Assembly (NCBI RefSeq): GCF_004010195.1
Contig: NC_057719.1
Span: 31,670,883 to 31,734,882, forward strand
Reading direction: 5' to 3'
Source of the DNA: Chiloscyllium plagiosum
Taxonomy: Eukaryota
DNA length: 64,000 nucleotides
A model generated the notes under the pieces. That model did no database searches. It had not been told where the DNA came from and was given only the letters and a program-made list of their open reading frames with translations. Shown piece after piece: positions 1 through 64,000 of the stretch. Within the stretch, counting starts at the first letter, position 1. Each line of letters opens with the position of its first letter. The position numbers and the translations under genes were made by a program.

Positions 1-118
1 TTTTGAATCTGTAGTCTGTACTGTTTGTCCTGTTCGGGTCCGAACTCTGCTGGTTTAAAGGTGGTCCGGAGTCCATGTGGGATGAGATGGTTACGGAGGC
101 AGGCTACCTAGTGTGTTT

Positions 119-510
119 GGCCCATGTCTTATTCATTTACTTATCCAAATGTCTTTTAAATGTTGTAACTATGCTCCCATACACCACTTCCTTTGCAGGT
201 TCATCCCACACGCTGACCACTCTTTTTAAAAAAAAAAGGTAAATTGTCCCTCATGTCTTTTTAAAATCTTTCTCCTTTCAGATATATCCCTAGTCTTGAA
301 ATTTCCCACGCAAAGGAAAAGACACCTGCCGTTCACCTTATCTATACTCCTCATGTATTATAAACCTCTATAAGGTCACCCGTCAACCCCCTACGCTCCA
401 GTGAGGAAAGTCCCAGCCTATTCAGTCTCTATGTATAACTCAAACCTTTCATTTCTGGCAACATTCTAGTAAATCTCTTCTTATCCCTCTCGAAACTCTC
501 GAAACTTAAT
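119..510 (-). mobile_element. CR1 (HER1-like) LINE 3' fragment
   Basis: Degenerate reverse complement of the CR1 ORF2 C-terminus seen intact at 54578-55172 (RLRGDLIEVYKIM..., FKRHLD.YMN motifs). Confidence 0.8.
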
Positions 511-928
511 ATATCAACTAGCCACGAAACGACACGACCAGCTATCCTTAGTAGCCACTCACGCAGACAACAAGCAACATGAATTCGACTGGGACAACAC
601 TACTATTATAGGGCAAGCCAGACAGAGAACAGCCAGGGAATTCCTAGAGGCATGGCATTCATCCACAAACTCCATCAACAAACACATCGACCTGGACCCA
701 ATATACCAACCACTACAGCGGACAGCTGAAACTGACAACCGGAAGCGGCAGGGACAGACCACTATAAACACCGGAGGAAACATCAAAGAAGCGCTTCGCA
801 GGAGGCTCCCAAGCACTGATGATGTCGCCTAGCCAGGGGACGAAACGTTTGCAACAAAAACTTCCAGCTCGGCGAACAGAACCACAACAACGAGCACTCG
901 AGCTACAAATCTTCGCACAAACTTTGAG
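511..928 (+). mobile_element. Penelope-like element (family B-related) 3' end: GIY-YIG C-terminal region, hammerhead and tail
   Basis: Translates QLATKRHDQLSLVATHADNKQHEFDWDNTTIIGQARQRTAREFLEAWHSSTNSINKHIDLDPIY, homologous to the GIY-YIG ORF at 1832-2401; followed by a hammerhead core. Confidence 0.85.
813..852 (+). ncRNA. Minimal type I hammerhead ribozyme (PLE family B)
   Basis: GCA-CTGATGA-T-GTCGCCT AGCC AGGGGAC-GAAA-CGTT-TGC: catalytic core, stem II hairpin, palindromic ACGT stem III, GCA/TGC stem I. Confidence 0.75.
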
Positions 929-1002
929 CCTTATAGAGCCTCACAGGTACATTTCAGCTTTTATATTCAAGTCCTCTGAAATTAAATGCCATCATTGCAT
1001 TT

Positions 1003-1342
1003 GAGATTAGATTTAGATTACTAAGATTAGATTACTTACAATGTGGAAACAGGCCCTTCGGCCCAACAAGCCCACACCGACCCCGCCGAAGCGCAACTCA
1101 CCCAGACCCATTCCCCTACATTTCACCCCTTCACCTACCGCTACGGGCAATTTAGCATGGCCAATTCACCTAACCTGCACATTTTTGGACTGTGGGAGGA
1201 AACCGGAGCACCCAGAGGAAACCCACGCAGACACGGGGAGAATGTGCAAACTCCACACAGTCATTCACCTGAGGGGGGAATTGAACCCGGGTCTCTGGTG
1301 CTGTGAGGCAACAGTGCTAACCACTGTACCACCGTGCCGCCC
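1003..1342 (-). mobile_element. HE1-type tRNA-derived V-SINE
   Basis: Minus-strand head GGGCGGCACGGTGGTACAGTGGTTAGC (A box) ... GGGTTCAATTCC (B box), CR1-like 3' tail and (AATCT)n repeat. Confidence 0.9.
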
Positions 1343-1550
1343 ATTTGCTTTCCTTTACTACAGGCTCAACCTGCACGTTTACTTTGAGAGAACCCTGGAC
1401 TAGAACTCCCAAGACTAGAACTTCAGACTTCTAAATTTTCTCCCTATTTGGAAAATAGTCTATGCCTCCTTTCTTCCTAACAAAGTGCATGACCTCGCAC
1501 TTTCCTGTATTGTACTCCAGCTGTCACTCCGTTACCCACTCTCCTAACCT

Positions 1551-3699
1551 AGGTAGACAGGCAGGAGGCTGGAAGAAAACAGCAAGCCAGGCAGTATCAT
1601 GAGGTGGAGGAGTTGACGTTTGGGGTTTAACCCTTTAGGACTGGGGGTGGGTGTAGGGGGAACTGCAGATAAAGGGGGTGGCAGTGGTAAATCTAGTAGG
1701 TGGAAGGGAGCCACCTACTGGATGTAGGTTTGCTTGCTTAGCTGGAAGGTTCATGATCAGATGTTTCATAACCATACTAGGTTACATCTTCAGTGAGCCT
1801 CCGGACGAAGCATTGCTAATGATTCCTGCTTTCAGTTTATATGTTTGGGTTTCTTTGGGTTGGTGATGTTATTTCCTGTGTTGATGTAATTTCCTGTTCT
1901 TTTTCTCAGTAGGTGGTAAATCGGGTCCAAGTTAATGTGTTTGTTAATAGAGTTCTGGTTGCAATGCCATGCTTCTAGGGATTCTCGTGCGTGTGTCTGT
2001 TTGACGTGTCCTAGGATGGATGTGTTGTCCCAGTTGAAGTGGTGTCCTTCCTCACCTGTACGTAAGGATATTAGTAAGAGAGGGTCATGTCGTTTTGTGG
2101 CTAGCTGATGTTCGTGTATCCTGGTGGCTAGTTTTCTGCCTGTTTGTCCAATGTGGTGTTTGTTACAGTCCTTGCACAGTATTTTGTAAATGACATTAGT
2201 TTTGCTTGTTATCTGTATAGTGTCTTTCAAGTTCATTAGCTGCTGTTTTAGTGTGTTGGTTGGTTTGTGGGCTACCATGATGCCAAGGCATCTGAGTAGT
2301 CTGGCAGTCCAGACAAACCAACGGAACACACACAGGATTTCCGATATCAGGGTTCTTAGCAGAGACAGTAATACAGAGACTTGAACAAATAGCTCTGCCA
2401 ACCATCCAACCCAACTTTGGGTCCGCTACGTGGGTGACACCTTTGTCATCACTAAACAAAACAAATTAGAGGAAACCTTCATGACCATCAATAATACCCT
2501 TAGCTGGTATAAAATTCACTAAAGAGGACAGCAACAACAAACTGCCATTCCTAGATGTCACAGTACAGCAAACAGCCAATGGGGAACTTGAAACCAGCAT
2601 CCACAGGAAAACAACACATACGGACCAAATATTGAACTACAGAAGCAATCATCCCAACATCCACAAATGAAGCCGCATCAAAACATTATTTCAACGAGCC
2701 ACCACACACTGCAGCACAGAGGAGCTACGCAGAGCAGAAAGAGATCACCTATACAGTGTATTCAAAAAGGATGGGTAACCAACGAACACAATCTGCAGAT
2801 TTCTCTGCAACAAACCCAAAACACATCCAGAAACCCTAGCCACTCTCCCTTACATCAAAGACATCTCTGAAATGACAGCCAGACTACTCGGACCCCTTGA
2901 CATCATGGTAGCCCACAAACCCACCAACACACTAAAACAGCAGCTAATGAACTTGAAAGACCCTATACAGAAAACAAGCAAAACTAATGTCATTTGCAAA
3001 ATACCTTGCAAGAACTGTAACAAACATTACATTGGACAAACAGGCAGAAAACTAGGCACCAAGACATACATGAATATCAACTACCCACAAAATGACATGA
3101 CCCTCTCTTACTAATATCCTTAAATACAGGTGAGGAAGGACACCACTTTGACTGGGACAACACATCCATCCTAGGACAAGCCAAACAGACACGCACGAGA
3201 ATTCCTAGAATCGTGGCATTCCAACCGGAACTCTAACAACAAACACATTGACTTGGACCCGATTTACCATCCTCCTGAGAAAAAGAACAGGAAATGACGT
3301 TACCACAGGAAATGACGTCACCAACCCAAAGAAAGCAGGAATCATCAGCAAGACTTCATCTGCAGGCTCACTGATGTTACCCAGTATGTTGACAAAACAT
3401 CTGAACATGAACCTTCCAGCTCTGCGAGCAAACCTACATCCAGAACCTCAACTTGAGCTACAAATTTTCTCAAAACTTGCACAGCCACCTACTGGATTCA
3501 TTCCTCCCATTGACCAACCTCCCATTGCCTATCATTACCTATCCCCACTTCACCGCCCTGCTCCCACCACCCCCTTTATCTGCAGCTTACCCTACACCCA
3601 CGTCCAGGCCTGAAGAAAGATTACCGAAACGTTGATTTCTCCAGCCTTCTGCCTGTCTAGTTTGGATTCCAGTATCTGTAGGTTTTTTTTTGTGTTTCG
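1551..3699. mobile_element. Inverted-repeat PLE terminal element (family A-related), split by a second PLE
   Basis: Arms at about 1552-1690 and 3545-3660 are reverse complements; degenerate hammerhead cctgaagaaagattaccgaaacgttg near 3610-3635; 12-bp direct repeat at 1539-1550 and 3700-3711. Confidence 0.75.
1720..3482. mobile_element. Penelope-like retroelement (family B) with inverted 3' duplication; RT and GIY-YIG pseudogene
   Basis: Plus strand LWVRYVGDTFVI (YVDD-like) ... IKFTKE...LPFLDVTV...RKTTHTDQILNYRSNHP, and NVICKIPCKNCNKHYIGQTGRKL; inverted copy at about 1720-2345; 15-bp direct repeat agccacctactggat at 1709-1723 and 3483-3497. Confidence 0.9.
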
Positions 3700-4491
3700 C
3701 TCTCCTAACCTGTCCAAATCCATCTGCAGCCTCCCCACTTCCTCAATGCTACCTGTCCTTCTACCTATCTTTATCTCATCTGCAAACATAGCCAGAATGC
3801 TCTCAGTTTCTTCATCTACATCATTAATGTATAAAATGAAAACTTGTGGTCCCAAAACTGATTCTTACGGAACATCACTTGTCATCAGCTGCCATCCTTT
3901 TATTCCCATTCTGTGCTTTCTGCCAGACAGCCAAGCATCTTGCCTCTGACACCTTGGGGCCCATTTCTTACTCAGTACCCTCTTGTGCGGCACCTTGTCA
4001 AAGGCCTTCTTGAAGTCAAGGTAGATAACATACATTGGCTGTCCTTGATCTAACCTGCTTGTTATTTCCTCAAAGAACTCTAGCAGATTTGTCAGGCAAT
4101 ACCTCCCCTTGGTGAATCCATGCTAACTTTGTCCTGTTTTACCATACACTTCCAAGTATTCAGAAATCTCATCCTTCACAATGGATTCCAGGATCCACAA
4201 CAGAGGTTAAGCTAATTGGTCCATAATTTTCTATCCTTTTCTTTACTCCCTTTTTAAACAGGGGTGTCACATTTGTGATTTTTCAGTTTTGGGATCATCC
4301 CTGGGAATTGGGAATTCATTTTACTAGTGATGTCATAGAATGGGAATTACTTGAATTATCAGTTTGTTTTGGAAGTTCTTGACAAACTAGTTGCTTAACT
4401 TTATGAATAAAGAGAAATCTTTTGAGTTTTTAAAAATAGATTCCTGCATTTTCTCACTAAACTGCATGATTTTGTTTTCCTCTCTTTTCAG

Positions 4492-4629
4492 TGGGTGTAG
4501 ATTGTTGAAACCAGACATTTTGGTTGGCTTTGCAGAGTTGGCATTTCTAAAGGAAATCGTAATTTCAAACAATCCACATTTAACTGATGTAATACTGAAG
4601 CAGTTTCGAACTTTAACTGACAACAGAGT
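4492..4629 (+). CDS. Internal coding exon of a leucine-rich-repeat protein (F-box/LRR, AMN1/cysteine-containing LRR type; FBXL13-like character)
   Basis: Strong acceptor ttttgttttcctctcttttcag, donor gtatgt, 138 nt phase 2-2, open frame GCRLLKPDILVGFAELAFLKEIVISNNPHLTDVILKQFRTLTDNR matching the LxxLxLxxNxxLTD pattern; unique, non-repeat context. Confidence 0.7.
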
Positions 4630-5284
4630 GTATGTCACACAGAAGAACAAGAGAAATCACGATAGATGCGATTGTTATTTTGTTTTTGGTCTGTGAGTGG
4701 ACAAAGCAAAATGTTTCATGCGTGATTAAGGTATAAGGTTGACTGAGAACTGAAGAAATGTGCTCATGACACAGATGGACTGGATTCACAACTATCATGT
4801 TAAACGTCTGGCAAGCGGAAATCCATGAAGTCAAATGACAAGCTTATTGATATGTGCATACCAAGCATTTTAATTTAAAATTGTCAATTGTCATAATAAC
4901 AAAAGTCATTTATAGTTTGGTAAAACATTTATTCAAGTTTATTATTGTGTTTGTTTATTATTCTATATTACACATGTGTATGACCACCAGGGGGATCTCT
5001 TGCACAAGTTTCACATCATTGTGATTTTAACCCTTGAAGAACTACACCTTTTAATATACCTTTCATTATAGAGACATATTCTCAGGTTTCCAAAATTGTT
5101 TTCCGTCTTTGCCAGGGAATATTTGTTTGTCACAAGTAGGATTGATAAAGCTATATGGAGAATCTTAGCAAAATCTTCAGATTTTTTTTTATAAGAAAGA
5201 AGATAATAATGTTCTTCTGAAAGAGACTTGTTTCAGTTGAATACAAGATGGCCATAAATCTCTCAATGGGAATTTTATTCTCTA

Positions 5285-5498
5285 CAGTCTATTCTAATAT
5301 AACATGATAGTTCTGTTCCTGTGCGATCCCACGTTATAAGAAAATCACATACCAACACCATTTAAACCAATGGGACCGGAATCGCATTAGTCAATACAGG
5401 TAAGGAAAGTTCATGTTTTATAAATAATGGCCTAAACTCTTCAATCACATTATAGTCAATTCATGTTGAAGAAACATGCATTATAGCAGAACTGACTG
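5285..5498. mobile_element. Tc1/mariner (Tigger/pogo-like) MITE
   Basis: TA|CAGTCTATTCTAATATAA ... TTATAGCAGAACTGACTG|TA: imperfect TIRs beginning CAGT with TA target duplication. Confidence 0.7.
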
Positions 5499-5544
5499 TA
5501 ATAATTTTAATAGTAAAATTAGCAGTAATATGCAATACGATAAT

Positions 5545-5700
5545 CATAGTCATACAACATGGAACTCGACCCTTCAGTCCAACCAGTCCACACCAACCAT
5601 GTTCCTAAATTAAACTAGCTTCATTTGCCTGTGCTTGGCTCATCTCCCTCAAAATCTTTCCTATTTGTGCGCTTATTCAAATTTTAAGCATTATAATTGT
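5545..5700 (-). mobile_element. CR1 3' tail fragment
   Basis: Reverse complement of ggactgaagggtc...catgttgtatgactatga tail. Confidence 0.7.
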
Positions 5701-5924
5701 GATGTTAATGTTCATAGTCTCACTAATGGCAAGTTGAGGTGGTATTAATGTCTGAAAAGTCTAAAATAAATAAACTTTATTTTAACTTTTGATCTCTGCT
5801 GTGTGGACAGTTGGCAAGTTGAGTTTAACAAGACTCTTAATTTAATAAATAGATTTTTTTTAATGGATAGAATAATTTTATGAGAGCATTTGATTAGCAG
5901 CAGTTCCAAACTGTGACAATACAC

Positions 5925-7430
5925 AGGATGTCAGAAGACTGGAGCTTGGCTAATATGGTGCCAATATTTAAGGAATGTGGGAAGGAAAAACCAGGTAACT
6001 ATAGACCAGTGAGTCTGACATCATGATGGGCAAGTGGAGGGAATCCTGAGGGATGGGATTTACATGTATTTGAAAAGGCAAGGACTGATTAGGGATAGTC
6101 AACATGGCTGTGTGGGAAATCATGTTTCACTAATTTGATTGAATTTTTTGAAGAAGTAATGAATAGGACTGATGAGGGCAGAGTGCTGGAAGTGATCTAT
6201 ATGGACTTCAGTAAGGCGTTCAACAGGGTGCCTCATGGTAGACTGGTTAGCAAAGTTAGATCATGTGGAATACTGAGAGAACTAGCCATTTGGATACAGA
6301 TCTGGCTCAAAGGTAGAAGACAGAAGGTGGTGGTAGAGGTTTGCTTTTCAGGGTTGCCTGTGACCAGCAGTATGCCATAAGAATTGATGTTGGATATAAT
6401 GCTTTTAGTCATTTATATACATAATTTGGATGTGAACATGGGAGGTATAGTTAGTAAGATTGGCGGTGTAGTGGACAGCAAAGGAGGTTACTTCAGAGTA
6501 CAACAGGATCTGGATCAAATGGACCGAGAAGTGGCAGATGGAATTTAAATTAGCTAGATGTGAGGTTAGCTAGAGGTTTGCATTCTGGGAAGGCAAATCA
6601 GGGCAGGATGCGTTCACTTAATAGTAAGATCCTGGGGAGTGTTGCTGAACAAAGACCTTGGAGTGCAAGTTCATAATCCCTTGAAAGTGGAGTTGCAGGT
6701 AGATACAATTGTGAAGAAGGCATTTGGTATGCTTGCCTTCACTTGTCAGTGCATTCAGATTTAAGCGTTGGTAGTACATGTTGCAGCTGTATAGAACATT
6801 GGTTAGGTCCCTTTCGGAATGCTATTTGCAATTCTGGTCTACCTGCTTTAGGAAATATATTGCAAACATGAAAGGATTCAGAGAAGATTGACAAGGATGT
6901 TGCCAGGCATTGGACGGTTTGAGTTATAAGGAATAGAGTGAATAGACTGGACCATCCAAGGCTGAGGGGTGACTTTATCAAGGTTTAGGAAGTCATGAGG
7001 GTTATGGATAGGGTGAATAGCTAAGATCTTTTCCCCGGATGGGGGAGTCCAAAATTAGAGGACATAGGTTTAAGAGGAGAAGAGAAATATTTAAAAGGGA
7101 CCTAAGGGCAAGTTTTTCATGCAGAGTGTCATCTATGTATGGAACGATTTGTTTTATTGTCACTTGTACTCAAATACAGTGAAAAGCTGTGTTTGTGAGC
7201 AGTGCAGACAGTAAGCAAGGACATGTAGATCATAGGGTGAAAATAAAACTTGGACTGAATAAGGCCTACAGAGCTACCAGAGGAAATGGTGGAGGCTGGT
7301 ACAATAAAAATGTTTAAAATAGCAAGGTTTTAGGGAGATATGGGCCAAATGCTGACAAATGGGACTAGATTGATTTAGGATACTGGACTGAAGGGTCTGT
7401 TTCATGCTGTACAACTGTATGACTCTACAT
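5925..7430 (+). mobile_element. CR1 (HER1-like) LINE, 5'-truncated RT pseudogene with 3' tail
   Basis: LIEFFEEV...VIYMDFSKAFNRVPHGRLVSKVRS; frameshifted; ends in ctgtatgactctac tail. Confidence 0.9.
7146..7270 (-). mobile_element. Short 3' tail of another LINE (Rex1/Babar-like) inserted in the CR1
   Basis: Interrupts the CR1 WNELPEE motif; minus strand ends cttttcactgtatttgagtacaagtgacaataaaac, resembling Rex1/Babar tails from memory. Confidence 0.45.
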
Positions 7431-7530
7431 TACAGAATTACTATTCAGGTTTAGAGATCTTTGCTTTTGCAGATAATGAATGACTGTGTACAGATATCAG
7501 AGCCCAGGTTAAAACAGAGTCTGTAAAAGT

Positions 7531-7645
7531 GGAAAGTGAGGACTATAGATGCTGGAGATCACAGTTGAAGAGTGTGGCGCTGGAAAAGCACAGCCAGTCA
7601 GGCAGCATCTGAGGAGCAGGAGAATCGACATTTCGAGCATAAGCT
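7531..7645 (-). mobile_element. PLE family A terminal fragment (tail plus partial hammerhead)
   Basis: gaaagtgaggactatagatgctggagatc...gagaatcgacatttcgagcataagc matches 46706-46820. Confidence 0.75.
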
Positions 7646-7789
7646 GTTTCTGTAATGGTGCTGTCCTCTGTGGTATCTGCAGTGAGATGTATTACAGATT
7701 CTAATTGTGATGTAACTTCATCTTTTTCAGTATAATCATTTGTGCAGTTTAGGCATCATATTACTGACGAAGGCAGAGAATAGCAAGAA

Positions 7790-8345
7790 TTTCTGGTTTG
7801 CATTCATGAAAATATTCTATGTGGTTTCAGTCTATTGAGGAATGAGGAACTGCTGGACTGGTTCTGGGAATGAGGTTGGGCTAAGTGAATCAACTCAGTC
7901 AGGGATAATTTAGGGGATCGTGATTGTTGCTTAAGAAGATTTAGTTTTCCCTCAGTAAAGGTTAAGGAACAAGCCAAAGTAAGAATAATTAGGTAGAGGG
8001 AAGCTAGTTTTACTAGGGTAAACGTAGATCAGCCTAGATAAATTAAGAGTCATTGATAAGCAAGCAAAACTTGAGTTGGGCAATGAGCTCCCCTGAAAGG
8101 ATCCAAGTAGTCAAGGTATATGACCACAAAAGGAAAAGGGTAGGGCAATAAATGCAGAGTTCCTTGGATGGCAAAAAGCAATCGAGATTATGTTAAAGCT
8201 GAAAAAAGAAAGGATTATGATGTCAGGCGGATAATTCAATTGAGAACCTGGGTAAATTTAGAAAGTTCAGAGAGAAATTGATGAAGCACGTAAGAAAAGC
8301 AAAAGAAGATGAAGACACTGGCATCTAACACTAAACAAACAACAG
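7790..8345 (+). mobile_element. Highly degenerate CR1 ORF2 fragment (post-endonuclease region)
   Basis: Remnants of LDLVLGNE.GQV-like and PW motifs, homologous to 63666-63983. Confidence 0.55.
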
Positions 8346-8548
8346 AATCTTGTGATAAAGCAGTAAGTCTCTATCCCTGGGTGAGCAGTTCGTGTTGAAA
8401 TTCTATCTATTCTGGAGGTGTGTCACGATGTGTCCAAACAGGTTAATTGAAAATAACTTTGAGTACCTAAGTCTGTGGCACTGTGACAGAGTCCTTACTC
8501 TGGGCCAGGAGGTCCACGTGCAAAAGAACAAAGAAAATTACAGCAAAG

Positions 8549-8873
8549 TGGGCGGCACAGTGGTTAGCACTGCTGCCTTACAGCGCCAGAGACCCGGGTT
8601 CAATTCGGCCTCAGGCGACTGACTGTGTGGAGTTTGCACGTTCTCCCCGTGTCTGCTTGGGTTTCCTCCGGGTGCTCCGGTTTCCTCTCTCAGTCCAAAA
8701 GATGTGCAGGTCAGGTGAATTGGCCATGCTAAACTGCCTGTAGTGATAGGTGAAGGGGTTAATGTAGGGGTATGGGTGGGTTGCGCTTCGGCGGGGCGGT
8801 GTGGACTTGTTGGGCCGAAGGGCCTGTTTCCACACTGTAAGTAATCTAATCTAATCTAATCTAATCTAATCTA
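8549..8873 (+). mobile_element. HE1-type V-SINE
   Basis: GGGCGGCACAGTGGTTAGCACTGCTGCC...CCCGGGTTCAATTC head; tail ggcctgtttccacactgtaagt followed by six AATCT units. Confidence 0.92.
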
Positions 8874-8879
8874 AAAAAA

Positions 8880-10352
8880 GGAACAGGTCTTTCAGCCCTC
8901 CAAGTCTGTGCTGATCCAAATCCTCCACCTAAACCTGTCATCTATTTTCTAAGGATCTGAATCCCTTTGCTCCCTGCCCATTCATGTATCTGTCTAAGTG
9001 TCATTTAAGATGTATCATCATGCCCGCCCCACCACACCATTGATATCGCATTCCAGGCTCCCACTACCCTCTGCATAAAGAACATTCTACAAATATCTCC
9101 CTTAAACTTTTCCCTTCTCACTTTGAACTCGTGACCTTGAGTAATTGAGTTCCTCCACTCTGGGAAAATGGTCACTGTTCTCCATTTTGAGAAACTCCAT
9201 TCCACCTTTACTCTCTGTATCCTGTTGCCCAGCCAGTTCTTTATCCATCTAGCTGGTACACACTGGATCCCATACGACTTCACTTTCTCCATCAGCCTAC
9301 CATGGGGAACCTTATCAAATGCCTTACTGAAGTCCATGTACATGACATCTATAGCCCCTCCCTCATCAATCAACTTTGTCACTTCCTCAAAGAATTCTAT
9401 TAAGTTGGTAAGTCATGACGTTCCATGCACAAAACCACATTGCCTATTATTGAAGCCCATTTTCTTCTAAATGGGAATAGATCCTATCCCTCTGTCTCTT
9501 AACCAGCAGCTTCCCTACCATGTCAGGCTCATCGGTCTATGATTACCTGGATTATCCCTGTTATGCTCCTTAAACAAGGGGACATCATTAGCAATTCTCC
9601 AGTACTCCAGGACTTCACCCATATTCAAGGATGCTGCAAAGATATTTGTTAAGGCCCCAGCTATTTCCTCTCTTGCTTCCCTCAGTAACCTGGGATAGAT
9701 TTCATCCAGACCTGTCGACTTGTCCACCTTAATGCCTTTTAGAATGCCCAATACTTCCACCTTCCTTATGCTGACTTGACCTAGAGTAATCAAACATCTA
9801 TCCCTAACCTCCATTTCTGTCATGTCCCTCTCCTCAGTGAATACCGATGCAAAGTGCTTGTTAAGGATCTCACCCATTTTCTCTGACACCGCACATAACT
9901 TTCCTCCTTTGTTCTTGAGTGGGCCAACCCTTTCTTAGTTACCCTCTTGCTCCTTGTATATGAATAAAAGGCTGGGATTTTCCTTAACTCTGTTTGCTAA
10001 AGATATTTCATCACTCCTTTTAATTCCTCATTTCAGATTGGTCCTACATTCCCAATATCTTCCAAAGCTTCATCCGTCTTCAGTTGCCCAGACATTGTAT
10101 GCTTCCTTTTTCCTCTTAGCTAGTCTCTCAATTTCACCTGTCATCCATGGTTCCCTATTCTTACCATTTCTATTCCTCATTTTCACAGGAACATACCTCT
10201 CCTGCTCTCTAATCAACCTCTCTTTAACAGCCTCTCACATATTGAATGTGGATTTACCTTCAAACAGCCGCTCCAAATCTACATTCCCCAGCTCCTGCTG
10301 AATATTTGTATAGTTGGCTTTCCCCCAGCTTAGCACTCTTCCTTTAGGACCA
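8880..10352 (-). mobile_element. CR1 LINE ORF2 pseudogene with internal deletion
   Basis: Minus ORFs: MGEILNKHFASVFTEE...DKSTGLDEIYPRLLRE...NHRPMSLT and DVMYMDFSKAFDKVPHGRL joined directly to GHEFKVRREKF. Confidence 0.9.
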
Positions 10353-10404
10353 CGTAAGTGGGTTAGAACAGAACCTCAAACCAAAGATAACCTTTTAAGA
10401 TAAT

Positions 10405-10608
10405 GTTAAAAATCACACAGCACCAGGTTATAGTCCAACAGGTTTAATTGGAAGCACTAGCTTTTAGAGCACTGCTCCTTCAGGTAGACCTGATGAAGGA
10501 GCAGCGCTCCGAAAGCTAGTGCTTCCAATTAAACCTGTTGGACTATAACATGGTGTTGTGTGATTTCTACCTTTTTACACCTCAGTCCAACACCGGCATC
10601 TCCAAATC
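10405..10608. mobile_element. Palindromic PLE mini-element (family D) with hammerhead
   Basis: About 80-bp near-perfect inverted arms centred near 10486, extra tail of about 38 nt on the right arm; flanks ttaagataatgt / ttaagaccatgt (10/12 duplication). Confidence 0.85.
10487..10521 (+). ncRNA. Minimal hammerhead ribozyme (PLE family D)
   Basis: AC-CTGATGA-A-GGAGC AGC GCTCC-GAAA-GCTA-GT: intact core, 5-bp stem II, palindromic AGCT stem III, CUA cleavage triplet. Confidence 0.8.
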
Positions 10609-11534
10609 TTAAGACCATGTGTAGGTAAAATAACTAGAGAAAATCCACAGCAAAAAGCAGCAGAGGTGGTATATCTCTAGACAGAGAGCGAAAACTTTTA
10701 GTCTTAACACTAGAGCTGAAAGTGTATTTGAGGAATAGGAAGTCAGAAACCATGGTCATCAGACAATTTGATCAACCAAGATCTTATACTGTCAGAATGC
10801 CTGAAAGGACATTTGGGGGGAACAGGAAGTCATTGATGTTGTGCAAGCCAAGAAGTGAGACTGAGTATAATTATCACAGAATTTGGGACAACCAATCCTG
10901 TGGTAAATCAGAAACTGTGCAGAAAGGTACAACAATTCCTGACATGTTACAACTTAATCATCCTTGTATTGAATAGAAGCGGACCACATTAAGGCATCCA
11001 ATCATAATTTCAGATTGCCTTAGTCTGTTAGGTTCAGACTTTGATGTGGGAGGGAAGGATTGATGGTGATAACAGTAATGATGATAATGAGGTTATTAAT
11101 AACATTAATGATTAGCAACTGTTAGTAAAAGCAAACTACTGGGATAATGTCAGTCAGATGGGGAGATATGTTGAGGAAAGGTATGGGGTAATAAAATTCA
11201 TGTAAATCATGATGATATCACTGATCACATGATAGCCACCAGTCAGAGAGAAATCATCAGAATAAAATGAGAATGTAAAAAGAGATGTCTTAAAGAATGC
11301 TCTACAAACTAAATTTCTTATCCTGCATTGTACAGACACAAATAAAGTGGTTTAACAGCACATCCATTGTTAAGAATGTAATTTAGAGATAGCAAGCAAA
11401 CAGTCTTAGGGACAATATATGTGCAGATATCCACAGCTCAGTGATATGCCAGACCTGTATCTCATTGTGCAGGTATAAGTATTAGTTTAAAGCACAAGAT
11501 AAAGCATTTACAATACCATAAATTGCTAGTTACT

Positions 11535-11655
11535 GATGACATCAAGGGATAAGGCGATAGTGTAGGAACATGGTGTTCGGGTTGATGATCACCCATGATA
11601 TAGAACGATGGAGATAGCTCAATATGCTAAATGCTTCTGCTACTATGTTTCTACA
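11535..11655 (+). mobile_element. Old CR1 3' tail
   Basis: gacatcaagggataagg...gatcacccatgat...ttctgctactatgtttct resembles the tail at 17930-18047. Confidence 0.5.
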
Positions 11656-13884
11656 AAGGCCCAATTCAATCCATTCCAGTTGTGAAGATTAAACGATATG
11701 TGGGAGTAAGGAAAGATAGCAATGGACTTATGAATTTAGAAGGCCTTGCTATGATTATTTGCTCTTTCATTTAAACGTAGGCTACATGCTTTTAAAGATA
11801 ATTTACTACTTTGTCAATTGTAGCTTTTTAAAAAAATTTGACATGCTTTGCTTTGAACTCACTTTTGAGCTTGCACAATTTGGTACCATTATGGCAGCTT
11901 AGTGACTTTTTCATGTGGTTGCATATCTCATGGTATAAGAGGCGATACTTCACATTTTTTATAACATTAGACCAGGGCTAGTTGAGAACAGTTAACAGGA
12001 AGGGAAATTTTTATAGGTAATTTTATGGTATTCTATTTTCCAAATGAATAACACTGGAAAACACATGATACCATAGTGTATTCCAGATTTTACTTTGTTT
12101 GCTGCCAGTGAAATATATTTAAAATGTGAGTAATTTTCTGAGTAACCATAACATACGTTAAGGGGTAAGTTTAAATAAACTTTTAATAATTTTTGAGGTT
12201 GATGATAATCTATATCATTTTGATATATATTTTTGATGAAAATCATGTTTGATCAAAAAAAACTGCAATAATCAGTTAAATGCTGTTAAATTTAATTTTT
12301 ATATTGAATTTAACAACTGTCATAAACAATCAAAAATCAGTGAGAAACAGTGAGGTCGAATATTTTCAATTCTGGTCACTTTAGGATGCTGATTTCTCAT
12401 TCTATCACTGTGTTGACCTGAACATCAGATACAACAGCATTCACACTGAGGCAGACACAAAACAGGAACTGTTAAACTAATGATGCATCTGTTTTAGCTT
12501 AGATTTTGGTTGCTACAGGGCTAGCCAGTCTCCATGGATATGTGTAAACCTCACTGGTTTTCACTAGTAAGGTTATTGATTCAGAGTCAATTTGCTGAAC
12601 GTGCTGGAAATTTCATTGCTTCCTAGCCATTGCTTTTTAAAATCAATTTGGAAGAGTTGGCTGAAATTCCTGGACATATCCTTTGAGGTGAATCGAATGT
12701 TTGAAACTTGTGCTGGTTTGTTTCATAGTGTGGTCCCAGAAGAAATTATTAATTCACTTATTTCTATTCTCTAGGCATAACAGCTTACTCCTTCACAACT
12801 TCCTCATGCAATTGTTTCCTGAATAACATGTAATTTTATTCAACATTAAAATTACAAATCCAGCTTGTGTTTCAAATACTTCCTTGCTATTCTCCTCTAA
12901 CTCGTATAATGCTTAGGATCTATAGTTGTTGGCACCCATTTGTATTGCTTTGTGTCAAATTTCCTTAACTTCCCCAAAGCAAATCTCCCCTGTGTTTCTT
13001 TTGTGCTCCATTTTCTTTCACATAAGTGCATCTGGAGCATAGCCAGCAGAGGAGCTCAAAGCCACTTCACCCTTATGTCATTCATAACAGTGCTTTTGTC
13101 CTCAACAAGAAAACCCATATGATGAAAGTTTTGAAAAAAAGCTATTAAATCGTACTTAATGTTCAGAGTTGTTCCTCTTCCCAATCTAAATCCAGCTAGG
13201 AAATACAAATTCCCATACCAAATATTGCACTCATTTTGTCTTTACAGCCTTAATTCTTCAGGAAGCTTTCTATTAGAAAAAAGATATTGCTTTCTTTTGT
13301 ACTGCTATCACATAATCTGCACCACTTCTTTTCAATGATGTGCTGGTGCTAGTTTCCCAGTCTATGATCAACATTTGCAATAGATTTTGGCTTGGTGCAT
13401 TATCTAAATACCAATGCTAGTGTTTTGTCTTCTTAAGGAAATAACTGTTCTAACCTGTACTTAGTAAACCACTAATTCCAGTTTACCCAAAAATAAAGGT
13501 GGCCTACCAACATGCAATCAATTACTCTTACTCTTGTATGGAATGAAACAGATGTACTTGCAGCTACTTCACATGACCATTCTGAAACTTTTGGAACTTC
13601 AGATAATTAATGCAGCATTTCATGTTGCTCAAGAAACTAGCCTTGATTTTGTTGTAGTTTTGATTTGGCAGTAACTCATTTGATTCTGCAATGCTCATGC
13701 GTTATCAAAGCAGCTCACTATAGAAGAAGCTGGCCAGCATGATTCTCATCTATTATTTTATAGAGCTAATATTCATTCTTGAAATAAAAGAAGCACCATG
13801 CAAACTAACAATTTACCTACTAATTTTGAAAGTTCTGCCAGTTTCACTCATTTTTAAAAAATATAATATCAATAAAGGTGTAAA

Positions 13885-14098
13885 AAAATAAAGTTGCCGT
13901 AGTCCTAACAGATCAGAGGGCTTCTAGATCATTAGAGAGAGAGAGAGATGCCTAGTGGTGGTTTCACCTGAGGGTCACTATGCCTCAGGTGAGGGGAGAG
14001 GTTGAAGAGAAGAGTCCTTTATGATAATTTCAGTTGGTGGGAATTAAGCCCATGCATTGGGATAACTCGGCATTATTGTCCAAACAATTGAACTAACC
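13885..14098 (-). mobile_element. tRNA-derived SINE (family with CCTGAGG/CCTCAGG hairpin)
   Basis: Related copies at 23235-23405 and 52555-52740; minus head ggttagttcaattg...gggcttaattccc. Confidence 0.6.
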
Positions 14099-14809
14099 AA
14101 TCCCCAACAGTGTAGTCATAACAGCACAGCCATCAACAGCTTTCCATTTTGTATTCAGAAACAATTTTACCAAACAGTTATACATCAAATCTATCACTGG
14201 TAAACATCCATCAAGGGCTTCTTGACCTCCACAAAGGCTGATCCATAATTGCTTGTTTGGAGTAATGAAGTTGTGCATCAATAGTCATGAAACAGTTGTG
14301 CGGAAAGTAAGACAGTACATTCTGTACCAAATTGGTAATAATAATATAGTCTTTTGTTTAATACACACTAGTCAGATACCAGCGAGATCAGTCAAATAAC
14401 AAACAAAGACACTTTTGCAGATTAAATCCTTAGGTCTAGCATATTGGACATTCACACTTAATATTCAACAGCTATTATAGAAATTGAACATTTGATTTTA
14501 ATATAGCTGTGCTCTGACAAGCTCTCTCTCAATTACTTGATGGCCTGGTTTCTAACACCCATTCTTTCACCAATGCCCATCTACAAAACAATATGTTTCC
14601 TTGAATATTATTAAGTTAAATCTTACAATTACACATAGGCATTAACACGTAAGCAGATAAGGTCTGCATTGAAAGGTGAAAAGCTTGGAATTAGGAAGTC
14701 ATTCTCACCTAACATTTCCAATGAGTTGATGAAATCTATTTAAACCATAAATTGCCCTGTTACAGTTTGGATTTTTATTTTGTTGCAAGTTCTTAAATTG
14801 CAAATCTGT

Positions 14810-15272
14810 TAACTTGAGAGGGTGAAGAAAAGACTTACAAGGATGTTGCCAGGACTGGAGGGTTTGAGCTATAGGCAGAGGCTCAATAGGTTTGGGCTTT
14901 TATCTCTGGAGTGTCGGAAGCCAAGGGGTAACCTTAGAGAGGTTTATAGAATCATTTGGGGCATGGGTAGGGTGAATAGCCAAGTTCTTTTTCTGAGGTT
15001 GGAAGATTCCAAAACTAAAGAGCATATTTTTAAGGTGAGAGGAGAAAGGTTTAAAAAGGTCCTGAGGTGTGGCTTTTTCACACAGAGGATTGTGTGTGTA
15101 TGGAATGAGCTGCCGGAGGAAATGGTAGAGGGGACTCTATTTACAACATGTGGATGGGTATATGAATAGAAAACGTTTAGAGAGATATGGGCCAAATGCT
15201 GGCAAATGGGATGAGGTCAGATTGGGATGTTTGGTCAGAGCAGACAAGTTGGACCGAAGGGTCTGTATGACT
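14810..15272 (+). mobile_element. CR1 (HER1-like) 3' fragment
   Basis: RLTRMLPGLEGLSYRQRLNRFGLLSLE...WNELPEE and 3' tail. Confidence 0.9.
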
Positions 15273-15384
15273 CTACCACTCCTGAGTAAAGCAATAATGT
15301 GCTCACTTATGCCCAGTTTGGGTTCCACTAGGGTCATTCAGCTAATTTTATTATAGTCCTAGTTGAAAATCTCAGAAAAGCCAA

Positions 15385-18362
15385 ATTCCAGGGAAAGTGA
15401 CTGCCCTTGACATCAATGTGATGTTGGATTGAATATGGCAGTAAGGAGCCCTAGCAAAGCAGAAGGAAGTAGCAAATGGGGAATTTGCTGAGTGGAGTCA
15501 TATTGAGCATAAAAGAAGTTGGTTGTTGGAGGTTGATCATCATTGTCCCAGAACATCAGTGCAGCCATTCCTCAAGATAGTGTTCTCGGCCTAATCATTT
15601 TCAGCTGCATCACTAATGGTCTTCCCTGTATTCATTAAGTCAGAAGTGAGGATGTTCATTGATAATTGATAATGTGCAGCACTATTCGCAACTCCTCAGA
15701 CATGGATGCAGTCAATATCCATATGCTGCAATACCTGGACAAAGTACATGTTTTGGCTGATATATAGTAAATAATATTTGTGCCACACACATGCCGTGCA
15801 ATGAACCTCTTCAACCAGAGAGAATCTAACTATTGTTCTTTGATTTTAATGGTATAATCATTGAATTCCCATTCCCAATATCCTGGAGATTACAGTTGAC
15901 AGAATTGGACTAGCCTTTATACAGAGTGCCTTCAATAGCAGGTTAGAGGCTAGGAATTTTGCAGTGAGCAACTCAGCTCCTGATTTCCAAACCCTGCCTA
16001 ACATCCACAAGGCACAAGTCAGGAGTACAAAGCATATTCTCTCATTGCTTGGATGATTGCACCTCCAAGAACACTCAAGAATCTTGACACCATCCAGGCA
16101 AAAGTAAGCTCTTGATTGACACCCTATCCATTACCTTCAGTTTAACTCGCTTCACCACCGATGCACAGTAGCAGCAAGGCAGACAATCAACGTGATCTAC
16201 AAAACAATCTACATGGCTAGTATATGAAACCATTAATATTAGAAATGATAGTAAAAATTTCTTCCAATACATAAGATACAAACGAGGGGCAAAAATAGAA
16301 ATTGGGCCACTCCAAATTGATGCAGGAAGGCTAGCGATGGGAAGTAAGGAAATAGCTATAGAACTTAATAAACACTTTGTGTCAGTCTTCACAGTGGAAG
16401 ACATGAGTAATATCCCAATAATTAAGGAGAGTCAGGAGGCAGAGTTGAGTATGGTAGCCATTACAAAAGAGAAAGTGCTAGCAAAGCTAAAAGGTCCAAA
16501 TATTGATACATCTCCTGGCACCGATGGGCTACACCCTAGAGTTCTAAGGGAGGTGGCTGAGTAAATAGCGGAGATATTGGTTGTGATCTTTCAAAAATCA
16601 CTGGAGTCAGGGAAAGTCCCAGATGGTTGGAAAATCGCTGTTGTAACCCCCTTGTTCAAGAAAGGATCAAGACAAAAGATGGAAAATTATAGGCCGATTA
16701 GCCTAACCTCGGTTGTTGGTAAAATTATAGAATCCATCATTAAGGATGAGATTTCTAAATCCTTGGAAGTGCAGGGTCGAATTAGAACAAGTCAGCATGG
16801 ATTTAGTAACGGGAGGTCATGCCTGACAAATCTGTTAGAATTCTTTGAAGAGGTAACAAGTAGGTTAGAACAGGGAAACCCAGTGGATGTTATCTACCTA
16901 GACTTCCAAAAGGTCTTTGATAAGGTGCCTCATGGGAGACTGCTGAATAAGGTGAGGGCCCATGGTGTTCAAGGTGAGCTACTGGCATAGATTGAGGATT
17001 GGCTGTTTGACAGGAGGCAGAGAGTTGGGATAAAAGGTTCTTTTTCAGAATGGCAGCTAATGACAAGTGGTGTTCCGCAGGGTTCAGTGTTAGGCCACAG
17101 CTGTTCAATTTATACATTATTGATCTGGATGAAGAGACTGGGGACATCTTGGCGAAGTTCGCTGATGATACGAAGTTAGGTGGACATGCAGGTAGTTCTG
17201 AGGAGGTGGGGAGACTGCAGAAAGATTTAGATGATTTAGGAGAGTGGTCCAGGAAATGGCTGATGAAATTCAATATGAGCAAATGCGAGGTCTTGCATTT
17301 TGGAAAAAAGAATACAAGCATGGACTATTTTCTAAATGTTGAGAAAATTCATGAAGCCAAAGTACAAAGGGATCTGGGAGTGCTAGTACAGGATTCTCTA
17401 AAGGTTGTTTTGCAGTTTGAGTCCATGGTTAAGAAAGCAAATGTATTGTTGTCATTTATCTCAAGAGGGTTGGAATATAAAAGCAGTGATGTGCTACTGA
17501 GACTTTATAAAGTTCTGGTCAGGCCCCATTTAGAATACTGTGTCCAATTTTGGACCCCACACCTCAGAAAGGACGTATTGGCACTGGAGCGTGGTAGGCC
17601 TGGAATGGTAGGCCGAACATACGAGGATTTTGGGATTGTATTCATTAGAGATTAGAAGGTTGAGGGGAGATCTAATAGAAACTTATAAGAGATTGTATGG
17701 CTTAGAAAGGGTGGACGCTAGGAATTTGTTTCCATTAACCAGGAAGACTAGAACTCATGGCCACAGCCTTAGAATTAGAGGGGGTCAGTTTAGAATGGAA
17801 TTGAGGAGACATTTCTTCAGCCAGAGAGTGGTGGGCCTGTAGAATTCATTGCCACGGAGCACAGTGGAGGCTGGGATGTTAAATGTCTTCAAGGCAGAGA
17901 TTGATAGATTCTTCGCCCTTAATTCCTTGCGAGACCATGGGGAGAGTGCGGGTAAGTGGAGTTGAAATACCCATCAGCCATGATTGAATGGCGGAGTGGA
18001 CTTGATGGGCCGAATGACCTTACTTCCGCTCCTATGTCTTATGGTCTTTTGATAGCCTGCAGTAATTCAAAAGGTGTCTTCAACAAAACCCTCCATATCC
18101 ATGGCACCTATCACCTACAAGGACATAGACAGCAGATACATAGGAACAACACCATTTGCAATTTCCCCTCCAAGGCACACTATCCTGACTTGAAACTATT
18201 TTTGCATTCCTTCACACTTGCTGATTCAAGAGGATGCGCTTAATTCCTAAGGACAGCAACAGTGCAAGAAGTCACCTCACCGGCATTTTCTTGAGGACAA
18301 TTATGGATTGGCATTAAATGCTGACCAACTCAGCAATGCATATTCCCATGTATAAATAAAGA
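15385..18362 (+). mobile_element. Old CR1/L2-group LINE RT pseudogene and 3' UTR, split by a younger CR1
   Basis: Remnants of ALDI..., PQDSVLGLIIFSC, SEVRMFIDN (GVPQGSVLGP / FADD equivalents) at 15400-15670; 3' part resumes at about 18055 and matches 40222-40715. Confidence 0.7.
16215..18047 (+). mobile_element. CR1 LINE ORF2 pseudogene (RT domain) with 3' tail
   Basis: NYRPISLTSVVGK, QHGF, YLDFQKVFDKVPH, KFADDTKLGG, LVRPHLEYCVQFW; few stops or frameshifts; tail tatgtcttatggtctt. Confidence 0.95.
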
Positions 18363-19249
18363 AAACATCTGGATTAAACTTATACCCTCTCGACAACACT
18401 GGTTTCTTAACAATTTAAAAGATGCAATTCTATGAAGTATCGTTTCATCTCAATAATCTGGCATGGGGTTATGCGTTAACAGGAAATGTGTGTAAATGTG
18501 TTCTGCTTTGAGTTGCAAAGTAAAAAATTATGTCCATGATTATTTGAGCAACGTTATTATCAGCATGAAGAGAGTCAAATTTAACTGAAGATCGAAAACA
18601 AAATCTATTGTGCAAAGGCATGGAAATTAAAGGTTTTATTTGAAGAACTGCAGTTCTTTATTGCAGACTATTTGCTTTGCAAGGGCTGACTTTTACAAAT
18701 AGAGTTTGATTGCTGTTGAGCAGAAATAAAGGACTCAACCTCTATCATTTTTCCAAAGTCACTTGTCCATTAAAACACTTCTGTTCTTCGTTTTGCAATC
18801 ACATTCAGAGTTTTGCCTGTTCATTTCAATTCCATCACAATTTAAATGTCCAAATTTCAGAGCACATACACTGTACTCTGCTCTAATGCCACAACCAAAC
18901 AAAGGATCATTCTTTCCCTTTGTTGTTTGCACTTTTTTACTGCATTATACAGAATAAGAATTTGAAGGCAACATTGTTTTGTTTGAAAATGCAAATAATG
19001 AATAATTGAAATGACATCAAATAAATTTATTTGTAGTGCATTCATTGGCAAAATTGACAAAGCAATATAACCGCACAAGAAAAAAGTATAGTAGATGCAA
19101 GAAGCTTTTGGATTGCTGATGTGGAATGTGGAAGAAATACCTTTTTAATGTTATAAATATGTGTGCAATATTTAGCAGATGGCATTTCAACTGGAGCTTT
19201 GTCTGCTGTGTATTTATAAGCTTTTACTGTTTTTAAACCCTTTTACACC

Positions 19250-19530
19250 TTTAGATGGATATACGAGGTTCAATTCAGGACTATTTTGAAAAATAGCAGG
19301 AAAGTTATCCCTAGCCAATACTTATTTTTCAATCTTCATCCCAAAAAGCAGGTTATCTGGCCATTATTACTGTGCTGTGTGTGGGAGCTTGCAGTTACAA
19401 ATGAGCTATTATGGCTCATTCATTACAACAGCTACTTCACCTCAAACACATTTTATTGGTTGTAAAGTGCTCTGAGACATGCTTCTGCAGACATGAAATG
19501 TACTTTGTACCTGTAAATGTAAGCCTTTTT
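19250..19530 (+). mobile_element. Deu-domain SINE (SacSINE1/AmnSINE-like) 3' portion
   Basis: gccaatacttatt...ttatctggccattatt...tgtgggagcttgc...cattacaacag...attggttgtaaagtgctctgagac...aaatgtaag, similar to the Deu-SINE body and L2-like tail as remembered. Confidence 0.6.
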
Positions 19531-20391
19531 ATATCATGTGCAAAATTCTTGGATATTAACCTCTGCTCAAAGTTGATCTTGTTTTCTGCTGTTTTGTAAT
19601 AAGAAGTGTACCAACAATTAAAAGAAGCCCCTTTTTTACTGTGATTTGTCATCAGAAAAAGAGGTGAGCTCCGATGCAGATTACTTGCATGATGCAGTAA
19701 TACTGTACATCATGGGTGCTCGTGAAATGTTAAAGGCGGGAAAGGACCCATATGATGGAAGAATTTGTAGTAAGAATTTGTAATAATATAATAATACAAG
19801 TTAAAGGAAACTCTACATGTGGTATGCTAACAATAAGCACCAGTGATGCACCATGCTTTGCTACGTAATGGGGGAATATAGGTTCACATTTGAAATTCAC
19901 TCCACCGAGATGTCTAAAAAAAAGATGTTTTGTAATTTGAGAATTCAGGGGAATGTCAAGGTTGTTCGTGCATAAATCATTTCCAGAAAAATTGACCTCC
20001 CAATCTCTTTATCAGCAAACGGGATCTGCTACTGAGGAACCATTGCACTTGGTAAATTGTATTTAGATATTTGAGGATGTGAACTCAAACTGAGAATGGT
20101 GAAGCCAATTTATTGTGGCTATTCTATAATATGACGAAGGTGGACATTGTTATGTGGTGTCATTGTATGTACAGACCAGTGATGGGTCAGATTAATTGGA
20201 AGCTATTTTCGCAGTTCCTTAAGTAATGAATTATAGATGTGGAGAAAGTCAATATTCAATGTTCCCCATATTTTAGAACTTCCATTGAACACAAAATTGC
20301 ACTTTATGTTGAATTTCAATTAATCATTTTATAAAACATAATGAAAGACACAAATATTGAACATAACGCAATATAAATTATTTGAAAATAA

Positions 20392-21518
20392 GGGGCTGGA
20401 TTTTCTGAGAAATGACAATGTTCTGAGAGATATAGAGCTGCAGTTCCGTAATGATGGTTCTATTCTAGTACAGAACTGTTGGAAGGAGACAAACCCACCC
20501 CCTCTTTCACAGCAGTCAGCTGCTGTATTCTGATATTTCAAGTTCTTGACAGTCACTTTGACAGCTGCTGTCAAACCTCAGGTACATAAGATGTGTGCTG
20601 TTAGGGTGCAGACAGCGTAGGATTCTAGAAATGTAGGGGAGAAATAAGGTGCCAGCTAAGTAGAGAACCAGGTGGGTAGGCTATCAGGGTACCAGATATG
20701 TAGGGTAGCAGCAAAGAAGAGTGCCAGCTAGTAATGTGGTATGATACCTGGGATAGGATGCCAGATCAGTAAGGATAGATTTCCAGCTAGGTAGGGTGCC
20801 AGCTGCATAACGTGCCAGTTAGGGAGGGAATAGATGCAAAGGGTAGGTTACCAGATAGGTGGGGGGGTAGGCGCCACATAAGTAAGGTTCCAAAGTACCA
20901 GATAATTAGTGTGTCAGCCGGGTAGGCTGCCAGCTGGGAAGGGGTAAGGCGTCAGGTGTAGATTGCCAGATGAGTAAGGGCTAGGGTGCTAGTTTAAATA
21001 GGATGCCAGCTGGATATGGGATAGAGTGCCAGGTAGGGGTGGTGGTATGGTCAGGCCCAGAGGAAGTGTACTGCAAGTGAGGTAGGTTTTGGGTTAGGTT
21101 GGGTGGGGTGTGAGAGCAGTGGTTGGGCATTGTGGAGGGAAGTTCAGATTTAGTCGGGTCGAATAGGGGAAGAGAATGGATCAGGTCAGGGTTTGTGGGG
21201 TATATGGGGGTTTGGAGGAGCCGTAGTTGGATGTGTGTAAGGTAAGTTTGGGGTCAGTAAGCATCTACTCAGGAGTTAGACTGTGCATTTAATAGTCTAA
21301 CTTTTCCTGAGTAACTATTTTATTTAATTTCATTGGAACTATCCAAAGCCTCTGATTTCAAAGGAAGCTTTCAGAGGGTTCCAGGTGTAGATCCGTCAGA
21401 AAATTCAATTTCCTGGCCAATAGTGTCAGAGTGTGTTGTGATAAGGATTTTTAAGAGGTTCTATGTGCAGCTCCCATCTAGATTGGAATAAAGGTGGTCT
21501 GGTCATCAGAAAATCCAG
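20392..21518. mobile_element. Putative non-autonomous DNA transposon (Harbinger-like) bounded by 13-bp inverted repeats
   Basis: ctggattttctga at 20396-20408 and its exact reverse complement at 21506-21518; left end TAA|GGGGCTGG; GC-richer than flanks. Confidence 0.5.
20595..21250 (+). repeat. Degenerate G-rich minisatellite (unit about ggtagGGTGCCAGct)
   Basis: Many diverged TGCCAG/TACCAG-containing units with spacing of about 16-22 bp; strong G over C strand skew. Confidence 0.7.
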
Positions 21519-22363
21519 GAAAACATGTCCACTTCGCTCCGTGAATTTCTTAACTTGAGTAGCAGTCTGTATTTTAATCTGTTAATTTTGAGTATTTGAT
21601 CACAGATCACCCCAGAGGTACGATTAGATAATTTAATTAAAGTCAAACTGATAAAAGTGATTAGTGGAAGACAAAGGCTCTGAAATAGTTGGTTTGAGAT
21701 TGTGTGCTTGTATATGTATTAAATTTATTAATGAAATGCACATTCATAAAAGCTAAGATATTAAAGTGCTATGGTTCACTGAAACAGGATGCTCAAAATT
21801 ACGAGTTGAGGTTGTAACTTAATTTTCTTTTCAGATTTTTAAGTTTTGATTTTCATAAATGATAATCATTTTACGTGCAAATCCACAACTCAGAATGTAT
21901 GCAGACTCAGATTATAAAATGTTGCAATACAGAAATTCTGTTTGGTCTGTTAAATCCGCCAAGCATTTTGCTTTATATGGGCCAGCTACTCTATTCCTAC
22001 TCTGCTGTTTACTCTCCATAATCTTTAATATACTTTTATTTACAAAGAACTGTCTATTTCTAGTAGCATTTGTGGATAATTTTCTAATAATACTTATGGC
22101 AGAGATTTTTTTTCAAATTTTCCTTTTTGTTCTTTTTGTGATGCCTTAAATTTTCCCTTATTACCATTTTGCAGACCAATGGAAACCATCGACCACATTT
22201 ATCCCATTATAATTCTTTGTACATTTAAAAGCCTTTCTCAGGTCACTTTTCAATCTTCTCAGTTGTAATGTATCAAAAAAACTAACATCTCAAGCCTTTC
22301 TTCATAACTAGAATGCCTCAGCTACTCTTGTAGTATGCTAATAATTCTATACTGAACACTCAG

Positions 22364-22684
22364 TTTAGATTAGATTAAATTCCCTACAGTGTGGAAACAG
22401 GCCCTTTGACCCAACAAGTCCACACCAACCCTCCCAAGAGTAACTCACCCAGACCCATTTCCACCTGACTAATGCACCTAACACTATGGGCAATTTAGCA
22501 TGGCCAATTCACCTGACCTGCAGGTCTTTGGATTGTGGGAGGAAACTGGAGCACCTGGAGGAAACCCACACAGATGCAGAGAGAATGTGCAAACTCCACA
22601 TAGACAGTCACCTGAGGCAGGAATCAAACCAAGGTCCCTGGTGTTGTGAGGCAGTGGTGCTAACCACTGAGCCACCATGTCACC
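22364..22684 (-). mobile_element. HE1-type V-SINE
   Basis: Same head, body and ttaga tail as 1003-1342. Confidence 0.9.
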
Positions 22685-23234
22685 CCTTTTGCTTTAATAT
22701 CCTTAAAATATTTGTCCAAAACCATTTATCATACTCAAAGAGGAACATAACTGTGGTCCTGTGCCCCTTTACAAGATAAATGTTACTTCCATGTATTTAC
22801 ACTATACCTTTATGGATACAAAACTAGGATTTTGACTACCTCTTTTGTCCTTATTTACTACTGCTATTTGTTTGAGCTAATGCATTTGCACACCAAAGTC
22901 CCTTTACTGATATATTTAATTACATTAAATTAAAGTGTAACATTTTCCCCTTTGTTGAAACATTTCTTCACTTTCCTCTTTACTTTAACTTGGATCTTAC
23001 CTATGTGCCAGACTGCTTGACTACTCAATAGTTCCTGTGATCTTTCACACACTTTGGCAAAATATGTCATATTCCTTTATAATTCCAATGATTGTAAACT
23101 GAGTTCTTAAGACATAGCAAATTAAAATGGCTCAACTTAAACTCTTGGAGAACCAGTCACCAAATATTACCAGAGTGTGTAACTTTCCTTTGTACCTGAA
23201 TAATTCATCGCTAGGAGACGTATAGTAAACAAAA

Positions 23235-23405
23235 AGTCACCAGATCATAAGGATGCTTTCTCATTAGGTGCTTTAATCTAAGAGTCACTGTGCCTCAGTT
23301 GAGGGAATAGGTTGAGAAGAGAAGTTCTTCATGGTCAGCTTAGCCTGTGTCGGACACAGTAGGTGCCATGCTACATCACAAGGTAACTGTCCAGCCAACT
23401 GAGCT
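23235..23405 (-). mobile_element. tRNA-derived SINE (same family as 13885-14098)
   Basis: agagtcactgtgcctcag...ggttgagaag...ttcatgg...ccagccaactgagct. Confidence 0.55.
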
Positions 23406-24771
23406 GGCACCAAGGCACAGGAAAGCTGCCTGGCCAGTAATAAACTAAAACTGAAGAAATAAAAATGCGAGGTATGTTGGCTCAATAAAATGTTTAAATG
23501 ACACACTGACCTTTTGGGATATGTTATTAGCTTGCTCTACTTGTCTCACCTGTGTCAAAGCATGATGTAGATAAAATGCAGGTTAGCTCATGTTTGAATT
23601 TTTCAACATTTCATGACATCAACTATCTTGAGGATTAAAATCCTAAACAAATTTTTTATGGTTTATACATTCTGTTCCCTGGAAAACTGGAAGTAAGGCA
23701 ACTCAAGATTGTTTCCATCCGTCTGATGTCAATGGACTGGGCTGAAATTATGTTCTTACCTATGTTGCTTGATGTTTATCTACCAGTAGACATCTTCGTG
23801 TCAACATTGGGACTGAACCATGTAATTGTATAAGTGTATATGCCCTTTCTAGGGAGGATCAGGTAAATCATTCCACAATTTTGATGTCCTCGGAAAAAAT
23901 GAGTGAGAGAAAATTATTTGACAAGTCTTGATTTTAAAAGCGTGAATGTAGAGAGCACAAAGATTATAGTTAAATTGATGTGAGTTGTGGTTTGAAGACT
24001 CAAGTGGTAGAAAATAATAAGTAATTTGATGTCAGTGCAGAATATTTTGATTGACAGATTGACAAAAATCTGACCAACATTTGAACAAGATGAAAAGATG
24101 GCTACACAGAATAAGAAATGAGGGATTATGACATCAAAGGTTTACAAGTTTGTCAGATTGATATCAAGGGAAATAAAGATGTCAGAATTTTACCTGAATT
24201 TAAAATTTATTTAACTATGTTCTCATTGGAAGTACTTTAACCTGCATGAAGGCATCTCTCTGGAAATGATAGAGGGTGCTTCTATAGAATAGGGGCAGAT
24301 AATTATCCATGGAGAAAAAGACAACTTTTACCACCCCAACACTGTATAAAGCCTTATGAAACTAACAATATCAAAACTTTTAAACTTAGGTGGTTGTATT
24401 TCCAGATCCAAGTCAGTCAGTGTTGCAAAACCAAGACCCCTTTCTTTGTGGATAGAGTTTATTAATCACTCCAGCCTTGCAGCTCCTTCCATATGCCAGT
24501 CATGCTTGTTCTCTCTTTATATCTACCTATTGATGAATTAAGCCCAATCTCCTGCTTAACTGCTTGCTACCTTAGGAGAAAGTGAGAACTGCAGATGTTG
24601 GAGATCAGAGTCAAAAGGTGTGGAATAAAATCTACCTTCCATATTCCCCGTTCTTTAAATAAAAAAGGAGTGGAATTTTCTGCCTCTCTTGAGCAGCTTA
24701 GGCAATGGTGAAATAGTTGGTGAAAAGTGGTAAACTAATTAGAATTACAAAGTCAAGAAATTTTTTTTTTT

Positions 24772-25076
24772 AAGATTAGATTACAGTGTGGAAACAGGCC
24801 CTTTGGCCCAACAAGTCCACCCCGACCTGCCGAAGCGCAAACCTCCCATACCCCTACATTTACCCCTTACCTAACACTACGGACTATTTAGCATGGCCAA
24901 TTCACCTGACCTGCACATCTTTGGACTGTGGGAGGAAACCATAGCACCCGGAGAAAACTCACACAGACATGGGGAGAATGTGCAAACTCCACACAGTCAG
25001 TCGCCTGAGGTGGGAATTGAACCCGGGTCTCTGGCACTGTGAGGCAGCAGTGCTAACCACTGTGCCACCATCCCAC
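24772..25076 (-). mobile_element. HE1-type V-SINE
   Basis: A/B boxes on the minus strand, conserved body and tail. Confidence 0.9.
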
Positions 25077-25099
25077 CCAACACTTCCCTTCAGATTTAA

Positions 25100-27350
25100 A
25101 TGGTGAGGTCAGAATGCTACTAATGAATGGCAATTACCTTAATTCTGTATATTCAAATCTCATTATTAGCTGATTAGCTCATTTCTTTTCCAATTCTCCT
25201 TTCCTTTTCCAATAGCTAGACAGCACCAATTCCCAACATGAAAATCAGAGTGATTACTGCTAGTGGGGTCTTCATCCAACTGCTAGATCTCTGGGTCTTC
25301 ATCCAACTTTGTCTTCACCACAATGTTCCTGCACGCTCCATGAATGCCGTCTTCTCCTATACTTCGTCCAAGCAAGTCAGCAAAGGCAAACTATCAGCAT
25401 CACCACATAATAATGGTTGCTTTTAGACCAACTTACCCAGCACTTCAGACCTTCAAGACCTCAGTTTGGAGCTCAGGACACCAAGCTTCTGACAGGTTGC
25501 TTTGCACACAAGGACACCAATGCATGTATCGACACAGGATGCACGAAATGGCTTTCAACCTACTTTCTCAGAAAAAACCTCAAGCCTGAGGATGGATTTC
25601 TTTGGACTGGGTCACTGATGGAGTGATTACAGTGAAAGAAGGCAATTAAAGATAGAAAAGTGCTCTCATAAAATGCACGAGAGGACAGGGAACTCCAGAA
25701 GATGGCATTTTCATGAGCTACTTTCACTGTAGCCTCTGCATGAGAAGTTTGTATGGGCAACAAGACATGCAATTTGTAAAACCATAAATTCAAGGAGTGA
25801 ATTGAGGACATTGGTGATTATATAAAGGGATAGAACAGAAATGGGGGAAGCTGAAAAATCACTGGGGACAGAGACAGCAACACAAAAGGGAACATAAAAT
25901 ATATGGTAATTATCGTGTGTGTCAGATGCAATCTTGAATGACTGTGTGCTCCCTTGAAAAGCTAATATGTAGAATGAATATTTGCCTTTGGATATGTGCA
26001 GATTTGTCACTGATTTCATACAGTCACTGACAAGACATTTGGCCATTCCAACTTCTTTCATTCTTGGGATATCTGAAGAGGCCGCTCATCTCTCAGATGG
26101 ATGCACCATCATCAGATTCAACAGCAACAATGGCACTAGACATTTTAAGAGTGCAAGTGCATATATGCTTGCACAACTGTAAGAAACTTATCAATAATGT
26201 GCCACCCATACCACCTATATGTTCTCAGTAAGTTTTTTTTTTACTTTTCCTTTGACTTTATGTAAGTATTGTCAAGACACCAGCAACTTGGCAAGGAGCC
26301 TATTGAGTGGTTGTTGGCCTGGAAATCTTAGCAGTTGGTACCATGGCCATTGGCTGTAAGGGTCGAGTCCTGTGGAGAGTATCCTGCCCAGATGCAGTCT
26401 TGTTCTCCTTAGCGAAACCTTCAGCAGGCTTTGGCATCACAGGCAGAGGGCAAGTGGAGTGGCAAGACACTTAGAAGTGTCATGAGAGGAAGCTTCAGAG
26501 GATCCTGTGATCTGGCTCCCCTCCCGCTGGTACCTGCTGGCACTACCCTGTCTCCCTGAGAAGAAGGCAATCTGGGGTGAGGTGAAAATCCCTGTCCTCC
26601 TCTCATTTTCCTATTGATGCTGAGCCTCTATGGTTATATCGGTAGAGTGCAAGTCTATGTGCACATGCAGCAGATTCTGGATCTAGGTTTCCATGACAGT
26701 AGCTGAGGCAGCTAGACACATGTGCTGCAACCAGCACAGTACTGATAATATTGTGCAGATGTACATTTTGATGCAGTGTATTGAATGACTCTGATAAATA
26801 TGCCTTCTGTTTGTGTGCTTGCTTATGCATTTTGACAATATCATTAATGACTGAAATCATGGGATCATCTTCTTCCTGGAGCTGAGGAGGAGCCAGCAGT
26901 CCTTGAATGCCAGAGACTTGCCAGTGTTGTGCTAACTAGATTGTGTTCCTGGGTAGAATACATATCGAGGTGAAAGTCTCTGAGCTGGTAGAGGGTGCAG
27001 GTGAAAGCCTTGTGAATGCAGTCTGACGGTTGAGTGGCATCACAGAGGGAGAAGTGGAGCTGAACAGCACTCAACTCATTGATATTGAGGTTTGCTGGGT
27101 GCTGTTGGTTCCTGCATACGAGAAGAGAATTAGCTGTGTAAGAGAGATAAAAGCTTGTGCAGTTTAAAAATTAGTTAGTGAAGGTAGTAATGAGCTTCCC
27201 AGCACAGCATAATGAACTGTAACGGGCTAGTTGCTAATGGAATCCCCACATGAGCAGTCATTTTCTTCTCTGGCCATAACCACCACCGTCTTCGCCTCAC
27301 ATGGCATGATGAACCCAATGTCCGGCACATTTTCCAGCAGCCTTTATCCC
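25100..27350. mobile_element. Possible highly decayed Harbinger-like transposon
   Basis: GISEEAAH (compare GISQSAAH) on + near 26066-26090; VRRRRWWLWP on - near 27270-27300 resembles the Myb/SANT partner motif; GC-richer block. Confidence 0.3.
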
Positions 27351-28409
27351 CTTGGCCCCATTGGGAGACATTTACTTTTATGATGAGAATAAAAGCTTTC
27401 CTCAGTTTGTCCTGGGATTGTAGTTTGTATTTAGCTTTAAATGTCTGAACAGAGTGTGTAAGACTGGTTAACCTGTACATGATACATCACTGTATACAAC
27501 CAATTGTTGCCAGCTTTCCAATATTTTTTGAATGGCATCTTTTATTAACTTATCTTCTAATTTGTTTGTAGCCACTAAAATTTCTCAGTCTTAAGGACTT
27601 CTACTGCACATGGTATTCCCAGCCTATTCTTTAGTCCTTTTTCTTGTCAAGTTATGACCTTTATTTATTTTACTCTGGAATACTCTACAATAGCTCCCCC
27701 TCCTATGATCAGAACTCATGTAAAGAATCCAGGTAGAATTTTAACCAATTCACACCACATCATGCGGACATGCATCCACCATCCAATTCAATGCAATTAT
27801 GAGTTTACAACTGAAGCATTCCTTCCTGTGCCGAGGTATTTAGTAACAATTGAAATTCTGCTGCCTGATCGGTGTCACCAGTATCATACTTAAAATTCTG
27901 TCCTGCGTCTAAATTCAAACACCTTGTTATTCCCATTAGGCTAATTTGTTGCATAATGGTGTTTTGAGTTGCATCTAAAGTATCAATTTCCCTTCCCTCT
28001 GCATTCCTGGGGTTCATCTTTCAGTCACAGTTCTCCAGTTCCCACTGTCAATTATAATTGGCAGAGGTATCTCCATCTGCACTCCTTTTAATTATGTTTC
28101 TCCTTCGCATTGGCACTTCCTGCCTGTGTTGCCATTAAAATTGAATTCTTCATTCTTTCTGTTAAAGCCTATGTCCCACTCAAGTGATGAATGCCCTGGG
28201 GAATTAATGTTCTTCTAGGAAGTATCTTAAAGATTCTGACGTCTGTCCTAAAAGTCTGCCTCTTCCTGAAAATGCAGTTCTTACTGATATTAGAAATCTA
28301 ATCCTGTTTGATACTTTAGCACTATCCAGCAAATTAAAGGGAAACATGGAATAGAAAATTTCAAATAGAGATTTCATAATCTCTATTGTGTAGTAATTTC
28401 CACATTATA

Positions 28410-28870
28410 GATAGAGTTCTAAGGATGTACAACATGAAAATAGATCCTTCGGTCCAACTTGTCATGTCAACCAGCTATCCTAAATTAATCTAGTCCCATT
28501 TGCAACCATTTAGCCTACATCTCTCTAAATCCTCCCTATTCACGTACCTGCCCACATGCCTTTAAGATGTTGTAAATGTATCAGCCTCACCACTTCCCCT
28601 CACAGCTTGTTCCATACACTCACCACTCTCTGTGTGAAAATATTGCCCCTTAGATCCTTTTTAAATCTTTCCCCTCTCGCCTTAAACCTATGTTGTCAAG
28701 TTTTGAACTCCCCCACCGCAGGGAAAAGACATTGGCTATTCACCCTATCCATGCCCCTCTTGATTTTATAAGCCTCCATAAGATCACCACTAAGTCTCCG
28801 ACTCTCCAGGGAAAATAGGCCCAGCCTATTCAGCCACTTTCTATAGGACAAACCCTCCAACCTGGCAACA
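28410..28870 (-). mobile_element. CR1 (HER1-like) 3' fragment
   Basis: Reverse complement of the CR1 C-terminus and tail. Confidence 0.85.
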
Positions 28871-30424
28871 TTATGTATCCTTCTATAGAATATCCATCCT
28901 ACATTCTCAATTTTTCAAAATCTGGCCATTGCTCATGCATGTTTAGTAGATCTTCTTTCTTGTATGTTTTATAGGCATATGTACTATACCTCCCAGGTAT
29001 GTTTTGGGTGGAGGGGTATGTAACACAAGGAGGTTAACCAGCTTACAACCTTCCTATGTATCCCTAAACTCATCCACATATTATAGAGGATGGATGTGAG
29101 CCAAAATCATCAACCACAATTAAAGGTCAATTGAGTTTGTTAAAGTTCAGTTGACCCCAATATTATGCTGCCCACACCGTAATGCAATTAGCATGGGCAG
29201 GTTAGTGTAAGTTGTCAATCTGTTTCTTTTTCAAACTTTAAAATAGCAGGAAAAAATTAGGGCATATTATCTCTGGAGGCACCTAGTCCAACGACCATAC
29301 TTAAAATCTATGAAGAATCAAGCCAGATGAATCTCGGGAGGTAATCAAAATTGAGCTTTATTAAAAACTCACTGAGCAAGTCATATAAACTTTATTAAAA
29401 GTATAAAATTCATTTTGAATTCCACATGCACACATAATCAGCATATAAGTAAAAAGAACAAGGTACATGGATAGGAAAAGTTGGGTGGAGAAAACAATTA
29501 ATTTTTTCAAGTGGAGGAATTATACATTTTAATATTGGTTTTAAACTTGCAGTTTGGGATGGGTTGTTGTGATAGGAGTTGGTGTGGCGATTGCAGCAGA
29601 ATTACTGTTGTTCTTCTGTATGGAGTTGTCTTATGGAGTTGGGTTCACTGTTGATTTTTCTCTCAGGGAAAGATCACCTTTGCAGAGTTAAGAACACCAT
29701 CTCCAGAGAGAGAGAGAGAAAGTCCATCTTTCTCATATTACTGTATATTACTCCCCTTTTGTAGTCGACACAACAAGTTTATAATCATAGCTTCTCATGG
29801 CAGAAAGGGTTTTGATGTGTCAATGCCAATTGTTGGCTGACATTGGGGAAATCTATTTTTAACAAAGAGTTTCAATAGTCTATTGACAGCCTTTGCTGTT
29901 ATCCCTTGAGACACATATGGGGATTTGATATAGATAAGGGGATTTCAATCCTCCTCTTTACATAATGAGTTTCAGATTGAAGTCTTTATTCTGGCAATGC
30001 CTATAATTGAGAAAGTTCATCCCCAGAGACATTTGAAGGTCTCATTATGAGCAGTACATTCCAAATGATGAATATGAACATCCAGGTAATTAATTATTCT
30101 CGGATAGGCAGTTTCACATTATTTAGACAGTCCTTTGAATATTTCTGTGAACTTGGCTCCTTTCAGATAAGATGCCTTTGGCAGTAATTTTTAAAGTGCC
30201 CTAGCTCTTATTTAATTGTATTTTCTGAAACCAAAGTCCAAGGTTTTTAGGTTAGTCAATGAAATTTAAAGATAAATTGCTCATATTTTATACCATCATG
30301 ACATTCTTAAAAAAAACTTAAGACCTCAACTGTCTGTAAATGTACTGAATTCTCTGTTCATTTCTCAGCTTTCCTTATCCACCTCTGGGATCAAGTCTAA
30401 CTTATCCATTTGTCTTTCAATGCC

Positions 30425-32225
30425 TTTGAGTCATACAGCACAGAAACAGAACCTTTGGTCGAACGTGTCCTTGCCGACCAAGTTTCTCAATTAAACAAGT
30501 CTCACATACCTGAGTTTAGCCCATATCCCTCTACACCTTTCCTATTCATGTACCTGTCCAAATATTTTTTAAATGTTGTAACGGTACCTGCATCTACCAC
30601 TTCCTCTGGCAGTTCATTCCACATATGAACCACCCTCTGTGTGAAAAGGTTGCCCCTCAGGTCCCTTTTAAATCTTTCTCCTCTCACCTTAAATTTTATG
30701 TCATCTAGTTTTGAACTCACCCACCCTAGGGAAAAGACCTTTGCTGTTCATCTTATGATTCCATAAACGTCAATAAGATCTCATCTCAATCTCCTTTGCT
30801 CCAGTGAAAAAAAGTCCCAGCCAATCCAGCCTGTCCTTTTAACTCAAAGCCTCCAGTCCTGGCAACTTCCTGGTAAATCTTTTCTGAACCCTCTCCAATT
30901 TAATAATATCCTTCCAATAGCAAGATGATCAGAACTGAATAAAGTACTCCAAAGGTGTCCTCACCAAAATCTTGTATAACCTCAACATGACATACTAACA
31001 TATATACTTAAGGACAAAAACAGAAATTGCTGGAAAAGCTCAGCAGGTCTGGCAGTATCTGTGGGGAGAAGCCAGAGAAGCCTGTGTTGGGAAACCCTTC
31101 CTTAGAACTGTCCACAGAAGCTGCCAGACCTGCTGATTTGGAGGTCACCTGATGAAGGAGCAGTGCTCTGAAAGCTTCCAATTAAACCTGTTGGACTATA
31201 ACCTGGTGATTTTTAACTTTGTAGACCTGCTGAGCAATTCCTGTTTTTGGTTCAGATTTATAACACCTGCAGTTCTTTCGGTTCCTATACTCACTGAAAA
31301 GCATGCTAAAAGCCTTCTCAGCCACCCTGTCATTCTGTGATGCAACTTCCAAAGAGCTATTTACCTCAACGTCTAGGTCTCTCTGTTCGAAAACACTTCC
31401 CAGGGCCCTAACATTAACTGTATAACCTGCCCTTGGATTAATGAAATACCTCATATTAATCCAAATTAAATTCCAACTGCCACTCTTCAGACTATTGACC
31501 CAACTGACCAAAATCCCTTTGTAATCTAAGATGACCTTCCTCACTGTCTATTATACCACCAATTTTGACGTCATCTGCAAACTTACTAACCATGCCTCCT
31601 AAATTCTCATCCAAAGACAAAAAAAAGTGAACCTAACACTGACACTTGTGGAATACCACTGGTCGCAGGCCTCCAATCACCATTGAAAAACCACCATTGA
31701 ACACCTACCTGTGTCTCCCACCATCAAGCTAAGTTTGTATCCAATTGACAAGCTCACCCTGATCTTATGTGATCTAACTTTAGTAATCAGACTACTATGT
31801 GGAACCTTGTCAAAGACTTTACTACAATAAATGTAGACAACATCTACAGCTCTGTCCTCATCCATCTTTTTGGTTATGTCCTCAAAAAACTCAATCAAGT
31901 TTGTGAGACACAATTTCCCACTCACAAAGCCATGCTGACTATCCCTAATAATTCCTTGCCTCTTCAAATACATGTAAATCCTATCTCTCAGAATTCCCTC
32001 CAACAATGTACTCACCTCTGATGTCAGACTCACCGGTCTACAGTTCCCAGAATTCTCCTTACAGCCTTTCTTAAGTAAAGGCACAACATTAGCCACCCTC
32101 CAGTACTCATAAGTAGCTGTCAATGATATAAATATCTCTGCTTGGGGCCCTGCAATTTCTTCAATAGCTTCCCACAATATTCCAGAATACACTTGATTTG
32201 GGTCCTGGAGATTTATCCACTTTTG
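30425..32225 (-). mobile_element. CR1 LINE RT pseudogene with 3' tail, interrupted at 31012-31280
   Basis: WRVANVVPLLKKGCKENSGNCRPVSLTS...DSQHGFVSGKLCLTNLIEFFE...KVFDKVPH; WNELPEEVVDAG. Confidence 0.9.
31012..31280. mobile_element. PLE family C palindrome containing a nested family D hammerhead fragment
   Basis: Inverted arms ctcagcaggtctggcag / ctgccagacctgctga; insert cacCTGATGAaggagcagtgctctGAAAgct flanked by agacctgctga at 31126-31136 and 31223-31233. Confidence 0.75.
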
Positions 32226-32289
32226 TGTTTTATTTAGGATCTACAGCATTCATGGCAAGTGGTTTCACTGATTGGGCCTGCAGGGTGGG

Positions 32290-32595
32290 GGTGTCCAAAA
32301 CTAGCGGGTATAGATTTAAGGAGAGGGGGAAAAAATTAAAAGGGATTTAAGGGTAACTTTTTCACACAAAGGGTGGTGCGTGTATGGAGTGAATTGCCAG
32401 AGGAAGTGGTGGAAGCTGGTACAATTACAACATTTAACAGGCATCTGGATGGGTATATGAATAAGAAGGGTTTAAAAGGGCATGGGCCAAATGCTGGCAG
32501 GTGGGACTAGATCACTTTAGGATATCTGGTCACGTAGAGCAGTTGGACTGAACAGTCTGTTTCCATGAAGTACAGTTCAATGACTCTATGACTCT
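32290..32595 (+). mobile_element. CR1 3' fragment
   Basis: FFTQRVVRVWSELPEEVVEAG and tail atgactctatgactct. Confidence 0.88.
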
Positions 32596-32734
32596 AGCCT
32601 ATCTGCACTAATGTAAATGTGCAGAACTTTGGATTTGTAAGCTGTCAATGTTGCTGTCTTAGAATATCAAGACTGCAGTAACTAGAAATCATCTAAGAAG
32701 TGCAGTCCATCAGAGAATTATACAACAAAAACTA

Positions 32735-35700
32735 ATTGCCAGTGAAACTCAGCAGTTCTGGCATAACCTGTAGAAAGAAAACAGAATTAACATCTTAAAT
32801 CCAATGACTCTTTGTCAGGATTAATGACTGTTAATAAAAGTGGTTTTATGCTGAAGGCAATATTGATAGGGTGGGGTGTGGCATGGGGAGTGAGCAAATA
32901 GGGGGAGATGGAACCCAGACAGTGAGAGAGATATGCATGAGATAGACAAGCAAGGGGATTATGGATAAGAGTACAGGGCAGAAGAAGAGCTGAAGAAGTG
33001 ATAATAAGAGCAGAAAATGGATGACATGTACCAAAAGCAACTTATATAATGTGATAATGGGCCTAAGAGTTTGAAAGAATGAGTGACTGTACGAAAAGCA
33101 ACCTACAGGTGTGGGAGTGGGTAAGACTCTAAAGTTATTGAACTCAGTGTTGAGTCCTAGAAGCTGTAAGGTCCCCAAATGGAAAATGAGATGTTGTTGT
33201 TCAGGCTTGTGCTGAGGCTCCCTGGAATACCACAGCAGGCATATGATAGAAATAAAATCAGAAATTGCTGGAAAAATTCAGCTGATTAGGTAGCATCTGT
33301 GGAGAGATAGCAGAGGTTAACATTTCAGATCCAGTGACCCCTTTTCAGAACACACTGTGGCAGAAATATTGGCCAGGAAACATGGTGGTACGTTGAAGTG
33401 ACAGGCAACTGGAAGCTTGAGGTCAATTTTGAAGACAGAATATAGGTATTTTGTCAGGACAGCGGTAGACGTCTGGTTTGTGGCCAATGCCAGTCTATGC
33501 CTTAAAATGGCGGCGCTCAGATCCGACATAGCGCACCATTTGGAGGATGCTCAGGTGTGCGATGGAATCCTGTTTGCATTTACCCCTGCCCGGACGGAAT
33601 TTCACATAGGCCCCAAGGTCCTGTACTTCCAGTGGGAGCCTGTGCCCCACAACCTGAGCCGCCTCCGGAACTTTATTTTTGTTAGCTTCAGGGATATATC
33701 ACGATGGGTCCTGTTTAGACTGCTGCTGCACACCGTCCACCTCTTTCCTTCATCCACCGCCCGGACATGCCTTAGCGTACCCATTTATCACCGGGCGGTG
33801 GGGATCCCCAATGGAGGGCTCTCTATGCAGGAGTCCTCCCCCTTTCTCTCGGGGACCTGGGGTGGAGGGTGCTGCAAGCAGCATTCCCCTACAACTGCAG
33901 ATTGCGGTGATTCACGGACTCCCAGCCCAACTGCTTGTTCTGTGATGCTTTGGAGACAGTGGACCTTGGATATATTGGTGTGGGCACTTGCACTCCCTTT
34001 TTAGTTTTCTAGAAAAACTTCTCCTCTGCTTTTGGTTGCACTTCAGTCCCACACTCCTGATCTTCGGGCACTCGATGTGGAGGGGGGAGGGTAGGTCAGA
34101 GGACCTCCTCGTGGGTCTGCTTCAGGGCCTGGCCAAATTGGCCATAAACAGGTCCGGGCAGCGGGCCGTGGAGGGGGTCGTTATGGCTGATTGCCTGCCC
34201 CTCTTCCACGGTTACGTTCAAGCCCAGGTGTCTCTGGAGAAGGATCACGCATTGTCTACCAACACCCTTGAGCTATTCAGGGAGAGATGGGATCTGCAGG
34301 GAATGGAGTGCTTTATTTCCCCCTCCAGCTCTCTTTTGATGTAATCCCTGCCCTTCCCTTCACATTTTTGATCATGCAGCATTTCCCTTTGATGAGAGGG
34401 GCACTGTTTGTCACTGGCCACTGGTGTTTCCTTTCTTCCTGGTGGTGGAAGTTGAATAAAGATTGGTACACTGTTGTTTTTCACTGTGTCTTACATCTGC
34501 ACACACACAACATGGTTGCTGGGGAAAATGGGGGTAGTGTGGGGTGCAATTAAAAAAAAGAAAAAAAGAGAAAAAAATTAAGATTTACACACCTTTGTTC
34601 TTTATAGTTTCCTACACAAACGCACACATGACATGGATGCTAGGGAAAAATAAGCACTACTGCATAACTGGGGTAAAGAGAAGAAAAAGAAAAAGAATAT
34701 ATAACCAGGAGATTTAGAGTCTCCTCAGTTTAGGGAACTGACTGTGCTGGCTGGGGCCACAGTCAGTGTGTTACTGACAGTTTAGCAATCGAAACTGTTT
34801 TTTGGGGGGTGGGGGGAGTCTGATTCCTGAACTGGCTGAATAAACTGCCAGTTTATTAACAAAAACAAAGTACAGGTATTTTGGGAAGCTGTCACCCAGT
34901 CTGTGTTTTGTCTCCCCAGTGTAGAGGAGACCACATTGTGAGCAGTGAATAAGGTAGATTAGATTGAATGAAGTACAGATGAAATGCTGCTTCACCTCGA
35001 AGGTGGGTCTGGAACCCTGGATGATGGGAAGGGAGGAGGTAAATGGGCTGGTGTTACACCTTCTGCAGTTGCATGGGAAGGTGCCATGGCATGTGGGGAG
35101 GCATTGGGAATGGAGAAGGAGTGGACCAGGTTAAGAGATTGTATGACCTTGATGAAGACAGGTGGCTGGAGCCTATGAACTGGAAATTCTGAAACTGACA
35201 TAAACATTTGAAGAATCGCAGATGTAAGTGAAGATGGACTGGACAAGGGAAGACAAAATGGAGTCATTGGAGGAAGAAATACGTTCTGTAGGGTAACAGC
35301 AGGCAGAAACAAAGGGTCTGCTTATGCAGTCCTGTTTGTGAATTTTGGGGAGAAGGTAAAAGTGGGCTTCTCCTCCTCTACTTGGCTGAGCTCATCTCAC
35401 TTTAACCAATTTCTCATTTAACTCCTCCCATTTCCTTCAGGTCAAAGGAGTGGCCATGGATTCTGGCATGGGCTCCAGTTATGCCTGTCTCTTTGTGGAA
35501 TATGAGGAACATTCCTTGTTCAAGTCCTATTCTGGCCCCGACCCACAACTCTTTCTCTGGCATATCAATTATATCATCAACGGTACTTCCTTGTCTCGTC
35601 CTGAACCGGAAAAGTTTATGAATTTTGCTTCCAATTTCCACCCCACTCTCACCTTCACCTGGTCTATCTCTGACTCCTCTCTTCCCTTCCTCAATATCTC

Positions 35701-36950
35701 TGTTTCCATTTATGGGGTTTGGCTGGCCACCAATATCCATTACAAACCCATTGACTTCCACAATTACCTTGACTACATATCCTCACACTTTGCATCCTGT
35801 AAAGACTCTATTCAATCCTCCGTCACATTTATTCTGATGATGCCAACTTCCTAAGTGGTGTTCAAAACTGTCCACCTTTTTCCTCAACTGAGGATTCCCC
35901 ACTATTGTGATCAACAGCGTCCTTAGCCGTGTTTGACCTACTTTCCACCCTCTGCCCTCACCCTTTCCCTCCCACAACACTGATAGGGTCCCTGGTCCTC
36001 GTTTTCTGACTCACCAGACTCCAGAGAGATATCACGAATAGACACATATTCCCTTCCCCTCCTTTGTCAGAATTCCTTAGAGGCCATTCCCTCTGGAACA
36101 CACTGTTCGCACTTCCTCCACCCCCATACCCAAAAACACCCGTGGCACTCTCCAATGCAGCTGAAGAAGGTGTAACTCCTGCCCATTTATCTCCTCTCTC
36201 TGCACTATTCAAGGTCCTAGACACATCTTCCAGGTGAAGCAGCGATTTACCTGCCCTTCATTCAATCTATCTACTGTATTTGTTGTTCACAACATGGTCT
36301 TCTCTACACTGGAGAAATGAAATGCAGACTGGATGAGCACTTTGCAGAACACCAAAATTTGTCCACAAAAACGATTTTGAGCTTCCATGAGCCCCAACCA
36401 ACATTTCTGTCGGAGACCTGCTGTGGTGTTCCAGTGATCCTCAGCATGAGCTCCAAGAAAAACATCTCATTTTCTGCTTGGGGACCCTGCAGTGTCTAGG
36501 ACTCAAAATCAAGTTCAATAACTTTAGATCCTTCCATTTTTTTTTAACCCACTCCCATACCTGTAGGTTGCTTTTCGCAGAGTCACCCATTCTTTAGTAC
36601 TCTTAGACCCATTATCACATTATATAGGTTGTTTTCGGTACATCTCACCCATTTTCTGCTCTTATTATCACTTCTTCAGCTTTTATTCTGCTGTGGCCTG
36701 TTAGCCATAATCTTCTTGCTTACCTATCTCATTCAAATCCCTCTTGCTGTCCAGGCTTCATCTCCACCAATCCAGTCACCTCTTCCCTCAGGCCCCTCCT
36801 AACACAGCTACAGACAATTCTGATGGTGAGTTAGAATCAAAACATTAACTTTGCTTTCTTCCCACAGATACCAGACCTGCTGTGTTTCTCCAGCAATTTC
36901 TGTTTCTCTTTCAGATCTCAGACATCTGCAATTCTTTGTTTTATTTTACA
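32735..36950. mobile_element. Penelope-like retroelement (family C) with inverted 3' duplication; RT and GIY-YIG pseudogene
   Basis: Plus 35400-35850 GVAMDSGMGSSYACLFVEYEE...FHPTLTFTWSISDSSLPFL...HYKP; GLLYTGEMKCRLDEHFAEH at about 36290-36350; inverted copy on minus (32735-33453 and 34874-35370: CSQCGLLYTGETKHRLGD). Confidence 0.85.
33454..34873 (+). mobile_element. Tx1/L1-clade LINE 3' fragment (zf-RVT region and 3' UTR)
   Basis: DLGWRVLQAA...NCLFC...ETVD, then FSPTLLIFGH...LLQGLAKLAINRS...ELFRERW; A-rich 3' UTR; aggtattttg duplicated at 33444-33453 and 34874-34883. Confidence 0.8.
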
Positions 36951-37582
36951 GTATTTAAAGAGCCTGACATCCCACTTCAATTGAGTTCCACAAGTTGATT
37001 AGAAGCAGAGATCACCAAATTAATGTAACGTTATGCACAACCAACAACTCTCTTCCTGATGTGCTCCCTCCCGAGGTGAGGATTTCTGCCAGGAACATGA
37101 ATTTAGAAATTACCTTTAATATCACCTTGCCTCCTTTACATCCTCTCTGGAACTCTGGTATACTCCACTACAATGGAGGGGTGGCAGTGGTTGGGAGGGT
37201 GTGGGCACAGCAAAACTGGGCTTGAGTTTTGGTCAGCTGGCTGCCTGATAGAAACACAATCATAGAAACATTTCTAAACAAACTCAAGAGAATTCTGTGA
37301 AACATCAATCTTGCTCTGGTCTTCTGTTGACCCATAATGGATGCACATCTTGCCTTTTGAAATTATAAAAGGACATTGATAGATTAAGTGAGTGGGCGAA
37401 ACTGTGAAAGACAGAGTGGGGAAGGTGAGAACATCCCTTGAGGAACTGAGGAAGATTTTTAAAGTGCGAATTTTGATGGAGCAAAGAGATTTAGGAGCCT
37501 ATGCACTATACATAAATCACTAAAAGATAGTGGATTGCTGCAAAAGGTAATTTAAAAGGCTGATTAAATGTGAGGCTGAAAA

Positions 37583-39130
37583 ACTGAGGACTGCAGATGC
37601 TGGAGATCAGAGTCAGAAAATGTGCTGCTCGCAAAACATAGCAGGTCAAGCAGCATCTGAGAAGCAGGAGAATTGACGTTTTGGGCATAAGCCCTTCATC
37701 AGGAATATGGGTGGGTGGGGGTGGGGGTGGTGATGAGGTAGGTGGGAAGATGATATGGAGATGCAGGTGAGGGGTGATGGTGGTAGGACGGAGAGAAGGG
37801 TGAAGTGGACAGGTGGGAAGGTAGATGGACAGCTAGGACAGTTCAAGAGGGTGGTGCCAAGTTGGAAGGTTGGATCTGGTTTGAGGTAGGGAGAGGGGAG
37901 ATAAGAAAACTCATGAAATTGCTGTTGATGCTGTGTGGTTGGAGGGTCCCAAGGCAGAAGCTGAGGTGTTCTTTCTCCAGTGATTGGGTGGTTTGGATTT
38001 GGCAGTGGAGGATGCCCAAGACTTGCATGTCCTTGGTGGAGTGGGAGGGGGTGTTGAAGTGGTCAGCCACAGGGCATTGTGGTTATTTGGTGCATGTGTC
38101 CCAGATATGTTCCCTGAAACGTTCCACAAGTTGGCGTCCTGTCTCCCTAATGTGGAGGAGACCAAAGGAAGGTGTCGGGAGTGGAGGGTGGGTTGGTGTG
38201 GGGCATGGACCTAATGAGGGAATTGTAGAGGGAATGGTTTGCAGAATGCAGATAGGGGTGGGGAGGGAAATATATTTCTGGTGTAGGGTCTGATTGTAGG
38301 TGTCGGAAATGGCAGAGGATGAAGCTCTGTATCCAGAGATTTGTAGGGTAGAAGGTGAGGACGGGGGTGGGGCAGTTCTTGTGCAGTTGGAAGGGTAAGG
38401 TTCAGGAAATGGAAGCGATGCGCTGGAGAGCATTGTTGACCACATGGGAGGGGAAATTGTGGTCCTTGAAACGGGAGGCCATCTGGAATGTCCTGGAGTG
38501 GATTTGTTGCTCTTGGGAGCAGATATGGCAGAGGCAGATGTATTGGGAGTAAGGGGTTATGTTTTTACAGGACGGGGTTTGGGAGGAAACTGTGGTAACT
38601 GTGGGAGTCCGTGGGTTTGAAGTAGATATGTGTGTTGAGTTGGTTGCCAGAGGTAGAGATGGAAGGGTTCAAGAAGGGGAGGGAGATGTCCGAGATGATT
38701 TAGGTGAGGTAATTTGATGAACTGTTCAACCTCCTCATGGAAGCATGAGGTGGTGCCGGTGCAGTCATCAATGTAGTGGAGGAAAAGGTGGGTGATGGTG
38801 CCAGTGTAGCTGCAGAAGATGGACTGTTCCGCATATCAGATGAAGAGGTAGGCAAAACTGGGGCCCATGCGGGTGCCCATGGCGACCCCTTTGGTCTGAA
38901 TGAAGTAGGAGGATTCAAAGGAGAAGTTATTGAGGATAAGGACCAGTTCCACCAATTGAATGAGTGTGTCGGTGGAAGGATACTGTTTGGGTCAGTGGGA
39001 GAGAAAGAAACGGAAGGCTTGGAGGCCTTCACCATAGATGGAAGTGTGGAGGAACTGGATGTCCATGGTGAAGATAAGGCGTTGGGGGCCAGGGAACCGA
39101 AAATCATGGAAGAGGTGGAGGTGGAGGATT
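37583..39130 (-). mobile_element. Penelope-like retroelement (family A), deleted RT plus GIY-YIG plus hammerhead terminus
   Basis: Minus GVAMGTRMGPS...FLHYIDDC (38761-38779), GLLHIRETGRQLVERFREH, ADHFNTPSHS; terminus cCTGATGAagggcttatgcccaAAAcgtc and tail matching the hairpin mini-elements. Confidence 0.9.
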
Positions 39131-39709
39131 AAATGTTGCCTTCAAATCAGAGAGGGCTGGAATACAAAGGTTCATAAGAAAAAGGAAAAACTGTGCATTT
39201 TTATTTCAACTTTCAAGATCTGAGGACACCCCAAAGCCAACTATATAGCCAATGAAGTACTCTACTGAGATTATAAGTGGCCTCTTATAGGTGTTTGAGT
39301 GACATGGGCTATTGCGAGATTTGTGGCAGAATTGGATGAGAAGTCCGGTGGGGTCTATCTCTATGTCAGGAACATCTCACTCCGTCTTTTATGTTTTTCA
39401 CAGTGGGGTGGCAGCTTTCTCGCTCAGCAGAGGCAAGTTGTCAAAGGGAGATTACAGCTTGTTAAGTGCCTCAGCTTTATATTCAGATTTCTATATTATT
39501 GAACTCCCCAAACAAAGAAAACTTGACATGGAAACCAAGCTGCAGGTTCAGCTTGCCACTTACTCCAAGTGACCTCCTTGTTGTGTAGAATCAAACTGCA
39601 GCCCAGGGCATGATTCACAGGCATCAGCCTCATGTACAACCTCATGTCCATGGGGCATTAGCATCCTGTACGTGCCACATTGCAAGAACATCTCTGTATT
39701 CTCTGTCTA

Positions 39710-40211
39710 TGCCATGATGTTTAGATTGATTCTAATCTAAAATGTGAGATAATGGAGTTTTACATAAATTCATGCAGTTTTTGAGCTCAGAGTTCTACAT
39801 GAATGTAGACATGAATGTAGGCATAGACGTTCACCATTGTTAACAGCTAACCTGAGAATGCAACTTTTTAAAAAAAAGTTTTGTGGTTTACACATGAAAG
39901 AAGTGAAACTATCACTGTATTCTAACAGATGAAAGGCTTAACAGACAATCAATTTTTCAATGTATAATTTCAATTACATCACACTGTAAAGTTTTGCTAT
40001 AAATTCTGTGTTAGGATTGAGCCCTCCACTATCATCTGATGAAGGAACGTCGCTCCGAAAGCTAGTGTGCTTCCAATTAAACCTGTTGGACTATAACCTG
40101 GTGTTGTGTGATTTTTAACTTTGTACACCCCAGTCCAACACTGGCATCTCCAAATCATGACTATTCAGTTAAAAATCACACAACACCAGGTTATAGTCCA
40201 ACAGGTTTAAT
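39710..40211 (+). mobile_element. PLE family D terminal repeat with hammerhead (core at about 40036-40064) plus short inverted terminal piece
   Basis: CTGATGAaggaacgtcgctccGAAAgcta; downstream sequence matches 10490-10608; inverted piece at 40169-40211 flanked by the tgactattcag repeat; the 5' boundary is uncertain. Confidence 0.75.
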
Positions 40212-40221
40212 TGACTATTCA

Positions 40222-40715
40222 GAGGTGAGTGTGGATGAGAATGGAATACACCCCACATGCCTGGATGAGTGCAACAACAATCAAAGGCTTTGCGGCATCC
40301 AGAGAAAAGCAGCCCACAATCTATAAACATTCACTCCCTTTACCGCTGACATACAGTAACAGCAGTGTGCACCATTCACAAGAAGCCCTGCAGCAATTCA
40401 CCAAGATTCTTCAGGCAGCATCTTTCAAATCCATGATTACTTCCATCAAAAAGGACAAGTGCAGCAGGAACATGGGAATACTGCCACTTGCAAGTTCCCC
40501 TCCAAGCCACTCATTCTCCTGACTTGGAAATATATCGCTGTTCCTTCAGTGCAAATGATATCAAAATCCTGGAATTCCCTCCTAAGCAATACTGTGAGTC
40601 TACCAACAGCACATGGACCGCAGCTGATGAAGAAGGCAGCTCACCACCATTTTCTGAAGAGCAAATATGGAAATGCCCTGCCAGTAATGCCCACGTTCCC
40701 TGCTTGAATAAAAAG
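40222..40715 (+). mobile_element. Old CR1/L2-group LINE 3' end (same family as 15385-18362)
   Basis: tgcaagttcccctccaagccactc...aaaatcctggaattccctcc...aagaaggcagctcaccacc...gaataaaaa. Confidence 0.75.
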
Positions 40716-42189
40716 TAGGATTCTTAGAATCTGGCATTCTGTTTTTCTCTGTTTCATGCTGGCTTGTGTGTGTATGTGTGGGAGGACAAAGCTAAACAGC
40801 TCTCTGTCAATCAATTAACAGTTTGCCTTTAGAGGACCGATAATTTGCAATATCCTAATTGACGTTAAAAACTTGATTTGGAGGCAGCCCATTTCATTTT
40901 CTCTGTACATTTATCACAAAGACTCTGCAACATTGCTCTCAAACCATTTATCATGAATTGAAGTGTGTCTCTTCACCATTCTTGCATTAATCAGATCATG
41001 GAGAAAGTAAAGAATGCCTTTTCTCACCCTTTCTCAAACATCATTGAAAATGTTTAATCCTCTAACAAGACAACATGCTGATACCTTGGTACTTTTTGAA
41101 CTGGGTCATTTTCAATGTGGATGCCCTAGTTGTGCTGGTGGCGAGTTTGGAGTTGGCAATTGTTGTCTCCTGAACCTGATCAACAAAAACAAATAGTAAC
41201 CAATGATAGATGTTGCTGCTGCTGGCAGAAGAAAGGAGGCAGCTCAGCTTACAACACAGAGAACTGATCAAACGGTCAGCTAAAAAATATTGCAGCAGAT
41301 CGCACACAAAAAGTGTGAGTGGCAAAATATTTTCATCATCAAAAACATGATTTAATTGTTCCAGTTTGATAGTTGTGTACCATGTTCAGGTTTGGCAATC
41401 TGCAAACTGAACAGGAACTACAGATTGTCCACAGAGCCTGGATTTTCCTTAAATTCATCAAGGACAATACTTGTGTGGCTACTTGAGGTTTCTTTATCTG
41501 GAAACATTATGACTGATTTCATGAAAACGAACAGGAGCTCTAATTCTGAAGTGCAAGACATTCCTAAACTGCAAGCCCCAGCAAAAAAAAAAAGAAAGGA
41601 GGTCTACAGTAGTAACGGATTATCTGTTCCTTGCCTAAGGATGATGTCTACTCAGATTTGTGGGGTTTTGTCCTGATTCTTGGCCTGTTGATCTTTTGGA
41701 CATTTGGGAAGGGCTTCAACCAGCTAGTGGGATCCAGTTCACAGAATTCGTTTTCCTTCTATCCCACTACATTACTTCATCACCAAATGGTTGGAAATTA
41801 AAGTGTGAACACAGCTGAATGGATAATTGTGTTCACGCTGAAGGATCGGAAGCAAGCTCCTTCTAAGTCAGTAATATCAATGTCATTATGCTTCAAAGGG
41901 AGCTGCAGAGTGTTTCAACTGTTTTTTCTATCCTCCACAGAACATTCTCCATTTGGGAGAGAGGAGGATCTGTTGGGAGGGCTGGTTTTTGGCTATCACA
42001 ACACAGTCGACAAATTCAGAACTCAGCAAGTCACCACTCTTAAAATGTTACTATTGACGAGGAGATCTAACTGCAGGTCAGCTGTGCCTGTCCTGCCTTC
42101 TATAAACTATGGCAGTGAATGTTTGACAATAAAAACCTCGTCAATCCATGAAAGTCCATTAGTGTATCATCACTATGTTCTTGTAATGA

Positions 42190-42392
42190 GAACTGAACTC
42201 ATATCAGCAAGACATAAGAGTGTCTCAAAACATTCCAGCAACGGAACTCCCTCCCTATCAACATGGTGTGCATCCCAAACACCACAGACAGTAAATGGTT
42301 CAAGATGGCAACTCTTCTTCTCAAGGGAAATTAGGGATGGGCAATAAAATGGCGTAGCCAGTGTCACCCACATCCTGTGAATGAATAAAAGA
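42190..42392 (+). mobile_element. 3' tail of the same old LINE family
   Basis: ggaactccctccct...ttctcaagggaaattagggatgggcaataaa...cccacatcctgtgaatgaataaaa. Confidence 0.7.
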
Positions 42393-44144
42393 AGTCACTC
42401 CTCTATATCTCTGAATTCAATGGAACATCAGTCGAACAAACCCTTGTGTCCTTTTGAAGCCAAGTTCGACAAGCCTTCTGCCTAAATCCATGCAGAATAT
42501 TTGTGGAAATACCACTTTTATACAGCAGAGGGTGCTCTTTTACCTTGGTGTTCAACTGCTTGATTAAGTCAGTATGAAGCTATTTTGCATTTCAACTGAT
42601 CTGTGGAATAATTGACCTTCAACTGAATAATGCTGTAATTCTGTAGAGATTAGAACACATTTTCCTTTCTAAAATACTGCAAACAACTCTCAGGAACTAT
42701 TATCTGGTGAAAAATCTAAAAAATCATAAAATTAAGGTAGTGTTGAAATGAAGGTTGAATTTCCATTCAAAAACAATTCTTGTCTTCAAACGAATCGCTC
42801 CTAATCTTCACCATTAGGATAGACAAGAATATAATCATGCATATAGATCCTGTGGCTTTGGGATGATATCTGTCAATGTGAGTGATTATCGGGAAATGAT
42901 TTTTGTCAGCTGAATTGGCAGGTCTCCAGTACATCCATTGTTAGCACATATTGTTCTGATGAAAACAGAAGACATTAGCATTCTAACTTGTGACTGAATA
43001 TGAGACGGGGATTGTGAGGAATAGTTAAGTTAATGTACAAATATTAGATCAAAGTGACTAGGCCAAAGAGCTTGTACTGCAGTTACATTTCACAAATAGA
43101 AGTCACAAATTCCGTATACATGCCATGCTGTTGTGATGTGAATGTGTTCCTAAGGACTGTAGTTGTTGTTTAAAAGTGCCAAAACTGTGTAAAAACAGCC
43201 TCTGATCGTTTGGATGAGTTTTGCTGGAAGTGATTCAGGTGCAGTGATTTCAGATTCAATGGTGTTTCTTCAGAAAAATCAAGCCACATTGTCAGCCATG
43301 ATGGCATTTGGTATTTCAATGATGAACAAAATCTTCCCACAGAACAGAAAAATGGATTTTTAATATGATTGCTACCCCTGAGAATTATAGTGCAGCTAGA
43401 GAAAATTTAAATGGTTTAGACCTTGAATTAGCACTCTGGAGGAAAGTCACAGAGAAAGAATCCATTAGAGATGCCAATTAATCATGATTACAGAATTCTT
43501 TAGGTCAGTTTGATTGAATTTTCTCAATTTGAAAGAAACCCAGGAGTAACGAGGTAGCAATTCATTTTGGGTGGTCATATAATCCAGTCATTGCCAGACG
43601 TTTAGTTCCAGTGACTGTAATTTACTTGAATTAATTCCAAATCCATTGATAACTCTTACTGAACAGAAATCTATCAATGTCCACAAAACCTTCAATTCGC
43701 TAAGCCTCCATAAATTTGGAATAGACAATCCCAAATTTCTACTAAGCTTTGTGTCAATGTGATACTTTAAGGGTTTTGGATCTCACAACACAGTTCCATC
43801 AAACAAAATAAATGGTAATGATTTTAGAATGAAATGTTAACAGTCTATAATCTTCATCAATTGTGGACTTCCTAAATTAATTCTAATATTGGGTGCTAAT
43901 ACATCAAATGAGTTAAAGGAATTCAGTGTTATTAATTATGTTGTCTCACATATACTTAATGCATTTGGACAAAATTTCTCATTCTTCTATTGTAATGTAT
44001 ATATTAACTTCTTTATTTTAAACAGTTAATACTTCAAATAAAATATCAGGGGGTGGGGCAATTTCTTATTCATTCATTAAATGCTTGTTTAATGATATTG
44101 CTGAAAATAGTTTGTGCCCTTTGTTTCAAACCTTCAAAATAACA

Positions 44145-44247
44145 TAAACAAAAACAGAAGTTGCTAGGAAAACTCAGCACATTTGGTAGCATCTGTGAAG
44201 AGAAATCAGAGTTAATCATTTGGATCTGGTGACATTTCCTCAGAACA
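44145..44247 (-). mobile_element. PLE family C terminal fragment
   Basis: aaaacagaagttgctaggaaaactcagc...gagttaatcatttggatctggtgacatttcctcagaac. Confidence 0.6.
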
Positions 44248-44419
44248 GTTAATAGTCTAGCCTGTACTGTGATTGTTCAGCCCTTTGTCCTTGGAGTATC
44301 CATCCTCATAACAGGGCAGCACGGTGGCTCAATGGTTGGCACTGCTGCCTCACAGTGTCAGGGACCTGGGTTCGATTTTAGCCTTTGGCTGTGAGGAGTT
44401 TGCAAGTCCTCCCTGTGTC

Positions 44420-44650
44420 TAGATTTAAATTAGATTAGATTACAGTGCGGAAACAGGCCCTTTGGCCCAATAAGCCCACACCGACCCGCCGAAGCAAAAC
44501 CCACCCATACCCCTACATTTACCCCTTACCTAACACTACAGGCAATTTAGTATGGCCAATTCACCTGACCCTGCACATCTTTGGACTGTGGGAGGAAACC
44601 GGCTGACGCTGTGAGGCAGCAGTGCTAACCACTGTGCCACCGTGCCGCCC
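44420..44650 (-). mobile_element. Internally deleted HE1 SINE nested antisense in another HE1
   Basis: ttagattac tail at left, gtgccgccc head at right; B-box region missing. Confidence 0.85.
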
Positions 44651-44849
44651 ACCGTCTGTGCAGGTTTCTTCTGGGTGGTCTGGTTTTCTCTCACGATCCA
44701 AAGATGTGTAGGTTAGGTGAATTGGCCATGCTAAATTGCCCATAATGTACAGGCATACCTAGGTTAGGTACATTAATCAGGGATAAGTATAGAGGAATGG
44801 GTCTGGGTGGATTACTCTTCAGAGAGTCAGTGTGTACTTGTTGGGCTGA

Positions 44850-45120
44850 AGCTGAAAATGTGTTGCTGGAAAAGCGCAGCAGGTCAGGCAGCATCCAAGG
44901 AGCAGGAAAATCGACGTTTCGGGCATAAGCCCTTCTTCAGGAATGAGGAAAGTGTGTCCAGCAGGCTAAGACTGCTGGACACACTTTCCTCATTCCTGAA
45001 AAAGAACTTATGCCCGAAACGTCGATTCTCCTGCTCCTTGGATGCTGCCTGACCTGCTGCGCTTTTCCAGCAACACATGTTCAGCTCTGATCTCCAGCAT
45101 CTGCAGTCCTCACTTTCTCC
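44850..45120. mobile_element. Palindromic PLE mini-element (family A) with hammerhead on each arm
   Basis: About 115-bp inverted arms around 44968; intact minus-strand core cCTGAAGAagggcttatgcccGAAAcgtc, mutated plus-strand core; cttgttgggctgaag at 44837-44851 and 45120-45134. Confidence 0.9.
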
Positions 45121-45154
45121 TTGTTGGGCTGAAGGGCCTGTTTCCACATTGTAG

Positions 45155-45357
45155 AGAAAGAAAATGCTGGACAAACTCAGCAGGTATGACAGCATCTGCG
45201 GAGAGAAATCAAAGTTAACATTTTGAGTCCAATGATCCTTTGACAGAACTGCCAAACGTTAACTCTGTTTTTCTGTCCATAAATGCTGCCACACCTGCTG
45301 AGTTTCTTAAGCACTTGCTCTTTTCGTTTTAGATTTCCAGCATCTGCAATTCTTTGG
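45155..45357. mobile_element. Palindromic PLE mini-element (family C)
   Basis: aaactcagcaggt...gcagcatct...gttaac / gttaac...atgctgcc...acctgctgagttt inverted arms plus tail atttccagcatctgca. Confidence 0.7.
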
Positions 45358-45364
45358 AGTCTTG

Positions 45365-45705
45365 GGGTCATATAGAGGTATAGAGAAACAGACATTTCAG
45401 TCCAACTCGTCCATGCCAACCAGATAACCTAAATTAAGCTCGTCCCACTTGGCCCATATCCCACTAAACCCTTCCTATTCATATACCCATCCAGATGCGT
45501 TTAAATGTTGTAATTGTACCAGCCTCCACCACCTCCTCTGGCAGCTCACTCCATATATGTACCACCCTTTGCATGAAAAAGTTGTTCCTTAGGTCCCCTT
45601 TAAACGTTTCCCTCTCACCCTCAACCTATGCCCTCTAGTTCTGGGCTTCCCCACCCCAGGAAAAGACCTTGTCTATTTACCTTATTCATGTCTCTCATGG
45701 TTTTA
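45365..45705 (-). mobile_element. CR1 3' fragment
   Basis: Reverse complement of the CR1 C-terminus and tail. Confidence 0.85.
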
Positions 45706-46705
45706 TTTTAGAGCGTAATGCAAGCTCTAGTGTGTTCTGCCATGGATATGCTCTTGCTGTTGATTGACAACCTCAGTGTGACTGCACATGTCGACCACTT
45801 CCCTGATATTAAGAATTTGGTCTCAAAATAGATATCCTCTCCCCATAGAACCCCTTATGCTTAGCACTGTATTTAATTAGTCTGTCTTTTAGTTGTGTAA
45901 ATTCGCAGATTCTTGCAAGGAGAGTTAATGAGATTACCTATTGATCAATGGACTGTTTTCTACCTTGGGCCTGAATATTGAACATTTACTGTTCATAGGT
46001 TGTATTCACATGGGGTTCAAAGCCTGCCTTCAGGGCCTTTAAAATGTCTATTTTTTTCTGTTCTGTTCTTCAGAGCAATTTGGGCAGAAATCAGCACATG
46101 GTCAATATTAGTGCATTTCCTGGAGTGTCACTCTCTGCTAGGCCTAGTCAGTTTTCTCTTGCTATCTTCATGTTTCATCACCCTGCCCCATATCACCCCA
46201 CTCATTGTATTCTCTCACTTGCTGTATGGATATATACCACAGCTGGGATATCCCAGGATTCCTGGTGCTGATGCTGTCTTTTAAGCACAGCCATGGACCC
46301 ACACAAGTATTGGCTATCCAGATTTGCGTTTCACTGTGCAAGCCCTGGTAGACCAATTAAAAACAAATGCTTCTCAGAGTACAAGGGTGTCACAGCTTGA
46401 TTACACATGCAAGTGCACATTCTTATATCTATTGAGACATAATTTACCCATCCTTAGCCTCATCCCATCTTACAACCCTGTTTAACATGGGACTATCACA
46501 TACTAGAAAGCCTTCAAATAGCTCAAAACATTCACTTGTATCCAACTACACCAAAACAAACAAACAGAAGCAGATAGAAGCTGCATTATCCTCTGGGAAA
46601 AGAAACAGACTGCATGCATTTCAAGCAACAACAAATTTACAGCCAACGAGTGATCACTGCACCCAGCTCATATCTACTGGAACTAGGTGTCAATTAAAAC
46701 TTCTT

Positions 46706-46930
46706 GGAGAAAGTGAGGACTGCAGATGCTGGAGATCAGAGCTGAAAATGTGTTGCTGGAAAAGCGCAGCAGGTCAGGCAGCATCCAAGGAGCAGGAGAA
46801 TCGACGTTTCGGGCATGAGCCCTTCTTCAGGAAAGAGGAAATGAAGAAGGGCTCATGCCCGAAATGTCGATTCTCCTGCTCCTTGGATGCTGCCTGACCT
46901 GCTGCGCTTTTCCAGCAACACATTTTCAGC
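46706..46930. mobile_element. Palindromic PLE mini-element (family A) with hammerhead
   Basis: About 88-bp near-perfect arms; intact minus-strand core CTGAAGAagggctcatgcccGAAAcgtc; gtcaattaaaactt at 46689-46702 and 46932-46945. Confidence 0.9.
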
Positions 46931-46954
46931 AGTCAATTAAAACTTGCCTGCTCT

Positions 46955-47990
46955 CTAGTGCTTGTGCTGCAGATGACTTGAATATTGATGGAATGGAAGC
47001 CTTTCCTATTGACAAACACAGCAGCGTTATGATATGGGCCTTCCCAACATAACGTGCACACACTGTCTGTTGTATCCTGCACCTGGGGAAAGCCAGTTGT
47101 GTTGGCAAAGTTGACTGCCCAGATGGTAGCACTGATCTCATCACAGAGAAACAAAATGAATTACTGTAATTTGGCAGCAATTGCATCAAATTGCACATTG
47201 CCTTGATATATTTGTAGAGAGAGATCCTGCACAGGTCCCTGGTGGCTTCTTCGAAGGAGCCAGTTAGAATCATAGAATCTCTGCAGTGTGGAATCAGGCC
47301 ATTCAGCTGATCAAGTTGACACTGATCCTCTGGAGAACATCCCACCTGAACCCATCCCCCTACCCTATCCCATAATCCTGCATTTCCCATGGACTAATCG
47401 ACCTAGTGTGCACATCCCTGGACATTATGAGCTATTGATTATTGCCAATCCACCTAGCCTGAATATCTTTGGAGTGTGGTGGGAAACCAGAGCACCCGGA
47501 GGAAATCCATACAGACACAGGGAGAATGTGCAATCTCCACCCGGACAGTTGCCCAAGGGTGGAGTCAAACCCAGGCCCTTGGTACTGTGAGGCAACAATG
47601 CTAACCACTGAACCATTGTGCCAATTTTGCATAGGAGTTGAGTGTGGCTGTCACCTTGCAGGTCACTGGGACAGAATAGCTACCCGGTCCTGGGACATCC
47701 TCAATTTGCAGTGACACTGCTCCTCCCTCATCTGGAGGAAATGGCATTGAGGACAATAGACTCTGGGCAACCTGTTCCACCTCCACATCCTGAGGGGACC
47801 TTCAACTGTAACCTCCTCAGGTGGAGTCTGTTCAGTACCTAATGGAGGTTGCTGCTGTCCTGGGCTATTGTAACATCTGGGGCTCTTCTATTTCTCTGTA
47901 CCTTTGTTGTCACACAATGACAGCAACGATATCCCTCCTCTGGCTGGATTCATCAGACGAGTTGCAATGCATCTGTGCGAGGAGCAGGCA
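46955..47990 (-). pseudogene. PIF/Harbinger (HARBI1-like) transposase pseudogene
   Basis: Minus-strand pieces in the correct order: PRVYCPQCHFLQMREEQCHCKLRMSQD, VPVTCKVTATLNSYA, TGSFEEATRDLCRIS, GFPQVQDTTD, FVNRKGFHSINIQVIC. Confidence 0.85.
47266..47621 (-). mobile_element. HE1-related SINE inserted in the Harbinger transposase
   Basis: Minus head ggcacaatggttcagtggttagc...gggtttgactcc; tail gattctatgattct. Confidence 0.85.
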
Positions 47991-48544
47991 AAACAGAACA
48001 GTTCCTTAGCAATATGAGCAGTCAGCTCTCACATAAATGATAGTTTAGCATATTGTTCCATACAGTGGCACATGGAAGATTCTGATAAGGAGGACCTTGA
48101 AATGTCTATAGATGCAACCTCTACATCAGGACTTTATTCTGATGAGGGCAGTATACATCAGATTGTATTGAGACAGTAGGGGTTTGTGAGTGCTGCATAA
48201 ATACTGAAGACTTGTACTCTCAGCCCCACATCACTCAAGAAAGGCATCTTTGCATGTAAGGGCATGTTGGTGAATGCCTCCAGTTCATGGTTACAGGGAA
48301 ACACTTCCAGTCCCTGTCAAATCTCTGAGATCTTTCAGTATCTTTATGCTTTGTGGCCCACAGGGCCTCTTTTAAGGTTGCTTGCTAGTAGCTTTACAGA
48401 AATGACTATCTTTAATCTGCAATTGACCAATGGCATGGTCAAGATTGTGCAGCATTTACTTCCCTCATGGTTATATAATAGATGTAGTTCTCACGCACAA
48501 TCATATATTTGCAAATGGCTGCAACGTGTACTCTGTAGGCACCT

Positions 48545-48695
48545 AGAGTCATAAAGTGATAGGGATGTACAGTACGGAAATAGACCCTTCGGTCCAACCC
48601 GTCTGTGCCGACCAGGTATCCCAACTTAATCTAGTCCCATATGCCAGCGCTTGGCTCATATCCCTCTAAACCCTTACTATTCATGTACCCATCCA
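48545..48695 (-). mobile_element. CR1 3' tail
   Basis: gagtcata...acagtacggaaatagacccttcggtccaac... Confidence 0.8.
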
Positions 48696-49277
48696 TTATA
48701 AGAATTGCAAGATAACCAAGAATATAGTCGTTGCTGCACTGAAAGCATTACAATAGAAGGAGAGGTGATAGATGTGGATAGATGAGGACAACAAATCAAT
48801 GATTTGAATCACTAGCTAAAACCGAATAGTTAACCAAAAAGCAATTAGAGCAAATTGAAGGAGCTAGGAGTCAAAGGGCCTACGAGGAAATTGATCAGAT
48901 CAGAGATTAGTAGAAGTATGTTATGCAGATCCTTAATGAACTATAAAACAGTGACTATAATTTTGAAACATGGTACCACATCAGTAGCAATATCAGATTT
49001 CACATTTAGTTGACCGCTAATTTGATTAGCAACCCAGACATAGGTTAACATTCAATCTCTAGTAATTTTACACTGGGAAGTTTTGTAATGCAGTAGGTAG
49101 TGCCCTGCCTCTGAGGCAGGAGCTGTGGGTTTGGATCCTGCTCCCTGACTTGGTAGACAAGCTAGATTCTTTTATAACATGGTCAAAAAAGGTTCAGTTT
49201 CTATCGGGCCTTCCAATGTGTCAGTGACAGGTGGTAAGAGCAGGACAGACTCCTGGGTTAGGCATCCTTGATGCAGA

Positions 49278-49499
49278 ATCAAGATTCGAGTGGTGCTGGA
49301 AAAGCACAGCAGGTCAGGCAGCATCCGAGCAGCAGGAAAATCGACCGTTTGGGCAACAATCCTTCATGAGGGGTTTTTGATTCCTGATGAAGGGTTTTTA
49401 CCCAAAATGTTGATTTTCCTGCTCCTTGACCTGTTGTGCTTTTCCAGCACCACTCTAATCTTGACTCTGCTCTCCAGCATCTGCAATACTCACTTTCAC
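49278..49499. mobile_element. Palindromic PLE mini-element (family A variant)
   Basis: Inverted arms; cCTGATGAagggtttttacccaAAAtgttgatt degenerate core; catccttgatgcaga at 49263-49277 and 49500-49514. Confidence 0.85.
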
Positions 49500-50679
49500 C
49501 ATCCTTGATGCAGAGTAACATTTGTCAAGCTATAGCCTTTGGTGAAAAACTGGTGGACTATTCCAGGAAAAATTAGCCATTGAAACAGACAAAAGTACAA
49601 GCTACATATGCCTCATGCACAGCTAGATGTGGGAAGAAAAATGAAAATGTCTCATACTGCTTCACATAATATGGGTTTGAATCTGTTTATAAATCCACCG
49701 AACTTCAATTTCAATACTATTTTATAAAATTATACAATTAATTGTTGGGGACATGCTCTGTCCATACCTGTGTCTAGGCATATATACAATGTCCTCCTGC
49801 TCAAGACTGCTCCACAATGGCAAAATAGAAGAAAGGCAAATGAAATACATTTCCTCCTAATCAGCTCTATGTTCCTCTTTTTAGTTTCAGATGGGTGCCT
49901 GGGGTATTAATATATTCTAAGCCAAGGTGGCAGTTCACTTTTCAAACATATTTTTGTTGTAGATAAATGTGAAGGTTACAAAACAAAACAAATCTAAATT
50001 GTTCTCTGTAATAACTCAGGAAACTGACTGGAAAGGAATGTAATTTATTGTTGAAAAACAAAATAGGGCCACTACTCTTGGCATACCTAGCTTCATCACA
50101 GCCTGGGACAGGCAGTTCTGCAAACCCTTCCATGGGTCTTCTTCATAAAGGGCTCAGGTGTTGAGTTCCAGCTGGGCAGGTTACCAAGGAAACCCATACT
50201 CAACAAGCCCCACAAAGAGATTAATTAGTGATTTGCCATGGACCTTGCACAGTCTCCAAGTGTTTTGTTGAAAAAAAACACACAGAAATGGTCTCATTAT
50301 TCAGGAAGGAATAATAACTGGGATAATCGTGTTTCTTCTACATCAGTGCTATGACCCATGACGAAAACTAGTGAGGAGGAGAAACACAGCGGATATATCC
50401 TTTTTGCAACATAAACAGAATACATGGCATATTCAGGTAAGGTTTTAAAGATCTCTCATCATTTACATTTATAACTTGTTCTGAGGAATAAGTTACTCAA
50501 CATCAAGATTTGCAGATGACAGCAAAGTAGGGATGTAGCTAAATGAAGGAAGAACATAACACAATAAATAAAAAGAAACTTTACAGAATGGTGACAAATA
50601 AACTTGAACACAAATAAGTGTGAGGTGACACACTTTGTCAGAAAAAACAGAAAGTTATCACCACTTTAAATAAAAGACA

Positions 50680-51350
50680 GGATGAAATAAAAATAGAAAA
50701 TACTGGAAATGCTCAGCAGATCAAGTAGCATCCATGGAGACAGAGGAACAGTTAACATATTCGTTTGGTACCTTTTGATCAGAACTGGGAAATGTGAGAA
50801 ACATAAAAGTGTTTAACCACATGTAGGTGGGAGCATGGGTAAAAAGAAGAAAAGTGAGGATACGAATAGGGTGGAAAGTAGGAGAGAAGGCCATAAGTGC
50901 AAGACCAAAAGAGTGACAATGGGACAAATTTAATTAGATTAGATTCCCTACAGTGTGGAAACAGGCTCTTCGGCCCAAACAGTCAACACTGACCCTCTGA
51001 AGAGTAACCCCCCAGATCCATTTCCCCTCTGACTAATGCACCTAACACTATGGGCAATTTAGCATGGCCAATTCACCTAACCTGCACATCTTTAGACTGT
51101 AGGAGGAAACCGGAGCACCCGGAGGAAACCCACACAGACATGGGGAGAATGTGCAAACTCCACACAGACAGTTGCCCGAGGCTGGAATCGAACCTGGGAC
51201 CCTGGTGCTGTGAGGCAACAGTGCTAACCACTGAGCCACCGTGCCTAATGGGGACAGAGATTGCAGTCAAAAATTATTGAACTCAATGTTGGGTCCACGC
51301 TGTAAAATGTCTAGTTGAAAGGTGAAAGATAATTCCATAAGCTTAAGGTA
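50680..51350 (-). mobile_element. PLE family C terminal fragment interrupted by HE1
   Basis: aaatactggaaatgctcagcag...gttaac...tcagaact; resumes ttattgaactcaatgttgggtcc after the SINE, as at 33135-33160. Confidence 0.6.
50930..51245 (-). mobile_element. HE1-type V-SINE
   Basis: Full head, body and tail; flanked by aatgggaca / aatggggaca. Confidence 0.92.
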
Positions 51351-51489
51351 ATAGCTAGTTAGCTATAACAGTAATGTATCTAAATAAGGGAGTATAAGAA
51401 AATTACTTTACACAGAGATGGTTTGAATGTGGGAATAATGACCACAGGAAGCAACTGAGACACGTAGCTTAGCTGTGTTCAAATGGAAA

Positions 51490-51815
51490 CCAGACAAACA
51501 GAGACTTGTGTGAGAATTCCTAGAAGCATGACATTCCAACTGCAACTCTATTAACAAACACGTTGACTTGGATTCCATATACCATCCCCTGAGAAAAAGA
51601 ACAGGAAATGGCATCACCACAGAAAATGACATCACCGACCTAAGGAAACCTAAACACATAAATAAAAAGTGGGCCATACCACCAGTGCTTCATCCGGAGA
51701 CTCACTGATAATGTTACCTAGTATGATGACAAAACGTCTGAGACCGAACCTTCCAGCTCAGTGAGCAAAGCTACATCCAGAATCTCAACCTGAGCTACAA
51801 ATCTTCTCAAAACTC
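51490..51815 (+). mobile_element. PLE family B 3' end with degenerate hammerhead
   Basis: Matches 3180-3480; ctcaCTGATAAtgttacctagtatgatgacAAAAcgtctgag. Confidence 0.85.
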
Positions 51816-52554
51816 TCCAGGCAAATGTGTCTTATGCTTCAGAGATTTGCTGAGATGACACACTCGGTTTTATTTATAAGTGCTTTTGAAAGCATCTGCT
51901 CTCTCATGCTTCCAGCTTCTTCTTCTAGTTTAGTTTATGTTTCTTTGTGACCACACTCAGGCCAGACTAAAAGCACACTGAAATATCAAGTCACCCCAAG
52001 CTGGGTTTTGTTGGGTACTGCAATCCAGCCCACACACCACAACCCACTTTAAAGGGGATGGAACCCTCTTACATTTCCCACATTATTTCAAGAGCCTGCA
52101 TTAATTGCTTCAAGGTGAAACTTCCACTGGTTTCTCAAACCACTGGTTAGGGATTGCAAACTCCAGCCCACTTAATCAAATACCGAGCAATTAGACTATT
52201 GACCAGTACAATGAGTACATGAAAGAATAGGGAACAGAAAGAAGTACTGGTAGGTTAAGATAAATTAAGTGCAATGAGAAGGGATTTGTATGGCTTATGA
52301 TCGGGTAACACAGATTAGTTTAGCAAAATGTGCTTCAGTTTTGTATGTTCTGTGTAGTTCTATGTAAAATGTTAATTCATGACAAGAGTTGTTGATCAAA
52401 ATATCACGGGAGAGCTTTAAAACAAAATGTTGTCTAGTGCTGACTAATTGAAGTAAATTGTCGAGATATGACTGATCCAGCTTAAAGACTCCACAATTTC
52501 ACCAAGTATAACACTCTATTGGCATTTGTGTAAAATATCATCTTTTGAAGTAAA

Positions 52555-52740
52555 GGTAAATTTGCCATAGTCTTACCAGACCATTTGGCTGCTTTCTCTT
52601 GAGAGAGAGATGACTGGTGGTGGTTTCACCTACAAGGAGAGAGGTTGAGAAGGAGAATCCTTCATGGTAACCTCAGCCAGCCTATGCTATTGGCATTACT
52701 CTGCACTGCGAGCGTGCCAATCAGCTCACTGAACTAACAA
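52555..52740 (-). mobile_element. tRNA-derived SINE (same family as 13885-14098)
   Basis: tgccatagtc...gagagagagatgactggtggtggtttcacct...ggttgagaagg...ccttcatggtaacctcagc. Confidence 0.6.
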
Positions 52741-53237
52741 ACTCTTCTTCAGATGTGAAAGTAATTTCAAAGCATTCATGTTACTGTAACACAACTGACA
52801 TAAAAAAATTGTGAATTATTGGCACATTAAAAAATTATTGGTCATTAAAAATATTGTCATATTCAGCATGCACTATTTCTGGGTTGAAGTTTACCATGAA
52901 GGTCCAGCAGTCAAAAGGAATAGAAATTAGGTCTGGATAGACGAACTTCTTGGAAAATACTAGAAGTCATTGATCTGAATCTGATAAAATTATCGTTAAA
53001 AATGAAAAAAAGATAGATTACTGTGAGTTGCAAAACTATACCATGAATAATTTATGCATCATTTCCTGTCATTTATTTGATAAAATATTGTCTTTTTCTT
53101 ATGAGATAAATTTATTAAAGCTTGGGTTATTAAGTTTTGAATTGTTATGTCAGCTTTTAATGCCAAAAATGATAGATACAAATACATCTCTTTAATGTGT
53201 GTGGGAGATTGATTTTCTGAGTATACAATGGGACTTC

Positions 53238-53580
53238 TTTTATTCATTCTTGGGATGAGTGTTTCTCTGGCCAGATCAGTATTTATTGCCCAGTCCTAAT
53301 TGCCATGAGCAGTTGAGAGTCAGCCACATTGCTGTGGGTCTGGAGTCACGTGTAGGCTAGACCAGGTAAGGATGGCAGTTTCCATCCCAAACAGACATAG
53401 GTGAACCAGATGGGTTTTCCCAACAATCAACAATGGTTTTACAATCATTGTTAGACCCTTAACTCCAGATTTTTTAAAATTAAACTCAGATTGCACCATC
53501 TGCCATGATGGGATTTGAACCCTGCCCCCCACCTGGGTCTCTGGATTAATAGTCTAGCAATAATATCACTAGGCCATTAC
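53238..53580 (-). mobile_element. tRNA-derived SINE sharing its 3' tail with the old LINE family
   Basis: Minus head tggcctagtgatattattgctagact...ggttcaaatccc; tail ggcaattaggactgggcaataaat...gaatgaataaaa as at 42325-42392. Confidence 0.75.
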
Positions 53581-54057
53581 TTCCCACTCTATATGTTTTT
53601 AACATCCCTGAACTGAACATATGTTGTGCACTCATATGCTAAGTTCCCAGTTGCTAAGTTTGAACTATGAAAACATATTTCCTAGATGTTCTTGACGACA
53701 AGCTCATAAGTAAATGGGAATATTCTTAATTGTGTTGTGGTTTTAAACATCGATTTTAGGGATACTGTTACTTAATATTTTAATGGATGCAAACTATATA
53801 CAGTTACAGGGAGGTTTGAAATCACTTGGTGAAAAATGTGCACACACGTAGCCGATGTGATTATGACTCGGAAATTACTTTGTTGCTCGAAAGCATTGAG
53901 CTTCATTAAATCAAACTTGAGATTAAATGTTTTATACAACACTGAGTGAGAATTGGATAGCTAATTAAGGAATGAGCATGAAATTTATATCAGGAGCTGA
54001 AGTTAAGGAACTTATTCTCTATTTTCAGCTTTTTTCACGTTATCAATATTGTTACAT

Positions 54058-54395
54058 TTTATTTGTTGTGGATGTCGTTGGCTACATCTACATTTTATGC
54101 CCAGCTTGAATTGCACAGAGGGTGATTAAGAGTCATCCACATTGCTGTGTGTCTGGAGCCATATACAGGCCAGACCAGGTAAGACTTGTATATTTGCTTC
54201 CCTGAAGAACATGAGTAAACCAGGTGTGTTTTTATAACAGTGGCTACGTGATTGTCATTCGGCCAATTTTTCAATCCAGATTTTATTGAATTCCAATTTT
54301 ACCATCTGCCGTTATGAAATTCAAATCCATGTCTCTGGAACATTAGCCTAAATTTTTTAATTGCAAGTCCAGTGACATTATCATTACCTCACCAT
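54058..54395 (-). mobile_element. Second, more diverged copy of the 53238-53580 SINE
   Basis: ccacattgctgtgtgtctggag...agaccaggtaag...ccatctgcc. Confidence 0.7.
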
Positions 54396-54577
54396 CTTGT
54401 CTACTCTATTAATTCAGCTAAGGTTTCTGGTTATAAAGAAATGGATACAGTTACCAATTTTTGCCATTATGTACAAACCTGATTCAGTATAGCTCAACTA
54501 ATGGCACAAGAAATTTCATTAATTTTGTAACAACAATATGGATCAAACCAATTTGAAAGCTAAACTTGGGGCTGAAT

Positions 54578-55172
54578 TTGAGGTCATGTTGCGGCTGTAC
54601 AGGACATTGGTTAGGCCAGTGTTGGAATATTGTGTGCAATTCTGGTCTCCTTCCTATCGGAAAGATATTGTGAAACTTGAAAGGATTCAAAAAAGACTTA
54701 CAAGGATGTTGCCAGGGTTGGAGGATTTGAGCTATAAGGAGAGGCTGAACAGACTGGGGCTGTTTTCCCTGGAGCGTCGGAGGCTGAGGGGTGACCTTAT
54801 AGAGGTTTACAAAATTATGAGGGGCATGGATAGGGTAAATAGGCAAAGTCTTTTCCCTGGTGTCGGGGAGTCCAGAACTAGAGGGCACAGGTTTAGGGTG
54901 AGAGGGGGAAGATATAACAGAGACCTAAGGGGCAACCTTTTCACGCAGAGGGTGGTATGTGTATGGAATGAGCTGCCAGAGGAAGTGGTGGAGGCTGGTA
55001 CAATTGCAACATTTAAGATGCTTTTGGATGGGTATATGAATAGGAAGGGTTTGGAGGGATATGGGCCGGGTGCCGGTAGGTGGGACTAGATTGGGTTGGG
55101 ATATCTGGCCAGCATGGACGGGTTAGACCAAAGGGTCTGTTTCCATGCTGTACATCTCTATGACTATGACTC
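54578..55172 (+). mobile_element. Young CR1 (HER1-like) 3' fragment with uninterrupted ORF2 C-terminus
   Basis: EVMLRLYRTLVRPVLEYCVQFWSPSYRKD...GAGRWD open to the natural stop at 55089; canonical tail. Confidence 0.95.
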
Positions 55173-56439
55173 TAAAAGTCGCCAAAATGTCAATTTCAGT
55201 GGCTTCGTGGTGTGTTGCTCTCTGTGAATGAGTTATGTCATGCAATTCTCCACAGCTCACCTCATAATGTTTGCTCCACATCTCTATGATACTGTGATCA
55301 TGCTACCTTGCGTTCACCAATGACCAAAATGCTCTCCTATGCCAGGACCTGCTGGGATATTCACTGTTGGTGTATAATGTAAAACCCATCTGTCCACCAG
55401 GCCAATCACAGACAGGTATAAATAGCCTTTCACAGTACACGAGGCAGAAAACAAGAAAAGTTTCTGAGGCCAGATAGATGTCATGGTTGATACTTCATTG
55501 CAAATAGATGCATGATGTGTCTGATTACTGACATTGTAATTGTAGCTACAACAATCAAGCTTCAAATACTCCCTGTTCTTTATGCTATATCATGTTTGAA
55601 TCATATCTGAGGAAGTTCTACTCTTTCCCTCATGCCTGGCATAATATAACATCTCTTCATTGTTCAAGACTGATGGTGGCTATCCCTGTAATTGCCTTGG
55701 AAACGCAGCCTTGATTGCTTTGTAACCAGACCCTTGACTGATCTCTGTGCAGCTCCCAACCAATTTACCACTAATTTCCTGTCTGGTTGCAGTGAACTTA
55801 ATGGTTGTGGGCATTAATTATATGGCCCCCACATCCTGAATGCTCCCTACACTACTGGCCATAGTGCCTCGTGGCAGAATAGGAATTTGCATATTAAAAA
55901 GTTGAAATTAGGTACTAGTAAGACTAAAGTGCATGCCCAAAGACCTCTCACCCTCTTGTGGCAGAGTGATAGTGTTCTTAGTCCTAAACTAGGAGGTCCA
56001 TGTTCAAGTCCCTTCTGTGCGATAACATTGTTGCAAGGTTGATGAGTTAAAAATAGGCCTCTCGCATCTCACTGTTCAAACTTTGTGAGGAAAATTAGGC
56101 TTGTTTTGTCTCAATGTTGAGAATCTCAATTTTTCAATATTGCTACATTTTTCCAACTGAATCACCATTGCCGATGCCATTCAGAGGCTGGGAAAGTCAG
56201 CCCTTGCAATTTGTACTTCCTGCACTACCCCTTCACTGTGCTGAATTTCCACGTTATAAGCTATTTTGTTTCATTTTAGGATTTGCAAGCATGAACTGAA
56301 GGTGCTTAAATTTATTTTTCCCCAAAAATATTACATCGAGACAGCATTTACTTGTCATCCCATATTAGATTAAATACCACTTGTGTAGGAATTGTCACTT
56401 GGCTGACACATTAAATCAGTACTGAAGAAGGGCTGAAAC

Positions 56440-56612
56440 CAAAACAGAAATTGCAGGATAATCTCATCAGGTCTGTCAGAACTGAAGAAAGGTCACTGGA
56501 CTCAAAACGTTGGCTTAGATTTCTCTTCACAGATGCTGCCAGACCCGCTGAGTTTCTCCAGCAGCTTCTGTTTTAGTTTCATATTTCCAGCATCCACAGT
56601 TCTTTATTTTCT
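56440..56612. mobile_element. Palindromic PLE mini-element (family C) with degenerate hammerhead
   Basis: aaaacagaaattgc...caggtctg / cagacccgctgag...gcttctgtttt arms; aCTGAAGAaaggtcactggactcAAAAcgtt. Confidence 0.7.
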
Positions 56613-56699
56613 TTTGCTGAGGGAGGGCTGCACTGTTAGGGGTGCCATCCTTTTGATGAAATGTTAAATGGAGGCCTCAATTGTTTAGGCATTCCAGAT

Positions 56700-57595
56700 G
56701 GGTAAAGAGACAGGTAACACTGAGGAGGTGGGGAGGCTGCAGAAAGATTTGGACAGGTTAGGAGAGTGGGCAAAGAAGTGGCAGCTGGAGTACAATGTGG
56801 GAAAGTGTGAGGTCATGCACTTTGGTAGGAAGAATAGAGGCATTGACTATTTTCTAAATGGGGAGAAAATTCTGAAGTCTGAAGTACAAAAAGACTTGAG
56901 AGTTCTAGTCCAGGATTCTCTCAAGGTAAACTTGCAGGTTGAGTCAGTAGTTAGGAAGGCAAATGCAATAATGGCATTTATTTTGAGACAATTTGAATAT
57001 AAAAGTACAGGTGTACTTTTGGGGCTCTAAAAGGCTCTGGTCAGACCACATTTGGAGTTTGTGCACAGTTTTGGGCCCTATATCTCAAGAAGGATGCACT
57101 GGCCCTGGACTGTGTTCAGAGGAGGTTCACAAGAATGGCCTCAAGAATGAAAGTCTTAACATATGAGGAATGTTTGAGGACTCTGGGTTTATACTCGATG
57201 GAGTTTAGAAGGTTGAGGAGGGATCTAATTGAAACATACAGAATATTGAGTGGTCTGGACAGAGTAGATGTTGGGAAGATGTTTCTGTTGGCAGGAGAGA
57301 CTAGGACTCGAGGGCACAGTCTTAGAGTAAAGGGAAGACTTTTTAGAATGGAGATAAGGAGAAACCTCTTCAGCCAGAGAATGGGGAATCTATGGAATTC
57401 ACTGCCACAGAAGACTATGAAGCCCAGGTCATTGAGTAAGATTGAGATAGATAGGTTCTTGAGTATCAAGGGGATCAGGGGTTAAGAGGAGAAAGTGGGA
57501 GAATGGGGATATGAAACTTATCAGTTATGATTGAATGGTGGAGCAGACTCAGTGGGCTGAATGGCTTAATTTTTGCTCCTATGGTCTTATAGTCT
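56700..57595 (+). mobile_element. CR1 LINE 3' fragment
   Basis: LQKDLDRLGEWAKKWQLEYNVGKCEVMHFG...LWNSLPQ; tail tatggtcttat. Confidence 0.92.
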
Positions 57596-58004
57596 CACAA
57601 TGCTATATGAAGGGAGCTGATGAAGGTGCTGCCACCAAACTCTTTAAGTGTAGGATGTAGTCTGGTGAATAAAAAATAAAAAATAAACACTTCCTGGTCT
57701 TGCTAGAAGAGTCTTTGACTTTGAGGAAAAGCAGTTGTTAGATTTCACTCCTTTGTGATTCTAAAATGTTACATGTACAAATTCATGTGACATCATCATA
57801 GTGAGTAATGCATATGGCACTCCTCAATATGAACCTTTCAGACCCATATTTAACAGTTTACTGCTCAGGTAAATACAAAGTTGGAATGTGTGTACACAGT
57901 GCAGGAGATGGACGCCTCCATTAACTAAGGCCATTGTGATTCATCAATGCATGCACAGTTGAACCTGTGATAAAACACTAGCACTTGATAGCAACTGAAG
58001 TAAA

Positions 58005-58380
58005 AAAGGGTAAAAACAATGACTGCAGATGCTGGAAACCAGATTCTGGATTAGTGGTGCTGGAAGAGCACAGCAGTTCAGGCAGCATCCAAGGAGCTTC
58101 GAAATCGACGTTTCGGGCAAAAGCGGTGAGGTGGGGGAAGGGGAAATGAGGAAACTGTTGAAGTCCACATTGATGCCCTGGGGTTGAAGTGTTCTGAGGC
58201 GGAAGATGAGGCGTTCTTCCTCCAGGCGTCTGGTGGTGAAGGAGTTGCGGTGAAGGAGGCCCAGGACCTCCATGTCCTCGGCAGGGTCGGAGGGGGAGTT
58301 GAAATGTTGGGCCATGGGACGGTGTGGTTGATTGGTGCGGGTGTCCCGGAGATGTTCCCTAAAGCGCTCTGCTAGGAGGG
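58005..58380 (-). mobile_element. PLE family A-related 3' fragment (GIY-YIG C-terminal region and terminus, internally deleted)
   Basis: AQHFNSPSDPAEDMEVLGLLH...RRLEEERLIFRLRTLQPQGINVDF; gcccGAAAcgtcgatt; actgaagtaaa at 57994-58004 and 58381-58391. Confidence 0.85.
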
Positions 58381-58521
58381 ACTGAAGTAAACCAAAGTCT
58401 CTTCAAGCAGAATATTTCTGAGTTAAGGTGAGTATAGATGGCTCAGTCAAAGCAAATATGCAATAGTTTTTCTCCGATCAATTGTGGCTAAAGTGGCTTT
58501 GTGTCTTAATTGAAAGAAAAA

Positions 58522-59021
58522 NNNNNNNNNNNNNNNNNNNNNNNNNNNNNNNNNNNNNNNNNNNNNNNNNNNNNNNNNNNNNNNNNNNNNNNNNNNNNNN
58601 NNNNNNNNNNNNNNNNNNNNNNNNNNNNNNNNNNNNNNNNNNNNNNNNNNNNNNNNNNNNNNNNNNNNNNNNNNNNNNNNNNNNNNNNNNNNNNNNNNNN
58701 NNNNNNNNNNNNNNNNNNNNNNNNNNNNNNNNNNNNNNNNNNNNNNNNNNNNNNNNNNNNNNNNNNNNNNNNNNNNNNNNNNNNNNNNNNNNNNNNNNNN
58801 NNNNNNNNNNNNNNNNNNNNNNNNNNNNNNNNNNNNNNNNNNNNNNNNNNNNNNNNNNNNNNNNNNNNNNNNNNNNNNNNNNNNNNNNNNNNNNNNNNNN
58901 NNNNNNNNNNNNNNNNNNNNNNNNNNNNNNNNNNNNNNNNNNNNNNNNNNNNNNNNNNNNNNNNNNNNNNNNNNNNNNNNNNNNNNNNNNNNNNNNNNNN
59001 NNNNNNNNNNNNNNNNNNNNN
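58522..59021. other. Assembly gap (500 N)
   Basis: Run of N. Confidence 0.99.
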
Positions 59022-60140
59022 AAAACTCTTGCAAACTTTTGTATTACTTGCTAGCTCACGATAAAATTTCATCTTCTCCCTAATTTTTGCTCTTTTAGTT
59101 ATCTTCTGTTGGTTTTTAAGGGCATCTTAATCCTTTGGCTTTCAACCAGTCTTCACTGCATTATAGGCTTTTTCTTTTGCTTTTATGCTGTGCTTGATTT
59201 CCCTTGTTCGACATGGTTGCATTGTCCTCTTCTTGGTATGTTTCTTTCTCCTTGGGATGAATTTGCTGTGTCTCCTGGATTACGCTCAGAAATGCTGAAT
59301 AAATGCTGCTCCCTGCGAGTCTTCTCTGCTTAGCCCCACCTCCAATCAACTTTGGCAGCTCCTTCCTCATGTCTTTATAGTTATCTTTACTCAGTTGTAA
59401 TGCTGTTTTATCTCATTCCAGTTTCTCCCTCTCAAACTGCAGGATGAATTCTATCATATTATAGTCTCTCCCCCCTTCAAATTCTTTCACCTTAAGCTCT
59501 CTAATCAAGTCTACACATGGCTAAATCGATAATTGGCTCTTCCTAGTGGGTTCTATCACAACCTGCTCCAAAAAAAAATGATGTTGTAGATATTCCACAT
59601 ATTCCTTGGGATCTGCTACCAATCCGACATTCCCAGTCTATCTGCATATAGAAGCCCCCATAATAATTATAATAGTGTCTTTTTTACATGCCTTTTCTAT
59701 CTCATGATTTATTTTATTCCCTACAAACGACTCCCCTCAGGGTCATTTTTCCTTTGTGGTTCCTCAACTCTACCCATACAAATTCAATGCCTTCTGATTC
59801 TACCTCACTTCTGGTTTTTGATTTAATTTCATTTCTAATCAAATCTGACCTCTTTGCCCAGAGGCCATTCTGTACTTTTGATAGGATGTGTATCCCTGGA
59901 TATTTAATTCTCAGCCTGGATTTCCTTGCAGTCACATTCTGTGATACCCACAGCATCGTACCTGCCAATTTCAATCTGCGCTACAAGTTCATTTACCTTG
60001 TTTAATATCTTGTGTTAATTTAAGTACAGCACCCTCAATCCTGAAATGACTGCCACTCCCTTCTCATTGTTGTCCCCTTGCTCGGAGTTAGATTGCTGAG
60101 CCTTCCCGTATTCTATTACTTGTTGTGGAAACTTTAATCC
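59022..60140 (-). mobile_element. CR1 ORF2 endonuclease-region pseudogene
   Basis: VESEGIEFVWVELRNHKGKMTLRGVVCR, an APE endonuclease motif. Confidence 0.8.
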
Positions 60141-61684
60141 TGGAAATAGTTGGAAATCATGAATTGAAAGGAACAGGGGGCTCCCAAGAGAATTACAATT
60201 ACCAGGGACATTAAGGGCCTCACCTCACCACTGGCCTGACCACCTGCCTTTCCAACAGGGGAGAAATGCTCCCTGATCAGGGATCCAGGGCACCATCCCA
60301 CTGGTTTGGAAGGACCTCCATTTCACTTAATCTGGGGCCAATCAGAAGCAGGAAGTGGAGATGAGGAGTGGAGTGGAGCGACTGAACACTTAAAGGTCTT
60401 ATTGCTACCACGTCCAGAATGTCTGCAGTTTATCTCCTTGGCGAGCAATTAACTGCCAAGGTGAGGAGGAGGAGGCAAGTATGTCTCCAGACCCAAGTTA
60501 CCACCTTCCACACTGACTCGTTAAGAGGGAAGATTCAAATTCTCTATCTGCTTGGACCAGCCTCAGGCTTGTTAACATGAATGAATAGAAACATTTGTGT
60601 ATCCTGCAGCTAGTGACAGTATTAAATGCTATTTGAAACTACATGGCTGGAATGTTATTATTTAGCAGGATCAGTTATTACTGTGAATTCATATTGGTTT
60701 TGAAGCATGATTGACCGTTGGATTAAAGCAACTCACTTCTGCAGATTGTACTTTTGTCTGAAGTAAGCATATGTCCCGTTATTGCCAACCCCTCCTTTAC
60801 AACACATTGTGAATTACTGAATGTCCTTGAAGGAATTGCAGGAGCAGCAGGGATAGTAACTAAGGGAAGCAGAGTGTCCATCCTGAAAATGCATTTGGCA
60901 ACTAGATGTACTGATGAGATGCAATCACATCTTCTCTACAATGCTGTAATCGTGCATTCAGTAGTTTGTATTTCTTTCTCACAAGACATCTTGAAACTGA
61001 TTTAAAAATCATGATAGTTTTGTACTGCTGTTGTCAATTATCGACAGGGGAGTGCGACTAGATTCTGAGGAATTTTACATTAAATAGAGGAAACTTTATC
61101 AATGGTGTGAAATCTGGATTGAAATGTAAGCAAAACCTGATTCACATATGAATTAGTTAAAGCTGATTAACTCATTGAAAGTGTTTGCATAACCTCTGGG
61201 GTCAGAAATTCTGAGTTAAATTCTCCGCTCCCACAAATCCAAATGGGTTGGTTGAAAACGTTTCTTTTTAGAAGTAAACATTGCTGCTCTCACAGGTTCT
61301 GTGAATGAGTAAATTTTATGATGGCTGAAAAGATTTTCTGGGATCATTTCAGAAATAATCTGCTGCAGTGCAGGTTTTGGTGTGAGCTGACTGGATGAGT
61401 AAATCTCTTGTTAAAGTTTGACATATTAATATTTAGATTTATGCAGCATCTTATGTCAAAATGTCTTGAAGTGCTGCACACAATTAATTACTTTGAAATG
61501 CAAAACAGTTACTTTGGCAAAACTGCACTGAAATGAAACGGAGTAATTGATAATAATTGTTTTTCTAAGAATGTGGAGAATTGCTAACTTGAATATATAT
61601 GTATCTCTTTCAATTGCCTTGTACAATAGAAAACATTAGAATTGTTTTCCTAGCTGAGATTAAAAGTGTGTTTATTTCTGTTAG

Positions 61685-64000
61685 AGAGTCAGAGTCAGAG
61701 AGATGTGCAGAACAGAAACAGACTCTTTGGTCCAACTCGTCCATGCCAAACAGATACCCGAAGCAAATCTAATCCCATTTGCCAGCATTTGGCCCATATC
61801 CCTCTACTATAACACTCCTATTCATATTCCCATCCCGATGCCTTTTAGATGCTGTAATTGTATCAGTATCCACCACTTCCTCTGGTAGCTCATTCCATAT
61901 ATGTACTGCCCTCTGTGTGAAAAGGTTGTCTGTTAGGTCCCTTTTATATCTTTCCCCTTTCACGCCAAACCTATGCCTTCTAGTTCTAGACTACCCCACC
62001 CCACTTGTCTATTTACCCTATCCATGCCCTCATGATTTTATAAACCTCTTAAAGGTCACCCCTCAGGCTCCGCCGCTTGAGGGAAAACAGCCTCAGCCTA
62101 TTCAGTCTTTCCCCATATCTTAAATCCTCCAACCCTGGCAACATTGTTGTAAATCTTTTCTGACTGACAGGAAGGAGACCAGAATTGCACGCAATATCCC
62201 AAAAGTGGTCTAACCAATGTCCTGTACAGCCACAACATGACCTCCCACCTCCTATTTTCAATGTTCTGGTCAATAAAGGAAAGCATACCAAATGCCTTCA
62301 TTATCCTATCTACCTGCGACTCTACTTTCAAGGAACTATGAACCTGCACTCTTTGTTCAGCAACACTCCCTTGGACCTTACCATTAAGTGAATAAGTCCT
62401 GCTCTGGATTGCTTTTCCAAAAACCCATCACCTCACATTTATCTAAATTCAACTCCATCTGCCACTCCTCAGCCCATTGACCCATCTGATCAAGATCCCG
62501 TTGTACTCTGAGGTAACCTTCTTTGCTGTCTGCTACACCTCCAATTTTGGTGTCATCTGTAAACTTACTAACTATACCTCCTATATTCACATCCAAATCA
62601 TTTATATAAGTGATAAAAAGCAGTGGACCCAGCACTGGTACACCACTGGTCAGAGGCCTCTGGTCTGAAAAGAAACCCTCCACCACCACCCTCTGTCTTC
62701 TACCTTCAAACCAGTTCTGTATCCAAATGGCTAGTTCTCCCTGTAATCCATGAGATCTAACCTTGCTAACCAGTCTCCCATGGGACACCTTGTCGAACGC
62801 CTTACTGAAGTCCATTTATGTCACATCTACCACTCTGCCCTCATCAATCCTCTTTGCTACTTCTTCAAAAAAACTCAATCAAGTTTGTCAGATATGATTG
62901 CCCACGCACAAAGCCATGCTGACTATCCCTAATCAGTCCTTGCCTTTCCAAATACTGTCCTTCAGGATTCTCTCCAGCAACCTGCCCATCACTGACGTCA
63001 GGCTCACTGGTCCATAGTTCCCTGGCTTTTCCTTACCACCTTTCTTAAATAGTGGCACCACGTTAGCCAACCTCCAGTCTTCCAGCACCTCACCTGTGAG
63101 ATACAAAATATCTTAGCAAGGGGCCTAGCAATCACTTGCCCAGCTTACCACAGAGATTAGGGCACACCTGATCAAGTCCTGGTGAATTATCCACTTTTAT
63201 GCATTTCAAGACCTCCTCCTCTGTAATATGACTATTTTTCAAGATGTCACCATCTATTTCTATATCTTCCATGTCCTTCTCCACAGTAAACACTAATTAA
63301 AAATACTCATTTAGTATCTCCCCCATTTCCTGCGGCTCCACATGTGGGCTGCTTTGCTGATCTTTGAGGAGCCCTATTCTCTCCCTAGTTACACTTTTGT
63401 CCTTAATGTATTTATAGAGTCCCTTTGGATTCTCCTTAACCCTGTTTGCCAAAGCAATCTCAGTCCCTTTTTTGCCCTCCTGATTTCACCCTTAAGTAAA
63501 TTCCTTCTGCCTTAATACTCTTCTAAGGATTCATTCGATCTCTCCTGTTTACAACTTCCTTCTTATTCTTAACCAAAACCTCAATTTCTCTAGTCATTCA
63601 GCATTCCCTACACCTTCCAGCCTCTCCTTGCATCCTAACAGGAATATACTGTCCCTGGACTCACGTTATCTCATTTTTGAAGCCTTCTCATTTTCCAGCT
63701 GTCCCTTTACCTGTGAAAATCTGTCCCAATCAGCTTTTGAAATTTCTTGCCTAACATTGTCAAAATTGGCCTTCCTCCAATTTAGAACTTCAACTTTTAG
63801 ATCTGGTCTACCCTTTTCCATCACTATTTTAAAACTAATAGAATTATGGTTGTTGGCCCCAAAGTGCTCCCCCACTGATACCTCAATTACCTGCCCTGCC
63901 TTATTTCCCAAAAATAGGTCAAGTTTTGTACCTTCTCTAGTAGGTACATCCACATACTGATCAGAAAATTGTCTTGTACACACTTAACAAATTCCTCTTC
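61685..64000 (-). mobile_element. CR1 (HER1-like) LINE ORF2 pseudogene, running off the window end
   Basis: QYVDVPTREGTKLDLFLGN, MDFSKAFDKVSHGRL, GPLLFITYINDLD...KFTDDTKIGG, LYRTLVRPLLGYCVQFWSP and 3' tail. Confidence 0.95.

What the first reader, a model, noticed from the sequence alone, without database searches (positions are those of the whole stretch)
813..56515. Four unrelated terminal-repeat families share a minimal hammerhead core with covarying stems
Seen: the core CTGA(T/A)GA...GAAA occurs with different but base-paired stem II sequences (A: GGGC/GCCC; B: GTC.CCT/AGG.GAC; C: GGTC/GACT; D: GGAGC/GCTCC). Stem III is a loop-less palindrome that switches between ACGT and AGCT, and the short stem I also covaries (GCA/TGC, CAC/GTG). 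Known: such minimal PLE hammerheads cleave mainly as dimers. The covariation within one 64-kb window is internal evidence that the fold was under selection in the parent elements.
Basis: partly seen in the sequence, partly recalled or inferred. Interest (0 to 1): 0.7.

Follow-up and report, generated by a model that had tools for sequence, protein, structure and literature searches.

The report
Penelope retroelement minimal hammerhead ribozymes
These are real copies of the small hammerhead RNA motif, predicted to cut itself, that Penelope-like jumping genes are known since 2014 to carry in their end repeats; its stems were likely kept by selection in the parent elements while the inserted copies decay, so the finding is mostly ordinary.

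Summary
Observation largely confirmed. Six window sites have exact core boxes, stem II and a palindromic stem III, against 0 in each of 20 shuffles. A random 1.34 Mb sample of the genome gave 98 against 0-1, about 250,000 genome-wide. All four families follow GIY-YIG fragments of Penelope-like elements.

Corrections: A and C are homologous, so not four unrelated families. No window copy of C keeps the exact core.

Covariation is real and best seen within lineages: three different pairs at one stem I position in B; G-C, G-U and A-U in C stem II; a U3-A8 core in a young C subfamily. Inserted copies decay without protection of the core.

Extras: short copies start just upstream of the core, not at the predicted cut. 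In family D, public RNA reads show poly(A) about 30 nt past the cut, which suggests an LTR-like layout.

The kind is published (PMC4209133), and this scan noted it many times on other DNA, extras included. Cleavage was not tested. Low interest.

The parts
512..923 (+). 3' end of a young family B (B1) Penelope-like element: GIY-YIG C-terminus 512-721, TATAAA 763-768, hammerhead, tail ending near 923
   Evidence: near-identical copies elsewhere
813..852 (+). Intact B1 minimal hammerhead: stem I GCA/TGC, core 816-822, stem II with one internal mismatch, GAAA 842-845, predicted cut 849/850
1718..2425 (-). Family B (B2) copy with GIY-YIG fragment and decayed hammerhead starting at 1793, tail-less
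2938..3477 (+). Family B (B2) copy, decayed hammerhead near 3371, tail-bearing; head-to-head partner of the 1718-2425 copy
3606..3645 (+).
7532..7644 (-). Family A stub truncated inside stem II
10402..10608 (.). Family D fold-back insertion; + arm has an intact core at 10490, stem II GGAGC/GCTCC, AGCT, predicted cut 10518/10519
31146..31227 (+). Family D stub, exact core at 31149, deletion removes the 3' strand of stem I; lies inside a family C fold-back (31014-31278)
36165..36950 (+). Old family C element end: Cys-rich linker and GIY-YIG remnant 36165-36349, 3' UTR, decayed hammerhead near 36819, tail
37578..38693 (-). Old family A element end with RT-thumb and GIY-YIG remnants; hammerhead at 37702 with GAAA decayed to AAAA
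39831..40159 (+). Family D pLTR: TATAAAT 39998-40004, inferred start 40028, core 40036 (one stem II mismatch), predicted cut 40064/40065, ATTAAA 40076-40081, poly(A) added after 40093-40096 in reads of the family, tail ending at ATG 40157-40159
44850..45120 (.). Young family A fold-back insertion; - arm has an intact hammerhead (44944-44909), + arm is damaged and tail-bearing
46706..46930 (.). Young family A fold-back insertion; - arm has an intact hammerhead (core at 46830) and the tail; a 14-nt flank duplication is visible
49290..49500 (.). Older family A fold-back, both hammerheads decayed
51496..51814 (+). Family B (B2) end, decayed hammerhead at 51705
56433..56605 (.). Family C fold-back; + arm hammerhead 56479-56515 with stem II GGTC/GACT, GAAA decayed to AAAA
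58023..58402 (-). Family A copy with GIY-YIG remnant, 5' half of the hammerhead deleted

Best explanation
The motifs are minimal type I hammerheads in the end repeats (pLTRs) of several Penelope-like retrotransposon lineages; in the active parent elements they likely sat near the 5' end of the transcript and are predicted to cut weakly, as a pair or with the element's protein, while the copies in this window are likely inert relics. Shown: each motif follows a GIY-YIG fragment in the same orientation; copies end at two fixed points (with and without a tail of about 35 nt); many are head-to-head pairs; some carry 10-21 nt target duplications; stems and core are kept between subfamilies. Inferred: transcription starts about 30 nt after a TATA box, 4-8 nt upstream of C3 (families D and C'). 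A unit transcript then carries one hammerhead at each end, and their ACGT or AGCT palindromes pair to form helix III. Cutting both would release a unit-length RNA. Reverse transcription starts inside the pLTR (+80 to +95 or +120 to +124) and often runs off the uncut 5' end, leaving the 130-nt stubs.
For: Enrichment: 98 motifs in 1,343,161 random bases against 0-1 in five shuffles. 82 of 98 have stem I of at least 2 bp although it was not asked for (0 in shuffles). Only C3/G8 of 16 base combinations is clearly enriched. Element link: GIY-YIG followed within 1 kb by the family signature for B (38 of 56 hits), D (13) and A (8) of 23 hits of the D query, and C. RVT_1 E 1.2e-5, below Pfam's cut-off, in a D ORF; one D locus shows pLTR-ORF-pLTR. 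Covariation: B stem I third pair G-C, C-G, T-A; C stem II second pair G-C, G-U, A-U; A against C/E stem II fourth pair C-G, T-A; stem I first pair C-G, T-A; U3-A8 with stem I GCT/AGC in 34 of 36 hits. On 14 hand-picked A/C/E copies 87% of cells pair against 14-49% when slid. Ends. Literature: PMC4209133, PMC11167929, PMC8557442.
Against: No cleavage was tested. No pile-up of copy 5' ends at the predicted cut (A 2 of 157, D 1 of 59), and no pile-up of RNA read starts or ends was listed. The dimer fold is not the predicted minimum-energy state for any of 6 copies, and the monomer fold is for only 1 of 6. Stem I of the main A subfamilies has a mismatch at its third pair. In one search the count of pairs with a double change (5) was reached by 58 of 500 shuffles, and the rows are related and hand-picked. 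Family A has no clear TATA at the expected place, and an extra G at the start shows in D (4 of 6) but not in solo A copies (1 of 10). The transcription start is inferred from DNA ends only.
Confidence: 0.8

Rival explanations
1. The fold is selected but cutting is secondary: the motif is a protein-binding or regulatory structure in the 5' leader, or a switch that decaps the RNA and so limits translation, and the uncut RNA is the template for insertion.
For: Copy 5' ends include the whole motif and not the cut. In PMC11167929 catalytic mutants did not affect insertion in vitro, and no RNA-seq reads began or ended at the cut. In D the motif lies between the inferred start and the ATG.
Against: The catalytic boxes and the 3-8 pair are what is kept, including the coupled U3-A8 change, which fits catalysis. 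This rival differs from the best explanation only in what the cut is for.
Confidence: 0.3
2. The hammerheads are passengers that use the element for their own spread, an option raised in PMC8557442, and give it no benefit.
For: Naiad elements lack canonical hammerheads and still reach high copy numbers (PMC8557442, passages). Stubs far outnumber long copies: 25 of 242 A and 10 of 91 D copies met the test for native upstream sequence.
Against: Stubs lack the upstream TATA region and decay neutrally, so selection must have acted in complete elements. The motif sits at the same place in lineages whose GIY-YIG domains are only about 30% identical.
Confidence: 0.1
3. The match is a product of a loose pattern and of repeat amplification.
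For: The boxes alone are common: 188 observed against 67-91 in shuffles. Shuffles do not model repeats, and copies of one family are not independent.
Against: Families gathered without the motif return it. It recurs in three groups that do not align, with unasked features (stem I, extra base before G10.1, G10.1-C11.1) and compensatory changes.
Confidence: 0.02

Closest known systems
Minimal hammerheads (min-HHR) in pLTRs of metazoan Penelope-like elements, Cervera and De la Pena 2014 (PMC4209133; parts 1-2 of 4 read)
   Same: No helix III loop, palindromic 15.2-16.2, extra base between 9 and 10.1, G10.1-C11.1, short helix I, several covarying consensus families per genome, mostly solo copies, some opposite-strand pairs; a U3-A8 variant is described for Schistosoma.
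   Different: Sharks are not named in the parts read; the estimate here (about 250,000) exceeds the 4,000 and 9,000 given for coelacanth and Xenopus, with a different descriptor; stem II is shorter in A (4 bp).
Poseidon element PAc of Anolis, Frangieh et al. 2024 (PMC11167929; parts 1-2 of 4 read)
   Same: Two internal reverse-transcription starts that define a tail; hammerhead upstream of them; uncut RNA as the main template.
   Different: In PAc the ORF starts at stem II; in family D the ATG lies at the end of the tail, about +120. A poly(A) site next to the hammerhead is not mentioned in the parts read.
Complex insertions of endonuclease-positive PLEs; Neptune and Penelope/Poseidon clades (Craig et al. 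2021, PMC8557442; 12 passages seen)
   Same: 5' truncation, adjacent inverted copy, 30-40 bp tail on one end. A, C and D have a Cys-rich linker before GIY-YIG (the Neptune/Nematis mark given there); B has none.
   Different: Clade names are assigned from that linker and from recall; no tree with named references was built.
Non-LTR retrozymes (bioRxiv 10.64898/2026.07.22.740005; part 1 of 5 and 4 passages seen)
   Same: Type I hammerheads derived from PLE pLTRs; one chondrichthyan genome was positive.
   Different: Retrozymes are head-to-tail tandem repeats; no such array lies in this window.

Membership tests
PLE minimal type I hammerhead | Core boxes CUGANGA, GAAA, UH | tested here: met
   6 window sites; majority of 11 of 14 subfamilies tabulated. 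C' has U3-A8; two old ones read AAAA, likely CpG decay
PLE minimal type I hammerhead | Helix II with G10.1-C11.1 and one unpaired base after A9 | tested here: met
   all 14 subfamily majorities (A in A/C/D, U in B); the parsing pattern assumed this layout, but the unconstrained list shows it too
PLE minimal type I hammerhead | Loop-less palindromic helix III | tested here: met
   ACGT in A, B, C, C'; AGCT in D; one old majority reads CA
PLE minimal type I hammerhead | Short helix I | tested here: met
   82 of 98 motifs have 2 bp or more, 0 in shuffles; third pair mismatched in most A subfamilies
PLE minimal type I hammerhead | Located in the pLTR of an RT plus GIY-YIG element | tested here: met
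   Pfam scores below cut-off, none
PLE minimal type I hammerhead | Self-cleavage as dimer or with protein | not testable with these tools
   folding energies uninformative; no read-end pile-up listed
Canonical type I hammerhead (Rfam models) | Match to an Rfam hammerhead model | tested here: not met
   no hammerhead hit at E up to 1
Non-LTR retrozyme | Head-to-tail tandem units, each with a hammerhead | tested here: not met
   no such array up to period 500 in the window; pairs are head-to-head
Neptune clade (A, C, D) and Penelope/Poseidon clade (B) | Cys-rich linker between RT and endonuclease present or absent | tested here: met
   present in A, C, D, absent in B
Neptune clade (A, C, D) and Penelope/Poseidon clade (B) | RT phylogeny with named references | not tested
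   no reference sequences fetched

The most novel reading that the evidence does not exclude
The pLTR of family D works like a retroviral LTR: TATA at -38, start at -8, poly(A) at +57 to +60, with the hammerhead inside the terminally repeated R segment. Both reverse-transcription starts (about +86 and +120) lie downstream of the poly(A) site, so a long copy ending in pLTR plus tail cannot come from simple copying of a unit mRNA. It needs an RNA circle made by the two hammerheads, a jump of the 130-nt 'strong-stop' DNA from the 5' to the 3' R segment, or read-through from tandem copies. The hundreds of thousands of stubs are strong-stop products that failed to jump.
Probability: 0.35. Interest if true: 0.6.

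Novelty: new member of a known kind. Interest (0 to 1): 0.22.

Why it matters
As stated, it adds shark-type examples to a kind of ribozyme described in 2014, with clean natural compensatory series (including U3-A8) that suit in vitro tests. The value lies in the side results. The role of PLE hammerheads is still called unclear (PMC8557442, passage). A start just upstream of the motif and a used poly(A) site just downstream would give a testable layout for how these elements copy themselves. Inserted D ends may also supply poly(A) sites to host transcripts (inference, not tested).

Tried and rejected
Rfam scan: no hammerhead family. Pfam: GIY-YIG E 0.018 for 1 of 8 window peptides, nothing relevant for 4 peptides, RVT_1 below cut-off. 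No solved relative of the D ORF at E 0.1. A first copy-against-copy mapping of 5' ends was confounded by fold-backs and dropped; replace it. The apparent near-universal extra G came from a query that held that junction; with a query starting inside the core, 5 of 29 distinct copies have G at -5 or -4. Folding energies neither support nor exclude the dimer. No RNA holder on record was listed for the C' stretch; run X22 gave no laid reads. Family A reads show weak strand bias and no poly(A) among the loose ends shown. A peak of 5' ends at the cut, reported by earlier notes for other genomes, was not seen here. No complete element of A, B, C or C' was examined, and only 5 longer D loci. Lunse et al. 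2016 (PMC5785218) is not held; only its title in a reference list was seen. Paper searches with no hit: Penelope + pLTR + transcription start + TATA; Penelope + Neptune + shark + hammerhead ribozyme. Penelope-like + pseudo-LTR + polyadenylation gave one listing, not read. No supplements were opened; the alignments in those of PMC4209133 may include shark motifs.

Full report
Setting. The window is G000:C10:31670883-31734882 in a 3.56 Gb genome and is rich in dispersed repeats. That it is a shark is recalled from the look of the repeats and from earlier scan notes; I did not test it. Positions written +n or -n count from hammerhead base C3.

Is the motif there? One search listed 25 places with the two boxes. 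Six also have stem II, the palindrome and U16.1 (816+, 10490+, 31149+, 40036+, 44940-, 46830-), against 0 in each of 20 shuffles. One search lists 25 homologous positions; most are decayed. I then drew 140 stretches of 10 kb at round coordinates on the large scaffolds (1,343,161 called bases). They hold 98 C3/G8 motifs against 0-1 in five shuffles; 82 have stem I of 2 bp or more, which was not required. The other 15 combinations at positions 3 and 8 gave 0-7 against 0-4. This scales to about 250,000. Shuffles do not model repeats, so these counts show abundance, not independence.

What carries it. GIY-YIG fragments are followed within 1 kb, on the same strand, by the family signature: 38 of 56 hits of the B query; 13 D, 8 A, 1 B and 1 none among 23 hits of the D query. 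One of the 8 is a D-like protein followed by an A insertion. For C, a linker and GIY-YIG remnant at 36165-36349 precedes the pLTR near 36819. A D ORF has RT motifs (RVT_1 E 1.2e-5, below cut-off). Locus L313 shows inverted pLTR, pLTR, ORF, pLTR, with the ATG at the end of the tail. Copies end at two points: A about +80 to +95 or +124 (54 of 144 at +124), D about +72 to +89 or +119/120 (22 of 47). 88 of 197 A and 39 of 73 D copies are arms of head-to-head pairs. Flank duplications of 10 nt or more occur in 19 of 82 solo A copies (0 of 81 mismatched controls) and 3 of 24 D (0 of 23). This is the insertion pattern described in PMC8557442 (passages) and explained by two internal RT starts in PMC11167929.

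How many families? A and C align over 124 nt at 69% (E 3e-9); B and D match neither at E 0.01. A profile built only from sequence downstream of the cut collected 358 hits, 348 used, in 22 clusters; 14 had 5 or more members and 11 of those showed the core in the majority. They include A, C, type E and a subfamily C'. A, C and D have a Cys-rich linker before the endonuclease and B does not, which by PMC8557442 points to Neptune-type against Poseidon-type; no tree was built.

Covariation. In B, the third pair of stem I is G-C, C-G or T-A, and the third pair of stem II is C-G, T-A or T-G (some variants rest on 1-5 copies). In C, the second pair of stem II is G-C, G-U or A-U. Between A and C the fourth pair of stem II and the first pair of stem I swap between C-G and T-A. 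C' is young (98-100% identical copies) and reads U3-A8 with stem I GCT/AGC in 34 of 36 hits (one unrelated row of 37 dropped; the query held that core). The same swap is published for Schistosoma (PMC4209133). On 14 hand-picked A/C/E copies, 87% of cells pair (79% shuffled, 14-49% slid) and 16 cells change on both sides (0 of 500 shuffles). The 5 pairs with a double change are reached by 58 of 500 shuffles, and the rows are related.

Where selection acted. Against their own subfamily majority, 232 copies from 11 subfamilies (D2, B2 and C' left out) differ at non-CpG sites by 5.8% in the core (134 of 2314), 6.9% in the flank (792 of 11484; p 0.056), 8.7% in stem II, 13.6% at N7 and 16.8% in loop II. 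So inserted copies are not protected; stem II is even worse than the flank (p 0.009). The excess at N7 and loop II fits free change there among parent elements. In the window the pairs are head-to-head, so one transcript carries only one sense motif per insertion, likely buried in a long hairpin; the copies are likely inert.

5' ends. Mapped against real long copies, 59 of 157 A copies and 27 of 59 D copies (88% identity or more) start at -15 to -1; 5 and 1 start at -60 to -16; 2 and 1 at the predicted cut. D has TATAAAT at about -38, and 5 of 24 short solo copies start at -8. The base before is G in 4 of 6 where long copies have C; solo A copies show G in 1 of 10. In C', 4 of 29 distinct copies run into native upstream sequence, 3 of them showing TATAAAT about 31 nt before the A at -4; nearly all the rest stop within a few bases of the core. 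A lacks a clear TATA. I read this as run-off at an uncut, capped 5' end; it is inferred from DNA only, and I saw the cap and TATA wording in earlier notes before testing it.

RNA. Raw poly(A) single-cell reads of run X21 (species label coded, about 2% of the run read, reads 85-99% alike) laid on D show about 650 against 45 depth in favour of the element's sense strand upstream of the motif. 369 and 472 reads have A-runs behind 40093 and 40096, 12-15 nt after the hexamer at 40076-40081. The hexamer is AATAAA in 28 and ATTAAA in 23 of 91 D copies (32 not parsed, 8 other), and 0 of 91 have a genomic run of 8 A there. The site is therefore used, but reads may come from host transcripts ending in D copies, and the run may be of a related species. 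A shows no such signal. No pile-up of read starts or ends was listed in either call; this library type would lose a 30-nt cut product.

Mechanism. Most likely (0.8) these are hammerheads selected in active elements, weakly cleaving in pairs or with the element's protein, that can release unit-length RNA, while much insertion uses uncut RNA. PMC4209133 reports no monomer and low dimer cleavage; PMC11167929 reports protein-assisted cleavage not needed for insertion in vitro. D. virilis Penelope has a TATA-less internal promoter (PMC2377424, passages), so the TATA layout here is not general. Nearest-neighbour folding does not favour the dimer but ignores tertiary contacts.

Verdict. A new member of a known kind. 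Earlier scan notes hold the same kind 770 times by words and already mention the start pile-up, the U3-A8 family and the D poly(A) site; they are unchecked and not counted as support. Interest 0.22.

Noticed in passing
L079:1326-1420 and loci L201-L230, L271-L300: Young subfamily C' with a U3-A8 core and stem I AGCT/AGCT; many head-to-head pairs join at that palindrome, suggesting two cDNA ends annealing there.
   Followed up: partly
window 40076-40096: Family D poly(A) signal in two canonical variants with a GU-rich stretch downstream; poly(A) reads seen in run X21.
   Followed up: partly
window 56505-56530 and C-family majorities: In C and C' the stretch after the cut is a pyrimidine run ending in CAG then ATG, like a splice acceptor; the short frame after it is not kept between A subfamilies.
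   Followed up: no
L313 (oriented 2179-5632): Near-complete family D element with 5' and 3' pLTRs, an inverted partner, and a family A fold-back inserted in its ORF with a flank duplication.
   Followed up: partly
window 1554-1681 (-) and 3560-3660 (+): A fifth hammerhead-bearing type (E), homologous to A and C, with stem II GGGT/ACCC in copies elsewhere.
   Followed up: partly
window 31014-31278: A family D stub sits inside a family C fold-back: nested insertion of one pLTR stub in another.
   Followed up: no
window 14811-17870, 54523-57485, 62384-62815: Many fragments of LINE-like RT ORFs and a dispersed 300-nt repeat (1026-1343 and copies); recalled as CR1-type LINE and SINE, not tested.
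   Followed up: no
window about 58514-59013: Assembly gap of 500 N next to a family A copy.
   Followed up: no
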